The notes beneath the pieces are model-generated. The model was given only the letters and a program-made list of their open reading frames with translations, ran no database searches and was not told the origin of the DNA. From positions 832,001 to 896,000 of the forward strand of contig CAVRAG010000008.1 in the NCBI GenBank assembly GCA_963718895.1: a DNA stretch of 64,000 nucleotides. The letters run 5' to 3'. The translations under genes were made by a program, and so were the position numbers. Each line of letters starts with the position of its first letter. Position 1 is the first letter of the stretch. Shown here one piece after another: positions 1 through 64,000 of the stretch. Source of the stretch: an uncultured Nitrososphaerota archaeon (GTDB lineage Archaea > Thermoproteota > Nitrososphaeria > Nitrososphaerales > Gagatemarchaeaceae).

Positions 1-23
1 GTCGTCACCGGGGAGGAGGTCCC

Positions 24-1426
24 CTACCGTTGTGCCAGGTCGAAGAAACGAGCGTACGTCTCTATCCCCTTGAAGTATGACGGCAGGTGGAGCCCCTCGT
101 TCGGCGCGTGGATGCGGGCGTCCGCGAGTGCGCACCCGAGAAGCACGCTATTGACACCCAGGCGGTTCTTGAGCATCGTGACCACCGGGACGCTTCCTCC
201 CTCGAGCTCGAGGAACGGCTTGGCGCCGAATGACTCCTCCAGAGCCCTCGAAGCGGCCACGAGCTCTGCTGCGTCGCGCTGGACAATGGCGTAGGGCCCC
301 GAGGCGAGCCTCTTGATCTCCCAAGTGACCGTGGAAGGGGCGTTCTTCTCGAAGTACTCGTGGAACGAGGCCTCGATCTGCGCCGAATCCTGGTATGGGA
401 CCGTTCTCATGGACACCTTGGCCATGGCCGTGGCGGGCAGCACGGTCTTCGAGCCGGTCCCGGTGAACCCCGACAGCATCCCGTTGACCTCCAGCGTAGG
501 CCGAGCGCCGGCCCTCTCGGTAGGCGAGAACCCCACCTCCCCGTAGAGCAGTGTCACGCCGGCCGCGTTCCGCCACTGCTCGTCGGAAGGCCCGTGGCGG
601 ACCAGCTCCTCCCTCTCCTCCGGCGGGAGAGTCCGGACCTTGTCGTAGAAGCCCCTGAGAGTCACCCTGGCGTCCTCGTCGTGCAGCCCGGCCAGGAGCT
701 GGGAGAGCACGACCGCCGGGTTCGCTACGACACCTCCGTACCTCCCAGAATGGAGGTCGGACTGAGCGCCGCGCACCCAGACCTCGAAGTACTCGAGGCC
801 GCGGAGGCCGTAGACGATCGACGGCTTGTCCGCGCCCGCAATGGCCCCGTCGCAGTTGAGGCAGAAGGTGCAGGCCAGCTTCTCCCTGTTCTCCTCGATG
901 AACGAATCTAGGTGGGCGGAGCCTATCTCCTCCTCTCCCTCGAAGAAGAACTTGACGTTGACGGGTAGGCCGCCGGTCGTCGCGATCCACGCCTCTAGGG
1001 ACTTCATGAGGCCGTGGCCCTGTCCCTTCATGTCCGAGGACCCGCGGCGTAGATCTCATCGCCCCTGACCGTGGGAGTGAACGGCGGCGAGACCCACTCG
1101 TCTAGCGGGTCGACCGGCTGGACGTCATAGTGCCCATAGATCAGGATGGTGGGTCGGCCAGCGGGCGCCTTGAGCCACTCGCCGTAGACGACCGGGTGAC
1201 CTCCGGTCGGCATGACCTCGGTCCTCTCCAAGCCCATACGGTCGAGCCGCGCCTTGATCCAGCCGGCGGTCCGCTCGACGTCACCCTTTCGCTCGGGGAG
1301 GGTCGAGATGCTGGGCATCGAGAGGTACTCCTTGAGTTCGGAGAGATACCTGTCGTGGTTCTCCCTCACGTAGCCGATGACCGCCGCGATGGGGCCATCG
1401 CCGTTGCCGCTGTTGTGGGTCTCCAA
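24..1426 (-). CDS. M20/M25/M40 family metallopeptidase (dipeptidase), split by one frameshift near 1045
   Basis: Motifs YGHYDVQP, (RGSS)DMKGQ, FEGEEEIGS, DLHSG and IHAPNE are spread over ORFs 1028..1837 and 24..1031. Adding one C at about 1047 restores ARGSSDMKG. The TTG start at 1426 is inferred. Confidence 0.9.
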
Positions 1427-1650
1427 GCGCTCGCTTCCTTCGACCGCGCAGGCGAACCCGTTCAAAAGTCTTTGATTGAGGCCTCCTTTTTGCGCCCAGC
1501 TTCTGGAAGTGGAGCGCGTCGACTTGCAGGGGACGACTAGACTGATTTGCCCTCGAACTCGATCTTCACCGGAATGGGCTCCTTGAAGATGAACACGACC
1601 GGGCAGTTCGCCTCGGTCCTCCTCCGAGCGGCTTCCAGAGAAGGATCCAC

Positions 1651-2217
1651 CTAGGCGGGAACGAGCACGACGGGCACGCTCAGACCGGACATCGAGCTCA
1701 GCCTGAAGCCGCCCAATCCGAGCTTGGCCAGTAACGACTTTCTGGGGAGGGCAAGAACCACCATGAGGACCCGGGCGTCTCCCTGGCAGGCCCTTACAGC
1801 CTCGCCGAGGCTTCCCACGAAGGCGTAGCCCGTGCACTCCACGCCCTCCTCTTCGACCCTCCTCCGCAACCTCGCAATCGTACCGTCCCCGAGCGAGCTG
1901 AGGTACCTCGGGCCGTAGTCGCGTATCCCCTCCACCCTGGCGTACTCCGCGTATCCCTTGGGCACGACAGCTTCTCCGGTGACGTACATCAGGACCACCC
2001 TGGCGCCGTACGTCTTCGCCAGCTTGATCGAGTGCCCCAGGGCCGTCTCGGTCTCTGTCCGGCCGTCCACCGGGAGGACCAGGTCGCCTCCAGTGCCCCT
2101 TCCCCTCTGGGGGGAGAGACCCCTCCTGGCGTGGGGACGCATCTCGCCGGGTCGCTTATCGTCTCTGGCGCTCTCAAAGGGAGCTGGTTCGAACTCGATT
2201 TCCTGGACAGTTGACAT
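1651..2217 (-). CDS. Universal stress protein (Usp) family
   Basis: LVLPVDG...ALGHSIKLAKTYGARVVLMYV and C-terminal SVPVVLVP are typical of Usp. Confidence 0.8.
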   Translation of the reverse strand: MSTVQEIEFEPAPFESARDDKRPGEMRPHARRGLSPQRGRGTGGDLVLPVDGRTETETALGHSIKLAKTYGARVVLMYVTGEAVVPKGYAEYARVEGIRDYGPRYLSSLGDGTIARLRRRVEEEGVECTGYAFVGSLGEAVRACQGDARVLMVVLALPRKSLLAKLGLGGFRLSSMSGLSVPVVLVPA

Positions 2218-2562
2218 CTTCTCTCGACTTCCGCGCGGGCCCTCGCCGAGAGCAACATAAACCAGTCACACGGGAAATAGTAATAACATATGGTGCAGGT
2301 CTCATTCGCAGATAGACGCAGAGCCAGGGCGAGTGGCACGCGGCGGAAGCCCCCGGCAGACGATAGCCGAACCGCTGTCCACATCGTCCAACTCCAGGGA
2401 AGAGGGATGAGTCGGGAGTACGGCATGGCTGGTTCCGCCCCCGGCCTGACCGAGGGCATGCCAGCGTCCCGGGATTTACCCCGGTCCCTCCTTTCTCGAT
2501 CCCCCGTTTGCTAATGCCCGGTAATAACGGATAAATGACGGCCGTCCCGTGCTAAAAGGTTT

Positions 2563-3813
2563 GTGGACTCGACGAGGACGATTCCGTGCCGGGGTATCTA
2601 CGTGCGGACGGCATACTCCTTCGCCATCCCCGAGGTCCTGATCGCGGAGGACGGCGTCCGCAGCGAGTTCCACCAGGACAGCTTGCTGAAGAGGCTGCAC
2701 CAGAGCCAGCCCATCTCGGTGCAGTTTCAGGACTTCCAGATAGCAAAGCCGATCTACGACTTCAGCAGGCCCCGCCAGCAATACAACGAGCAGTTCTGGG
2801 GCTCCTTCTGGCCCCACACGAACGACGTCTACCCGATCCACTTCCCGTTCCAGGCGAGGTACGCCAAGTCAATGACGTGGCCGGTCGACGAGTCCCCGTC
2901 GCCGCTGCTGTCTCCCGAACCCCGCGCTCCCCTCGTCAAGTGCAGGTACTTCCCCTACGGGGCCGCTTCGATACACCTGACGCAGTACCTCGACTTTACG
3001 AGGCAGCCCACGGCGAGGGAGATCGTCGACCTGATGTACTCGCCGGTCATCTCAGGCTCGACCCGGACGACGCTGCCCGCGTTCTTCCAGAGCATACGGC
3101 AGAGCATCACCGGCCAGGTCGTGCGGAAGACCGAGAACTTCTATCAGCCGGACTGCCGTCCCCAGACCCTGGTCCTTCACCTGATGCCCGACGGCCCGTA
3201 CGACCCCGTCGCGGCGTGGCCCGACATGGCGACCCTGCTGGCGATGGAGAGGTACGACAACCCCGACCACGTCGCGCGGTACACGCAGCAGAACAGCGCG
3301 AATCAGGGAAGGGCCGGGCAGTACATCGCGTTCAGCCCGTACACGTGCCTCCTGGTCGCCCCGAACCTCGACAAGGGATGGAGGAGGAGACGGCTAAGGA
3401 ACCACGTCGGCAGCGTGGCGGAGCTGGTTGCGATACAGGAGTCGTACCTGGAGCAGCTGTACGGGACCTACAGGCAGAGGATGAGGAACACGACGAACAA
3501 GATGGGGTACCCGGGCGAGGAGCTGAGCGCCTTCTTCCACAACTACGGCGACAAGCTCGGAAAGGGCCTGGCAGGCCTCACGTGCGTCCTCGACCTGCAG
3601 AGCTCGCTCCAGCAGCAGTCCAAGCGCCGCTGGTACACATGGTACCAGTCTATTGCCGCGAGGATGGGCGACGACCTGAAGCAGTTCGACGACCTTCTCG
3701 CCCAGCTCAACGTGCAGAACAAGGCGGTCGGTGACGACCTCAGGAAGATCGTCTCGGGGCTCATCGACAAGGTCTCAGGACTGATATCGTCCCTCCCCCT
3801 GCCGGGCAAGTAG
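2563..3813 (+). CDS. Hypothetical 416-aa protein
   Basis: Long uninterrupted ORF with GC3-biased codons and an AT-rich promoter-like stretch upstream. No family recognised. Confidence 0.75.
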   Translation: MDSTRTIPCRGIYVRTAYSFAIPEVLIAEDGVRSEFHQDSLLKRLHQSQPISVQFQDFQIAKPIYDFSRPRQQYNEQFWGSFWPHTNDVYPIHFPFQARYAKSMTWPVDESPSPLLSPEPRAPLVKCRYFPYGAASIHLTQYLDFTRQPTAREIVDLMYSPVISGSTRTTLPAFFQSIRQSITGQVVRKTENFYQPDCRPQTLVLHLMPDGPYDPVAAWPDMATLLAMERYDNPDHVARYTQQNSANQGRAGQYIAFSPYTCLLVAPNLDKGWRRRRLRNHVGSVAELVAIQESYLEQLYGTYRQRMRNTTNKMGYPGEELSAFFHNYGDKLGKGLAGLTCVLDLQSSLQQQSKRRWYTWYQSIAARMGDDLKQFDDLLAQLNVQNKAVGDDLRKIVSGLIDKVSGLISSLPLPGK

Positions 3814-3836
3814 CGCCTATTTCTTCCGGTCTTTGA

Positions 3837-4259
3837 TCATGCAGCGAGGGGATCTGCGAGTATCACCCCTCGGCCGCGATATTCCAGCTTCCCGATTCGC
3901 AGGAGTTCTCGGTCATGGGTCAGCACTCGCTCGATTCCACCCTTCAAGTAGCACCCAAGGATCAGGGAGTCCCTTCCGCCCACGTCGAACTCCGAAGCCA
4001 GTTCCATCGAGTAGAGCGAAATTGCCTTGGTGGGGTTAGGGAATGCGGTTCGGCTATCCCTTACCAGTGTACCTAACTTCAGTCTTGAGTCTGCTGATGA
4101 AAAGCCTCGCTTGAACACAAGAGTATGGTAAACCTCATGCACAACCGTCGCGTTTACGGCCCATCTCTGTATGGAGAGGATTGAATCCTTAGGTTTCCCG
4201 TGTTCCTCGGTCGTCGGATCCAGCGCGTACACGACGATGCTGGGGTCGAGCCCGTTCAA
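3837..4259 (-). CDS. vapC: PIN-domain (VapC-like) toxin, possibly degenerate
   Basis: LDPSIVVYA, VVHEVY, RDSLI and LTHDREL form the PIN acidic motifs. Overlaps the upstream AbrB-like gene. Confidence 0.75.
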   Translation of the reverse strand: MNGLDPSIVVYALDPTTEEHGKPKDSILSIQRWAVNATVVHEVYHTLVFKRGFSSADSRLKLGTLVRDSRTAFPNPTKAISLYSMELASEFDVGGRDSLILGCYLKGGIERVLTHDRELLRIGKLEYRGRGVILADPLAA

Positions 4260-4496
4260 CTTGTCTTCCAGACCTCCTTGATTTCACGCTCGTTCACCGG
4301 CCTCTGTTTTCCTACCCTCCGGGGGTTTCATGACATCATCTCGCCCAGCGGGTCGCCGGTCTTCTCGATCTTCTTGACGAGAACGCTGTCCCCGTCTCCG
4401 GTGAAGGAGACCCTGCTCCCTTCTGTCAGCCCCAGCTGTTCAGCGACATCCCTGGGAAGCACGATCCTCCTCTTATCGTCTAGAACCGACGTCATG
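4256..4496 (-). pseudogene. AbrB/MazE-type antitoxin with an internal TGA at 4328-4330
   Basis: LDDKRRIVLPRDVAEQLGLTEGSRVSF. The frame continues past the TGA (NPRRVGKQRPVNEREIKEVWKTS*) to overlap the PIN start. Confidence 0.7.
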
Positions 4497-4598
4497 TCCC
4501 ACCATAATTGGAGGGACAGATCCAGATAAGGACTGCGAATGCCCAAGTCCCAAATCTATATCAAGATCGTCGCGCCGCTTTCCTGCGGGTCGACGACC

Positions 4599-5453
4599 TC
4601 ACACCTGGCCGATCAGCGTGCCACCCACCGTCTCGATGAATCTCTCCACTGCCCTCTCATCCGCATCCTGTGGAGGGACGAGGTTCAACCGATGGACGCC
4701 GAGGTCCGAGAACCGCTGAGCGGTCGCCTTGTCCACGGACACCCTGGGGGCTACGCTGATCTCGAGCTCCCCCAGCTCGGCGGGACGCGAATGCCTGCTC
4801 GCAGCATCTCGCAAGCCCGCGACGGCGCGCCTGGTATCCTCGAGGTCCAGCCCGAAGCCGAACCATCCGTTCCCCTGCCGCACGGCTCGACGGTAGGCCT
4901 CCTCTGAGAGTCCGCCTATCACGATCGGAGGGTTCGGCTGCTGCGCGGGTCGAGGGTTGGCCTGCAGGCCGTCGAAAGAGACGAACTTTCCGTGGTAGAC
5001 CGGCTTGTCCTGGCTCCAGAGGGCCTTCATCGCTCTCAGGTAGTCGTCGGCCCGGCTCCCGCGGTCGTGATAGGGAATCCCCAGCACCTCGTACTCGTGC
5101 TCCGACCAGCCGACCCCGATGCCCACCGTCAGCCGACCGCCAGCGAGGACATCGAGACTGGCGAGCTGCTTCGCCACGATCACCGGATTGAACTGCGGAA
5201 GCAGGAGGATGCCGGTGCCGAGCCGGACGGTCCGGGTGTGGGCCGCGATGAAGGTGAGCGCCACTATCGGGTCGAGCATCCGCAGGCTCGGCGGCATGCG
5301 CGTCTGTTTCTCTGAGAGGAAGGGGTGGCCGCCCGCCCAGATGGAATCGAAGCCGGCCTTCTCAGCGGCCTGGGCGAGCCGGGCCATCCGTTCAGGGTAG
5401 CTGTTGTAGCCGGAGTTTACAGAAGTCAGCCCGAATTTCATGTGGGTGGTCAT
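4599..5453 (-). CDS. LLM-class F420-dependent oxidoreductase
   Basis: AEKAGFDSIW, DPIVALTFIAAHTRTVRLGTGILLLP, AKQLASLDVLAGGR, PPIVIGG. Confidence 0.92.
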   Translation of the reverse strand: MTTHMKFGLTSVNSGYNSYPERMARLAQAAEKAGFDSIWAGGHPFLSEKQTRMPPSLRMLDPIVALTFIAAHTRTVRLGTGILLLPQFNPVIVAKQLASLDVLAGGRLTVGIGVGWSEHEYEVLGIPYHDRGSRADDYLRAMKALWSQDKPVYHGKFVSFDGLQANPRPAQQPNPPIVIGGLSEEAYRRAVRQGNGWFGFGLDLEDTRRAVAGLRDAASRHSRPAELGELEISVAPRVSVDKATAQRFSDLGVHRLNLVPPQDADERAVERFIETVGGTLIGQV

Positions 5454-5621
5454 ATCGATCCTCTAGGAGAGGACGAGTGTCCGGCATAGTCGGTTATAAG
5501 CTCGGCTCGCTTTTGGCTGTAATCGACAAACATTCAGACCTTCAGCTTGGTTGCGATGACCGGCTGTGGCGTGACGGCGGCCGGTCAACCGTTAAATCCC
5601 TCCCGGGCTTGAAGATGGGCA

Positions 5622-7225
5622 TTGGAAGCCCCGGGTCGTAGCCTCAGCGCCGGCGCGCCGCCCATCCTTCATCTGGGCGGAGACGAGGAGGGGCCTTTCG
5701 ACGTGGACGCCAACGTGATCGCGACGGGGCGGACCTGCGTGATCGGGGCCTCGGGGTCGGGAAAGAGCTACGCGGTCGGGGTGATCTGCGAGGAGCTCTG
5801 CAAGAGCGGAGTGCCCTTCGCTCTCGTGGACACCGAGGGCGAGCACTCCGGGCTCAAGGAGAAGTACGACATGCTCCTGGTCGGCGACGGACAGGGGTGC
5901 GACCTCAGGTGGTCGAGCCTCGATCTCAGTGATCTGGGCCGTCAGGCGCCCGACCTCGCCCCGCTAATCCTGGACCTCTCCGAGACGGACGAGCCCAGGC
6001 AGAAGGTCTCGGACCTGCTCTCGAGCGTGTACGCGGAGGTCGAGAAGAGGAGGACGCCCTACCTGATCGTGGTCGAGGAGGCCGACAGGTTCGTCCCGCA
6101 GAACGGCGAGAGGGTCGCGATCTTCGGCGAGATAGCCAGGAGGGGGAGGAAGCGCGGCGTCGGGCTAATGGTCTGCACCCAGCGGCCCTCGCTCGTCGAC
6201 AAGAACATACTGAGCCAGTGCGGGAACCAGCTCATCGGGAAGCTCGTCATAAGGAACGACCTGCAGGCCGTGAGCCAGTTCTTTCACGGCCGTGACCTCC
6301 CCAAGGAGCTCACCGCGCTCTCGGCAGGAAGGTTCTACGCCATGGGAGGGCTCTCCCCGCGGCCGAGGCTCGTCACGATAAGGGAGAAGGAGACCCACTA
6401 CCGAGGGGGGACCCCGAGGATCGTCCCGCGGGTCGTGAGGGCGTTCAGACCTTCTGGCGTCGCGCCATGGCGGGACGGCTTTGGAATCCGCCCCCGCTGG
6501 GCCCGTCCGGGGGCCATCCCTCGTCGGGTTCAGCCCCACGTTCGGGCTCGAGGACATCCCCTCCATGGTCAGGCGCGACAAGGCGTTCATCTTCTTCGGC
6601 GGCAAGGAGACCGTCGCCAGCGCTCGGCTGGTCCTCCGGCCGATGGTCGAGCTCGGCGTCGCCGTCAGGACAGGGGTCCTCAGGAAGAGGGTCGGGCTGA
6701 GGTACCTCCTGCTCGACGGGCCGACGGGCAGGTTCGTCGAGCTCTGGGACGCTCCCGTCGGCCCGCGACGGGTTGCAGGGCCTAATCGGGCTGACCGCGG
6801 AGCAGGTCGAGGTCCTCCGGGAGACCAGCACCGACAGGGACAGGGGGGCCCTGGAGATAGCCAGCAAGGTCGGCGTCTCGGTCCAGACGCTCAGGCGCGA
6901 GATGAGGGTCCTGGAGGGGAGGAGGCTCGTCAGGTCGGTCCAGGCGGGCAGGTCACACCTCTACAGGCGCGTCTACGACTTCCCCGAGCTCGCATGGCAC
7001 GACTCGGAGCAGGCACTCGAGCCGGTCGACGCGCCCGGGACCGCGGAGGCGAGCGTCCTCGCCGAGGAGAAGCTCCGGGAGCTGATCAAGGGCCTCGTTC
7101 CGCACTCCGAGGTCCAGGCGTACAGGGAGTTCGTCTATCCGCTCTACCGCGTCGAGATGGTCCTCAAGAGGAAGAAGAGGATTGTCTGGCTCGACGGCCG
7201 CACGGGGAAGGAAGTCGGTCCCTAG
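5622..7225 (+). CDS. HerA/DUF87-like ATPase with C-terminal winged-helix region (two frameshifts, near 6475 and 6760)
   Basis: GASGSGKS Walker A, VDTEGEH, VEEADRFVP, RGRKRGVG, TQRPS. Continues through ORFs 6481 and 6773 (HTH-like EIASKVGVSVQTLRREMRVLEGRRLV). Confidence 0.85.
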
Positions 7226-7250
7226 GGACGCACGAATTTGCGCGGAGCTT

Positions 7251-8678
7251 CTATCCTGTCGTGCTAGGCTCTTCGGCCATCCTAGCCTTTGATATCACGG
7301 GTCTGAACTTGGCCCTGAAATCTGTCCTCCCGCTATCTGAGACCTCTATCTCCGCATCCTCGCCCAGAACCCTGCGGCACCTGGCAACGAGCTCTTCTTT
7401 GGCCACGTCAGGCTCACCCTTTCTCTTCATCAGCTGTATCCTGAACTGGCCCATGGTCTCCTGCACCGCCTGGTATCTTGACACCCCGGGAGATCCTTGT
7501 ACTGCAGTCATGATGGTCCTCGGGGTGACCAGCCGACCGCCAGGGAGGGCAAAGCAGTCAGACATCCTTCCCTCGATGGACTTCAACAGGGGTAGGCCTC
7601 GCCCGCAAGAGCAGTACTTGTCGTCGAGGACACCGATGTCCCCTACCCTGTATCTTATCAGGGGCATGGCGTAGTTCAGGAGATTTGTGACGACGATCTC
7701 TCCCCTCTCGCCAGCCGAGATCCGTTCGCCTCCCCTCACCACCTCCATGATGAGCATATCCGCATCGATATGGTAGCCCTCCCTTTTCGTGCACTCCCAA
7801 GCCCCATTCCCAAAATCCCAGGAGGAGTACTCGTCGAAGACCCTGCACTTGAACGACGACTCGAGGTATCGCCTCGTCTCGCCGTCGGTGAGCTCCCCTT
7901 CGGTCCTCACGACCTTGTCGGCGAGGCTTTCGATTCCCCTGTCAGCCATCGCCTCCGCAAGCAGCCTGAGATAGGATGGAGAACCGCGGACGAGCTTCGG
8001 ATCGAACTTCAGCATGTGGGTCAACACCTGGTTCGCATCATCGAACAGAGGGATGCTCCTCCTTCTATCGTGCAGCAGACGGACTATCGGCCCCAGACTC
8101 TCTCTCCCGCGGGATAATCTCCTCCCTTCCGCCGGCTCCCTGGTTCGGTCTTGATCTCTCTTGGGGGGCGCGCCGAATTCTATCACCAGGACCTTCCGCC
8201 AGGGTTCGACCCCGATCGCCCACTGCTTCCTGAATATCCAGGCGGCCTGACAGTAGTCCCAGAACCTCTTGTCGTAGAACACGGGCATCGGGCCGCCGCT
8301 TGTCCCGGAGGTCGAGGCCCGGATGCAGTTCCGGAGATCGAATCCCCTGGCTATGCTCCGGTGGGGTATGCCGTCCCGGACCTCCTGCTTCGTCGTGAAG
8401 GGAAGCTTCTGGAGGTCCTCCAGCGACCTGATGTCTTCCGGCTTGATCCCTTGGGCGTCGAACTTTTCCTTGTAGAGAGGCACGGCATTGTACGCGTGGC
8501 TGATTATCTCCCTCAGCCTCTTCTCTTGAAGCCGTCTGAGCTCGCCGGGCCGGAGCCACTGGTTTCTTGACAGCTCGTAGCAGTACCAGACGACCCGGCG
8601 GAGCATCCGGCGCGGCGATTTCAGCCGCGGATATAACGACTCGCCAGAGCCGGCCTTTGGGAGGTGCGCACGTACCAC
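7251..8678 (-). CDS. Phenylacetate-CoA ligase-like (PaaK/CapK) adenylate-forming enzyme
   Basis: LQKLPFTTK, STSGTSGGP, GEIVVTNLLNYAMPLIRYRVGD, IEGR. Confidence 0.9.
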   Translation of the reverse strand: MVRAHLPKAGSGESLYPRLKSPRRMLRRVVWYCYELSRNQWLRPGELRRLQEKRLREIISHAYNAVPLYKEKFDAQGIKPEDIRSLEDLQKLPFTTKQEVRDGIPHRSIARGFDLRNCIRASTSGTSGGPMPVFYDKRFWDYCQAAWIFRKQWAIGVEPWRKVLVIEFGAPPKRDQDRTREPAEGRRLSRGRESLGPIVRLLHDRRRSIPLFDDANQVLTHMLKFDPKLVRGSPSYLRLLAEAMADRGIESLADKVVRTEGELTDGETRRYLESSFKCRVFDEYSSWDFGNGAWECTKREGYHIDADMLIMEVVRGGERISAGERGEIVVTNLLNYAMPLIRYRVGDIGVLDDKYCSCGRGLPLLKSIEGRMSDCFALPGGRLVTPRTIMTAVQGSPGVSRYQAVQETMGQFRIQLMKRKGEPDVAKEELVARCRRVLGEDAEIEVSDSGRTDFRAKFRPVISKARMAEEPSTTG

Positions 8679-8724
8679 CGTTGGACCCTTGGCGCTCGGT
8701 CAGGTCGAATGGAGGACCTCGAAG

Positions 8725-8870
8725 ATCAGCGTGGCCGATTTCAGTCAGTGCCATCAGCCAGCTCGACAGCAGCAGTATCAGTGGGCACGATTCCGAGCTT
8801 GTTGGCCGTAGATTCATCTATCTTCGTGAGAGTCGAACCCGTGTCAGCCAACATCCCCACCTCGGCGCCA
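8725..8870 (-). pseudogene. Remnant of a clan AA aspartyl protease gene, paralog of 62812..63165
   Basis: Hand translation AEVGMLADTGSTLTKIDESTANKLGIVPTDTAAVELADGT aligns with DVEMLVDTGALYTKLSPSLARELGITPNEVIKVSLADGT. Confidence 0.7.
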
Positions 8871-8946
8871 CCCAAGGTCCAACGAAGATGTCGATGACGG
8901 GAGCCTTATTAGGAATTCATCTAGAGAAGCTACTAGAGACGATAGA

Positions 8947-9435
8947 ATGTCAGGCGACAAACTCCCGCTCGCCATATCAATCTTCAACGAGGTTCAAGAT
9001 CAATCCAGTGCCGTCTACCACCTTCTTATGGAACTTGAATCCAATGTGAAAGGGAGGAGCCTCACCGTCGAAGAGGCCACGCGGGCCCTTGACTGTGTTG
9101 CGGGATTTCAAAAGCTCTTGGAATCGAAAGAACTTGATCTTGCGGCCTACAAGGGAGCCGAGCATTTCGAGGCAGCTTCAGCGACGCTTCATACTATGCT
9201 AGAGATAGCGCGAACAGAGAGCGTCTACGTCGGAGGTAGGGTAGGAAGAGGACTCACTCCTGAAGCGAGGCTATTGCTTGAAGCATGCAAGAACGCCAAT
9301 CGCGACGACCAGTCTTTCCACATGGACACGCTCGTAACCATTTCTTGGGAAGTGAAAAGTCACTTTGTCGACTTGGCCATGAATCTGATACCGCTCGCTG
9401 GAGAAGGCAACAGGTTAGGTCTGGCCAGGTCGTGA
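8947..9435 (+). CDS. Hypothetical protein, lower GC
   Basis: 162-aa ORF predicted to be helical. No family recognised. Confidence 0.55.
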   Translation: MSGDKLPLAISIFNEVQDQSSAVYHLLMELESNVKGRSLTVEEATRALDCVAGFQKLLESKELDLAAYKGAEHFEAASATLHTMLEIARTESVYVGGRVGRGLTPEARLLLEACKNANRDDQSFHMDTLVTISWEVKSHFVDLAMNLIPLAGEGNRLGLARS

Positions 9436-9700
9436 CCCAGCGCCCAAGGTCGGTTTTCGACTGATCGTGGGTTCTGCTTCTTCAGACAGTCCTTCAAGTG
9501 ACGGGAAGGCGCGGCTCCGAGACATGGGCGACCAGCTGGGCCATCGGCCGCTGGGAGCCCTCCCTCTTGAAGCGGTAGCCGAAACCTGGGATGCGTGCCA
9601 TGCCCGCGCCGTACGCTAGGGACGAGTGCTTGAGTGTGAACGACGTCCCCGGCTCGATTGCACGCGCTGGTCCAGACGTCGCAGCTGGCGCTGCGGTCGA

Positions 9701-9972
9701 CTACGCGAGCGACAGTTTGACCTTGAGCTCCAGTACCTCGTTGAGAGCCTCGATTTCCTCCGAGAGGGTCTCCGGACTGCGGTCCCCTGCCCTTGGTATT
9801 CTGGTCAGGAGCTTCTCTTCGAGCGCGCCGAGGACTTCCCTGACTTCCCTTGCTTTCGCTTGATCCGCGCATCGATCACCCTGTCGGCCCACTCGCTTCT
9901 CTTCTTGGGGTCGTCGAGCACGCGTTTTTCGAACGCCTTCCAGTCCTCTTCGGTGTACTCGTCATCCATCAT
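9701..9972 (-). CDS. Small charged helical hypothetical protein (frameshift near 9860)
   Basis: MMDDEYTEEDWKAFEKRVLDD... joins AKAREVREVLGALEEKLL.... TATA-like TTATAT about 25 nt upstream. Confidence 0.5.
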
Positions 9973-10602
9973 TCGCACCGAATGCTGTCGCGATGATATA
10001 AGCACCATGGGCCTCTAGGATCTTGAGAGGCGGCTTTCATTGGCGGTCAAGAGCACCGATGAACTTCTGCTTAGTTACTTGAAGCGCCGAATGAACCTCG
10101 AAGGGACGTCGTAGGCGTCCGGGAGAATTGTTCTAGACTTAACGCTGAGTCCGTCGACTCGGCCGGTGAGACTGGAGATGTGGCGAACGAGGACGATTTT
10201 AGATTCACAGTATGATCTCACCCTTCATCATGAATACATGCGGGGGTCACGCTCTCAAGTCAAACAGGATGAGTGGATCGAGTTCGCCAAGACTCATCTT
10301 TCCTGCTGCGGTGCTGACGCCGCTCGTGATTATGCTGTTTCATGGCGACGCCCTTCCCACCACCTCCACCGGTACCGCAATTCCCTCTCGGCGGAGCCCT
10401 GCTGGTAGCGCTCGCTTTTCCCCTGGTACTGCTTCTGAGAAGAAGCAAGTTGCGGCAGATTTGATGACTCGGCCTATCCCAGGACTATCCTCCGATAGAG
10501 CATGACCGAGCAGGCCAGCTGGACGAGCGCAAGTTAGTTCTCCGCCTTCTCCCATCCTAGCTTGGGATTCCCGGCTGTGTCATGGAGCCGTACGCGCGCC
10601 TG

Positions 10603-11289
10603 TTAGGTATCGTCGCTCTTCGGACTTCTGAAGAACGTTGCGTTGATGAGAATCGTCCCTATCAGGGGGATCCACCACAGAGCGAACCGGAGGGGGACAT
10701 GGTCGTATGACCAGTCCCAGGCCTGCGGCAGGACGGTGAACAGGAACAGGACCGCGAAGAAGGCGTTCGCTTTAGCCGCGAGCCTCGCCTTGCGCAGGTA
10801 TCCCCGGGGGATGAGGTGCTTCTCTTCGACCGAGAGGTTGTAGCTGAAGAAGCCGAGTATCCCCGCGACCCCGGCCAGGACCAATCCGTAGAGCTGCGAG
10901 GAATAGTCGACCAGCGGCGTGGGCGCGGGGATGGGGAGCGGCGGGCTCTTGAACTGCACCCCGTTGATGAGATAGGACATCAGGATTATCAGGAGGAGCA
11001 GGAAGGCGTTCGCGAAGACCATCTTGCCCGTCTCCACGGGCATCCTGGACATGACCATCGTGTACTGGAGCCAGACCGCGATGAGGACGACGAAGTTGAA
11101 GATGAAGGCGATCAGGCGCGGGGTCAGCTCGTCTGGGGTCGTGGGGGGCTGGGCGACGAGGGACAACGCGCCGACGGACAGGGCAAGCCCGAACATCAGG
11201 TCGGAGAGCGACTCGATGCGCCTCCTCGAGATGGGGCCCTGGGGCTTCCCTCCATCCTCTTCCTTCTGGTCTCTTTCGTCGTCGGGCAA
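10603..11289 (-). CDS. TMEM175/DUF1211 family membrane protein (putative K+ channel)
   Basis: RRIESLSDLMFGLAL resembles the TMEM175 RxxxFSD motif. Multiple transmembrane segments. Confidence 0.8.
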   Translation of the reverse strand: MPDDERDQKEEDGGKPQGPISRRRIESLSDLMFGLALSVGALSLVAQPPTTPDELTPRLIAFIFNFVVLIAVWLQYTMVMSRMPVETGKMVFANAFLLLLIILMSYLINGVQFKSPPLPIPAPTPLVDYSSQLYGLVLAGVAGILGFFSYNLSVEEKHLIPRGYLRKARLAAKANAFFAVLFLFTVLPQAWDWSYDHVPLRFALWWIPLIGTILINATFFRSPKSDDT

Positions 11290-11324
11290 AGAGCAAGACA
11301 GGGCATCAGGGCGCGCCCAGATTT

Positions 11325-11374
11325 AAGGTGCTTGTGACTGGTCGAACGCGGGTCTCTTCGCAGTTCCCGCCGAG
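11325..11374 (-). repeat. Repeat family B copy (degenerate ENGEEIHIQPITGT gene tail)
   Basis: Encodes GNCEETRVRPVTST. Shares GTCTCTTCGCAGTTC with 16048. Confidence 0.55.
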
Positions 11375-11615
11375 AGCGCAGCCGGCAGCCTGGGGCTCGT
11401 AGCCGCCTGTGCGCTCGAGGGCGTGCGCAAAGTTCGCGACGAAGCGCTCGTCATGCGGAGTGATCAGGGGCTCAAGAGTCGTTGAAAAGGTCCGTCGAGT
11501 CCAAACATCTTTCAAGGTTCTACGGCCGCTCTAATCGCGGTTCTAGCAGATTCCGATTATGCTCGAGGCAAGCATATAACCGCCGGTCCCCATACCAATC
11601 CACGCCGAAACTCGA

Positions 11616-13166
11616 ATGCAGCGAAGAGATTTCCTCAAGGCGAGCCTCGCGGCGGCGGCCGTCTCGGTCGCGGGTCTTTATGGACTCGACCAGCTTGCCT
11701 CGGTGAACGCGGCCGCCCTGGCCCTTCCGAGTCTGGCAAGGAATGCGGGGTCGGCGGTCCATGTCTTCACCTCGACGATCGAGAGCATGCAGTCCCTCCA
11801 GACCAGCTACGACGTCCAGACTACGTCAACGACGAGCACGACCACGTCGACGACGAACTCTGACGTAATCCCCGACGAGCTTCAGGTGCCACACCTCCTC
11901 AGGAGGGCGAGCTTCGGGGGGACCCCGATAGAGCTCCAGAACTATCAGGACATGGGTTTCGAGGGCGCCGTCGACTACCTCCTGAACTACCTCGACGTCA
12001 CCTCGAACGACGTCCCCGCGGCTCCTAACATAGTGCTGTCTTATTCCGGGCAGCAGACCGGGAACCCCCTCCAAGCCCTGCAGACCTGGTGGCTTCAGAG
12101 GATGGTCGGGACGTATCGCCCCCTCGAGGAGAAGATGACCCTCTTCTGGGCCAACCACTTTGCTACGGGGTACTCCAAGGTGGAGAACGCCTACCTGATG
12201 TACAAACAGAACGACTTCCTGAGGCTGAACGCCCTCGGCAACTTCGAGGACATCCTGACTGGCATCACGGCTGACGGGGCGATGCTGATCTGGCTCGACG
12301 GGAACCAGAGCCGGAAGGGGAACCCGAACGAGAACTACGCCAGGGAGGTGATGGAGGTCTTCTCGACCGGAAGGGGTCCATACACGCAGGACGACGTGAC
12401 GAACGGCGCCCTAGCCTTCACCGGGTACGAGATCGATGCGAACGGCAACGGGTACTTCAACCCCGCCCTGCACGACAACTCCACCAAGACCTTCATGGGC
12501 GTCACGGGGAACCTTGGCCCCGAAGACATCATCGACATACTCGTGGCGCATCCTGCCACGGCCGCCAACCTCTCGACTGAGCTCTTCGAGTTCTTCGCAT
12601 ACCCCAACCCCTCGCAGGACACGGTGAACGGCCTCGCGCAAGTTTACCTCGACAGCGGGTACGACATCAAGGCGCTGGTTCAGGCCATTCTCACCTCCCC
12701 TGAGTTCGTCTCCTCGTCGGCATACCTCGCCAACGTGAAGAGCCCAGCGGAGTACATCGCCACCTCGATGCGCTCCCTAGGAGCTACGGCCAACATGAAC
12801 GGCGCCGTCTCCGCGATGGGGAACATGGGGCAGGAACTCTTCAACCCACCCTCCGTCTTCGGATGGCCATCGGGGGAGGGGTGGATCAACACGGCTTCGG
12901 TCCTCGAGAGATACAACTTCCCTCCGATGATCCAGACGACGCAGGACAACCCCGACAGCCTCCTCGATGCTACGAAGTACTTCGCGCCGAAGAGCCAGAA
13001 CTCCGCTGACGTCGAGGCGATCGCGAACATCCTCTTCCCCGATGGGGTCCCAGCACCTCTGCTGCAGGTGATACAGAACTCGACCTCGGGATTGACGACC
13101 CCGGTCCTTCAGACCCTGGACGCGGTGAGGCTCGTGATGGCCACACCGTTCTACAACCTGAACTGA
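11616..13166 (+). CDS. DUF1800 family protein with Tat signal
   Basis: MQRRDFLK, HLLRRASFG, LEEKMTLFWANHF, PNENYAREVME, PPSVFGW. Confidence 0.92.
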   Translation: MQRRDFLKASLAAAAVSVAGLYGLDQLASVNAAALALPSLARNAGSAVHVFTSTIESMQSLQTSYDVQTTSTTSTTTSTTNSDVIPDELQVPHLLRRASFGGTPIELQNYQDMGFEGAVDYLLNYLDVTSNDVPAAPNIVLSYSGQQTGNPLQALQTWWLQRMVGTYRPLEEKMTLFWANHFATGYSKVENAYLMYKQNDFLRLNALGNFEDILTGITADGAMLIWLDGNQSRKGNPNENYAREVMEVFSTGRGPYTQDDVTNGALAFTGYEIDANGNGYFNPALHDNSTKTFMGVTGNLGPEDIIDILVAHPATAANLSTELFEFFAYPNPSQDTVNGLAQVYLDSGYDIKALVQAILTSPEFVSSSAYLANVKSPAEYIATSMRSLGATANMNGAVSAMGNMGQELFNPPSVFGWPSGEGWINTASVLERYNFPPMIQTTQDNPDSLLDATKYFAPKSQNSADVEAIANILFPDGVPAPLLQVIQNSTSGLTTPVLQTLDAVRLVMATPFYNLN

Positions 13167-13176
13167 TGGCGAGAGA

Positions 13177-14445
13177 ATGAAGACATCGAGACGAACCTTC
13201 CTGAAGGAGATGGCAAAGTCGTTCGGGAAAATCCCGTCGATAACGCCCATGAGCTTCGGTCCGACGGTCGTCGAGGCGAGCGACCTGGGGCTCGGACCAC
13301 TTCAGAGTGCGTCGAATCGCACACTCGTCGTCATACAGCTCATGGGAGGGAACGACGGCATCAACACCATCGTGCCCTACGGCCAGCCCGCGTACTACAC
13401 CAACAGGCCGACGCTGGGGCTCTCAGGGAGCCAGATACTCCCCATCGACGGCAACGTCGCTTTCAACGCGAATATGTCGGCGCTCTCGCAGATATACAGC
13501 AAGAACAACGTCGCGATAGTCCAGGGCGTCTCCTACCCGAACCCCAACCTCTCGCACTTCGAGGCCACGGCGATCTGGGAGAGCGGCTCCCCGGACAACC
13601 CCCAGACGACTGGATGGCTGGGGCGCTACCTGGACGCTGCGACTCAGGCGGACTCCACTACGGTGGCCGTCAACCTCAACGACCTTCTCCCGCAGACCCT
13701 GGAGGGCGTCTCCTCGAGTCCCCTCTCGATCGGGACCCTGACCGGCTTCAAACTCTCGCCGCTGGGGAAGATACCGGCCGCGAGCCAGCAGAACGACATC
13801 CAGACGCTGAACAACGTCGGTCTCAACCAGTCGGGGTGCGTCGCGTGCCAGGAGTACAACTCGCTCGTCTCTCAGATGATGCAGTCGGGCCTCGATGCGC
13901 TCAGCGCTTCCACGCTGATACAGACGGCGGCGAGCGCCTACCAGGCCACGGTGACCTATCCCAACAACGACTTCGCGAACAGGCTCAAGCTGGCGGCGGC
14001 GATCGTCACGTCGAGCCTGACCCCAAAGGTCGTCTACGTGACCCTCGGCGGGTTCGACACCCACGCGTCCCAGCTCGCGACTCAGAACGGTCTTCTCAAG
14101 ACCCTCTCAGACGGGCTCGCCGCGTTCTACGACGACCTCTCCGGTCAGGGGGTGGCCAACAGCACCGCGATCATGACCTTCTCCGAGTTCGGCAGGAGGG
14201 TCAAGGAGAACGGTAGCAAGGGAACGGACCACGGCTCGTCGCTCCCTCAGTTGATAATGGGCGGGCAGGTGAGCGCCGGTCTCTACGGCACCTATCCCGA
14301 CCTCACCAACCTCGACTCCTCCGGCAACCTCCTGTTCGACATAGACTATCGGCAGGTGTACGCCTCGGTCCTCGACGACTGGCTCGGGGTCGACTCGACC
14401 AGCATCCTCGGCTCGCAGTGGAACAAGGTCTCGGTCTTCAAATAG
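13177..14445 (+). CDS. DUF1501 family protein with Tat-like motif
   Basis: SRRTFLK, LVVIQLMGGNDGIN, NLSHF, GGFDTH, FSEFGRR, GTDHG, DYRQVYA. Confidence 0.92.
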   Translation: MKTSRRTFLKEMAKSFGKIPSITPMSFGPTVVEASDLGLGPLQSASNRTLVVIQLMGGNDGINTIVPYGQPAYYTNRPTLGLSGSQILPIDGNVAFNANMSALSQIYSKNNVAIVQGVSYPNPNLSHFEATAIWESGSPDNPQTTGWLGRYLDAATQADSTTVAVNLNDLLPQTLEGVSSSPLSIGTLTGFKLSPLGKIPAASQQNDIQTLNNVGLNQSGCVACQEYNSLVSQMMQSGLDALSASTLIQTAASAYQATVTYPNNDFANRLKLAAAIVTSSLTPKVVYVTLGGFDTHASQLATQNGLLKTLSDGLAAFYDDLSGQGVANSTAIMTFSEFGRRVKENGSKGTDHGSSLPQLIMGGQVSAGLYGTYPDLTNLDSSGNLLFDIDYRQVYASVLDDWLGVDSTSILGSQWNKVSVFK

Positions 14446-14470
14446 GACGGCCCTCCGCAGGAGGGCAGAG

Positions 14471-15127
14471 ATGAAAGGAAGGCTCATCGTCGCGGCCGCG
14501 GGGGTACTGATCATCTTCGCCGCCGCAGCCTTCGTCGGTGCGTCCTTTGTGCGCCACTCGACGACGAGCACCAGCCAGTCCATCACCACCGCCTCTTCCC
14601 CGAGCACTTCATCGTCATACGCCCAGTCCGGCTCGACGACGACATCCACGCCTTCCTCCACGACCTTGACCACGACCTCCGCCTCCACGAGCTCAACTTC
14701 GACGGCTCTCTCGAGCTCCGCTTCGTCGGCGTCCACGACCAGCTCGAGCACCGCTTCATCGACATCGTCCAGCTCGACGACCTCGAGCAGCCAGAGTTCC
14801 ACGACGACCTCTAGCTCGAGTTCATCCCCCACGCCAACGATGATAGTGATCCCCTATGACACGGGGGACAACGAATCCTTGAACTTCACTCCCTCAAACG
14901 TCACCGTGGTGATTGGGGTGAACAACACCATCACGTGGGTGGACGAGGATGCGATACAGCACACCGTCGTCTCCCTCTCCGTTCCGCAGGGCGCGCAGAG
15001 GTGGAACTCGGGTATCCTCAACCAGGCCCAGGAGTTCACGGTAACCCTCACCGTCCCGGGCAAGTACCTGTACTACTGCGACATCCACCCGACCTGGATG
15101 AGGGGCACGATCATCGTGAAGCCCTGA
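14471..15127 (+). CDS. Membrane-anchored cupredoxin (plastocyanin-like) on a Ser/Thr stalk
   Basis: N-terminal transmembrane segment, long S/T run, HTV...YYCDIHPTWMRG type-1 copper ligands. Confidence 0.9.
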   Translation: MKGRLIVAAAGVLIIFAAAAFVGASFVRHSTTSTSQSITTASSPSTSSSYAQSGSTTTSTPSSTTLTTTSASTSSTSTALSSSASSASTTSSSTASSTSSSSTTSSSQSSTTTSSSSSSPTPTMIVIPYDTGDNESLNFTPSNVTVVIGVNNTITWVDEDAIQHTVVSLSVPQGAQRWNSGILNQAQEFTVTLTVPGKYLYYCDIHPTWMRGTIIVKP

Positions 15128-15215
15128 TTGAAGGTTTGATCGAGATGAAACAACCCGCGAAGAATTCGACGAAGAGCGAATGAACGCGCAGTCGACGAGT
15201 CGTCTTAGCGAGGAC

Positions 15216-15932
15216 CTACCGGCCGAGGCCTATGAAAGCAGGGGCCATCTTCCTCAGCACCAGAAGCGCGGGGACGAGGAAGACGAAGAGGAGGGCGAAC
15301 CCGAACGGGAACTCCGGGACGCCTACGGTGGAGCACCCCCTGGTTATCTGGATGAAGTTAGAGCCGGATTCCTCAGTTATGCTAGCGGCCGAGGGTGCTA
15401 TCGTTCCACCGCATTCGTTGGTGATCGTGCCGAAGTTGTCGACGCCGGTGCCGCCGGTGTTCTCGATGTTGATCGTGCCGTAGTTGTAGATGACGCCACC
15501 GGGGGTAAAGTTGGCGATGCCAGTGGTCACCGCGCCGGAGGTCTCAATGTTGATAGTGCCGTGGTTGGTGATGGTGCCGAAGCTGGAGATGCCATCGCCG
15601 TCGTTGTCCTGGATGTTGATTATGCCCCCGCTGTCGACCGTGAGAGAGGCGCCGCCGGCGACCGATATGAAGCCATTACTTGTTGTCGTGAGGGTCGTCC
15701 CGGAGGGAACTTCAAGGGTGTCCCCTGTACTGATCGTATAGCCCGAGCCCCCCGAAACTGTGCACGTCCCGGAGCTCCAGGACCCTCCTATCGGGGAGAC
15801 GCATGTAGAACTATTGAGAGTAATAGTAGTCGCCGCGTGTGCGGCCGGGACAACGCCGAGGGCGAAAATCCCCACCAGGGCGAAAGCGACCGCGACCCTA
15901 ACGTGCGCGGACCTGCTGCCATGTTGGAACAT
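15216..15932 (-). CDS. Secreted protein with NxGTI repeats and a PEF-CTERM-like sorting signal
   Basis: Signal peptide ending AHA. C-terminus VPEFPFGFALLFVFLVPALLVLRK. Confidence 0.85.
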   Translation of the reverse strand: MFQHGSRSAHVRVAVAFALVGIFALGVVPAAHAATTITLNSSTCVSPIGGSWSSGTCTVSGGSGYTISTGDTLEVPSGTTLTTTSNGFISVAGGASLTVDSGGIINIQDNDGDGISSFGTITNHGTINIETSGAVTTGIANFTPGGVIYNYGTINIENTGGTGVDNFGTITNECGGTIAPSAASITEESGSNFIQITRGCSTVGVPEFPFGFALLFVFLVPALLVLRKMAPAFIGLGR

Positions 15933-16037
15933 GTTCTGGGCGTTTTTCGCACGTCTTGGATTTAAGGGTTCAGGCTTTGAAGTTCAGGGCGATGAATCCC
16001 AGATTCATGTCCCGCAAGAGACTCTGGCCATCCAGGT

Positions 16038-16065
16038 CTGGATGTGAGTCTCTTCGCAGTTCTCG
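16038..16065 (-). repeat. Repeat family B copy
   Basis: CTGGATGTGAGTCTCTTCGCAGTTCTCG encodes ENCEETHIQ and resembles 33981-34010. Confidence 0.65.
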
Positions 16066-16400
16066 CGGAGGTTGTAGCCGGGTCGCCGGGCGGTGCCCCT
16101 GGTGAATATCGCCAGCTCATCCGACGGCAGGAGAAACATCGTCCTTCTCATGCACCACGCCCTCACCAGCGTCCTTTCCTTCCACAGCGCAGTGTCCACG
16201 TCCTGGATGCTGGGCACCTCGACCCGTGTCCAAAGCGACATCTGAGCCGCCAACAGCACCTGTGCCTGCGCCCCCATCATGTCGCCGGCTGCCGAACCCA
16301 GGGCTGCGGCAGGGGCCCGCTTTGAGAGATGGTGCCGGGAAAGCCTGAAGGCGGCCACCTAGTTCCAAGAGGCTCGGATGGCGTCTTCCCCGGAAGAAAG
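16066..16400 (-). pseudogene. 5' fragment of an AlkZ/YcaQ-like (HTH_42) DNA glycosylase gene
   Basis: FRLSRHHL, GAQAQ, SLWTRV, RTLVRAWCMRRTMFLL. Truncated after about 110 codons. Confidence 0.75.
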
Positions 16401-16491
16401 AGCAGCCTCCGAGATATAAAATCGCCCGGCTCTCGACAGGTCCAAGTTTTGGTTCCAGATGATTTGAGACTTCGGCGCGATTCGCGGGGAA

Positions 16492-16941
16492 TCACGTCTC
16501 TCGTTCGACCCGCTGCCCGAAGAAGCCCTTCGCAGAGAGGAGCAGCCCCAGCACCGCCGGCAGGGTGGAGAAGAGCCCGGTGTACCAGCCTCCCCAGCTC
16601 AGGTAGTCGAAGGCGCTGGTTACCAGTCCCACGACGACGAAGAGCAGAATCGAGTACCATCCCCACTTTTCGCCCCGTCTGAAAGCCTTGATGCCGATCA
16701 GGACGGCGAACAACCCGATAGCCGCGGCGTAGAAGTTGATGTAGAGCTGGTTCCATGTGAGGCTAGTCAGGGCCTGAGCCGAGTAGCCGGCGACCGACCC
16801 GCTCACCGCCACACCCCAACCGCACGATGGAAAGCAGGCGGCCGCCGTCGCGCCGAACACGATCCCTGCGACGGTCCAGGCCGCACCGCCAAGCACGACG
16901 AGCGCGACCGCGTACCTCGAGACCACGGCCTGACCGGCCAT
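16492..16941 (-). CDS. Four-TM membrane protein
   Basis: Hydrophobic segments, AFRRGEKWGW. Co-oriented with and 7 bp from the upstream gene. Confidence 0.75.
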   Translation of the reverse strand: MAGQAVVSRYAVALVVLGGAAWTVAGIVFGATAAACFPSCGWGVAVSGSVAGYSAQALTSLTWNQLYINFYAAAIGLFAVLIGIKAFRRGEKWGWYSILLFVVVGLVTSAFDYLSWGGWYTGLFSTLPAVLGLLLSAKGFFGQRVERET

Positions 16942-16948
16942 CGCTGTC

Positions 16949-17359
16949 TCACTTCGCGCCGGGACTTTCCTGCGTCCGCACCTTCACGGAGATGACGGCA
17001 GTCAGCCGTTCCCCCCTCAGCCGGGCGACTCGATCCACGATCGCGCTCCCGATCGCACCGTATTCTTTCCTGAAGAGTTTCTGTATCCGGACGACTTCAT
17101 CCCCCTCCACCGCGTGCGCGTCTCCGTCGACCCAGGGTCCGGTCGGCTTTCCGTTCCTGTCCGAGAGCGCTATGCGGACATGAGCGTCCCTCCTGATCCT
17201 CTTTACCTTCCATGTCCTCGGGTCTGTGCGGAACCAGACCAGACCGCCGTCTTCGATGGACTGGACGGGAGTCAGTTTCGGGGTCCCGTCCTTCTTGTAC
17301 GACTCTACGGTGATGTACCTTCGCCCTGAGAACTGCTCGACGGGATTCCCTGGTTCCAT
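16949..17359 (-). CDS. PPOX-class F420-dependent oxidoreductase
   Basis: YITVESYKKDGTPKLTPV, KVKRIRRDAHVRIA. Confidence 0.88.
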   Translation of the reverse strand: MEPGNPVEQFSGRRYITVESYKKDGTPKLTPVQSIEDGGLVWFRTDPRTWKVKRIRRDAHVRIALSDRNGKPTGPWVDGDAHAVEGDEVVRIQKLFRKEYGAIGSAIVDRVARLRGERLTAVISVKVRTQESPGAK

Positions 17360-17450
17360 AACGGTCGTCTGGCGAGAATTTGGTCTGCTTCGGTTAATAA
17401 AGGAGAGATGCGATTCCCAGCAATGGGAGCCGGACTCGCCCGCGTCGCGC

Positions 17451-17495
17451 CTACCCGGAGATTTTCACCTTGGTCGCTTGGACCTGGTCCGGCGT
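17451..17495 (-). repeat. HerA-like ATPase 3'-end fragment (family A, copy 1)
   Basis: Encodes TPDQVQATKVKISG*, matching the C-terminus of 47198..48322. Confidence 0.8.
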
Positions 17496-17577
17496 CTAGG
17501 TTGGTGAGGGTTGGGAACGTGACAGAGATCCTGTTCAGCAGCGTGCTCGAAGCTCGGTGCCTCTACACGGAGATGTC

Positions 17578-17735
17578 GGAAAGGCATAAACGGGACGAGA
17601 AGAGGTTGAGGGAAGAATGACCTCGGCGAGGCTAACGAAGAAGAAGGAGGCTGAGCTTAGGCTCGTCGCGGACTCCACTCATGACGCCCTGCTAGCGACT
17701 GCGGCCAAAGTAACAAAGGTCGCCAAGAGCTAGGG
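17578..17735 (+). repeat. About 157-bp direct repeat, copy 1, containing a 38-aa ORF (17617..17733)
   Basis: Matches 18298-18455 at an exact 720-bp offset. Encodes MTSARLTKKKEAELRLVADSTHDALLATAAKVTKVAKS. Confidence 0.85.
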
Positions 17736-17747
17736 CCCCAGTGCGGG

Positions 17748-17957
17748 TCAGCGTCTGCCTGAGATTTTTGATACTATCAAGGGGGCATCCTCCTTGAACG
17801 AGCGCTTGGCTCCGAGGATTTCTATTCCGATGATTTCGCCCTTGGCCGATAGATCAACGACGACGTTCTTGGACACCTCTACGCTCTTCCAGTATTCGCG
17901 ATTCTTCAGCTGTATGCCGAGAATATCCTCCTTCTCGTCGTACCAGGTCTCGCTCAA
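17748..17957 (-). CDS. DUF2283 family protein (putative antitoxin)
   Basis: YDEKEDILGI...VVVDLSAKGEIIGIEILGA. Confidence 0.85.
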   Translation of the reverse strand: MSETWYDEKEDILGIQLKNREYWKSVEVSKNVVVDLSAKGEIIGIEILGAKRSFKEDAPLIVSKISGRR

Positions 17958-17966
17958 GGTGTTCGA

Positions 17967-18212
17967 CTAATCGAGCCAGTACGCAGTTATAATCTTATAC
18001 CTTCTCGGACCGATGATTCTGTATGCGACCTTGAGCGTTCGACCCACAGATGGGACGCGAAAGGTCGCGTTTAGTGCATCCTCCCATCTCGCGTCCCTTC
18101 TTGTTGTTCCGCGAAGGATCGTGGCGAGTATGAATTCATCAGTGACCGTGGACCTGTACTTCCTCTTTCGCTTCCAGTGCTCGGTCGGCTCTAGGCTCGT
18201 GTCCTTTCGTCT
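17967..18212 (-). CDS. DUF4258/RelE-like putative toxin with no recognisable in-frame start codon
   Basis: Hand translation EPTEHWKRKRKYRSTVTDEFI...GRTLKVAYRIIGPRRYKIITAYWLD*. Lies upstream of DUF2283. Confidence 0.65.
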   Translation of the reverse strand, partial: RRKDTSLEPTEHWKRKRKYRSTVTDEFILATILRGTTRRDARWEDALNATFRVPSVGRTLKVAYRIIGPRRYKIITAYWLD

Positions 18213-18297
18213 CTAGGATGAGATTCGGGCTGATAAACCCAACCAAGCTCGGCGGGTACCACCTCATATCGCGACGCTCGAGTACACTTAGCTCAGC

Positions 18298-18455
18298 GGA
18301 AAGGCACAAACGGGACGAGAAGAGGTTGAGAGAAGTATGACCGCGGAGAGGCTAACGAAGAAGAAGGAGGCTGAACTTAGGCTCATCGCCGACTCCACCT
18401 ATGACGCCGTCCTGGCCACTGCGGTCAAGGTACCAAGGGTCGCCAAGAGTTAGGG
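18298..18455 (+). repeat. About 157-bp direct repeat, copy 2, containing a 38-aa ORF (18337..18453)
   Basis: Encodes MTAERLTKKKEAELRLIADSTYDAVLATAVKVPRVAKS. Confidence 0.85.
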
Positions 18456-18698
18456 ATTCGGACGGGAAGCCGTCTGGCCCTCCCAAACAGCTCAATTCCG
18501 ATTCTACACCCTGATCAAGCCTGAATCACGGCATTTGCCCCAGGCGGAGCACATAGACGCGACTCACGACACTCACCGGTATGGCTCGCCACTTCTCATG
18601 CTCGCAACCCTTACGGCCATTCTCATCGCCTTCGCGAATGAAGGCAAATGGTCGCTGCGCTTAAGTAGTACCAAGCGCATGTAGTACTGCGAGAGATT

Positions 18699-18929
18699 AT
18701 GGCTGAAGAAGTGGTAGTAACCCGGAAGGGCCAGACAACAGTTCCGATTAGACTGAGGAAGAAATATGGCATATCCGAGGGAACGAGACTTGTAGTTGAG
18801 GACACCGGTACAGGCATCCTGTTCCGGAAGGCGTCGAGCGTCCTGGACTTGGCAGGCACGGGCGCCAAGTCTGCTACTGTGGACGAAATGAAGAAGCTGC
18901 TGGACGAGATGAGAGCCGAAGAGGATTGA
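18699..18929 (+). CDS. AbrB/MazE-type antitoxin
   Basis: VTRKGQTTVPIRLRKKYGISEG. Confidence 0.9.
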   Translation: MAEEVVVTRKGQTTVPIRLRKKYGISEGTRLVVEDTGTGILFRKASSVLDLAGTGAKSATVDEMKKLLDEMRAEED

Positions 18930-19315
18930 AAGGCAGTTCCTTCGACACAAGGTTTTTGGTGGAACTGTTCTATTCTACAGATGAAAACACCCAGAGCAAG
19001 ATCAGAGCCATACTTCTAAACTCGAAGCCGAATATCCTCTCGACCGCTGCTCTTTCAGAAGTCTACAAGCTCACCCTAGAAAAGGAGGGCGAGGATGTGG
19101 CTGAGATCCGAGCGAATTCCCTAGGTAAGGACTTCCGGTTGGTAGACGTGGACAAAGAAATCGCCATTCAAGCGGCAATCATCAAGCACAGGTACGGGAT
19201 ACCCTTTGCCGATAGCTTGATCGCGTCTACCGCCACGGTCCTCGGCGTACCTTGCTACACCGACGACCCGCACTTTCACGACATCTCGGGTTTGAACGTA
19301 AAGTGGCTTCGCTGA
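18926..19315 (+). CDS. vapC: PIN-domain VapC toxin
   Basis: FDTRFL, LSEV, FADSLIASTA, YTDDPHF. 4-bp overlap with the antitoxin. Confidence 0.9.
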   Translation: MKGSSFDTRFLVELFYSTDENTQSKIRAILLNSKPNILSTAALSEVYKLTLEKEGEDVAEIRANSLGKDFRLVDVDKEIAIQAAIIKHRYGIPFADSLIASTATVLGVPCYTDDPHFHDISGLNVKWLR

Positions 19316-19464
19316 AGACGAGAAGCTTGCTGATTCCCACCATTCGAGACCCTGCACCAGGCTCTCCTCATCAGGGACCTGAAGAGAGGCCTACGGGCGT
19401 TCGCGAAACCATAATCGGCCAAGCGGGGCAATGACTCCGGCCCGAACGTCTGAGAGTCGTCTGG

Positions 19465-19544
19465 TCACGCCGAGACCTTCACCTTGGTCGTCTGGACCTG
19501 GTCCGGCGTCGAGACGCGCACCATGGCCCCGCCGATCTTAAGGA
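19465..19544 (-). repeat. HerA-like ATPase 3'-end fragment (family A, copy 2)
   Basis: Encodes LLKIGGAMVRVSTPDQVQTTKVKVSA*. Confidence 0.9.
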
Positions 19545-19588
19545 GACCTCGTTCAGAGATGGACTCGTCCTCTCCAATGTCCACAGAA

Positions 19589-20317
19589 TCATGCAGGCAC
19601 TTCGATACGCTTCGATCGGCCTGCCTCCAGCCCCAATCGAAGATGTCTCTTCTTCGTTGGCGCATTCTCCAGCCGCGCCTCGACGAGCTTCCTTAGGCGC
19701 TTGTACTGCTTCCGGACCGTCACTTCTCCTACCCCAGCCGCCTCTGCAGCCTCACGCTGGGTCAGCGCGCTGCCCTCAAGCATCGAGGCCAGATAGAGGG
19801 CCGAGGCAGCGAGCCCCCGGGGGTAGACGCCGTCGGTGATTCCCGCTCTCTCGGCTTGCGACAGTATCTCTCGAGCATCCGCCTCCACCTTCAGCCCCAC
19901 ATTCGTTCGGTATGCGACCCTCGCCAAGCACTCCGTTGGGTCGCCGACGGGGATCTTCAGGTCGAGCTCGTTGACCAGCGACCTGTACCACCTAGCTACC
20001 GTTATGCTTCCCACGCCGCTGGCCGCGGCCACGTCATCGAGGGTTGTTGCGATGCTCCTCTCCCTGCAGGCGGCATAGAGCGATGAGACGGCGATTTTGG
20101 CGAGTGGCTTCCCCTTCGCCAGACCCGTTTTCAGACTTCTATTGTAGATAGAGGTCGCTTCGTCTGTCACCTCGTGGGGGAGGAGAAGTTTGTCGGAGGC
20201 CTTCTTGATTTCTCTGAGAGCAACTCCTGCTGCTTCAACCCTGTTCTCTGTGATCAATGCCTTCAGCCTCCTGGGCTGAGAACCTCCTGACCAAGTTGTC
20301 CATTCCAACCACGGCAA
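19589..20317 (-). CDS. tfb: TFB (TFIIB) core-domain paralog with no Zn ribbon
   Basis: Two cyclin repeats: SLYAACRE, PRGLAASALYLAS, TQREAAEAAGVGEVTVRKQYKRL. No CxxC at the N-terminus. Confidence 0.8.
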   Translation of the reverse strand: MPWLEWTTWSGGSQPRRLKALITENRVEAAGVALREIKKASDKLLLPHEVTDEATSIYNRSLKTGLAKGKPLAKIAVSSLYAACRERSIATTLDDVAAASGVGSITVARWYRSLVNELDLKIPVGDPTECLARVAYRTNVGLKVEADAREILSQAERAGITDGVYPRGLAASALYLASMLEGSALTQREAAEAAGVGEVTVRKQYKRLRKLVEARLENAPTKKRHLRLGLEAGRSKRIEVPA

Positions 20318-20385
20318 TCAGTCATCCCGCAGTTTCGGCCGCTGCTGTGAAGATCCAATCTTGCCGAGCGCGGGCTGATTATGTG

Positions 20386-21345
20386 CTATTTCGACCGAGC
20401 TCCCCTAGACGCGAAGATCACTCCGGCTAACACAATGGCGACAGCCACCACAACGTAGCTCGCGTCATTGCCGAACGACGAGGAACCCGAGGTCGTTGAC
20501 GATGAGGTAGACGAAGTGGTCGATGACATGGAGGTTGAAGTGGTTGTGGAGCTTGAGCTGGCACCACTTGAGACCATGGAACTGGTCGTACTCGTTGAAG
20601 GTGTAGTGTTGGTGGTGCTCGAAGTCGCAGTTGTGCTTGCCGTGTAGGTCTGGCTGCTCAGGCTCAGCAGATATGTGTTCATGTCAGTTGCCGCGTGGGC
20701 CCCGGGTTCGGAGAACTCTCCCACCGCAAAGCCAACCTCAATCGAAGTTCCTGAAGCGAGGCCGAGGAACGGGTCGTGAGGCGAAGCGTTGGTGAGATGG
20801 AGTGGCCGATAGCATTCTGCCGTGTAGACGGTCCCTGAGAGGGCCAGTGCACAGGTCGACTGGGTCTTGTAGCCGTCGGTTTCGACCGATGTCGGAGTGG
20901 TCTCAGCCTGAGATATGAACTCGTCGTAACCTCCCTTGAAGGAGGGACTGACGAGAAGCATGATGGCTGGGTTGAGCGCAGTTCCCATTACACCGACGTT
21001 GCTCGCGTTATCGAACTCGACGCCGCCGTAACAGTACTGGTCGGTACAAAGTCCGCTGGTGATCATCTCGGGCCACTGCATGAGAATGAACAATCCGGTC
21101 GCGTTGTGTTTGAAGGCGACGCCCATGCTCGAGACCGAATCGTTAATCATCTGGGCATCGCTCCATTCACCAGGAGAGACCTTCCCGTCGAGCTTCACCG
21201 GCGCTTGAGCCTGATAGGCTACGAGGGTCTGGGCTGCGCTCACGTGTGGAACGGCCGCTGCCAGCAGAAGGGCCAGGAGGAGCGCCAGAGGGAGGGTACC
21301 GAATCTTCGTTTACGGAGCACAGCTAACCTATCTTCCAATGACAT
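20386..21345 (-). CDS. Secreted DOMON/CBM9-like protein with Ser/Thr stalk and C-terminal TM anchor
   Basis: Signal peptide, PVKLDGKVSPGEWSDA, S/T run, transmembrane segment plus basic tail. Confidence 0.7.
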   Translation of the reverse strand: MSLEDRLAVLRKRRFGTLPLALLLALLLAAAVPHVSAAQTLVAYQAQAPVKLDGKVSPGEWSDAQMINDSVSSMGVAFKHNATGLFILMQWPEMITSGLCTDQYCYGGVEFDNASNVGVMGTALNPAIMLLVSPSFKGGYDEFISQAETTPTSVETDGYKTQSTCALALSGTVYTAECYRPLHLTNASPHDPFLGLASGTSIEVGFAVGEFSEPGAHAATDMNTYLLSLSSQTYTASTTATSSTTNTTPSTSTTSSMVSSGASSSSTTTSTSMSSTTSSTSSSTTSGSSSFGNDASYVVVAVAIVLAGVIFASRGARSK

Positions 21346-21557
21346 CCACCCTGAGGTCAGGAGGACATTCCCAATGGTCTACTCGTTCCGACCTGTCCGA
21401 AGCTCTCCACGGGGAGAGTGCATCGCCTACTGCATGCCCGTTAGCGGACCGTTTGCTCCTGTAATTTCCTCGCTGACCCTTCATGTCTACATCTAGGTCC
21501 CTCTGGTCTCTTCTCCAGTCCTCTTGGTTCTCGCTGTTGAGTCGTAGCTTGTGGGTG

Positions 21558-23220
21558 CTATGACCAGGCGGTCTCCGCTGCTGCATTGGTCCCCGCGATG
21601 CGACCGGAGATGAAGGTCCAGATCATGTGTGTGCCGTGACCTGCGGGCATCGACCCGCCCTTGCCACTGTCGCCACCGGCATACAGCCTGGGGATTGGTT
21701 TGCCGGCTTCATCCACCACGTGCAGGTCTGGGAAGGAGATGTTCAGCGTACCGTTAGTCTGCTGTGTCGAGTACATCGACGACTTCATGCCGTAGAAGGG
21801 CGGGGTGAGTATTCCGGGCCCAAGTGTCGACCTATTGAAGTCGGCGTCCTTGCCTGCAGTGCAGTAGCCGTTATACTTCGTCACCGTGGCCGCCAGACCC
21901 GTCGCGCTTATGCCAAGGGCATTGGCCAGGTCTGTCAAGGTGCTGGCTTGCGACAGCACCCCCTGGGCCAGCCATTCATTGAAGTATGTGTGCCCCGAGC
22001 TAATGTGCATCACCACATTGGCTTTGGCTGGAACGCTGTCGAAGATCATGTAAGCTGTGCTATTCGTCTGCGCCAGCGTGTCTGTAGCAGTGGTGCTCCC
22101 TATCTCGTTCGTGAATCTGACCCCTTGGTTGTTGACCCATATGGCGTACGACATGATTGCTGGCTGATACTGGTAGGCTGTCAGCTTCGCGTTGGGGTTG
22201 GTGGAAGTCGACGGGTATCCATATGAGGTGTCAGGGTTGATGTGAGTGTTCACTACGTCCCACTTGAGCTGGGGCGCAGGCACGTTGTCGAGGCAAATCG
22301 GCGCGCCTCCGATAGCCATCGCCTCTATGATCGCATCGCCAGTGTCCCCTGGACATGCGGAGCTTGGCAATGAGAAGTAGCTCGGAGTCGTTCCAAACAT
22401 CCCAAGGAACTTCTTGTTGGCGGATGGGTCACCCGCGGCCAAGACCACGGCTTTCCTTGCCTTGACGTTGATGACTTTGTTTGCGCTCTGCGCAGTGACA
22501 CCTATGACACCGTTGACGGGATCTCGGATGAGAGACGTCACCGGGGTACTGTACAGGAACGTGACGCCTTTGGCGGTCGCGGCTCGCATTGAGAGTCGTT
22601 GGGTATGTTGAGGAGTTCGGTACGGCCGCCATGAGACGAGGGGCGGTGCTCGTCCCGTCAAGAAGTGGGCTGTACGGCTGCCAAATCACTCCCTGCGCAG
22701 TCAGGAAATCGATTGCCGCGGCGCCGTTGTTGGTGATAAGCGTCGCAAGCCCCGGGTTGATTCTTGGGTCGGTGCCAGGGCCCGTCAGTTCGGCAAAGTA
22801 TTGGGCGGGTGAGTCCGTTATGCCCGCTGCAGCTTGGTACTTGGTGCCGCATCCTGATAGCGTGCCAGCGCAATGGCCAGAATCCGCCAATAGCGAACTG
22901 GGCTCCTTCTCCAGGACGAGTACCTTGGCTCCGGCACCAACTGCTTCTATCGCAGCGGATAGGCCGGTTGTGCCTGCGCCCATTATGACGACATCTGCTG
23001 TGTAGTCCCAGGTTGAAGGGATTCCCAGAGTCGTCGTGGCCGTCTGCGTCTGGGTGACAGCAGGCTGCGTCGTGGTCTGAGTCGAAGTCTCTGTCGTCGT
23101 CGAGGCGGACTTCCCCAGGTATCCGCCCGTCGCACCTATCACAGCGCCGACCGCAAGGCCTGCTACTGTTCCAGCTACGAATCTCCGCCGTGTTAGTGTG
23201 CCTTTTGATTCTTCAGTCAA
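21558..23220 (-). CDS. Tat-exported FAD-binding protein A (fumarate reductase/flavocytochrome c flavoprotein family), frameshift near 22588
   Basis: TRRRFV, DVVIMGAGTTGLSAA, GDTGDA, IPRLYAGGD, GRIAGTNAA. Confidence 0.88.
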
Positions 23221-23253
23221 TCTATATCTGAGTAACGAGTTGTGTCCAGTTCG

Positions 23254-23284
23254 TATTAAGGTGGGACGTAACATGTGCAACCAA
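23254..23284 (-). promoter_or_regulatory. Shared promoter motif of flavoprotein genes (A)
   Basis: Coding strand TTGCACATGTTACGTCCCACCTTAATA, 34 nt upstream of the start. Similar to 26461 and 41785. Confidence 0.6.
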
Positions 23285-23535
23285 TCCGACATCATTTGCA
23301 CCCGCAATTCGAGATGAGTGCGAGAATCGTAAACGAATCCTGTTCTAGGCATCCGGAACGAGCAGGCTCGAAACCCCTTCATCGGCTTCGCCTGTTGGGG
23401 CGCTTGCCTTGTTGCCCTTTTGGGTCTGCGGACGTGAGGAACTTCGTAAGAATCGACCGGAAACGAGGGTCAAAGTCCGTTCGAATTGGAACCGATTCAT
23501 CAGCAGCCTCGGCCAAAACCCACCCGGCACTGCGC

Positions 23536-23909
23536 TCATACGCGAGTCAGGAATATCAGGTTGTTGAGGACCGGGGCGATGGCCCCAGCTAGGAGGGCAA
23601 GGGAGAGCACCAGATAGAAATCAAAGATATACTCGTTCATCCTGTGCCACCACCGCCACACGACGATCGACACTACCGCGAAGAACAGCGAGACGACGAT
23701 CTTTGCGATTACGTATCCTTGGACCCCTACACTGGCGATGACATAGGCAGAAATCCCGTTGATCTCCGTCCTCCGTTCGAAAGGCCGACTTCGGTCGTGT
23801 ATGCGTCGACTGCGTTGAGGATGCAGAAGACGGCGATCATCGCTGAGGCCAGCTTGATGCGGGTACTCACGGTAAGTTGCTGAATCCCGCCATCAGGTCG
23901 GGCTCTCAT
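23536..23909 (-). CDS. DUF5658-like small membrane protein (frameshift near 23770)
   Basis: LNAVDAYTTEVGLSNGG/EING...AKIVVSLFF...VLNNL. Confidence 0.6.
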
Positions 23910-23935
23910 GACCTTGTCACACAATTGGCTCGTCG

Positions 23936-24484
23936 TTAACCCTTTCGCTGGACAAATAGCCTCACCAAGGATTCTCTTGCCTGCGCCGGACCCCGCGACC
24001 TGTCTTCCGCATACTCGTGGTGCCTTTTGTTCAACTTATCCTCTTGCCCAGCGGCTGCAGCCTCCAGTGCCGTGGGGTAAACGCCGCCTGTGATCCCCGC
24101 CTTCTCGGCCTTCGACAGCATCTCGAGAGCGTCAGCCTCCACCTTCGGCCCCACTTTCGCTCGGCACGCCACGCTTGCCAGGCACTCCGCTGGGTCGGCG
24201 ACGGGGATCTTCAGGTCGAGCTCCCCGACCAGCAATCTGTATCGCCTGGGTACTGCTTCCTTTCCACGCGGCTGGCTGCTGACACGTCTCCCAGCGTCAC
24301 CGGGGCCTTCCTCTCCCTCCAGGCGGCATATAGGGGACGCGGCAGCGATTTGGGAGAGCGGCCTCTCTCTGGCGAGACTTCTATCCAGACTCTTCTTGCA
24401 TATGCGAGCAGCCTCGTCCGAGACCGCCACTGGGATTGAGAGTTTCTCGGAGAACTGACCGAGTTCCCCGAGCGCGATTCCCAC
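23936..24484 (-). pseudogene. tfb: TFB core-domain paralog, frameshifted and 3'-truncated
   Basis: Near-identical DNA to 37972-38613 (LDLKIPVADPAECL). Similarity is lost after YPTAL. Confidence 0.8.
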
Positions 24485-24485
24485 T

Positions 24486-24600
24486 TCAGTTCTGCTTAAT
24501 CGACAGTCTCTTGACCGTGTACCCTATTACCAGCCCAATCAGCAGGAGGACGACCGTCGCGCCGAAATTCGCAGTGGTCACCAGTCCACTTTCACTTGTC
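24486..24600 (-). pseudogene. Orphan C-terminal membrane-anchor fragment of a surface protein
   Basis: Encodes FGATVVLLLIGLVIGYTVKRLSIKQN*, homologous to the tail of 38615..39906. Confidence 0.65.
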
Positions 24601-24668
24601 TCTAGCTGTTCAGGAATTCGCGGGCATGGGGAGAGATGCTCCAGTGAGGAGCACCTCGCGGAGTGGGC

Positions 24669-26426
24669 CTACGATGTCCAGGGGACCTCGTTGGTAGCGT
24701 TGTTCCCGGCGATCCGGCCGAAGGCGACCAACTCGCCTAGGTTGCTGCTTCCCGTGGGATAGAGGAACGCCACGCCTGACCCGAGCTCTCCCGCAGAGTA
24801 AAGTCTTGGGATAGCTGTGCCATCGTAGCGGCAAACCTGAGCTTTCTCATTCCGTATGGGTCCTCCGTTCGTGTTTGGTCCTCCGGGCCACACCGCAACG
24901 GCATAGAAGGGCGGGGTCACAATCGGAGCCATCGTGCTAGCAGCCCTACCGAACTGGGCGTCACTCTTTGCTGCGACCGCTTGGTTCCATGTGTTTACCG
25001 TGGCTGTCAGGACCTTCGGATCGATGTTGAAGCTTATCGTGGTCGCAGGCCCCCCAATACCTGACCCAGGATACACGTCCACGATTGTCGCGCTGTTAAT
25101 GGCGTTCGCCAGGTCTGCAATGCTCGTTTGCCCCTTTATGATCCATCCCTTCGCTATCTCTGGAAGGTTGGTCGTGCTCCACGCAGGAGCACCTCCCAAC
25201 TGGGACGGAAGCTCGCACTGCGCAGCTGTCGGCTGTGGTCCGATTGGTCCGGCCAGCCTCAAGGTCTCGTCGAATATTATGAAGCTGGGGATTCGAGTGT
25301 ACTCAGGTACATCTGGATTGAAGTCTTCCATCCATATCCATCCTCCGTGGCCAGTCATGGTAGAGTCAACTTCATTTACGTACCTGTATCCGTACTTGTT
25401 TACGTAGATGTAGTTGTTGCTAGGGGTTGAAACGTTCGTAGCCGTGGGGGACCATGCCGCATTCCAGAGAATTGGGCGTCCCGCCATCGAATTGGTGTGC
25501 CATAACCCCGCCCCGACTTTGAGACCCATCTCTATTCCGTCGCCTGTGTTGAATTGCCAGCCGTAGAAGTGAACTGGGTACGACCTGAGGTAATTCAGCT
25601 TCATGTCCTCGTTGTACTCGAAGCCCCCAGTGCACAGAACCACCGCCCTCTTCGCCTGGATGTTCACCATTTCGCCCATGTTCTGAATGGCTTGCACTCC
25701 TAGAATCTCATTGGTCTTCGGGTCTTGGACGAGGTCGGTTGCTCGGGTGTTGAAGGCAACAGGAATGCCCCGACTCTGGACGAGCCCATCTAGGGCTTGG
25801 AAGAATCCAGCACCCGCGCCTGCAATCATGTACGACGTTGTCATACCTGCGTATATGCCCGGAAGCCCTGGGTACTCTTGGGCTCGTAAACTGCCGGCAT
25901 ACTTGATACCCATCGCATCAAGCCAAGCTTTATTCTGGTATGCCACTGCATCCCACGCTTGACAGTACGGCATTGGTGTTGCTCCCCAGGCTCCATTGTA
26001 GAGTCCCTCAACCGCGGCGACAGGGTCGTTTGGGCTCTCTACGCCGCCACCAGACATGTGAGTGTTTCCACCGCCGCCAGAGATCTGAGTATAAGCTGTA
26101 GTTCCGTTGGTTACTCCTAAGCTAGCGAGGCTCGGAGTCTTCTCGAGTATGAGTACTTTGGCTCCCATGTCGAAGGCGGTGATTGCGGTGATGGCGCCCG
26201 CGCCTCCGTAGCCCACGACGACGACGTCGGCCGACATGGTCCAGTTCGATGGTACCGGGACTGGTTCACTTCGGGGGGCCGCGGAGCCTCTGCCGATTGG
26301 CACCGCCCCGACCTTCGGAACAAAACCTGCTGCCCCTGCCACAGCGCCGAAGGCCGCCGCACCAGCTACCGCTGATCCCATGAACTGTCTCCTTGATAGT
26401 TTCGTACCCGATATTGGATCTGTCAA
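24669..26426 (-). CDS. Tat-exported FAD-binding protein B
   Basis: LSRRQFM, DVVVVGYGGAG, NTGDG, IPRLYSAGELG. Confidence 0.92.
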   Translation of the reverse strand: MTDPISGTKLSRRQFMGSAVAGAAAFGAVAGAAGFVPKVGAVPIGRGSAAPRSEPVPVPSNWTMSADVVVVGYGGAGAITAITAFDMGAKVLILEKTPSLASLGVTNGTTAYTQISGGGGNTHMSGGGVESPNDPVAAVEGLYNGAWGATPMPYCQAWDAVAYQNKAWLDAMGIKYAGSLRAQEYPGLPGIYAGMTTSYMIAGAGAGFFQALDGLVQSRGIPVAFNTRATDLVQDPKTNEILGVQAIQNMGEMVNIQAKRAVVLCTGGFEYNEDMKLNYLRSYPVHFYGWQFNTGDGIEMGLKVGAGLWHTNSMAGRPILWNAAWSPTATNVSTPSNNYIYVNKYGYRYVNEVDSTMTGHGGWIWMEDFNPDVPEYTRIPSFIIFDETLRLAGPIGPQPTAAQCELPSQLGGAPAWSTTNLPEIAKGWIIKGQTSIADLANAINSATIVDVYPGSGIGGPATTISFNIDPKVLTATVNTWNQAVAAKSDAQFGRAASTMAPIVTPPFYAVAVWPGGPNTNGGPIRNEKAQVCRYDGTAIPRLYSAGELGSGVAFLYPTGSSNLGELVAFGRIAGNNATNEVPWTS

Positions 26427-26460
26427 TTTAAGACGTCTGAAAATTTGCGATCTGCAACTC

Positions 26461-26492
26461 TATTTAGGCGGGACGTAATGTTTGCAAGCAAT
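26461..26492 (-). promoter_or_regulatory. Shared promoter motif of flavoprotein genes (B)
   Basis: Coding strand TTGCTTGCAAACATTACGTCCCGCCTAAATA, 35 nt upstream of the start. Confidence 0.6.
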
Positions 26493-26753
26493 TTGGGTGC
26501 AAGTGACATCATTTCCCCGGATGAGCGAGAGCGGTCAGCATAATCGAGACTTCTGTTGGGACCGCTCCCAATTCATCAGTGTCTTATCTCGGGGCGCCAA
26601 CGCTGGTCACTAAAGCCGGGCCAGGGCGCTTGTTTCTCATCTGTACATGCCTTCCCCTGATTCTCCCCGATATCCCGTTACCCATTACAATCTGAGCGTC
26701 GGGCCTGTAGAAAGATGTGCTCAATGTCGCCTCTCATCGACTCTTATCATTGT

Positions 26754-26904
26754 CTATTCGGCGACTTTCACTTTGGTCGTCGCGACCTGCTTTGGCGTCG
26801 AGACGTGCACCATGGCCTCGCCGATCTTCAGGAGCATGAACTGGGAGATGAACCTGTCGGCCTCGTGCTTGTTGACCATGAACCGAAGCATCAGGTCGAT
26901 GTCC
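26754..26904 (-). repeat. HerA-like ATPase 3'-end fragment (family A, copy 3)
   Basis: Encodes DIDLMLRFMVNKHEADRFISQFMLLKIGEAMVHVSTPKQVATTKVKVAE*. Confidence 0.95.
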
Positions 26905-27075
26905 GACCTTCGAAGATCGCAACCCCGTTCTCGCAGAGCTCCTCGCAGAGTACCCCGACGGCGTAGGAGGGGAGACTCGCGAAATTCTGTGTCCGCCTCC
27001 AAGGGGAGAAGTTCTCCAAGCAGGACCACCTTTAACTAGGCAAAAAAATTCAATGATGTAAAAGGAGTCTATAGC

Positions 27076-28513
27076 TTGAGTGAATACAGCGCCTGGTCTG
27101 CAACCGCCGCCGCGACCAGCACCATCGCCGGCCAGAATTCCCTTTCCTTCAACTTCAAGGGGAGTCTTGCGTTCAACGTTTACCTCTCGCAAGTCTCGAA
27201 TCCGGAGGGGGCCGCAGTTTCGGCCATTCCAAAGAACTCAGTTCTAGGAAGGATGGTAGGGGTATTCGACGCGGAGCTTTCGACCCCGACGAGGAAGGTG
27301 AGGGGGGAGGGGACCGTGGGGTGGATTGTCGGGGGGGTATACGACCCGACGACGGAGACGATCAGCATCGCGATTCGAAGCTGTGACGTTGATGCGACCG
27401 GAACTGACACTACCTTTGGAGACGCTGTCCAGAGGTCGGCTTCTGCGGGAGTGCCATTCTCGACAACTCTAAGCTGGGGATGGAAGGCCCCCAGAGACTA
27501 CTTGGGGCAGATTGCATGGAATTTGGATCCCTCGAGCGTCCTCGAGGCCATGAAGGTTCCTGCAGCGCAGTTCACTTCGGGACGCGAAATCGATACCTAC
27601 GTGGTGAACAGCATTCCCCTGACCGGCGTGAGAGGGTTGGAGCCTTTGGTATTGGATCTTAAGGAGCCCAAAGCGCAGACGCTCACACAGACGTTCCAGG
27701 ACGAGACCGGATTGGGGACCCGGACAACGACGTGGTCGTTCACCCTCATGCCGCACTTCAGCATCGAACGGGATGGGCGGACGGCTGATGCAAGCCATTC
27801 GTTTGTCTCGACGGATTCAATCAATCTTCAATTGGCCATTCCAGGGGTGACTCTCTCAAGGTCGGGTTGGGCAAACCTTCATTCATGGGAGGTAAAGGGA
27901 ACAGGACCGTACAGCGGGAGCGGGATCCCCAGTCAGATGCTTCGCAGCACGACGTTTAGCTTTAGGCCTAATCCAGGAGAACGGCCGACGGCCGGTTCGA
28001 TATATCGCAATCGTCCACTTCAGTACACCGTGTCGGCAACACTCAGCGGTAGAATGGAGTTCTTCATCCTCACCCAGGATGAAACAGACATCCTCCGTCA
28101 GGAGTACATCGACCACGGCGAGGGCTTCGTCCCAACGCGTGGCGACTGCGTGGACCACCGGATTGACGACTCCTTCAATGAAGGCAACTACAACTTGGTG
28201 CTAGACGGCGGGATGCAGGCCGCCTTCGACAAGGTGGTTTCGGAGTTCGGAGAAGAGCACGGTAATGTCCAGGTGGTCGGAGGGTTTCGATCCCCCCAGA
28301 GGAACAAGGCAATCGGCGACGCTCCATCCCAATAACAAGCACACTCTTGGCAGGGCCCTGAATCTGACGCCTCAGCCACTAAGCCCCAGCTCCCTGGTGG
28401 CGCTGTACCAGGCATGTGTGAGAGCTGGGTACCAAAGCAGCTGCGAAGCGGCGCCGGGCAGAACAGTTTCTCCGGGCAGCCCAGAAGGGAAGCACGTACA
28501 CATAGACTGGTAA
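27076..28513 (+). CDS. Protein with beta-rich N-terminus and C-terminal peptidase M15-like domain (frameshift near 28325)
   Basis: GFRSPQRNKAIG.../HPNNKHTLGRALNL...KHVHIDW. Paralog of 44125..45587. Confidence 0.75.
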
Positions 28514-28776
28514 GGACTGTTTCGAGATTACGGGTATTGCTCCTCACAGCCAGTGTGAGTCAGCCGATCTACGCGGTCAATACCACGACGACAATCAGGA
28601 GAGTCATGCGAGCGTAACGTGACTAACATGCGAACGACTTTGCCCACTTCGTCGGTTACGGTGAACTTCGCCGACTGTCATGCAACGGAAATTCACCAAT
28701 TCATGAAGCACTTATGGTCCTCATAAAATTTGGGAGGGGAAAGCTCCCTGGTCCTGGAGCTTTCCGGCCGTGAAAT

Positions 28777-30661
28777 CTACGATGTCCACGGGTTCTCTGC
28801 GGCGGCGTTGTTGCCCGCGATGCGCCCAAAGGCGCAGACCTCTCCCAGGTTGGACCCACTATAGATCTCGGCGAAGACGGACCCGAGTTCCCCGGCGCTG
28901 TACAGCCTCGGTATCGGGTTGTAGTCCGGGTCGCACACGCGAGCCATCTCATCCCGAATAGGACCTCCATTTACGTTGGGCCCCTCCGGCCAGAGGGGGA
29001 GCGCGTAGTATGGCGGAGTCGATATTGCGGCCATGGTCGACGGGGCCCTGCCGAAGACCGTATCACCCTTGCCAGCCGCGACGTCGTTGTTCCACTGGTT
29101 TATGGCTGCAGTCAGGTTCGCAGCGCTGAAGTGCGGGCAGCTTGTGCCTTGCGGCAGGGTTACGTTATCCATGCTTTCGGAGGCGTTCCAGCCTGGTGGA
29201 GTCGCCATCCCCTGGTTCGAACCGATGATTGTTGCCGAGGCAATATTCGCGGCCAGCGTTGGTATGTCCTGCCCCTTGAAGATGATTCCTGCCGCCACCA
29301 GGGCGTCGTTGGTCCAAGCAGTTCCTGCCGCTGAGCCTGTGAAGTTGCCGTTTGAACCCCAGCCTCCCAGCTGGACTGGTACCGCTCCGCCCCCGTTGGC
29401 CACCCCTCCTTCGTAGCCAAACACAGGTCCGGCATTGTACATCTTTGAATCGAAGATCAGCATGGTCGGGACGCGGGAGAACTCACCATATGTGAAATTC
29501 CATTCCGTGGCTACCTTCCAAGTGCTATGACTCGGAAGGCCAGTCTCACCCGCGAATCTATTGCCGTACCTGTCGGTCCAGATCCAGTTGTTTGACGGAG
29601 TGTTAAAGGCCCCGCCCATGTTGTGGGTGGGTTCCCAAGTCCCAAGACGTCCGCCAATCGAGGTCATGTGCCACAGACCCGCTCCTGCTTTCAGTGCCAT
29701 TTTGACCCCGTCGCCTGTGTTGTACTGCCAACCACCGAGGTGACAAGGTTTCAGACCCAGATAGTTCGCCTTCATGACCCCGTCGTATTCGAAGCTCCCT
29801 GTAGTGAGGACGACCGCCCTGTTGGCCTGGACTGTCACGACCTGGCTCTCGTTCTGCAGCGCCTGTACTCCTAGTACTTCACCCGTCGTGGGATTCTGGA
29901 TCAGGCCGGTTCCCCTGGTGCTGAAGAGGACGGGGATGCCTCTCGTGACGGTTACCAGTTGGTCGAGATCGTGGAAAAGTTGCCTGCCCGCGTTCGGGGG
30001 TGTGACGGTTGTCCACCCTGCTGTGGCCCCGCCTGGCCATATTGTACCATACTCCACGGAACGTGAAGTACCGGGATAATTGTATGTGAGCCCCAGTGAA
30101 TGCATGTACGCCCCGTTTTGAGCGTACATTTCTGCGAAGGCCTGACACACCTTCATCGGAGTCTGGCCGAACCAGCTGTAGTAGAAGAATGTCGCGGCCG
30201 AGACCGGATCGCTACAAGAGTCGGTATTCCCACCGCATATGTGCGTGTTACCTCCGCCACCGCTGATTTCGGTTTCGAATGTCTTGTTGTTCGCAACCCC
30301 AAGGGCAGCGAGACTCGGGGTCTTTTCGAGTATGAGCACCTTGGCTCCCGCATCGTAGGCGCTGATGGCTGCATAGGCCCCCGCCCCCCCGTAGCCCACT
30401 ACGACCACGTCAGAGGAGTACGTCCACCTAGAGGGAACCGGTATCGGGGCAGCCTTGTTACTAGGAAAGGAATCTGGAAACAGGAGATTCGTCCTTCGCT
30501 CCAGCGGTCAACGCATTGAGAGTTGACCCAGTTGCGGCGTGCGGCGCAAGAGACGTTGCTACCACTGAACCACCGATTGCGGCTGCGCCGACGGCAGCCG
30601 TCCCGAGGAAATTCCTCCTCGAGACCTTCATATCGCTAACACTCTCCTTCTCGTTATGCAT
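28777..30661 (-). CDS. Tat-exported FAD-binding protein C (frameshift near 30470)
   Basis: VSRRNFL in ORF 30461. VVVGYGGAG, NTGDG and IPRLYSAGELG in ORF 28777. Confidence 0.9.
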
Positions 30662-30855
30662 GAAATTCGCGTTTGTTAGAACGTTATTTACGGATTAGGA
30701 CGATTCTCAATTATGAGAATACACGTTGCAACGATCCACATCCAGCCCGCCTTAATGGAATCCGCCATCCCATTGAGGATCAGTCCTGCTTTAAGATTCA
30801 TACTCCTCAGGCCGCAGAAAGGGGCAGAAGGCCGAGGCGGGATTTTAGCGTCTAA

Positions 30856-32714
30856 CTAGACGCCCGAATCGTCAAGACAGCCCGGTATCACCAAGATGCT
30901 TCGCGATGAGGGCGATGCCGTGGGACTTGCCCGCGCCTTGCGCCTGCCTAGCAACAAAGACAGGCCGGCGACTACGAGTATGGCGCCCACTCCTATCCCG
31001 AAGTAAGGCGAGACGCTGGTGCTGCTGGAGGACGTACTCTGACTGCTCGTCGTCGTGGTCGTTGTCGTTGTGGACGACGTTATCGATGGGGACGTGCTAG
31101 ATGTTGTTGTGGAGGGAGAAGTGGTTGAAGTGGTTGTCGAGGACGCGGTCGACGACGATGTGGTAGTTGGGTTCGTGACTGTGAGAGACGGGAACTGCAG
31201 CTGGAACGTGACCACCGCGTTAGCACTCCCCGTATTGTTCACCGCGATGGTCACCGGGTCGTTGCCAGAGGGGCTGATTAGCGGTATCGGCATCTCGGTT
31301 GGAATGCCAGAAAGAGCCATGACTCCGCTCGCGGAGGTGGAAGTCTTGTTTTCGCCGCTCGCAAGTATTGCGATGGCGGAGGAGTTGCTGGTCGCGGTGT
31401 AGAGACTTATCATGTTCTGAAGTGAAGGAGGTACGGAGAATTGCAATCTGGTCACCTTTCCCGCAGGGACGCAGAATTGAATCGTATTCAAATCACCAGA
31501 TATGGGTTGCCCGGAGTTGAGAAGGATCGTGCCGCTGTTGCATGTCCGTGGAACGGTCGTGTAGGTCGTGGTGTCGTTCTTCTGCAATGTCGTGAAGCTT
31601 TCATTGGCGTTCACCGTCACCCTCTGACTGTATGTTCCGAGAGCTCCCGACAGAAAGACGGTGCCACCGCTGTTTAGAGCCCCGACCTGGACAATGCCGT
31701 CGAGATCATTCACAGTGAGGTGATTCCCAGCAGCCGAAAGAGAAAACTCTGCTCCACTGATAGCCGTTATTGTTGCACAGGGGCCCGAAGGGCAGTCCAC
31801 ATTCACAATCGTGCCCCAACTTCCTCTTAGGAAGTTGAAGGAGTCTGAGGCGCAGGTCTGCGGACAGTTGAGGGTGAAGTTCCCCCTTGAACTCCAGGAG
31901 AGCGTGCTCCCTCCTAGGTGGATAGTGCTGCCGTCCGAGAGGGTTACCATGTTCGGGGAAGGAATATTGACTGGCGTAGAAATCGGGCCTTGGTCGTCTT
32001 TACCGGATTCGACGCAGACGGGAGGCTGATATGAGCCTATGCTAGTTGACTAGTGTACATGTTGCAATAGGTCTGGAGCTGCCAAAGTCCAACGGTGACG
32101 CTATGAATGTCTTGGTAAGACGCCGTGCCGCCTCCTGGAAGGGTCTGGGATGTCTGCCTGTCCGTTAGGGTAGAAAAGGTGTAGCCGTCCACCCAAGGCA
32201 AATCCTCCAGGCCCGTGATACGCTGGGGCTGGAAGACGTTGGCCCTGCTAGTGAGTAATCCTGAACATTCACTCAAGCCGCTAGTTTGGTTTTCGCTCTG
32301 AGTGATTGAAGGCGACGATGCGGACAAGTTAGCCGCTTGACCTGTTACTGACCCTGTTACCCCGAATACGAATGAAACCCGTATCTCGCCACTACAAGCA
32401 AGTGATCCGTTCAAGTAGCCAATGAACTCAAAGAGATACTCGCCTTCCGGGGTCCCAGACGTATCGACTTTTCCTTCTTCGGTTACGTTGAGATAACTCT
32501 GTGATGCCAGCTGGCTGTTATAGTGGATATTCCAACCGTCCGTTGCCGTCACATTCTGGTCATCTTGAGCATCAGTAAAAAGCGTCCAAAGTCCGGCGGG
32601 GTTTGACTGGGCCTGAGCGCGGGCGGTGGAGAAGAGTGGGGGAGACGCGAGGAGAAAGATGGCAAGAAACGCAAGACCGACGACAAAACTCCCAGAGTTT
32701 CCGGGCTTCTCCAA
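30856..32714 (-). CDS. Large secreted surface protein with FecR-like segment, Ser/Thr stalk and TM anchor (break near 32040)
   Basis: Signal peptide in ORF 32037. VTLSDGSTIHL...ISGAEFSL...LDGIVQV, S/T run and TM in ORF 30856. Could be two genes. Confidence 0.6.
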
Positions 32715-32904
32715 CGTTCCTCACGAGAGGAATCTGTTTTCGTCCGAATCTATTAAGGATTGGTCTGATTCCCAGAAGGGAGAAGAGAGAGGGCGGGCTC
32801 GAGGAGCAGTCGACGAAGAGGATGAATCGCTGGAACCGTTACCAGGTCTCCGAAGTCGAGCAACCAGAGCCGATTTAAGGACCGGGAAAACCGCACCCGT
32901 CAGG

Positions 32905-33738
32905 ATGGAACTCAAGCCCTTCGGCCCGACAGGCAGGCAGGTAAGCGCCATGGGGATGGGCACCTACTACGACTTCCCCTGGATCATCAAGGCCAGACTC
33001 GGGAGCAGGGGAGGGGCGTCATCGAAGGTGGAGGCGCTCAAGGCGGGTCTCGATGGAGGCATCACGCTGATAGACACGGCCGAGATCTACAACTCTGAAC
33101 CGCTCGTAGCTAAGGCCATATCCGGGCGGAAGAGGGAGGACCTCTTCATCGCCACGAAGGTCATGTTCCTCCACCTGCGGCACGATGCGCTGGTCAGGGC
33201 CCTCGAAAGGAGCCTGAAGAGCCTCGAGGTCGACTACGTGGACCTCTACCAGGTCCACCAACCCAGCCCGTTCGTGCCGATCAAGGAGACGATGGGGGCC
33301 CTGGAGGAGATGGTCGACGGGGGCCTCACGCGCTCCGTCGGGATCTCGAACTTCTCCCTCAAGCAGACCATCGCTGCGAAGGACGCGATGAAGAAGCACC
33401 GCATCGCCTCGATCCAGATGCCGTACAACCTGGCGGACAGGAGGATGGAGAGGGAGATACTCCCGTTCTGCAGGAAGGAGAACGTCGCGCTCCTCGCCTA
33501 CTTCCCCATGGGCCACGGGAAGCTCGTCTCGAACCCAAAGCTCCGAGAGATCGGGGCGAGGCATGGGAAGACGGCCGCCCAGGTGGCGCTCAACTGGCTG
33601 CTCTCGCAGGAGAACGTCTTCCCCATCCCGAGGGCATCCCACGCGGCGCACGTTGAGGAGAACTTCGGCTCGATGGACTGGAGGCTCACCGACGAAGAGA
33701 AGAAGGAGCTGGATAGGGTCTTCCCTCCCCCGAGTTGA
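32905..33738 (+). CDS. Aldo/keto reductase
   Basis: MGMGT, IDTAEIY, FIATK, DYVDLYQVH, VGISNF. Confidence 0.93.
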   Translation: MELKPFGPTGRQVSAMGMGTYYDFPWIIKARLGSRGGASSKVEALKAGLDGGITLIDTAEIYNSEPLVAKAISGRKREDLFIATKVMFLHLRHDALVRALERSLKSLEVDYVDLYQVHQPSPFVPIKETMGALEEMVDGGLTRSVGISNFSLKQTIAAKDAMKKHRIASIQMPYNLADRRMEREILPFCRKENVALLAYFPMGHGKLVSNPKLREIGARHGKTAAQVALNWLLSQENVFPIPRASHAAHVEENFGSMDWRLTDEEKKELDRVFPPPS

Positions 33739-33964
33739 GCGGCGCGGATTCCCGATGAAGCCGACGCTCTCTTCAGAGCAGCTAACTTCACGCTCTGGTG
33801 CTATGCACCGTCCTCGTCCTGAATGGATATGCCAATTAGTCCGTCCGGTACATTGAATCGAGCAGAACAGTCATTTCCATATCCTCGAGAGGTCTGTTAT
33901 GAGCGACCGAGACCGCACGTCCGCTTTGCTCATTACCACGTCGGGCCCTGCCACTCGACAAGGG

Positions 33965-34010
33965 CTAGGGTCCAGTGATGGGCTGGATGTGGATCTCTTC
34001 GCCGTTCTCG
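33965..34010 (-). repeat. Repeat family B copy (left flank of the C39 cassette)
   Basis: Encodes ENGEEIHIQPITGP*. 33981-34010 is identical over 30 bp to 35858-35887. Confidence 0.9.
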
Positions 34011-34174
34011 TCGGGAACTTATCTTATGTTTTCCGCTGGGGTTCGCGGTTCAGTTCTCAGCAGATAGCTTTCCAATCCTTCAGGAGCTTGGAAAGCGAGG
34101 TAGGCTGTTCCGATTTGGAAAAGAGAATCAAAAAGAGGTCTATCCGAGTCGAGAGCGGGTAAGAAGTGACTCGC

Positions 34175-35132
34175 TCAAGCCCTAGTAGGGTGGCCTTGTC
34201 CTGTCGCCAGTTTTAGACTAATCATCTGCTTGAGAATCTCGTCCACTGCAACGCAACAATCGTTCTCAGCCTTGATTGCGTGAACGTGTGAAAGTTCCTG
34301 GAGGGTGGAATTGAGAGCTTGGTCACTCGCCTCGGCATCGTCGTACGAGAATCTGTAACGGTCAAACAGACCTCTTCTCGAAATCGTTACCGGCTTTTCG
34401 GCATCCAGAGCGAACCAATAGTAGCTACTATCAAGGTGAATGGATTTCTCGAAAATATTGATGCGGAAATTGTCCCTGATTGTCGGATACCTATTCTTCA
34501 ATAGATGGGCAAATACTGCTCGGTCGAAGTCCATATCGTTCTTCAAGACCTTTTCCTCTAATGCAAGAAATGTGGGACCGTATGTCCATCCCTTTTCTTC
34601 GGGAAGATATCTTACAATCTCAAGCTCCGCTAGCAAAGTTAGATACTTGAACCAATTAGGGTCGCTGGCTTGAACTTCGGCCCTAGTAACGTAGTGGCTT
34701 CCCATGAACAGGATACCTCAAATTGTCGAGGATCATGACTACGGGAGAGAGGAATTGGTCTGCACCTCGCGTCATCGCAAGTTGGTCGGCGGATGCCTCC
34801 ACCATTATTCTTTCGGCTTGAATCTTCCATAAGTCTAGCCTATCCCAGACTTGTCTTCCGCACTCGCCTCTGGTCGTGGCTTGTATCACGTTCATGTCTG
34901 AGTCAAAGATGATTTGTCCAATGCCGTCCATCGGAATGTATCGTAGAATTGGTTCTTCCGCACTTTTCTCATCCTTAATCCATCGCGGATAGTCAGTCCG
35001 AAGTTCGGCAATCCATTTGCCAGATTCGGATTTGATTCTGCCGACACTTGTCAGGTTGCCATAGTGGCGAAATACGTAGTTCTCTATGATTTGCTTAGCA
35101 TCCATCTTTGGTCTCGCTCTCGAATTCATCAA
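34175..35132 (-). CDS. Hypothetical protein of about 310 aa, possible winged-helix segments (frameshift near 34700)
   Basis: ORFs 34683..35132 and 34175..34705 overlap and join. Low GC, overlaps the C39 gene. Confidence 0.7.
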
Positions 35133-35679
35133 TTCTGGTACTCCTTCCTATTTGAACTTTCAAGAGGTCGAATCCTCCATAGAGCCACTTTCGCTCGAAG
35201 TCGGCAAGACGCTCCGTTTTCTCCATTGGTGGTCCTGGGTCATTGTAAGTTATCCGACCCGCCTGAACGTCGATGTCAATCACCACGACCGCGTGTTGGT
35301 GGTGAGAAACCCCGTCGCCAACGTATTGCCAAGCGATGCATGGTAAGCCCTTTGAAATCTCTTCAGCTATTTCATTCACGGTACGAAATCTAAATCCGTC
35401 ATCAAATTCGACCGACGGGGAAGCAGCCGCTATGTGTCCATTTAACAGAGGAACGTCGCTCGCTAACGTGCCATCACTCTCCCTTACAATTTTCGCTATC
35501 TCACGAATTGTCAGGTCGGTAATTGGCGTCCGCAATCTGCCGCTCTGATTCAGATACTCAATCACCATCTTTACACAGGTTGGCACGCAAAAGAATTCTT
35601 CTTGTTGGGCTATCAAAGGAACATTGAGCTTTCGGCCAACACTCACGTCGAGCGCACCGAGTGTTGTCTTGAGTATCAC
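35095..35679 (-). CDS. Peptidase C39-like cysteine protease
   Basis: LNVPLIAQQEEFFCVPTCVKMV (Q, C), HAVVV (H), YNDP (D). Confidence 0.85.
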   Translation of the reverse strand: MILKTTLGALDVSVGRKLNVPLIAQQEEFFCVPTCVKMVIEYLNQSGRLRTPITDLTIREIAKIVRESDGTLASDVPLLNGHIAAASPSVEFDDGFRFRTVNEIAEEISKGLPCIAWQYVGDGVSHHQHAVVVIDIDVQAGRITYNDPGPPMEKTERLADFERKWLYGGFDLLKVQIGRSTRIDEFESETKDGC

Positions 35680-35841
35680 GCTTATATCACTTCTACGATG
35701 TCTCCTTATCCATCTGGATTCGCGATTTCAATCATAGCCGTGGAGCACCGGTAAAGTGGAGGCAGGATTACAACCTCCTGATGCGCAGCTCAGAATGGGA
35801 TGAATAGAAATGAAGACCGAGAGCTCCGTGGCTCTCGATGC

Positions 35842-35887
35842 TTAGGTGCCGGTGATTGGCTGGATGTGGATCTCTTCGCCGTTCTCG
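35842..35887 (-). repeat. Repeat family B copy (right flank of the C39 cassette)
   Basis: Encodes ENGEEIHIQPITGT*. Confidence 0.9.
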
Positions 35888-36156
35888 ACCAAGGCGCATC
35901 TCCAGGAGAAGAGACTTTCAAAGCGGCGTTGATGAGTAGAACAAACCTAGGGAAGAGTGCATCAGCTCCGAGGCGAAGCATGTGCACATAGACTGGTGAG
36001 ACAGGTCACAGAGTCGCGGGCGACGCGAGGGTGCCATCAAACCTGTTGTGGTTTGACTGCTGTGGTCGTGCTGCCGCCGAGCCAACGCTACCGGGGTTGC
36101 GTTTGCGCATGACTACACATGCCTACACATGCCACATAACCTCCTAATGAGCGGGA

Positions 36157-37658
36157 ATGGGTGCCCAAGGTCAGGCAAAAGAGATGCGCACCTTGAGGGG
36201 GAGGCGTGAGTTCCTCTGGACTGCTGCGGTTGTCTCGCTACTGGTCTTGGGGCCCATATCCGTCTTGGGGACCGTCCCTGCCGCCCACGCCGCGGACCCC
36301 ACCACGATTTCGATCACCACCTCGAACGGCGCGACGGTGTGCCCTGGCTCCCTCCACGGGGCCTGGACTACGGGCTCCATTGGGTCGATAGTAACCGACA
36401 CCTGTTCGATTACCGCTGTCGATGAGGCGATAAAGTTGTCCGGGGAAGGTTGGGCTGCATTTGGTGAATTCCTAGACGTTTTCTTTGACCTGGCTATCCC
36501 CGACCCAGGCTGCGCGCTTTACATCCCCCAAGGGACGACCCTGAACGTAGGCACGGGCGTCACCATCTCCGTCACGAGCGAGGCGACTTATTCTGACGCA
36601 AGAAGAGTACGCCATCATCAACGCCGGCACCATCAACAACAACGGGTCCATAATCGGCGTATCCAGTGGAAATGGCGCAGCTACTCAACTCCGGCACCAT
36701 CAACAACAACTACTACCTACAAGCCGGCGCCACCAACACCAACATTGGCATCTTCAACTCCGGAGTCATCAACAACGACCGGGTACTTGCAGGGATACAG
36801 CGACCTCTACGGCATCATCAACCTCGGCACCATCAACAACGAACTATTCGGCTTCATGGAAGGCGACGGCGGCTCAATATTCTTGGGAATACTGCGACCA
36901 GCGGTCAGGGCATATTCAACGATGAGGGTACCATTAACAACGTCGGGGTCGTGTGAACGGTGACCAGCTCATGGGGTGAAATAGGTGATATGACGTCGGG
37001 TACTATCTGCCCCCTCCCCTACGGCATCTACAACGTGGCCGGCGCCATCAACGACTACTGCGGCACTCCACTGACGGATTCTTCATACGGTGGCACCGCC
37101 CCCAACCCCATCTCCTGCGCAACGGTCGTATTCTACGTGGAAGGTGAAGGCGTCACTGGAGCGATCGTGGGTGGGGAAAGCGTGCCAGGAGAGGATGTGT
37201 ATATCGCCATGTCCTGGGGGCCCTTCGTCCTTCCGTGGACGGATGGTGAATGGCAAGAGGAGAGTTTTTCGCCCGCGAACAGCAACACGATTACCACCTT
37301 GGTGGTGTTCTACGAGCTCATTCCCGCCACGGAGTCGTTCACCTACTCCTTCCCTTCCCACCTCATCTGCACGACACACCCATGGCCTGCAATCGGTAAT
37401 GTGGTGCCAACTTCTAACTGTGCTGCGATGGGGCAACCACTATACACCTGCCTGTCCGGCTGCTCGGGCACGGTCACGCTGGCCGAAGGAGAACATGGGC
37501 CTTTCGTGGTGACGTACTCGCCTCTCGTCCCCCCGACCATTCCGCCCACTGGCGTCCCACAGTTCCCCCTTGGCTTTGCTATTCTATTCGCACTCGCGGT
37601 CCCTTCACTGCTCTTGCTGAGGAAGAGGGCGCTGTCACCGAGAAGTCTCGGTATCTGA
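36157..37658 (+). CDS. Secreted NxGTI-repeat protein with PEF-CTERM-like signal (several frameshifts)
   Basis: Signal peptide ending AHA, INNxG repeats, C-terminus GVPQFPLGFAILFALAVPSLLLLRKR. Related to 15216..15932. Confidence 0.75.
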
Positions 37659-37971
37659 TTCCAAGGTTGTCGTTGATTTAGGCGTCGAAGTAGTTTCAGT
37701 GGTTGCATTTCTAGAAGTATAGCTGTCGAAGCTCACCGGCCCGATCACCTATAGCTGACGAGTGCCGCGGTTCTAGGGCCATTAAGGATACGATCCGAGA
37801 AGTTTCGATGGAGGAAGGGATTCGAACCCTCGGCGAGAGGTCGAAGAGCCAGCATAACCGGTACAGTCAGGGGAGAAGACAGGGCTCGATGGCCCACATT
37901 GACTACAGCGAGAAAAATGGTTAACTGGACAGTTGGGAGTTTGAGTCAGTAGAATCAAGCTCATCTTCTGC

Positions 37972-38613
37972 TCATGCAGGCACTTCAATGCGACTGGACC
38001 GGTGAGCCTCCAATTCGAATCGGCGGTGGACTTTCCTTCTGTGCGCTCTTTCCAGCCGCGCCTTTACGAGCTTCCTGAGGCGCTTATACTGGTTCCTGAC
38101 CGTCACATCTTTCACCCCAGCCGCTTCCGCCGCGTCGAACTGGGTCAGCGCCTCGCCGTTCAGCAGCGACGCCAGATAGAGGGCTGCGGCCGCCAGTCCG
38201 GTCGGGTAGACGCCGTCTGTGATCCCCGCCTTCTCCGCCTTCGACAGTATCTCGAGGGCGTCAGCCTCCACCTTCGGGTGAACTTTCGCTCTGGAGGCGA
38301 CCATCGCCAGGCATTCCGCCGGGTCGGCGACGGGGATTTTCAGGTCGAGCTCCTCGACCAGCAGCCTGTACCGCCGGGCTACCGCTTTCCTCTCCACGCC
38401 GCTGGCTGCTGACACGTCTGCCAGCGTCGCCGGGACCTCACTCTCCCTGCAGGCGGCATACAGGGACGCGGCCGCAATCTGGGAGAGCGGCCTACCCCTG
38501 GCGAGACCTCTCTCCAGGCTCTTCTTGAAGATGCGAGCAGCCTCGTCCGTGACCGCTACTGGGATTGAGAGTTTCTCGGAGAACTCGATTAGTTCTTCGA
38601 GAACAATCCCTAC
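37972..38613 (-). CDS. tfb: TFB core-domain paralog; GTA where copy 2 has a GTG start
   Basis: 214-codon open frame VGIVLEELIEFSEKLSIP...SLYAACRE...VKDVTVRNQYKRL...RIEVPA*. Confidence 0.75.
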   Translation of the reverse strand, partial: VGIVLEELIEFSEKLSIPVAVTDEAARIFKKSLERGLARGRPLSQIAAASLYAACRESEVPATLADVSAASGVERKAVARRYRLLVEELDLKIPVADPAECLAMVASRAKVHPKVEADALEILSKAEKAGITDGVYPTGLAAAALYLASLLNGEALTQFDAAEAAGVKDVTVRNQYKRLRKLVKARLERAHRRKVHRRFELEAHRSSRIEVPA

Positions 38614-38614
38614 C

Positions 38615-39906
38615 TCAGCCCTGTCGGGTTGAGGGTCGCTTAACGACGTAGCCTATCACCAGCCCAGAGAATCAGGAGGACAGCCATCGCTCCGTATGCC
38701 CAGGCCGGGCACGGTAGACGTCGTGGTAGTAGTGGTGCTGGTGGTGGTCAGGGTTGAGGTCACGGTGCTCCCAGGCAGGGTGCTGGTCACAGTCGAGGTC
38801 GTGGTGATTGTGCTCCGAGGTCAGGGTATTGGTCACAGTCGACGTCGTAGTGATTGTGCTCCCGGGCAAGGTTACAGTGGTTGTAGCGGTGGACGCCGTA
38901 GAGGTGACAGAGCTGGTAGAGATAGTGTCGGAGATGACGGAGACTGTGTTGGAGCCTTGATTGGTCACGAAGACCTCGCCCTTGGCGGAGTCGTAGGCGA
39001 GGCCGATGGGAGCACGTCCCACGGTCACGTTAGCGATCACCGTGTTGGAGGCGTCTGAGATGACAGAGACTGTGTTGGACGCGTAATTGCCGACGAAGAC
39101 CTCTCCCTTGCCGGAGTCGTAGGCGAGGCCGACGGGAGCAGTTCCCACGGTCACGTTGGCGACCACTGAGTTGGAGGCGTCGGAGATGATAGAGACGGAG
39201 TTGGAGCCTTGATTGGTCACGAAGACCTCGCCCTTGGCGGAGTCGTAGGCTAGACCCTGCGAGACCACTTCCAACGGCCACGGTGGCGACTACCGAGTTG
39301 GAGGCGTCGGAGATGACAGAGACGAAGCCGCCTGCGCTTACCGCGAAGACCTCGCCCTTGCCGGAGTCGTAGGCGAGGGCACTAGGACTGCCCTTCACGG
39401 TCACGTTGGCGATCGCTGTTGCTGGTGTCTGAGATGACAGCGACACCGGAGGCGGCATTGGCGACGAAGACCTCTCCCTTGGCGGAGTCGTAGGCGAGGC
39501 CCTGGGGAGCAGTTCCCACGGTCACGTTGGCGACTACCGAGTTGGAGGCGTCGGAGATGACAGAGACGGTGTTGCCCGCGTAATTGGCGACGAAGACCTC
39601 TCCCTTTGCGGAGTCGTAGGCGAGGCCCAAAGGACCGGCGAAATGAGTCACGGTTGCGACCATGGAGCCTGAGGCGTCGGAGATGACGGAGACTGAGTTG
39701 GAGCCAGGATTGCTCACGAAGACCTCTCCCTTGGCGGAGTCGTAGGCGAGGCCCTGGGGAGCAGTCCCCACGGCTACGCTCACGGTCAAAGCCGCTCCTG
39801 GATGAGCCAGAAGAATCAGGGGGCCGAGCAGGACCAGGAGCAGGAGCGCTGACTTTGCCCCGCGCTGAAGCGATGTAGTACGGCTACTGATAAGCTCCGC
39901 GTCCAA
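38615..39906 (-). CDS. YVTN/YncE-like beta-propeller surface protein with Thr stalk and TM anchor (frameshifted)
   Basis: About 7 repeats of roughly 42 aa, LAYDSAKGEVFVxN...VSVISD. Signal peptide present. Confidence 0.85.
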
Positions 39907-39959
39907 GGTTGATCAGCGACCCCCTGTGCTCACGCCGGCAATCCCCAGGTACTGTCCTG

Positions 39960-41750
39960 TCACCAGCTCTGTGCCAAGGAGGCGTTCTCGCCGGCAACAC
40001 GACCCATTACTACTCCCTTGGCCATGCCGATTGTGTCTAGCCCAGCCGCAGCCTCTCCAGCTGCATACAGGTTCGGGATTGTGTTACCGTTTATGTCCAG
40101 CACTTGAGAGTCTCCGTTTACTGGGACGCCGCCGCAGGTGTCGTGGAGAACGACGTTCGTCCAGATGGCGTAGTATGGTGGGGTGCTTATCTGGTGGATC
40201 AATAGGGTTGCAGGCTTGCCATAGTCCGGGTCCGCGGGAGGAGAGGCGGCGACGTACGAGTTGTACTTGCTGATTGTTGCGGTCAGGCTACCCGGAGGCA
40301 CATTTATCGCCGTCTCAAGCGCGCCTAGCGTCGAGGCACTGGCGACAAGGTTAGGGTCTACCACTGCGGGAGGTCCGGCCCAGGTCGCGGGATTGATGAG
40401 CTCCCTTGACAAGCCTGCGGAATCCATTATGGTCCAGCACCCGAGAGTTCCGTACGGGCCGGTCGTGTTCTGGTCTATGGTGTAGTCGTAGAACGAATAA
40501 GGCGGATCCCCAAAGAACCACCCCGAGGTCTCTGGAGTGTTCTCGTCCATGTACCTGTTCCCAAGGCTATTCACGAAGATGTAGTCTGCCGCGCTTGATG
40601 GACTGAGGCCCGGCACTGTGTAGGCTGAACCTAGCGGGAACGAGTGATACAGAGTTCCCCACTGCCTGTGCCAAGCGTGGATGTCCATGTTCCTGTCGGG
40701 TTCTAGTGCCGCGCCTGCATTTATCGCCGCCAACAAACCGGTGCCATCGTCGTAACAGAATGGGGTCCCAGAGTAGGTTATGTTCGGTCCAATTCTTGGA
40801 TCAAATAGTGAGCGCAACCATGGGTTCCCCTTCCAACCCCCGGTTCCGACTATCACAGCCCTGTTCGCTCTGAAATACACCGTCCCCGTGGCCGTCTCTG
40901 CTGCGATTCCCAAGACTCTGCCGGTGAGTGGCTGTTCCCTGATTATCTGGGTCATCTTTGTGTTCAGTTCGATGTCGACGTTGCTCAACTTCTTCAGGGC
41001 GGCTATCAAGGGGTTGCACCACCCCGCGCCACCGGCTGCGGATTGAGGATGAGTGGCACCCAGCCCGCTGGGGTCCACCACGTCAGTGACGGTATCGCTG
41101 TACCACCTTGATCCCCAGAATACGGCCGAGCCGGAGGCTGTGGTGACACCACTGAACTTCGCACCATGTGCTACCAACCAGTTCCAAGTGTCCAGGCTGC
41201 GGTCAGCAAAGGTCCGAGCTACCTCGTGCTTACTCTTCTGTCCCGGTGAGGAATACACGGCTGGGTTTCCGAGCGTCTTGGTCTCAACGTTTGTGTAGTT
41301 AGGCACGTGCGCAGTAAGGTCCGAGTATAGCGTCGCTGCCGACTCGTAATGTCCTGCTTTGATCTGCACAGCGTTGCCTCCTCCAACTCCCAGGAGACCT
41401 CCTGAAATCGTGGCACATCCTCCGAGAACGCTGTTCGATTCGACCAACATTACGGTGGCTCCTGCTTCAGCAGCTGCGAGAGCGGCAGGAAGCCCAGCAG
41501 CCCCAGATCCACAAACGATCACATCTGCAGCTTTGTTCCACGATGACGGGACCACAGCAGGTTGTGCCCTAACAGGCGTTGTCGCTTGCCCGGTCGCTGC
41601 TCGCCCTATTTCGGCGAGCTTCGACGCTGCGGGCGAGCTGAATCGCGGCGCAAGAATCGCCCCCGCGCTGAGTGCCGCGGCTCCTCCAGCCGCGGCTCCT
41701 ACGAACTGCCGTCTGGACAGTTTCTTATCCGTGATTTTTTCTTCTGTCAA
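39960..41750 (-). CDS. Tat-exported FAD-binding protein D
   Basis: LSRRQFV, DVIVCGSGAAG, DDGTG, HDTCGG, IPNLYAAGE. TTG start at 41750. Confidence 0.92.
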   Translation of the reverse strand: MTEEKITDKKLSRRQFVGAAAGGAAALSAGAILAPRFSSPAASKLAEIGRAATGQATTPVRAQPAVVPSSWNKAADVIVCGSGAAGLPAALAAAEAGATVMLVESNSVLGGCATISGGLLGVGGGNAVQIKAGHYESAATLYSDLTAHVPNYTNVETKTLGNPAVYSSPGQKSKHEVARTFADRSLDTWNWLVAHGAKFSGVTTASGSAVFWGSRWYSDTVTDVVDPSGLGATHPQSAAGGAGWCNPLIAALKKLSNVDIELNTKMTQIIREQPLTGRVLGIAAETATGTVYFRANRAVIVGTGGWKGNPWLRSLFDPRIGPNITYSGTPFCYDDGTGLLAAINAGAALEPDRNMDIHAWHRQWGTLYHSFPLGSAYTVPGLSPSSAADYIFVNSLGNRYMDENTPETSGWFFGDPPYSFYDYTIDQNTTGPYGTLGCWTIMDSAGLSRELINPATWAGPPAVVDPNLVASASTLGALETAINVPPGSLTATISKYNSYVAASPPADPDYGKPATLLIHQISTPPYYAIWTNVVLHDTCGGVPVNGDSQVLDINGNTIPNLYAAGEAAAGLDTIGMAKGVVMGRVAGENASLAQSW

Positions 41751-41784
41751 TTGTGATCCCTGGTTGTGAAAATGCGACGGCGAG

Positions 41785-41815
41785 TATATGGGCAGGACGA
41801 GGCGTTTGTAGGCAA
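41785..41815 (-). promoter_or_regulatory. Shared promoter motif of flavoprotein genes (D)
   Basis: Coding strand TTGCCTACAAACGCCTCGTCCTGCCCATATA, 35 nt upstream of the start. Confidence 0.55.
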
Positions 41816-41864
41816 AGGTAGGCATGCGTAAATACAACCCTTGTAGCTCGGAATTGCGGTTGAC

Positions 41865-42413
41865 ATGACCGCTCTTGAGGTCGAGGGGTCGATGAGAAGG
41901 AGCGTCTCGGTGCACTTCAGAATCTCGACGAATATGTACGATTCGCTCGAAGAGGAGGCCAAGAATAAAAACGTCAGTCTGAATACGCTGTTGAATCAGG
42001 TAATCTCCCGCCACACACTCGATGACTTGCTGTTCGAAGAAGAGGGATTTGTGAAGATGACCAAGAATACGCTCCGCGCGGCCTTGAGCCTGATACCGGA
42101 TGACAAACTCAGCGAATTCGGCAGGTTGGCGGCAAAGAATGGCGCGGACGCAAGGATGTTGGCGAGGAGCGACTGCATCACCGTTGACACCGTTCTGGAT
42201 GAACTTCGCCTTTTTTCGAGATCCGGATGGTACTCGTTAAATGAAGCGAAAAGGAACGGGAGGGAGATGATCTCCTTGATACACGATCTCGGACCAACAA
42301 CTGGGCCAAGGCAATCCACGGTCCTTAGTGCTTATGCTACGGGTCTGTTCGCGCTGGTTGGCGTCCGTCCCAAGATTACGACCACAAGTTCCTCGGTCAT
42401 GATCGAGTACTAG
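41865..42413 (+). CDS. Ribbon-helix-helix DNA-binding protein with C-terminal ligand-binding-like domain
   Basis: SVHFRISTNMYDSLEEEAKNKNVSLNTLLNQVI. Divergent from flavoprotein D. Confidence 0.75.
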   Translation: MTALEVEGSMRRSVSVHFRISTNMYDSLEEEAKNKNVSLNTLLNQVISRHTLDDLLFEEEGFVKMTKNTLRAALSLIPDDKLSEFGRLAAKNGADARMLARSDCITVDTVLDELRLFSRSGWYSLNEAKRNGREMISLIHDLGPTTGPRQSTVLSAYATGLFALVGVRPKITTTSSSVMIEY

Positions 42414-42529
42414 TCCGTTGTCACTGACTCAACGTCAAGGCGACTTGGGGAGTTCGCAGTCGCCTGAAAAGAAACGAAATCGCCTCAAGATCGCGAGGAT
42501 CTCGGAGTACAGCGTAGAGCTTCCAGTGT

Positions 42530-42593
42530 CTATTCGGAGATTTTCAACTTGGCCGCAGGGACAGGCTCAGGCGTCGAGACGCGCACCATAGCC
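42530..42593 (-). repeat. HerA-like ATPase 3'-end fragment (family A, copy 4)
   Basis: Encodes AMVRVSTPEPVPAAKLKISE*. Confidence 0.9.
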
Positions 42594-42660
42594 CTCAGAG
42601 CGCCCAGGGAAGACGACGTGACAATCTCATGACTGTTACGTCCGTCGGTGGTCAAACCCC

Positions 42661-42828
42661 ATGATACACGAAGGCTATTGCCACATGTGCATACATCTCA
42701 CATCGCCGGAGCGGAGCAGGCCGGTGTGTTCGAAGCATGACTTTCCCGTCACGCTCTACCAGACGTGCGATAGCTTTGAGGATCTCATGAAGACGCACAT
42801 GAAGGACAGCTCCAAGCATCGCGAGTAG
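42661..42828 (+). CDS. Putative 55-aa Cys/His-rich microprotein
   Basis: MIHEGYCHMCIHLTSPERSRPVCSKHDFPVTLYQTCDSFEDL..., below the ORF-track cutoff. Confidence 0.45.
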   Translation: MIHEGYCHMCIHLTSPERSRPVCSKHDFPVTLYQTCDSFEDLMKTHMKDSSKHRE

Positions 42829-43076
42829 CCGCTTCAGCCTAAGGATAGACGCCAAAGCGCGGGGTTCGAGCCGGGCAAACCGCCGCCCGCGCCTTAGACC
42901 TACTTTCCACCCATCAAGGTACGCTCCGACGATGCCGCTGACCCTCTCGGGCCAGCTCCTCCCCTGCAATACAACTGAGGGGTGCCCGGTGACTTGAATG
43001 TGCTGGGCCAGGGCACCGGATTGCGGACGCGCTCTTTTATTAGGAGAACCCGGGGGCCCTGCTGACGGGGAACAGG

Positions 43077-43703
43077 TTGGCAAACCTGAGCACGGCCAAG
43101 ACCCTCGGCGAGATTGGCTCGATCCTCGAGCTGATACCCTTCGTCAACATAGTCGGCTACATACTCACGCTGATAGCGGTGAAGTACATCTCCGACGACC
43201 TTCAGGACAGGTCGATCTTCAACGACATGCTCTACGCCGTGATCACCGGGATTGTTGGAGTCCTGGTCGGCTTCTTCATCCTGCTCGGGGGGATATTTGC
43301 CTCGGCGTTCACGGGAGGGATGAGCGCAGTCGGCGGAGTGATCGCCTTCCTCGCCGCACCCTGGATCGTTCTGATAGTCTCGGCGATATTCGTCCGCCGG
43401 GCGTTCGAGACGATGGCTACGAAGCTCAACGTCGGCTCCTTCCGGACCGCCGGGACCCTGTACCTCATCGGAGCAGCGCTGACCATAGTCTTCGGGGTCG
43501 GGTTCATCATCTTGTTCATCGCGTACATCTTCCAGATAGTCTCGTTCTTCGGGATCAAGGATACGGCCAGCTCACCCCCGGCCTATGCGGGTGTACCCCC
43601 AACGGCCCAGCCACAGGGCGCTGTGAGATTCTGCCAGAACTGCGGCGCGCAGATGCCCGCCGACAGCAACTTCTGCCGCATCTGTGGCGCAAGGCAATCG
43701 TGA
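43077..43703 (+). CDS. DUF996 family membrane protein with C-terminal zinc ribbon
   Basis: AKTLGEIGSIL, FRTAGTLYLIGA, FCQNCG...FCRICG. Confidence 0.88.
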   Translation: MANLSTAKTLGEIGSILELIPFVNIVGYILTLIAVKYISDDLQDRSIFNDMLYAVITGIVGVLVGFFILLGGIFASAFTGGMSAVGGVIAFLAAPWIVLIVSAIFVRRAFETMATKLNVGSFRTAGTLYLIGAALTIVFGVGFIILFIAYIFQIVSFFGIKDTASSPPAYAGVPPTAQPQGAVRFCQNCGAQMPADSNFCRICGARQS

Positions 43704-43863
43704 CCCGGCTGGCAGGGTCTGATGATTTCATCGCCCTTTGAAGGTTGTCCGGTACATGCTGAAGGATCGCGCCCGAACCTGTCGCTCTTGCCCGAGACCA
43801 GCGGGGAAGCACGTCGAGGGCGGTTGTCCAGGCTGCGATTCATCCTGGAGGTTCTCGGGGCGC

Positions 43864-44107
43864 CTACTGGGAGATCTTCACCTTGGTCGCGGGGACCGGC
43901 TCGGGCGTCGAGACGCGCACCATGGCCTCGCCGATCTTCAGGACCATGAAGTCGGAGATGTACCTGTCCTCCTCGTACTTGTTGACCATGAATCTGAGCA
44001 TCAGGTCGATGTCCGGGCCGTCGTTCAGCAGGTGGCAGACCTTGATGGAGATGTTCTTGAGGAGCCATCGTAAGAGCTTGGAAGGGCTGGTCGCCGCCAC
44101 GAGGCCC
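43864..44107 (-). repeat. HerA-like ATPase 3'-end fragment (family A, copy 5, longest)
   Basis: About 80 codons: ATSPSKLLRWLLKNISIKVCHLLNDGPDIDLMLRFMVNKYEEDR...TKVKISQ*. Confidence 0.95.
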
Positions 44108-44124
44108 CAACGAGACGCCGACTC

Positions 44125-45587
44125 TCACCACTGCACGTGGACGTGGTTTACACCCGGCGTCTCGCACGGCACGCCGTGCACCGCTCCCTGCGCCTCGCAG
44201 ATGCTCAACGGGTTCCCAGCGTCCGTGCCAGCCTGGCGCAGGGCGTTCAGCGTCGCGATGAAGGCCGGAGTGCCAGGAGCGTTGGGCGTCGGCTGAAGGT
44301 CGAGCGCCCTCCCCCAGACGTGGTGGCTCGTTGTCCCGACGTGGCTCACGCACGCGTTGTTCCTCGGATTGCGGTATCCGCAGGAGACGATCCAGGTCGA
44401 CTGAGACAGGGCATCGAAGGCTTGGGTTATCGCGTCGAGGTGGGTCTGCAGCCCGTCGTCCATTATGAGCGAATAGCTTCCGTTGTCGAAGGACGCGCTC
44501 GCCGGCGGGACGAACTGATCCTCGTGGGGACGCTCTGCGCCTGAAGGTCGAGGTACTCCTGTCGCATGATGTCCGTCTCGTCCTGGACGAGGTTGTAGGT
44601 CTGCGAGGATTCCTGCAGCGTGGCCGACAGGTCGTACATGATCGGTTCGTTCGGCACTCGGGAGCAGCCGGTGGGCCTGTTCGTCGGGTTTGGCGTGAAG
44701 CTGAAGGTGTCACCGCCGGTCTGCTGGTTGGGGTTCCCGTCGCCGCTATCTGTGCTCTTGCCGGTCACGTTCCAGGAGATCTGGCTCGACCAGCTCGAGG
44801 CCTGCGCGCCCGTGATCTCTATGTGGAACTGCAGTGTGTCGGTCGAGATGAACGACTGAGTCGCGTCGGTCCTGTCATCTCGCTTTATGGTGAATGGAGG
44901 GGTGAGCTTGAAGGTCCAGACCGTGGTCCTCGAACCGAGTTCCATCTCGTCCTGGAAGGTCTGCGTGACCGATTGCGAGTCAGCATCGTTGAGGCTGATG
45001 GTCATGGGCTGAGGGTTGAGAGCGGCCATGTGCGGGATGCACGCGGGGAGATAGACCGAGTCCCCGGTGTAGGAGTTCGGATTCATCGTCGTCGACATCC
45101 ACTCGGCCGCAGTCGTCCCACCCAGAGCGTTCGAGATGGCGTTCTCCGTGGGTGGAGGACTGCCGCTCTTGATCAGGTTTGCGAGCGCCGACCAGTTGCC
45201 GAGATATCCAGGTGCGTCCACAGAGAACGGGGTGGTCGTCTGCTGGCCGTCGCCCGTCTGGGTCGTACTTCCCGAGGCCTGCAGTCCCGTCGTGCTGATC
45301 CCCGTGATGCTTATTGTCTGGGTTCCCCCATCGTAGGTTCCGCCGGCGAAGTAGTCGATCGTCCCGGACGCAGCGAACTGCGCGGTCCCCTGACTGCCGT
45401 TGGCGTTGAAAGTGCCCTTCATCGGGCCCGCGAACGAGTTCGGGGACGGCCCGGGCTGTTGCGGCTGGCCCACGACGAGCTCGAAGCTCCACTGTCCGCT
45501 GTAGCTGCAGTTGAGGCTGTTGCGTCCCGAGATGGTGACGACCGCGCTCACCGCCACGGTCCAGACGTTGGGGGGAATGAGGGCCAC
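44125..45587 (-). CDS. Protein with beta-rich N-terminus and C-terminal peptidase M15-like Zn domain (frameshift near 44515)
   Basis: CGYRNPRNN...SHHVWGRALD...NHVHVQW (R, HxxxxxxD, HxH). Confidence 0.8.
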
Positions 45588-45892
45588 GCGTCTTCTCCTC
45601 CTCCCAGGGCAGGAGGTCTATTAAGAGATTCTAAGATCAGGCTCTGTCAAGCCTTCGTTGGGCAAGGGTGGGCGCTCAAGCATGCTCTCAGCGTGTTGTA
45701 TCCGAGTAGTAAGGACGGATCCCGAGCGAATCCGTCTGACTCATGGGCAAGAAGGGCGGTTGAGGTTCGACCGTCCATTGAACACAAGGCGGGGCACGTT
45801 GGAGCAGTGAGTGGGAACCCGACGACGGGCATCCTCAGAGTCGATGCCTCGAAGCCAAGTTTTTTTGGTTACCCGACAAAGGCCTGACAGAA

Positions 45893-45990
45893 CCCTCGGG
45901 TGATCTGAGTTCGTAGCTCAAGGTTCCAGATTCGGATCTGCTTGTATCGATAGGGCGATTTTTCCTCTCATGCCAGAAAAGAGGGCGCTG
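45893..45990 (-). repeat. Repeat family C, copy 1 (coding remnant)
   Basis: Encodes ALFSGMRGKIALSIQADPNLEP*ATNSDHP. Homologous to 51500-51585. Confidence 0.7.
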
Positions 45991-46019
45991 GCACCGCTAT
46001 GGTAAGCCCGGTTCGGAGA

Positions 46020-46080
46020 GAGGGTCAAGCTTCTCGATGAACCGCAGCGCGTTCCTCTTGATCTCAACTCCGAACGCCAA
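46020..46080 (-). pseudogene. 5' stub of a RelE/ParE toxin
   Basis: MAFGVEIKRNALRFIEKLD overlaps the antitoxin end. Stops 8 codons later. Confidence 0.65.
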
Positions 46081-46252
46081 GAGTCTTCATGAGCTCTCTT
46101 TCTTCCACAACCTCGTCGCGCTCTGCTATTGCCTTCTTCTCTACCCTCGTCGGTTCTTCGATTGGTATCAGCCTATCGACCATGTGCTTGTACAAAAGCC
46201 TCAATTCCGTGAGTTCGTCGTGAACATCCTTCAGAGTAACAGACTTTGCCAT
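46064..46252 (-). CDS. Small antitoxin-like protein
   Basis: IPIEEPTRVEKKAI...VEERELMKTL. Upstream of the RelE stub. Confidence 0.7.
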   Translation of the reverse strand: MAKSVTLKDVHDELTELRLLYKHMVDRLIPIEEPTRVEKKAIAERDEVVEERELMKTLGVRS

Positions 46253-46423
46253 CTCGAGGATTCATACGAGGCGCACGCTGTTATTTGTGCCCGTCGCGGG
46301 GAGCCTTCGTTGCCCCACGGAAGGACGCCCTTTTCGATTCGCCGACAGTAATGACCTGCGTCGAGATCTTCACCTCGATGGCCGAGACAAGGCTTATTAT
46401 CTTGTATAGACGTTGTATATACA

Positions 46424-46645
46424 ATGGCCGATTCGCTGGTGACGATACGGGTCCCGAAGGAGACGAAGGATAGGATGAGAAAGGCGGGGTTGAACTGGAG
46501 CGAAGAGTTGCGCAAGGTGATAGAAGAGCGCCTGTCGGAGGACCGAAGGCGGGAGGCGCGCAACGAACTGGAGAGACTCCTGATTTCGGTGAAGCCTGGT
46601 TTCGACAGCGGCATCCAGATAAGGGAGTCAAGAAGGCGTGGTTGA
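46424..46645 (+). CDS. vapB: VapB-type antitoxin
   Basis: VTIRVPKETKDRM...NWSEELRKVIEE...IRESR. Confidence 0.85.
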   Translation: MADSLVTIRVPKETKDRMRKAGLNWSEELRKVIEERLSEDRRREARNELERLLISVKPGFDSGIQIRESRRRG

Positions 46646-47075
46646 GTCCTACGTCGTCGACGCCAGCGTGGTCGCAAAGTGGTTCAACAGAGGGGAGGCG
46701 AACGAGAGGGAGGCCACCCTCCTGAGAGACGCCTGGATCGACCGAAGGACCGAACTGTTCGCGCCTTCGCTGCTCCTCTTCGAGGTCGCCAACGCAATCT
46801 GGAAGAATCCAAATGTTGATAGAAAGACCGCCCGCTCTCTCACAAGACTGGCGGTACGGATCTCTCCAAGCCTCCTCAACCCGAAGGAGGAGGTTGCCGA
46901 GCAGGCGATGAGGTTGGCGAGAGCCCAGAAGATTACCTTCTATGACGCCGTGTACCCCGCCATCAGCAAGTCCCTGTCTTTTCCCCTGATTACCGCCGAC
47001 CGAGAGCAGCTGACCGTCTCACAGGGGTACACAAAGGCGATGCATCTGTCTGCGATCCCAAATCCGGCCACGTGA
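46638..47075 (+). CDS. vapC: PIN-domain VapC toxin
   Basis: VVDASVVAKW, EVANA, ITFYDAVY, LITAD. Confidence 0.9.
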   Translation: MVESYVVDASVVAKWFNRGEANEREATLLRDAWIDRRTELFAPSLLLFEVANAIWKNPNVDRKTARSLTRLAVRISPSLLNPKEEVAEQAMRLARAQKITFYDAVYPAISKSLSFPLITADREQLTVSQGYTKAMHLSAIPNPAT

Positions 47076-47197
47076 ATCTGCGAACGGCGCCTCTCGCGGA
47101 GAAGACTAGGCGGTTCAAGATGACGCCGCTTGCCCCCCTCGACGAGGGCGCGTCTCTGGAGTAAGGAGGACTCATCAGTGAGATCTCGGCGTGCAGG

Positions 47198-48322
47198 CTA
47201 AAGCTTCCGCGTCTGCTCAGAGACATTCACCTTGGTCACAGGGACAGGCTCAGGCGTCGAGACGCGCACCATGGCCTCGCCGATCTTCAGGAGCATGAAC
47301 TGCGAGACGAACCTGTCCTCCTCATACTTGTTGACCATGAACCGGAGCATGAGGTCGATGTCCCGGCCGTCGTTCAGGAGGTGGCAGACCTTGATGGAGA
47401 TGTTCTTGAGGAGCCACTGCGAGAGCTGGGAAGGGCTGGTCGTCGCCACGAGGACCCCCTGGCCGTACTTCCTGTTCTCGACGACCATGGCGTCGAGGAA
47501 CCCCTTGTAGTTCCCCCTGTCCGGCGCGACGTGGTGCGCCTCGTCGATGATGAGGAGCTGGCGGAGGTAGTCGGCCGGGCCCTTCTCCTTCGCCATGCGG
47601 TAGAGGCGCTTTATGATGACCTGCGAGACCAGGTCCTTCGGCTGCTCGAACTTGAAGGGGGAGAGGTCGACGATGTGGATGCCCGGCCCGAAGAACGTCT
47701 CGAACGAGAGCGACTCACCAGAGTCGAAGACCTTTCTTGCAGCCCCCACCGTCAGAGGCCTCAGCCTCGAGATGACCGCCTCCCGGGACTCTGCCAACCC
47801 CTGGAACTGCCGGTCCTCCCGGTACTCCTCGACCGCCTCCATGAGGTCGGAGATCCGCGACTGCCCGGACTTGGAGATGTCGGCCTGCAGCCTCTCCATG
47901 CTCTTGCCGACTATCCTCTGCTGCAGGAAGCCGAGCGGCTGCCCGTCCTCATAGGAGACCTGGACGTAGTGGGAGACGGTGTCGATGGCACCCTCGACCG
48001 CCTCGTCGGCGTCCCAGCCCCGGTCGGCGGCGAGCAGCGAGAGGTGGAGGTTCCTGCCTGCGGCGTAGACCGTGCAGTAGGGCAGGCCCGAGAGCGCCTC
48101 GGCGTGCTCGCCCGTCCTGTCGAGGATGACAACGGCGACTCCGGTGTCGCCGAGGTGCTTCGCGATGAGGGCGATGTCGTGGGACTTGCCCACGCCGGGG
48201 ATGCCGACGATTACAGCCCCGCGGGTGAGCCACGAGTACTTGACCATGAAGGGCTTCACCTCTCTCGTGTCATGCTCCTCGATAACGGTCCCCAGCTGGA
48301 ACGATTCAGAGTTGAGATTCAT
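47198..48322 (-). CDS. HerA/DUF87-like P-loop ATPase ('HerA2'), intact parent of repeat family A
   Basis: GIPGVGKS, ILDRTGEH, IIDEAHH, ENRKYGQG. ATG at 48322. Confidence 0.9.
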   Translation of the reverse strand: MNLNSESFQLGTVIEEHDTREVKPFMVKYSWLTRGAVIVGIPGVGKSHDIALIAKHLGDTGVAVVILDRTGEHAEALSGLPYCTVYAAGRNLHLSLLAADRGWDADEAVEGAIDTVSHYVQVSYEDGQPLGFLQQRIVGKSMERLQADISKSGQSRISDLMEAVEEYREDRQFQGLAESREAVISRLRPLTVGAARKVFDSGESLSFETFFGPGIHIVDLSPFKFEQPKDLVSQVIIKRLYRMAKEKGPADYLRQLLIIDEAHHVAPDRGNYKGFLDAMVVENRKYGQGVLVATTSPSQLSQWLLKNISIKVCHLLNDGRDIDLMLRFMVNKYEEDRFVSQFMLLKIGEAMVRVSTPEPVPVTKVNVSEQTRKL

Positions 48323-48547
48323 GTCCGAAGAGGTGCAGGGATGATATGAACGCCACGCGTCAAGGCGACGAAGTTGAAGGTTACGGCGAGCCGGACGCGA
48401 AAGTGGTCCGGTCGACAAATGTTAGCTCCACTATCGCGTCGCTTCAAGCTCGGCGATCTCCTCCTGGCATGCCAAACCGGAGGCACAACGAAATTCGGGG
48501 CAGAAGATTCCTTGACCCTGGTATGCAGGATGACACAGTGGACTCGA

Positions 48548-48787
48548 TTAGTCGAGAAGCTTGACAAAACTCTCCATATCTAGCTCTGCGTCGGTAATGA
48601 TCTGTCGCAACGTCCCTTTCTTCAACGTTTGATGCATCGGAACAGTGAGTTTGATTACCTTCTCGCCCTCGACCTTTTCCAACCGTACGTGACTTCCTTT
48701 CTGTCTGACGACTCTGAAGCCCACCTTGCTCAGCGCCTTGATTACATCCCTGCCCGAGGCGACTGGCAACCTGCCGCTCGAGCCCAA
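48548..48787 (-). CDS. hicA: HicA toxin
   Basis: GFRVVRQKGSHVRL, TVPMH, GTLRQI. Confidence 0.92.
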   Translation of the reverse strand: MGSSGRLPVASGRDVIKALSKVGFRVVRQKGSHVRLEKVEGEKVIKLTVPMHQTLKKGTLRQIITDAELDMESFVKLLD

Positions 48788-48790
48788 GCC

Positions 48791-48994
48791 CTACACCGTC
48801 ACTTCTGCAATCTTATCGTTCTTCGATCGCTTGACCTGTGACGCATCGACCTCCAAGTAGAGTTCGATGGCTTCTTTGATGTTGTTGAGAGCTTCTTCCT
48901 TGTTGTCTCCCTCGCTTATGCAGCCAGGGAGAGAAGGAACGTAGACCGAGTAGCCGCCCTCCTCCTGGGGCTCCAGAACTACCTTGAGCTTCAC
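48791..48994 (-). CDS. hicB: HicB antitoxin
   Basis: GGYSVYVPSLPGCISEGDNKEEALNNIKEAIELYLE. Confidence 0.92.
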   Translation of the reverse strand: MKLKVVLEPQEEGGYSVYVPSLPGCISEGDNKEEALNNIKEAIELYLEVDASQVKRSKNDKIAEVTV

Positions 48995-49076
48995 AGTTTA
49001 CCATTTACGGTTGGTGGGTAATAAGATTGTTGCGAAAATCAATGACCCATCTTGAACCATTAGCGAGAAACAGAGT

Positions 49077-49517
49077 TCACAGTGGGTTGCTTTCGCGGGC
49101 CGATGGGTTATCATTCCAGATGTCTACGGCACGCTTCCACTTGTCAAGGAAGTTTTTTGCCCAGACTGTCACGGCCTTGCCTCCCTGTGTGCGAAGCTTC
49201 CCGCTCTCATCGAGGAAGGTGACTCGGTTCCGCTCCACCATGTAGCCGAGTCTCCCTCCGGCGGCGATGAAAGCTTGCTCGGGCTCCCAGGTGATCGAGA
49301 AGCCTGGCATCGCCAAGCTCTGCCGAATGTATTCCCGTATCGCCTTCTTGCCGGCCACGGTGGGCTGGTCCGGCGGCAGGACGACTGCGTCATCCGCCCA
49401 GAAGGATACGATCAGGTCCACGTCCCGGTCGGCGGCGGCCCGCGCCCAATCTCGGCTCACCTGCATAAGGGAGGCGCGCTCGGCTTCGGAGTCCATGACA
49501 TCCACGCGGGATACCAA
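49077..49517 (-). CDS. NTF2-like/SnoaL (DUF4440) protein
   Basis: WARAAADRDVDLIVSFWADDAVVLPP...GKAVTVW...VDIWN. Confidence 0.85.
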   Translation of the reverse strand: MVSRVDVMDSEAERASLMQVSRDWARAAADRDVDLIVSFWADDAVVLPPDQPTVAGKKAIREYIRQSLAMPGFSITWEPEQAFIAAGGRLGYMVERNRVTFLDESGKLRTQGGKAVTVWAKNFLDKWKRAVDIWNDNPSARESNPL

Positions 49518-49551
49518 GGGGCCAACCGGCTTAAAGATATTCAGATCCCTA

Positions 49552-49720
49552 CTTTGATGCCGACGATGGTCGTCCTTCTGGTCAGCCCCGAGTGCTTGAG
49601 CATGAAGGGGTTCCCCTCCTTGCCGTTCCTCTCGACCACGTCTCCGGCTGGAACGATTCCGTGTTGAGGTTCATGCATGAGAGAGTGGAGGGAGGATATG
49701 AGCGCCACGCGTCGAGGCGG
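49552..49720 (-). repeat. Degenerate 5' fragment plus promoter of HerA2
   Basis: MNLNTESFQ.../PFMLKHSGLTRRTTIVGI versus MNLNSESFQ...PFMVKYSWLTRGAVIVGI. Shared upstream GATATGAxCGCCACGCGTCxAGGCG. Confidence 0.85.
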
Positions 49721-49790
49721 CTCGGTGATGGATGTCGTCCGGTTTGTAGGACGACACGAAGACATTGGTGTCGATAAATGCAGCTTTCAG
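49720..49790 (-). pseudogene. 5' stub of a PIN/VapC toxin
   Basis: KAAFIDTNVFVSSYKPDDIHHRAA, then runs into the HerA2 promoter remnant. Confidence 0.7.
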
Positions 49791-50065
49791 CTGTAGCCCC
49801 TGCCTTCTGAAACGATCTTCGCTGCGCTCTTGCGCCCTTTCAACCCTGCGGCCATTCTCTCCTCGAATTCGACGTCGGACATGTTGCCTGCCTCCTTCAG
49901 CAGCTCCGCAATGTCATCATTGGCGAAGAGTTCCGGATGCTCTTCCATGTGCTCGTTCAGCATGTCCCTGACGGCCTCAGATTTGTTCTTGTAGACTCTC
50001 GCCTTGACGAGGCGTTCTAGCTTCTCGTGTGTCTCCTTCTCCACCTTCACGTGGATGGGTTCCAC
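49787..50065 (-). CDS. RHH/CopG-type antitoxin
   Basis: IHVKVEKETHEKLERLVKARVYKNKSEAVRDML. Confidence 0.8.
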   Translation of the reverse strand: MEPIHVKVEKETHEKLERLVKARVYKNKSEAVRDMLNEHMEEHPELFANDDIAELLKEAGNMSDVEFEERMAAGLKGRKSAAKIVSEGRGYS

Positions 50066-50241
50066 GGTATCACGATTGTAACACGCAGCCTATAATCATG
50101 TCGCGACGTCAAGAGCCTGCATCGTGGCACACGAGGAAGGTTCGCGGAGGGTCACCCGGACGTGGGAAGCGGCCCGACGGGATGCAGCCAACTGTCTGGG
50201 CTAGTCTTCGACCGCAGGGAGGCAGGGCCTTCCTCCTTTGA

Positions 50242-51444
50242 TCAAGCCCTGATCTTGGTCTTTCGAAGGGCGACGAGAGCCAGCGGCAGCATCACCCCGA
50301 CCGTCACGGCAACCAGGAGCAGGTAGGAGGCAGAGAGCGACGTGCTGGATGCCTGGCTCGAGGTGGACGGGGTCGTGGTGGCCACGTTTGAGGTCGTGGG
50401 GGTCGTGGAAGCGGTCGTGGGCGCACTCGAGGTCGGAGAAGTGGAAGAGACGGAAGTCCCACTCGATGAATCTGATATCACGGCTACGGTGCCGGGGATG
50501 AGCGAGTTTGCTGCATAGACCGCTCCGGTCCCCGGATCGTAGGCTATGTCCGTAGGCTGGGTGAAGCCGGTGCTCCAGGTCCCTATCACCTTGTTGGTGC
50601 TGTCGGAGATCACTTCGACCTCGTTCTCCCCGTTCATGTATATCACGCCTTTGCCGGAATCATACGCCAGTGTCCCTTCCCATCCGAAGTTCACTCCGCT
50701 GACGGTGGCGACGACCTTGTTGCTGCTGTCCGATATGACCGAGACCGTGCTGCCTGACTGCGCGAAGATCTCGCCCTTGGCAGGGTCATATGCCAGGAAC
50801 CCAGTGGCAGTGACGGGTATGGTCGTGATGACGGAATTCGTCGAATCTGATATGACCGCAACGTTGGCGCCTCCAGCCTGGCCGTTTGACTGTGAGAGGA
50901 ATATCTCCCCCTTGGCTGAGTCATAGACCATCGCGAACGGGGTCTGGGTCGTGATGTTGTCCACGACCTTGTTGGTGCTGTCCGATATGACCTGGACCAC
51001 GTCGGGGGTCGGGGTGTCGTAGGCAGATGGAGACACGAATATCTCCCCTTTGCCGGAATCGTAGGCTATGCGCGTCAGGTTAGGAAGGACATCGGTCACG
51101 TTTCCGACGATCTTCTTGGTCGCGTCCGATATGGCGTATGCCACGGCGCCGCCTGTCACCCACATCTCGCCCTTGCCGGAGTCGTAGGCCAGGTCGTACA
51201 CGCCGCTAGGTCCTGTTATGTCGGCGACGACCGAGTTCGTGGTATCCGAGAAAATCTGAACATCGTCGCTCTGGTAGTTGGCGACGAAGACCTCACGCGT
51301 GGCGGGATCGTAGGCTACTCCGACAGGGTTGCTTCCTGCGGTTATTGTCGTGGTCACACTGATGGCATGAATTGTGTTGGCCGCCGATAGAGCAAAGAGC
51401 ACGATCATTATCAACCCGAAGAACTTGGGAGCCTTTGCTTTCAC
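50242..51444 (-). CDS. YVTN/YncE-like beta-propeller surface protein with stalk and TM anchor
   Basis: AYDSGKGE...VISDSTNKVV repeats, signal peptide, S/T run, TM plus RK tail. Confidence 0.88.
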   Translation of the reverse strand: MKAKAPKFFGLIMIVLFALSAANTIHAISVTTTITAGSNPVGVAYDPATREVFVANYQSDDVQIFSDTTNSVVADITGPSGVYDLAYDSGKGEMWVTGGAVAYAISDATKKIVGNVTDVLPNLTRIAYDSGKGEIFVSPSAYDTPTPDVVQVISDSTNKVVDNITTQTPFAMVYDSAKGEIFLSQSNGQAGGANVAVISDSTNSVITTIPVTATGFLAYDPAKGEIFAQSGSTVSVISDSSNKVVATVSGVNFGWEGTLAYDSGKGVIYMNGENEVEVISDSTNKVIGTWSTGFTQPTDIAYDPGTGAVYAANSLIPGTVAVISDSSSGTSVSSTSPTSSAPTTASTTPTTSNVATTTPSTSSQASSTSLSASYLLLVAVTVGVMLPLALVALRKTKIRA

Positions 51445-51499
51445 AAATTGAACTCCGCGGCGCGGCGCCGGGCAAAGAGTATTTAACGATGCCCCGGGT

Positions 51500-51585
51500 G
51501 GTTTGGATTCGTAACCCAAGGATCTTGATTCGGGTCTGTCTGTATCGATAGGGCGATTTTTCCTTTCATGCCGGACAGTAAGGCA
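51500..51585 (-). repeat. Repeat family C, copy 2
   Basis: Encodes ALLSGMKGKIALSIQTDPNQDPWVTNPNHP. Confidence 0.7.
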
Positions 51586-51629
51586 TACTGGCTCCCGCCA
51601 ACAACCTGCTGCAGCCGACCGTGGACGGC

Positions 51630-52219
51630 GAGATGTCTCGAACGATGGCTTCTACGCCTGGCGCTGGGTCAGGGTCTGGAACGCGCCCCTGGGCAGCTAC
51701 GGCGGAAGCCGCACGGAACAGTACACCACGCCGACGCCGCCCGAGAGCACCCCGGACCTCCCTACGGCGTCTACGGCCTGGATGTTCGACAACGCCCCCG
51801 CAGACGGCGCGAGGTCGACGGGCTGGGTCGACATCCCGGGAGGTCCAGCCCTGGCATCCGACCCGACCAAGTGGCCGAGCGTGCGCCAGCTCGACGGGTT
51901 CGTGGCGAGCGTCTACCAGTATCCCGAGTTCGGCCTCGTCTACTACATCGTCGTCTACGACGTCCTGCCGAACGCGTGCAGGGTGACGATGTACCCTGCC
52001 CAGAGCGTCACGGTCGAGCAGTGGTGCTCTGTCAAGAGCTCCTCCGCACCCTACATGGCCGAGGGCCACATCGCAGGAGACCCCGCCGGTACGCAGACCT
52101 TGCAGCCTCCTGCAGCGAGCAACGCCGCGACCTCGACCGCCGTGACGTCGGGATGGACCGACCCGAGCGGTGCCCCGACTCTGCCGGGCGGAGCGGGGAC
52201 TGAAAGTCCCGCCGAATGA
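51630..52219 (+). pseudogene. 3' fragment of an unknown gene
   Basis: Coding-like frame NDGFYAWRWVRVWN...YQYPEFGLVYYIVVYD with no convincing start. Confidence 0.4.
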
Positions 52220-52267
52220 AGAATCTCCTTCGACCTCGAATCTTCTCTCACCTCAGCAAACGGTCGG

Positions 52268-52307
52268 CGAGAACGGCGAAGCGACCCACATCCAGCCGAC
52301 CACAGGA
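52268..52307 (+). repeat. Repeat family B copy, inverted relative to the others
   Basis: Encodes ENGEATHIQPTTG. Confidence 0.7.
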
Positions 52308-52511
52308 GACCCGGGTATAGGGCAGAACCCGAAGACACCCTCTCAACCCTCTTCGCGGTTCAGGAAGCTCAAGGACGGCCTCCAAAGGCGCAGAGTCTTT
52401 CGCCAAAGTCCTCTCGGTTCCATCATCATCGAGCCGAGATTCAGCCCGCACATGGATGACGACCCTCGATGCATCTCCGCGGTTTCAATCTTTATTAATC
52501 GTGGAAGCCGT

Positions 52512-54160
52512 CATGGCGACGAAAGAAAGCTGACCCACGGACCCCCGCTCGAGTCGAGCGCACCTTCCTCGTCTTGGTCCTGTCTCTCCTCCTCGTTGCA
52601 TGTATCCCCGTGACGGTGTCGCCCATGCATCTACCAAGACCGCATCCGTGGACATCGTCTCGACCCTCTCGAGCTCCTCGTGTGAGGACGCGGAGACGAG
52701 CACCCAGTGGTCCTGCAACATATCCGTGGTGAAGGGCAGTGCCGTCGTGGTGCTCCTCGGCTGCTTGAGCGTGACCACCGACTGCTCAGGCGACCAGGCA
52801 CTGGTCGGGGACTCTGAGGCAGACTCCTATGCGGGTATCAGCAGCGTATTCACTCCGTGCTCCTCTGAAGGCTGCAACGAGTACGCGTTCTGGACGTCGC
52901 CCACCATCACGGGGGTGGATTCTATCACGTTCAAGGTCTCCGAGAAGGAGTTCTTCGCCGCGGACATCTTCGACCTCACAGGGGTGAATTCGTCGGTCGC
53001 TCCGACCCACTTCGGCTTTGGGTCAGTCTCGGGCGGAGTTCCCGGCGGCAGTCTCACGTCTCTCGAGCCGTTCACGGGGGGCATCGTGCTGGCAGGGGTG
53101 GTCGCCGACTCGGTCCAGAAATTCTTGGCGGGCGCGGACTACGCCATGATCCCCGGCCAGCCGTGCCCTCAGGGGTGCGACGGCACACTGGGAGACTGGC
53201 AGGCCGCGGAGTACAGCAACCCGGCCTCCGGCTCATCGTTGCCGGTCGCCTTCAACTACCCGTCCACGAACGGCGGCTGGCAGGAACTGGCGGTTAGCTT
53301 CGCCCCGGTCAGGGCCTCCACCACCATCTCCTGCGCCGGATCCTTCGTCGCGGCGGGCGGCTCAAAGTGCACCGCCACCGTGACGGGGGATGGTCCGAAC
53401 GGGACGGTGTCGTGGTCGGCCAATTCCACGGGCACCTTCTCCCCCACCACCTGCACTGTATCCTCGGGCCAGTGCGACGTCCTGTTCACGCCCTCGAGCG
53501 CCGCGGCGGTCAACGTGACCGCAAGGTATGGAGGCGACGCCAGCAACCCCTTGACGGCGGGGAGCGCCGTCCTGAAGGTCGAAAAAGCGACGCCCCACGT
53601 CGGCGTGGTGTGCGGACCATCCCCTGTCCCGACGGGCTCCGAGACGACCTGCACCGCAACTGTCACGGGAGCGTCGCCTGCGGGTACGATCACCTGGGCC
53701 TCGAGCGGAGTCGCCAGACTTCTCGCCCGCCGCCACCTGCACCCTCTCGGCGGGGGCCTGCGCCGTCGACTACGTGCCCTCCCTCTCCTCCATCCCGATA
53801 GTCGTCACCGCGGCCTACTCGGGAGACGGGAACAACAGGGCGAGCTCGGGAACCTTCCAGCTCTCGACCGTGCAGGCTCAGAGCTCATCCTCCACCTCCG
53901 TAAGCACCACCTCTTCGACCATCGCTTCCACGCCCACGACCTCTTCCGCCTCGCCATCGTCGGCTTCGACGACGAGCTCTCCCTCTCAGACAACGACAGC
54001 AAGCCAGCAGACGAGCACCGGCGGGTCCTCTTCCTCCGCGCTTCCGCTTTCATATCTGGCGGTCGTCATCGTCATACAAGCCGTCATACTCGTCGCGCTT
54101 GCCGCGCGCCCTGCCAGAACGCCGAATAGACGCGCATTAGACCAGTCGCACGCACCTTAA
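52512..54160 (+). CDS. Secreted Cys-rich Ig-like-repeat surface protein with Ser/Thr stalk and TM anchor (frameshifted)
   Basis: Two CTATVTG...W...C...YxGDxNN units, S/T run and TM. Start approximate. Confidence 0.75.
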
Positions 54161-54262
54161 ACCCGGGCGCGCCCTAACGTCTGTATTTCTCTTTTGCACG
54201 ACGACGAAGGAGACCAGAAGGAAGACGATGGAGAGAAGCTCCAGGGCCCCATCTCGAGGAGA
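54133..54262 (+). repeat. Duplicated promoter and 5' end of the TMEM175-like gene
   Basis: Matches the reverse complement of about 11222-11350. MHDDEGDQKEDDGEKLQGPISRR versus MPDDERDQKEEDGGKPQGPISRR. Confidence 0.85.
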
Positions 54263-54308
54263 AGCTGCAGGAATGTCCTGGAAACTCAGCCACTGAAAGG
54301 GTTGGCTT

Positions 54309-54815
54309 TCATCGTTGTGCCTTTCTTACCCATTCGTGGAAGCCAACGATTGGTGGGTCTATTTCCAGTTGCCAGAGCAGCGCATTGATTTCTCCTCGAT
54401 GTTGCAGTTCCTCCTCTATCATGTGATGCAGCATGTCTCCGACTCTGATGGTCTTCACAATCCGACCATCCCTGTATCGAAGCACTCTGTCGATGTCTTG
54501 CTCGTCCAGATGTTCGATGAAACTAGTGACAAGCAGATCAACTTCATTTTCCTCCTTCACCACCTCTCTCTTCGTATGTCGCTTCCGAGCGTGTCGTTCA
54601 TAATCGGGCAGTCGATTCTCGTAAACATACACGAACCACCACCGGTAGGCGTCCAACACGTGGACAAAGATGTCGACCATCGTCGGGAAAGAGGCACCGC
54701 TGGGCTGATACCTTACTCTGGCGGGAACCTTGCCAAAGATGGTGTTGAGATACCTCTTCCTTGCGAAGGAATTGTATTCGTACCAGCGCCTGATTGTTTC
54801 CAGCTCGGTACTCAA
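54309..54815 (-). CDS. DinB family protein
   Basis: YNSFAR, FVHVLDAYRWW, LHHMIEEELQHRGEINALLWQ. Confidence 0.85.
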   Translation of the reverse strand: MSTELETIRRWYEYNSFARKRYLNTIFGKVPARVRYQPSGASFPTMVDIFVHVLDAYRWWFVYVYENRLPDYERHARKRHTKREVVKEENEVDLLVTSFIEHLDEQDIDRVLRYRDGRIVKTIRVGDMLHHMIEEELQHRGEINALLWQLEIDPPIVGFHEWVRKAQR

Positions 54816-54889
54816 TGACAGTCTAACTTGCTACGTAGCTAGATAAGGACCTTGAAAGAGGTGACCCCTCGCGAGAAGGACAGATGTCA

Positions 54890-55228
54890 CTACTCCTTCG
54901 CTGCGAGAGACAGTATCTGCTTGTAATTCTTCGTGTCCGGATTGAACAATGGGATCTTGGCGGCATCGCTGACGCTCACGGCGATTGAGATTGGATCAGT
55001 TCCAAAGATGTGCGTGGCCACGTTCAGTTCCCTCAGCAACCGGATGATGTTCAACAGGTAGAGGGATGACACAGGAAGCAGGACCATACGTTCCTTGACT
55101 AGCACCTTCGCAGATTTCTCGAAGAAACCCTGCAGATACACTACCCGCAGGTCACGCGAAGCTGATTGGATCCGGCCGACTTCAGAGTCAGACATGGCAT
55201 AGAACATCAAGACTATTCTTAAGCACAA
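54890..55228 (-). CDS. Hypothetical protein
   Basis: 112-aa ORF, no family recognised. Start uncertain. Confidence 0.45.
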   Translation of the reverse strand: MCLRIVLMFYAMSDSEVGRIQSASRDLRVVYLQGFFEKSAKVLVKERMVLLPVSSLYLLNIIRLLRELNVATHIFGTDPISIAVSVSDAAKIPLFNPDTKNYKQILSLAAKE

Positions 55229-55329
55229 CGAATCCGATATCGACTGCTTAGTCTCTCATGACCTTGGGCTTGAAAAATGGCGAGGATTGAGGCAAACGAA
55301 ACCGGTGAGCCACGTGACCTGCCGTACGC

Positions 55330-55707
55330 CTAACCCTCAATCCGCTTCAAGATCTTGTCTTCTTCCTCTCGCAGCTTCTTGACCCTGCCGCCTATGCGGC
55401 GGGCCCACAGAAAGTTCACCGCTCCGACATACAGCCAAGCCACTGTCAGAAGAATCAGCAACCCTTCGAATACAAGAAGCCCCGGGTCCAGCAGGTTGAC
55501 TGTCGCTGTCGTCTGTCCGGTCGCGAAGGGAAGTATGACCTGCGACGCGTAGGATGCAAGCAGGAGGACCGAGACGATGAGCGTGACGATGGATAGCAGT
55601 CTGATCCTTGCCGTGCCCTCCTCGACGCGTTGAACGAACAGCTCATTCAGTTCCATCGCCTGGATGCCTGGAGGCATCTCCGGAGGAAAGTCTTCTAAAT
55701 CGGACAA
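55330..55707 (-). CDS. Two-TM hypothetical membrane protein
   Basis: Two hydrophobic helices and a charged tail. TTTTATTT box upstream. Confidence 0.75.
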   Translation of the reverse strand: MSDLEDFPPEMPPGIQAMELNELFVQRVEEGTARIRLLSIVTLIVSVLLLASYASQVILPFATGQTTATVNLLDPGLLVFEGLLILLTVAWLYVGAVNFLWARRIGGRVKKLREEEDKILKRIEG

Positions 55708-55742
55708 GTGGCGGTGTTGAGCCGTTCCGAAATAAAACCATT

Positions 55743-55759
55743 CCTTACGTCGCGTAAGG
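55743..55759. promoter_or_regulatory. Palindromic box CCTTAC-N5-GTAAGG
   Basis: CCTTACGTCGCGTAAGG lies between divergent genes, next to a TATA-like box. Confidence 0.6.
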
Positions 55760-55841
55760 CTCCAGTAGCGTATGGGGGGACGATTCGCAGTTTGACGAGC
55801 TCTGAGAGCTTAATTACTACAACGCTCACTCTTGCGACCGG

Positions 55842-56153
55842 TTGAAGCCTAGCAGGGCCAGGCTGCTTTCTCTGATGGAGATCCTGCACGCCCTAAGGGA
55901 GGGCCCGCTCATCCGCAACAGGATCAGCCAAGTCTGCAACATCAACTACCAGCGCCTCGTTGAGATGCTCGAACATCTCGAGAAGAGGGGGCTGATTGCC
56001 CACGCTCTGCAGGAAGGCCACGACTCATACAGCCTCACGCCGGAAGGTCTCAAGGTCTCGATGAACTACGAGTGGATCAATGCGATGGTCGTGGGCGATG
56101 CACCGGAATCTTTCGGTACGCCTACGCATCAAGGTTCCAAGGGGCCACCTTAG
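55842..56153 (+). CDS. Winged-helix transcriptional regulator (HTH_45/COG3432-like)
   Basis: EILHAL...RISQVCNINYQRLVEMLEHLEKRGLI...YSLTPEG. Confidence 0.85.
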   Translation: MKPSRARLLSLMEILHALREGPLIRNRISQVCNINYQRLVEMLEHLEKRGLIAHALQEGHDSYSLTPEGLKVSMNYEWINAMVVGDAPESFGTPTHQGSKGPP

Positions 56154-56194
56154 CCACGCGAATCTTCTCGCTTCCAAACCCGCATTTAACCTTG

Positions 56195-56224
56195 CCTTAC
56201 AGCGCGTAACTACTGCGAGTAAGG
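56195..56224 (+). promoter_or_regulatory. Tandem (T/C)TAC-N5-GTAA boxes upstream of the operon TATA
   Basis: CCTTAC-AGCGC-GTAA and CTAC-TGCGA-GTAAGG, followed by AATTCTCTTTAAG. Confidence 0.55.
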
Positions 56225-56258
56225 AATTCTCTTTAAGCAAACGACGTCCCTTCTCCCT

Positions 56259-57570
56259 ATGTTCACTCGTTCGAAGCAGGAAACGGTCGAAAGGGAGGGC
56301 CGAGATGACGGAGCGGGGCCGGCTAGGCCCATCTGGATTGGGTATGGCCTCACAGGTGGCCGGATTTCTCTGAGCCACGCCGAACTGAGGAAGAGACTCA
56401 TTATCTCCGGTCGCAGGGCCGACGAGATGGCCGCTCTGCTGGCTTTCGCGTGCAGGGAGGCGGGGCTGAGAACGCTCGTTCTCGACCTGGACGGCTCGAT
56501 TGCCGAGCGAGTCTCGGGCTACTTCGAGGCCTACGACTTCAACTGCTTTCTCTACGATGCCTTCGAGATCGAGGAGGAAGACGCCGTCAGGCACAGTCAG
56601 CTCCTCGCGGCCGCGTACACTTCTGCGCTGGGGCTGGATGCTGAGGAGGAGGCCATCCTGATCGCCGCAATGCACAAGCAGGCGGTCGAGGACACAAGGG
56701 CGAGCCCGGCCCCGCTCTTCGCCCCCATCGGGGCCGTGGAGGGGTTCAGGGGCTTCTACGTCGAGAAGCTCCAGGGTAGGATTGGAGGGCTCCGATACCT
56801 CGAAGTAGCTGAAGGCGGGTCGCTCAGGTCTCTCCTGTCGCTCCCCGGGTCGTTGGTAAGCTTCAGGAGCGCCCGTTACGCCCAGGCGATGGAGCTAGCG
56901 GCCGCAGCCTTCATTGCGAAGCTCCTCGATATGTGGCCTGCTGCCAAGACCACTCCAGACGTGCTGATAGTGAATGGCGCGCACAGGCTCTTCAAGGCCA
57001 CAGCGCGCCCCGCGCACACCAACAGGCTCCTCACGGAGTGGCTCGACTCGCAGATGACCGTGATCCTGGCCTGCGACGAGACGCAGTTCCTCGACGAGGC
57101 TGTCCCCCAGGCGTTCCCTCTCAAGATAATGTCGAGCGACGCCTGGAACGAGGGGGTCGAGGACCGGTGGAAGGCAAACACCAGGGAGCCTCTGCTCCCG
57201 AACGCCTTCGTGCTCGCCGACGGCCACTACGGGCACCAGAGGGCGTTCATAGCCAGGAACTACGAGCAGAGGGCCTCGCCGCTGAGGTCCGGGCCTGCCG
57301 CGGTCGAACCTCTGAACAGGGAGCAAGCCGACACGCTCACCACGCTAATCCTCCAAGACATCAAGAGCTACGAGGCCCCGACGAGAAACTCGATCGATTG
57401 ATTTCCTCTCCGCGGAGTTCGGCGCCGACCGCGTGAAGGGCGAGCTCGACCGCCTGCACTCCCAGGGACACATCGCGCTCGAGAGCGTCGACGTCAGGTC
57501 GGGGCCCTCCATCATGGCCTACAGGCTGACGGAGTCCGGCGTGACCCTTCTGGAGGCGCTCTCCAATTGA
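56259..57570 (+). CDS. Degenerate HerA/DUF87-like ATPase with C-terminal wHTH (frameshift near 57397)
   Basis: IWIGY...LIISGRRAD (no Walker A Lys), VLDLDG, IVNGAHRL (eroded DEAH). Tail ELDRLHSQGHI...YRLTESG. Confidence 0.65.
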
Positions 57571-58593
57571 CCTTCACACTCGCGGCCCTGCCGCGCATCC
57601 AGACGCAGTGCAAGGCGATAGACACGCTCACGGACGGAGGGCTCCCGACCGGCACGATAACGCAGATCTTCGGCGAGAAGGCGCTGGGCAAGTCGATAAT
57701 CTCGTTCCAGACGGCGTGCGCGGCCGTCGCGGCCGGGTCGAGCGCGATCATCCTGGACACCGAGCAGTCCTACGGCTCCTACCTGGTCCCGTACTGGGCG
57801 GAGCGGATGAGCCGGAGGTTCGGGAAGGACATCCCGATCTACGACGTGAAGCTCGAGAGGACCCCCAAGGTGAGCGGGAAGAAGAAGGGGGTCACGAGGG
57901 GCCAGGTCATCTCCGCCTTCAGCGGCGTCCTGGACAACCTCGGGATCGTCTACAGCGACATGGGCCTGAACTCGCTCGCCGACGTCGTCTCCCCCGAGTT
58001 CCACGCCGAGATACCGAAGAGCGACGGGCCGTCCGTGATGCTCCTCCAGGCGCCGGACGTGATCGACCTGCTCGCGCTCCACGGTATAGACGCGAAGAAG
58101 ACCGTCTCCGAGGGGTCCAGGGTTGAGCTCAGGCTCCAGTCGACGCCCACGTACGAGTCGGTCCTGCACCAGATCGATCCAGCAGACCAAGGCGAAGCTG
58201 CTGATCTACGACTCGGTCTCGGCGCCCTTCAAGGCGGCCTTCTCGAACACCCAGGACCTCCCGGCGAGGTCAGCCGGCCTCGCGATGCTGCTCGCCCACG
58301 CCCAGCGGCTCTGCGTCGAGTTCGGCATCGCGGTCGAGGTGGTCAGCCACGTCTCGATAGACCCCATCAAGGCGTGGGACCGGCGCCCCTACGGCGGGGT
58401 GATACTCGGCCACGACGCCAAGTTCTCGCTCGAGCTGACCAAGGGGACGGCCAAGAGGAACGCCGCGGCGTCGGCCGTCAACCCCGAGGACGGGGCCGAG
58501 GGCGTCAAGGCGTTCTGGGTCGCCCGGCACCCGGCGATGGAGGAGTACTCGAAGTTCGGGTACTCGAGGCAGGACGACGAGGGGTTCCACTGA
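57567..58593 (+). CDS. RadA/Rad51-paralog ATPase lacking the N-terminal HhH domain, with a large insertion (frameshift near 58177)
   Basis: IDTLTDGGLPTGTITQIFGEKALGKS, ILDTE, LIYDSVSAPF, PYGGVILGH. Confidence 0.85.
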
Positions 58594-58595
58594 CC

Positions 58596-59683
58596 ATGGG
58601 GCTCCTCCTCAAGGGGTTCGTGCTCGTCGTCGGCCTCGTCTCGCTGACGCTCGGGATCTTCCCGGTCTGGATAGCCTGCTTCGGCTACCTGGCGTACTCG
58701 CTCTGGTCATCGACCCGGCGCAGGAACGTCTACGTGATGGACAAGACCGGAGGGGAGCAGGTGCCTCCGCAGCCGAACAAGCGCGGCTTCTTCAGGAAGC
58801 GGTACGCGGTTGCGGGCCTCCTCTTCATCCTCGCCGCGCGTCGCGGCCGCAGACAGGGGGACGTACTCGCCGCTCGTCTTCCTCTCCCTGGGGGTCGTGA
58901 TCATCCTCTCAGGGGTGCTAAGCTTCGGCCCCGGGCGGCTCGACGGTCCGGCCCGTCCCCGGCTCGATCCTGCTCAGGTCGAGGTGGTTCCCCCTCTCGT
59001 GGACGTCCCTCGTCGAGGTGAAGTTCGCCACGTCCCAGATGTCAAAGGCGCTCTCCTCGGTCGGGAGCGAGGTGCTGCTCACCACCGACTCCGAGAAGGT
59101 CTCGGTCTACCTGCCCGTGAGGGCGCTCGCACTCTCAGCCCCCCAGGCGGACAGGAAGGTCGTCGAGAGGTTGGAGCCCATAGCGAGGTCCCTGAGCGGG
59201 AAGGGCGCCTACGTCCTGCCCCTCGACGGCAAGGAGGCCGGCGCCCGGCTCTCCTGGTCCCTGAAGCCCGTGGACCTCGCGCTTGAGTACGGGAGGAACG
59301 GGGTCGTCTCTCTGAACTCCACGCCCTTCGACGCGCTCGTGCTGAGGCCGGAGGGCCACCTCGTCGAGGCCGCCGCGGCGTACGTGAAGGTCCCGAGCAA
59401 GAAGGAAGGGATGGCGGTCCCGTCGGCGGGGCGCAAGCTGGAGAGCCAGCCGCTCGTCTGGGAGGCGCTCGAGGTCCTGGCGGAGAAGTTCCAGGGGCGC
59501 GAGGCGGACGCCTACACGACCTTCCTGAGCAGCGTCTGCGCCACGCGGGGCGAGGCCCTCGGGGAGAGGCTGACCAACGCGGGGCCGGGAGGCTCGTCGA
59601 CCGTCACGATCAGCGCCCTTGGCTCGGACCAGGTGGTCCTGACGAGGCCGCAGCTCCGGGCGATAGTGAGGGTCTATGGCTGA
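58596..59683 (+). CDS. Membrane protein with about 4 N-terminal TMs and a soluble C-terminal domain (two frameshifts)
   Basis: MGLLLKGFVLVVGL... continues through frames to ORF 59018..59683. Tight operon spacing. Confidence 0.7.
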
Positions 59684-60119
59684 CCAGATGATAGACTACG
59701 ACTCAGAGGAGTTCAGGAGGCTCGGGGCGGTCCTGGCAGCCCTCGTCGACCTGAGGGAGGCGGAGATACTTTCGAGCTGCCGGGAGGTGATAGACGCGGC
59801 GTTCGCGGACTCGGCGGGTGGGTGGGTCATGGAGGTCCTGCGCAGGTCCTCCGAGCCGCTGAGCCTGCGTCAGCTGGCGGCGAGGTGCAAGAGCGGGAAG
59901 CGGTCAGTCCTGCCCGAGGGCAGGGTCAGGATGGTTGTCGACGGGCTCAGCAGGGCGGGCATGCTCGTGAACCTCGGGACCCCGGAGAAGCCGAGGTACT
60001 CCCTCGACGGGGAGGACAGGCGCGTCAGGGTCCTTGAGAAGATTTACGGTCCTACCGCTTCGCGGGGTCTGAGGGAAGTCGTTAGCAGGGCAACGAGGGA
60101 GCAAAGCGACGACCGATAG
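59676..60119 (+). CDS. Winged-helix domain protein
   Basis: VMEVLRRSSEPLSLRQLA...VRMVVDGLSRAGMLVN...RYSL. 8-bp overlap with the upstream gene. Confidence 0.75.
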   Translation: MADQMIDYDSEEFRRLGAVLAALVDLREAEILSSCREVIDAAFADSAGGWVMEVLRRSSEPLSLRQLAARCKSGKRSVLPEGRVRMVVDGLSRAGMLVNLGTPEKPRYSLDGEDRRVRVLEKIYGPTASRGLREVVSRATREQSDDR

Positions 60120-60186
60120 TCCGAAGAGTCATCAGGACCAACCCTGCAAAGGTTGAAGACTGCATACTCTGCAGTGATTCCCTGCG

Positions 60187-60330
60187 TTGACGTTCCTCCT
60201 GACTCCGGCGACGGGAAGCCGCTTCATCGGGAGAAAGGAACTCGTCCCTGAGCTCGTCACAGAGCTTTCCAAGAACAAGATCGGTTTCTCGCTCTCGGGC
60301 ATCCGGAGGATCGGGAAGACGAGTGTGTTG
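60187..60330 (+). pseudogene. 5' stub of an archaeal (STAND-type) ATPase
   Basis: FIGRKEL...LSGIRRIGKTSVL, truncated immediately after Walker A. Confidence 0.75.
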
Positions 60331-60376
60331 CTGTTCGCGATGATGTTGGCGCCGACCAGCATCGGTCTCGTGGCGC
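60317..60376 (-). repeat. Internal fragment of HerA1 (61387..62526)
   Basis: Encodes ATRPMLVGANIIANSNTL versus ATRPILVSPNIIANSNTL. Confidence 0.85.
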
Positions 60377-60419
60377 GTCCCCTTGAGCTTCTCCTAGGTA
60401 CCGGTGCCGCACCATCTAT

Positions 60420-60515
60420 CTATCGGGAGATTTCTTGCACCTTCGCCGTCTCGACCTAGTGTCGGGCGTCGAGACCCGCACCATAGTCTAGCCGATCTTA
60501 AGGAAGGTGAAGTCC
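60420..60515 (-). repeat. Degenerate HerA2 3'-end fragment (family A, copy 6)
   Basis: GGCGTCGAGACCCGCACCAT...GCCGATCTTAAGGA. Encodes DFTFLKIG*TMVRVSTP. Confidence 0.8.
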
Positions 60516-60549
60516 GGGTTGAACCCTGCCGGCCGCCATGGTCGTCCGG

Positions 60550-60929
60550 CTACAGCATGATCGCATCGGGGAGACCGCTGAAGTGCCCGTCTCCCGTCAC
60601 GACCCTGGCCGAGCCCGCCCTCGCGGTCGCCAGGATTATCGAGTCCATCATCCCCCAGTCTCTGACCGTCTTCTTCAGGGTGTGGTTCAGCTCCCCTGCC
60701 AGGAGCGCGATCTGCCTGTCAACTGGCGTGAGGAGCGTGCGACCCACTATGAACGCCACGTCCTCCTCCAAGGAGGGCCACTTCTCCCTGAGGTACTTCT
60801 CCCTGAGCTCGGCGAGCGTGACGGTCGAGGTCGCGGTGCGGTCGCCTTCGATGTACCCGCGGACCTTCCGCCCCGCCTCCGTCCCCCTGAAGTACTCGAC
60901 CCAGGCGAACGAATCTATCACGTACTCAT
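60550..60929 (-). CDS. vapC: PIN-domain VapC toxin
   Basis: IDSFAWVEY, TLAEL, MDSIILATA, VTGDGHF. Confidence 0.9.
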
Positions 60930-61147
60930 AGCTCGTGGGGCGCTTCCTCCTTTCGCGTGAAGGGCTTCATCTGAGGGTGGGCGCCGAACATCGACTCGGG
61001 GACGTTCTCGGCCTTGCTGATGAGGCGCCTGACGGTCTCGTCCATGCTCCTCGCACCGTACTTCTCCTTGAGGTCCTCGAGCATCCTCGCCGTCGTCCTC
61101 TTCAGCTCCACGGTCGTCGTGGCTGTAGTCGCTGGCATGGTTTCCAT
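60926..61147 (-). CDS. VapB-type antitoxin
   Basis: TTVELKRTTARMLEDLKEKYGARSMDETVRRLI. Confidence 0.8.
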   Translation of the reverse strand: METMPATTATTTVELKRTTARMLEDLKEKYGARSMDETVRRLISKAENVPESMFGAHPQMKPFTRKEEAPHEL

Positions 61148-61330
61148 AGCCCATAGCCCATGGTTATCTTAAAGCCTTCGTCAGGGATGCCCCCTGAGCG
61201 TTGAGCTTGCGCCGCATGTGCTGCACCACCCCCTCGATCTTTGTCGCGCCGCAGCTGCACCGGTACCTCAGCCTCTTGCCCTGGCGTCCCGAACGCTCCC
61301 ACCTGTGCCTGTGAGCGGACGGTCCTGCCC

Positions 61331-61373
61331 CCATGGCGTCGGGGAAGCCCTTGTAGTTCCCCCTGTCCGGCGC
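61331..61373 (-). repeat. Internal fragment of HerA2 directly downstream of HerA1
   Basis: CCATGGCGTCGGGGAAGCCCTTGTAGTTCCCCCTGTCCGGCGCG matches 47485-47528 (APDRGNYKGFxDAM). Confidence 0.85.
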
Positions 61374-61386
61374 GGCGAGCCACCGT

Positions 61387-62526
61387 TCAGACCTGCCTGT
61401 TCAGGACTGCAAGGTTCGGATCGACTCTGCAGCGGATGGGGTTGAGCGGCTTTGGTGAGTTGATCTGGATCATCGCCTCGCCGACCGGCAGCCGCCTGAG
61501 GGAGTCGGCTGTGGATGCCCCGCCCATGAAGAACCCTGCGGCGGTCTCGATGTCCTCGGCGTTGTTGAGCATGTGGCAGATGAGCGTGTTGCTGTTCGCG
61601 ATGATGTTGGGGCTCACGAGGATCGGCCTGGTGGCGCAGGTGATGAGCGAGAACCCGTACTTCCTCAGCTCGATGGCGCACCTCTCGGGGATGCTGATGT
61701 AGTCCCGCCTGTTCGGGCAGACGTGGTGGGCCTCGTCTATCACGAAGGCCAGGGAGATCGCGTCGCCCGAGGGCTTGCTCCTCCTCCTGACCTCCTCGTA
61801 GACCTGCTTGAGGACGACCTGGCTGAGCAGGTTCCTCGCGTTGTCGTCTGGGAGCACCGACAGGTCGATCACGGTCAGGTTCGGCTCGAAGAGCTGCGCC
61901 ACCCCGAAGGTACTGTAGGAGCGGTTGAAGGTCGCGCCCACCTTCGAGACCGTCAGCGGCCAGAGGCGCGATATGGCAGCCTCGATGGCCTCGGGCCAGC
62001 CGCCCTTGTCCTCGTTCTCGCTCATCAGCCTCTGGAGGTCCGCTATCAGATCCGTGATGGTGAGGACCTTCTTGGACCCGCGGTAGTGGCGGGACAGGGT
62101 GGTCCGGAGGACGCGACCCTGGAGCGGAGAGAGCTCCTGCAGGTAGGAGACGCGGTAGAAGTGGTCCACGAGCGACAGCCAGCCCTCCAGCTGCGTATCC
62201 AGGTCGCCCTCCTCGAGCCCGAAGAGCGCTATGGAGAGGTTCTCGCCGGGTCGGAGAGTGACGACCCTGTTGGCTCCGGCGAAGGCCTCGGCGTACTCGC
62301 CCGTCCTGTCGAGGACGACCGTCGGGACGCGGTTCCCGGCCAGGCCGGCGCACACGACCTTGGCGGTCGTGGACTTGCCCGAGCCCGTGGTGCCGGTGAT
62401 GTGGACGTGCCGGGCGAGCGACCGGAGCTCGAGGCGCACGTCGCCCTTGGGTTCCGGGTCCATCGCAAGCGTCGCACGGCCCAGGAGGACCGACGGCGTC
62501 TGCTTCGGTTGTACGGTGTTCTGCAT
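61387..62526 (-). CDS. HerA/DUF87-like P-loop ATPase ('HerA1')
   Basis: RHVHITGTTGSGKS, VLDRTGEY, VIDEAHH, ELRKYG. Paralog of HerA2. Confidence 0.92.
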   Translation of the reverse strand: MQNTVQPKQTPSVLLGRATLAMDPEPKGDVRLELRSLARHVHITGTTGSGKSTTAKVVCAGLAGNRVPTVVLDRTGEYAEAFAGANRVVTLRPGENLSIALFGLEEGDLDTQLEGWLSLVDHFYRVSYLQELSPLQGRVLRTTLSRHYRGSKKVLTITDLIADLQRLMSENEDKGGWPEAIEAAISRLWPLTVSKVGATFNRSYSTFGVAQLFEPNLTVIDLSVLPDDNARNLLSQVVLKQVYEEVRRRSKPSGDAISLAFVIDEAHHVCPNRRDYISIPERCAIELRKYGFSLITCATRPILVSPNIIANSNTLICHMLNNAEDIETAAGFFMGGASTADSLRRLPVGEAMIQINSPKPLNPIRCRVDPNLAVLNRQV

Positions 62527-62811
62527 GTTAGTAACGACGTCGTGACCATCGGATTAGCTCACGGTCTCGCTTTCGTGACCATGGAGGGCTCCACGGTCAC
62601 GTTTCCGGTACCATGCGTTGATTTGTCGGTCACGCGCATGATACCGTCGTGCCTCACTGAAGCGCATAGATGAACGCCCGATCGAAGGGTCGGGCGCGAT
62701 TTAGGCCTGTGCACGAGAGCGGTCTGCGACAAAGCGCGGTGAAGGTGGGGAGGCGACCGTGTACCGCACAGGAGGAAGGAAGGGAGGAATGACAGTGCAG
62801 CCACGTCAGCA

Positions 62812-63165
62812 CTACATCGCGTACAGGTAGGGCATGGTCGGCTCGAGCGTACCATCGACGGGGTTGACCTTGAGGCGCAGGGCTTCCAGGGTCGTCACGC
62901 CGAGCAGGAGCGCGTCTCCGGGCCCCACCAGGACGGTCACCGCCCTCTTCGAGGAACCATACTCGATCACGGCGTCGGCCAGACCCGCCTCCCTCGTCGT
63001 GCCGTCGGCGAGACTGACCTTGATGACCTCGTTCGGGGTTATCCCGAGCTCCCGGGCCAGCGAGGGCGAGAGCTTCGTGTAAAGCGCTCCCGTGTCGACG
63101 AGCATCTCCACATCCCTGTGGCCCTTCGTCCCATGCACCCGGACAACCACCCTGGTCTCTCCCAT
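62812..63165 (-). CDS. Clan AA (retropepsin-like) aspartyl protease
   Basis: LVDTGA, LADG, LLGVTTLEALRLKVNPV. Confidence 0.9.
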   Translation of the reverse strand: MGETRVVVRVHGTKGHRDVEMLVDTGALYTKLSPSLARELGITPNEVIKVSLADGTTREAGLADAVIEYGSSKRAVTVLVGPGDALLLGVTTLEALRLKVNPVDGTLEPTMPYLYAM

Positions 63166-63310
63166 CTTCATTGACTCACTGAAGACCAACGCCGGCAATA
63201 AACATTAGCGCCACGGTCGCCCGGCGCTGCAAACCACCTCCGGCTGCGTTTGCAACGGATGAAACCGATCACCGTTCCGTTGAGCCAAAACTCAAAGGAG
63301 GTGATAAGAA

Positions 63311-64000
63311 ATGGAAAGCAACGAAGGTACCAAACCCAAGAAGGCAGCAGGGGAGGAAGGACACAGAACGCGATGGCCAGAATACACAGACCTCGAAAGG
63401 CAGCTCCTCGACCACAAGTTTCGCCCGCCTGGTGACTGGGAATCCCTCGAATTCATGAACGACTTTTGGAACGTCGTCCACGATGAGAAGGATCTCCAGC
63501 AGTACCGAAGGCTGGCGAGAGTGTGGCAGATGAGATGCGCAGCACCCCCAATCCCATACAGCGAGATCGGCACAGCACTCGAGTTCGACAAGATCGAAGC
63601 GAACAGGATGTTCTCCGGAAAGAACCAGAGGACAAACCTCGCAGAGATGTACCTCAACCGCGCCATGCTCGGGAGACCGCGCAACGGCTGGAAGTGGATA
63701 CTCGAATGCACACCCAAACCGACCAATCCGTATCCCAAGGCGACACAAGTCCCCGAGCAGATCCGAGATTACGGCGACGTCCTCGAGTTCCTGAAGCAGT
63801 TCCCGCGGATTCCCGAATCGAACCCGAACCTCTCATTCTTCGGAGTGACGAGCGGATGGGCCGAGGCGCAGAGACCGCAGCTGTTCAGCTTCCTGCTCGC
63901 GTTCCTCGTCGGCGATGGTGGCAAGTACTACTCAGAGTACGAGAGTAGAGCGAGGCACTATCGGAAGGCGGCGATGACGACGAACATGAAGCGGACAGAC
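63311..64000 (+). CDS. Protein with a LAGLIDADG-like motif, running off the window end
   Basis: Open frame from ATG 63311 after a GGAGGTGA Shine-Dalgarno. Contains LFSFLLAFLVGDG. Confidence 0.6.
   Translation, partial: MESNEGTKPKKAAGEEGHRTRWPEYTDLERQLLDHKFRPPGDWESLEFMNDFWNVVHDEKDLQQYRRLARVWQMRCAAPPIPYSEIGTALEFDKIEANRMFSGKNQRTNLAEMYLNRAMLGRPRNGWKWILECTPKPTNPYPKATQVPEQIRDYGDVLEFLKQFPRIPESNPNLSFFGVTSGWAEAQRPQLFSFLLAFLVGDGGKYYSEYESRARHYRKAAMTTNMKRTD

Follow-up and report, generated by a model that had tools for sequence, protein, structure and literature searches.

Displaced 3′ gene ends mark a hypervariable island without a visible integrase in a soil archaeon

How does a stretch of archaeal DNA come to carry the same gene end again and again, with different cargo in between? 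In the 64,000-nucleotide stretch analysed here (the window), from an uncultured Nitrososphaerota archaeon, an earlier note had described five extra copies of the last codons of a HerA-like ATPase gene, HerA2, downstream of the intact gene, and had proposed that they form an ordered record of acquisitions anchored on a possible DNA-translocase gene. Our analysis of the genome and its relatives identifies this HerA tail array as one layer in an island that is hypervariable, free of integrases, and extends ~83 kb from the 3′ end of the housekeeping gene tes. Its appearance is that of a record left by repeated DNA insertions, with no visible integrase.

Displaced pieces of a HerA-like ATPase gene

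The intact HerA2 gene (47198–48322, minus strand) encodes 374 residues from its ATG, in an ORF that is open back to 48418. The protein matches DUF87 in Pfam (E = 4.5e-8) and mad8 (7e-20) as well as HerA models in PADLOC, and its translation contains both Walker A and Walker B motifs. A paralog, HerA1 (61387–62526, minus strand; 32% amino acid identity to HerA2, tblastn E = 1e-46), matches DUF87 (4e-22) and TrwB_AAD_bind (8e-8) in Pfam, and a third HerA-like gene, with its 5′ part at 5768–5812, brings the number of HerA-like ATPases in the window to three. CedD is the top NCBIfam match of HerA2 (87 bits) and also matches HerA1 (90 bits); against a cut-off of 600, these scores indicate superfamily likeness and no more.

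Using the minus-strand sequence from 48418 to 47198 as a blastn query (positions within it are given as q), we recovered all five 3′ pieces, A to E, on the minus strand and with the tail peptides that had been reported; the intact gene ends in TKVNVSEQTRKL. Piece A (43860–44108, q962–1210) is 88.4% identical to HerA2 over 249 nt (E = 9e-89), ends in TKVKISQ and a terminal stop codon, and differs from the gene at 10, 6, and 13 sites in the three codon positions. Piece B (42515–42593, q1143–1220; 84.8% over 79 nt, E = 1e-18) ends in AKLKISE, and piece C (26752–26904, q1056–1208; 85.0% over 153 nt, E = 8e-45) ends in TKVKVAE within a chimeric ORF of 91 residues (26754–27029). Directly upstream of piece C, nucleotides 26922–26966 correspond to the 5′ part of the third HerA-like gene (86.7%). 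Piece D (19458–19545, q1126–1209; 81.8% over 88 nt, E = 1e-18) ends in TKVKVSA, the same tail as that of the HerA2 ortholog in G001, a genome of the same genus, whose 3′ end it matches at 89.6% over 77 nt. The most eroded copy is piece E (17446–17499, q1158–1211; tail TKVKISG), which matches HerA2 weakly (74.1%, E = 0.002) and pieces A (83% over 53 nt, E = 2e-7) and D (88% over 42 nt, E = 8e-7) more clearly.

Our searches added two 3′ pieces. One, at 60462–60525 (minus strand; sharing 78–82% identity with HerA2, A, and D, at E = 8e-7 to 4e-10), lies upstream of HerA2, right after HerA1 and a VapBC pair; the other, piece F (contig C8:827254–827301), lies 4.7 kb outside the window and is cut into by a 492-bp deletion. 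Two further pieces come from other parts of the gene. A 5′ piece from an older copy of the HerA2 type (49556–49719, minus strand; 76.3% over 169 nt, E = 7e-27) spans the promoter region to q219 (q52–219), stopping at the Walker A codons, and a middle piece (30882–30937, minus strand, q223–278; 89.3% over 56 nt, E = 2e-15) resumes three bases later, so that one old copy appears to have been split, by 18.6 kb that include HerA2 itself. This split and the deletion in piece F show that illegitimate joins occur here.

All nine pieces, seven of them 3′ ends, lie on the gene's own strand (9/9, binomial p = 0.004) and fall within C8:827–894 kb, about 67 kb of a 3.13-Mb genome; no HerA2 3′ copies were found elsewhere in the genome. 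The pieces are diverged as well as co-oriented, as had been claimed, and at 74–88% identity they are not assembly duplicates. Among 2062 control ORFs of at least 150 residues genome-wide, just two have at least three co-oriented downstream copies of the 3′ end only: HerA2, with five, and a second gene of the same island, with four.

A second array on tes, and the cargo

The suggestion that HerA2 is a special anchor did not survive, because the same architecture is found on tes, both in this island and genus-wide. The tes gene encodes tetraether lipid synthase (NCBIfam NF045702, 695 bits; cut-off 450), appears essential, and is present once, at 74078–75769 in window coordinates, 10 kb beyond the window. 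Eight copies of its tail lie in the island. The copy at 35841–35887 (minus strand; 91.5% over 47 nt, E = 2e-11) is closer to the tes allele of the related genome G010 (94.7%) than to the resident gene; it has 85 nt in common with the copy at 72806–72890 (91.8%, including a downstream hairpin), and its first 30 nt are the same as in the copy at 33967–34016 (minus strand; 90% over 50 nt, E = 2e-11). Between this last pair sits a low-GC cassette (34017–35840, minus strand; GC 0.486 versus 0.56–0.62 around it) with a C39-like peptidase (Pfam Peptidase_C39_2, 2e-9) and two unknown ORFs. Further copies lie at 11326–11407 (minus strand; 82 nt, 75.6%, E = 1.5e-6), at 16039–16070 (minus strand; a pattern match with two mismatches, blastn 87.5% over 32 nt), where the tail closes a truncated ORF that retains only the N-terminal AlkZ-like part, and at 52264–52307 (plus strand; 86.4% over 44 nt, E = 4e-7), the sole inverted copy. 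Like the HerA2 tails, all tes tails terminate at or near the stop codon. The HerA array is nested in a larger tes-anchored array of the same design, and two unrelated anchors share one island. We counted 41 partial tes tails spread over 13 genomes of the genus, with co-orientation in 40 cases (p = 4e-11). They measure 32–285 nt and fall into several classes; in the complete genome G007, six lie inside 28 kb.

These arrays bear on the possibility that the HerA-like gene builds its own cargo array, its product acting as a Ced/VirD4-like translocase that imports or processes DNA with the gene's 3′ end as a cis site. The three HerA-like ATPases in the window are consistent with such a role, as is an ortholog from another genus (G050), which likewise shows a displaced tail at a distance of 3.4 kb downstream. 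However, tes arrays occur without a close HerA2 ortholog (>50% identity), for example in G007 and G010, the G001 ortholog is interrupted by stop codons and has tails downstream nonetheless, the window yielded no CedA/CedB-type partner genes, and the CedD scores fall far below the cut-off. We therefore regard this role as highly improbable; since tes carries the same architecture, the DNA-translocase link is incidental, or at most a conjecture.

Simple decay, in which random deletions trim tandem duplicates of segments containing HerA or a tes tail and no directional process inserts DNA, is also improbable. The region is indeed rich in truncated genes and short repeats, it holds the 492-bp deletion, and the 5′ HerA-like piece directly upstream of piece C is what an internal deletion would leave. 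Under random deletion, however, 5′ and 3′ remnants should be about equally common, whereas HerA has seven tails and one split 5′ copy and tes has 41 tails and zero 5′ remnants in the stretches searched. Nor does decay account for a single-copy, essential-looking gene that recurs solely as its last 32–285 nt, or for cargo that varies by unit, with foreign GC content in one.

The cargo itself is host-like: its genes come singly or in small groups, and their families have multiple copies in the genus. Four FAD_binding_2 genes, three TFB genes, YNCE propellers, and both VapBC and HicAB pairs are among them, whereas genes for replication or virions were not seen. The first cargo is a VapBC-like pair (46424–47075, plus strand; PIN 1e-11) convergent on the HerA2 stop codon, and an AbrB/MazE–PIN pair (18699–19315, plus strand; MazE_antitoxin 1.7e-6, PIN 3e-13) is convergent on piece D. 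A 20-kb unit in G007 lacks an integrase; its genes include GmrSD, a D12 methylase, a helicase, and an AAA_23 ATPase.

Recombinases and invariant cores

The reported absence of an integrase or transposase from the window was borne out. None was found in a Pfam screen of 60 window ORFs (59 of the 77 called and one extra), and no integrase, serine recombinase, or Cas1 gene was found in or near the arrays. Genome-wide, PF00589 has four matches, the nearest ~295 kb from the island, and PF16795, PF00239, and PF01867 have zero. PF00589 is likewise absent near the arrays of G001, G007, G010, G012, G014, and G018; the single match in G007, a tyrosine recombinase, lies 500 kb from its tes tails, G018 has one match, and G014 has none.

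The claim that variable 5′ breakpoints argue against a fixed att core, by contrast, was not supported, as the breakpoints do not vary freely. The starts of the HerA pieces cluster (7 of 11 within q1126–1143), three tes tails of this genome begin at the same base, and nearly all copies keep an invariant core, of 17 nt in the HerA pieces and 26–30 nt in the tes tails; the tes core does not differ between four tes orthologs whose remaining sequence is 88–92% alike. Just past the HerA core, identity between HerA2 and the G001 ortholog drops from 799/885 to 29/46 (p = 2e-6). Such cores, coinciding 5′ ends, and post-core divergence are expected from a site-specific crossover, and could also stem from constraint on the coding sequence prior to displacement, from one fragment having been copied, or from detection bias.

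These features favor the main rival, possible but doubtful in our judgment: tandem or nested site-specific integrations at two att sites, one in the terminal 50–80 nt of the HerA-like gene and one in the final 47–80 nt of tes, with the tails as attR-type scars and a recombinase that is trans-acting or was carried by since-decayed elements. Variation is confined to the 3′ side of the core, and the low-GC cassette lies between direct repeats of 45–50 nt. PMC6563490 places 14 of 68 thaumarchaeal integrated elements in 3′-distal parts of protein genes and describes arrays formed by re-use of one integration site. Moreover, since deletions erode the array, integrase genes could have been lost. Against this reading, none of the four recombinase families has a match in the island, PF00589 is missing beside six relatives' arrays, and in none of the ~50 units was an integrase or another backbone gene of mobile elements recognisable. 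Tail lengths vary widely, and at least two target genes would demand differing specificities. No viral contig carried the HerA core in a HerA context, all five matches being chance 17-mers.

Bacterial IMEX are integrase-free and form tandem arrays, as here, and each genome retains a single conserved tyrosine recombinase, which matches XerA best in NCBIfam (99.8 bits, cut-off 220). Even so, IMEX-like units for which the host's XerA acts at a dif-like site that overlaps the gene ends are the least probable explanation. Cumulative GC skew climbs steadily across C8 80–1540 kb and does not turn at the island, which places it mid-replichore rather than at a terminus. Two different cores would be required, palindromic dif-like arms are not apparent, and no ssDNA structure reaches significance. 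The start of the recombinase ORF reads like the translated 3′ end of a tRNA gene, and the ORF is followed by a HerA-like ATPase gene, an arrangement like that of an ordinary integrated element.

Additions at the gene end and serial displacement

Comparison with relatives reveals polarity. In G001, the HerA2 ortholog is directly followed by a homolog of window gene 7251–8678 (minus strand; AMP-dependent CoA-ligase-like, below the NCBIfam cut-off), the first shared gene downstream of HerA2 (G001 C7:14014–15612 corresponds to window 8738–7137, 88%). The 38.5 kb that hold pieces A–E, with this gene at their far end, are missing at the G001 locus and thus represent a gene-proximal addition, whereas the distal piece F and its neighbor are common to G000, G001, and G010. 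Shared distal and unique proximal units fit additions at the gene end, and in this respect the proposed ordered record held up. A simple one-way push did not, given the piece at 60462–60525 upstream of HerA2 and the insertion inside the older copy. In support of the note's reading, the near-identical G003 and G021 orthologs (96% in amino acid sequence) have unlike DNA right 3′ of the stop codon. HerA2 is an accessory gene rather than a conserved anchor, with close orthologs (>50% identity) in 4 of 22 other genomes of the genus searched.

We tentatively favor homology-anchored serial displacement, with the anchor gene supplying homology and its own function incidental. We infer that DNA of related strains would enter the cell and pair with the chromosome through a shared gene (tes or the HerA-like gene), with the other side joined without homology. 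This could occur by homology-facilitated illegitimate recombination of a linear fragment or by single-crossover insertion of a circularised one. Either route would restore an intact gene, part donor and part recipient, and leave a 5′-truncated tail downstream of the new cargo. Repeated rounds would stack units, the newest beside the intact gene, and later deletions and insertions would erode and shuffle them.

In line with such a source, tails look like relatives' alleles, the tes copy at 35841–35887 resembling G010 and piece D the G001 ortholog. PMC5361080 proposes the same geometry and mechanism for T6SS effector-immunity arrays and Rhs loci. The likeness to these displaced gene ends of bacterial toxin loci comes with differences: here the host is archaeal, the anchors are a housekeeping and an ATPase gene, and the cargo comprises defence, toxin-antitoxin, and metabolic genes. 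The invariant cores, the coinciding 5′ ends, and the identity drop after the HerA core weigh against serial displacement. In addition, homology of 40–80 nt is short for RadA-type recombination, and the 9 synonymous and 16 non-synonymous differences between piece A and HerA2 over 82 codons give no clear selection signal.

Certain TFB and FAD genes of the array likewise occur as co-oriented, apparently 5′-truncated copies, and these families may behave like HerA2 and tes.

The HerA2 gene and its displaced pieces

The genome studied (G000; 3.13 Mb assembled in 11 contigs) belongs to Candidatus Gagatemarchaeum, a non-ammonia-oxidizing lineage of Thaumarchaeota. The minus-strand gene at 47198-48322, here called HerA2, encodes an intact P-loop ATPase in the FtsK-HerA superfamily (Pfam DUF87, PF01935, 33.9 bits against a cut-off of 23.2) that is also matched by the PADLOC mad8 and HerA models. 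CedD is the best NCBIfam match both for HerA2, which scores 87 bits where the cut-off is 600, and for its paralog HerA1 (61387-62526), the two proteins being 32% identical. HerA2 and HerA1 share their superfamily with CedB and CedD of the Ced and Ted systems for DNA import in Crenarchaeota, but their scores lie far under the family cut-off. Two patches of HerA1 and HerA2 (62285-62319 with 48096-48130, and 61331-61377 with 47485-47531) show 94% nucleotide identity each and could be strongly constrained motif regions or small gene-conversion tracts.

The earlier note had described five 3' pieces of HerA2 downstream of the gene, and blastn against the window and the genome recovered all of them, each on the gene's minus strand and reaching a stop codon. 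Pieces A (43860-44108), B (42515-42593), C (26752-26904), and D (19458-19545) are 88, 85, 85, and 82% identical to HerA2, respectively, and piece E (17446-17499) matches HerA2 weakly and A and D significantly; the 5' ends are those of the blastn alignments and may shift by a few bases. Missed at first were a sixth downstream tail, piece F (C8:827254-827301 on contig CAVRAG010000008.1, 4.7 kb outside the window), a HerA2-type tail upstream of HerA2 behind HerA1 and a VapBC pair (60462-60525), and a 5' piece (49556-49719) and a middle piece (30882-30937) of a HerA2-type copy, all on the gene's strand. All nine pieces thus share one strand (p = 0.004), and the six tails downstream of HerA2 have the co-oriented, 5'-truncated form of the copies in displacement arrays. 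Scattered copies, which would have spoken against the idea of an array, were absent: blastn found no HerA2 piece elsewhere in the genome.

Placed on the HerA2 sequence (positions q), the 5' piece ends at q219 and the middle piece takes over at q223, so one older HerA2-type copy appears to have been split at the Walker A codons. Judging from the sequence, the 18.6 kb that appear to interrupt this copy contain HerA2 itself. Just upstream of tail C, in the same reading direction, lie 45 nt (26922-26966) that match 5768-5812 at 86.7% and yield a 91-aa chimeric ORF (26754-27029); the match falls near the 5' end of another HerA-like gene, the third, on the plus strand (5622-6785).

A second anchor and the spread of the arrays

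As a control over G000, we searched 2062 ORFs of at least 150 aa for genes with at least three co-oriented downstream copies of their 3' part only; HerA2 and tes were the only two. The tes gene (C8:906078-907769, window coordinates 74078-75769, 10 kb past the window's right end) encodes the tetraether lipid synthase Tes (NCBIfam NF045702, 694.9 bits against a cut-off of 450). Eight copies of its last 32-82 nt, seven of them on the tes strand, are spread from window coordinate 73550 to -9321: 73471-73550, 72840-72889, and -9321 to -9268 outside the window, and 52264-52307, 35841-35887, 33967-34016, 16039-16070, and 11326-11407 within it. These tails interleave with the HerA pieces, and the HerA array is thus one layer nested in a larger array that follows the same design. 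The tails at 35841-35887 and 33967-34016, whose first 30 nt are exactly alike, flank a 1.8-kb low-GC cassette (GC 0.486). One arm of a 162-nt inverted repeat (11222-11382 and 54101-54261, 82.7%) overlaps the tail at 11326-11407.

In most genomes of the genus, a 201-nt query from the tes 3' end detected additional incomplete copies next to tes. Across the stretches retrieved from 13 genomes we counted 41 such copies, 32-285 nt long, all ending at or near the stop codon and 40 of them co-oriented (p = 4e-11), as scored against tes or, where a stretch lacks an intact tes, among the tails themselves. The complete genome G007 carries six tes tails within 28 kb, and the units that they separate measure 0.5 to 20 kb. 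These units hold an aldo-keto reductase-like gene, a gene for a small enzyme, and a VapBC pair; the 20-kb block encodes GmrSD, a D12 methylase, a helicase, and an AAA_23 ATPase. A degenerate 26-nt pattern for the tes core, the invariant stretch within the tails, matched 12 of 22 other genomes of the genus. Nine genomes, G000 included, contain at least two copies, and multiple copies were confined to this genus: genomes outside it had 0 or 1 match each, and a reversed-pattern control had none.

Displaced HerA-like tails also occur elsewhere, with two in the relative G001, orphans without the gene in G010 and G011, and a case in G050, which belongs to a different genus. Among reference-genome contigs scanned with HerA2, the G001 record was the sole match, and a scan of metagenome contigs with an ortholog alignment gave 13 loci, of which only a G001-like one has a downstream tail, most flanks being too short to judge. 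The best public sequencing run matched a fraction of 0.14 of the sampled words and yielded contigs of 150-360 nt that bridged no junction. An apparent orphan HerA core in G017 (E = 6e-4), embedded in sequence collinear with an unrelated region of G000, is probably a chance match and was left out of the counts. All five matches of the 17-nt HerA core in viral contigs are chance matches in high-GC contigs with no HerA context.

Comparison with relatives bears on how the arrays grow and erode. In G001 the HerA2 ortholog (90% nucleotide identity) is itself broken and is followed after ≈170 nt by a homolog of the window gene 7251-8678; the 38.5 kb that carry A-E were therefore either added next to the gene in the lineage of G000 or lost from G001. 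Tail F, at the distal end, and its neighbor are common to G000, G001, and G010, and a 492-bp deletion in G000 took out a VapBC-like pair together with the first bases of F. The island, the accessory stretch that starts at the tes 3' end and carries both arrays, spans ≈15 kb in G010 versus ≈83 kb in G000, with synteny resuming beyond it. The orthologs of G003 and G021 are 96% identical, and the DNA differs from ≈200 nt after the stop codon; the G003 tail abuts a run of N that makes its boundary unreadable. Two comparisons, drawn from a small set of intact alleles, would fit displaced copies that stem from other strains: the tes tail at 35841-35887 is akin to the allele of G010, and piece D to the end of the G001 ortholog. 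For piece A, counts by codon position (9 synonymous and 16 non-synonymous codons) gave no clear sign of divergence under selection. Neither a recent event nor a donor or circular form came to light in this analysis.

An aldo-keto reductase gene directly follows a tes tail in both G000 and G007 (32796-33738 and C1:1152453-1153397; 94% identical, the tes genes of the two genomes being 88.7% identical). We considered this pair as evidence that gene and tail move as one cassette and set it aside, since the homology ends at the ORF ends and excludes the tail.

Invariant cores and the search for a recombinase

The earlier note had taken a common crossover core with a cognate integrase as grounds against its integrase-free mechanism; the first half of that pair has a candidate, in that a 17-nt core is kept in nearly all HerA pieces, and the second was not found. 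Seven of 11 HerA pieces start within q1126-1143. Three tes tails of G000 start at the same base and share an identical 26-30-nt core with each other and with intact tes, the 26-nt core being identical in four tes orthologs that are overall 88-92% alike. Both the HerA and the tes units are bordered, as at att-type sites, by direct repeats with an identical core. HerA2 and its G001 ortholog agree at 799 of 885 positions up to the core and at 29 of 46 beyond it (p = 2e-6). The 8-mer TCGGCGAG lies at the left edge of both cores (HerA2 ≈47276-47283; tes ≈74129-74136), where several short tails start; this sharing may well be chance, estimated at a few percent, and serves as a lead only.

Given these invariant cores and coinciding boundaries, a site-specific recombinase that was lost or acts in trans is still a serious rival to homology-based capture. 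Thaumarchaeal elements do enter 3'-distal parts of protein genes and form arrays (PMC6563490). The searches for such an enzyme speak on the other side. As the earlier note had it, no integrase or transposase was found in the window, among the 60 ORFs put through Pfam (59 of the 77 called and one extra), and mobile-element backbone genes for replication, partition, virion, or conjugation functions were absent from these and from 10 ORFs of G007. PF00589 has four matches in G000, none within C8:812-916 kb, so that the island holds no candidate integrase for tandem elements and no IntI beside a first cassette, the genes adjoining the arrays being tes and the HerA-like gene. PF16795, PF00239, and PF01867 have no match in G000, the last leaving no Cas1 casposase in this genome. 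Near the arrays of G001, G007, G010, G012, G014, and G018, PF00589 was also not found; its genome totals are one in G007 (500 kb from the array), one in G018, and none in G014. Only one tyrosine recombinase, at locus L001 (C8:1337640-1341140), is apparently conserved across several genomes of the genus. Its best NCBIfam match, XerA, is below the cut-off, its ORF opens with what looks like the 3' end of a tRNA gene in translation, and it is followed by a gene for a 253-aa HerA/VirB4-like ATPase; a C-terminal zinc-ribbon-like CxxC pair was noted at the same locus.

Folding of eight repeat copies as ssDNA gave z-scores of -1.5 to +1.5, with no attC-like hairpins among them. The GC skew of G000 does not turn at the island, which places it mid-replichore and argues against a dif-type site as used by IMEX at the terminus. 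The terminus reading had been prompted by the G007 tes gene, whose stop codon (C1:1127003) falls at 50.0% of the coordinate scale of that single-contig genome, and was dropped when the skew in G000 gave it no support.

The anchors are two unrelated genes, the tails come in many lengths, the cargo consists of host-like single genes, and no recombinase was found across ≈50 units. On these grounds of sequence comparison we favor a homology-anchored, gene-agnostic process of the kind termed "sequential" or "C-terminal" displacement as the builder of the arrays. The recombination mechanism proposed in the earlier note is accordingly plausible, but its stress on HerA as a translocase anchor is unsupported, since tes bears the same scars, and so do genomes that have no close ortholog of HerA2.

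Relation to known arrays and cargo

CDI orphans are among the bacterial displacement arrays. Like those of Rhs, CDI, and Vibrio T6SS loci, the arrays described here start with an intact gene, behind which other genes alternate with 5'-truncated copies of its 3' part in the same orientation, and they have no integrase. They also appear to resemble them in the order of growth, in which new modules join beside the intact gene and older ones are pushed downstream. Homology-facilitated illegitimate recombination has been suggested for T6SS effector-immunity and Rhs arrays (PMC5361080, which cites the Rhs work). Unlike the bacterial toxin arrays, those of G000 have an archaeal host and are anchored on a lipid-synthesis gene and a P-loop ATPase instead of toxins. 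The displaced part is a conserved tail to the stop codon (32-285 nt) instead of a variable toxin domain, and the cargo consists of defense genes, toxin-antitoxin pairs, oxidoreductases, and TFB paralogs instead of cognate immunity genes; neither tails nor cargo show the pairing of variable toxin domain and immunity gene.

Within the same phylum, mobile elements of Thaumarchaeota have targets that include protein-gene 3' ends, and re-use of a site gives tandem arrays (PMC6563490). The arrays resemble such integrated elements in this target, in an insert that supplies the stop codon, and in direct repeats of tens of bases. Integrases or casposases, together with mobile-element genes, were the marks by which those elements had been recognized, and none of these was found here or in the relatives' arrays; the single-gene units of 0.5-3 kb and repeats of up to 249-285 nt also set the present arrays apart. 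With integrons they share one-gene cassettes between short repeats, additions at one end, and toxin-antitoxin and accessory cargo, but they have no IntI, and their repeats are gene tails instead of imperfect palindromes. Integrons, with IntI and attC cassette arrays, have been reported in Archaea too.

The integron likeness raises a bolder idea, which we regard as unlikely: the displaced tails would be sites where recombination takes place in an archaeal cassette platform without an integron-type integrase. Single genes and small defense modules would travel between Gagatemarchaeum genomes as cassettes and enter at the invariant cores within the 3' ends of selected genes. Either RadA, using very short stretches of homology, or an unrecognized recombinase would be the enzyme. 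If true, this would be integron-like gene capture built on gene ends in place of attC sites.

A literature search, with subscription papers and supplements outside its reach, found no report of arrays of this kind in archaea. If the favored homology-anchored process holds, they would offer a clear instance in archaea of what has so far been argued mainly for bacterial toxin loci, and ordinary genes could seed large defense and accessory islands; if a dedicated recombinase is responsible instead, the invariant cores would define its sites and make it findable. The scars form an internal, ordered acquisition record, readable from strain-resolved metagenomes of a widespread uncultured soil lineage, and under either reading the region that follows tes stands out as a hotspot in which to look for defense systems of the genus.

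The units range down to a single ordinary gene of 0.5-3 kb. TFB genes at 19589-20317, 23936-24484, and 37972-38415 and a FAD_binding_2 gene at 21558-22661 are co-oriented and apparently 5'-truncated copies of multi-copy families, which hints that displacement may extend beyond the two anchors. A 159-nt direct repeat (17577-17735 and 18297-18455, 88%) lies within the unit between tails D and E. An 84-nt direct repeat (45894-45977 and 51492-51575, 82%) may be a shared promoter or leader: one copy spans the start region of a YNCE-propeller gene (50242-51519), and the other lies ≈300 nt upstream of a 374-aa gene (44463-45587). Finally, gene 57567-59021 and its neighbors (56259-60119) form an operon-like block that encodes a RadB/KaiC-like N-terminal ATPase fold and three uncharacterized proteins, and that is located elsewhere in G010 (C4:84985-88447, 77.5%).
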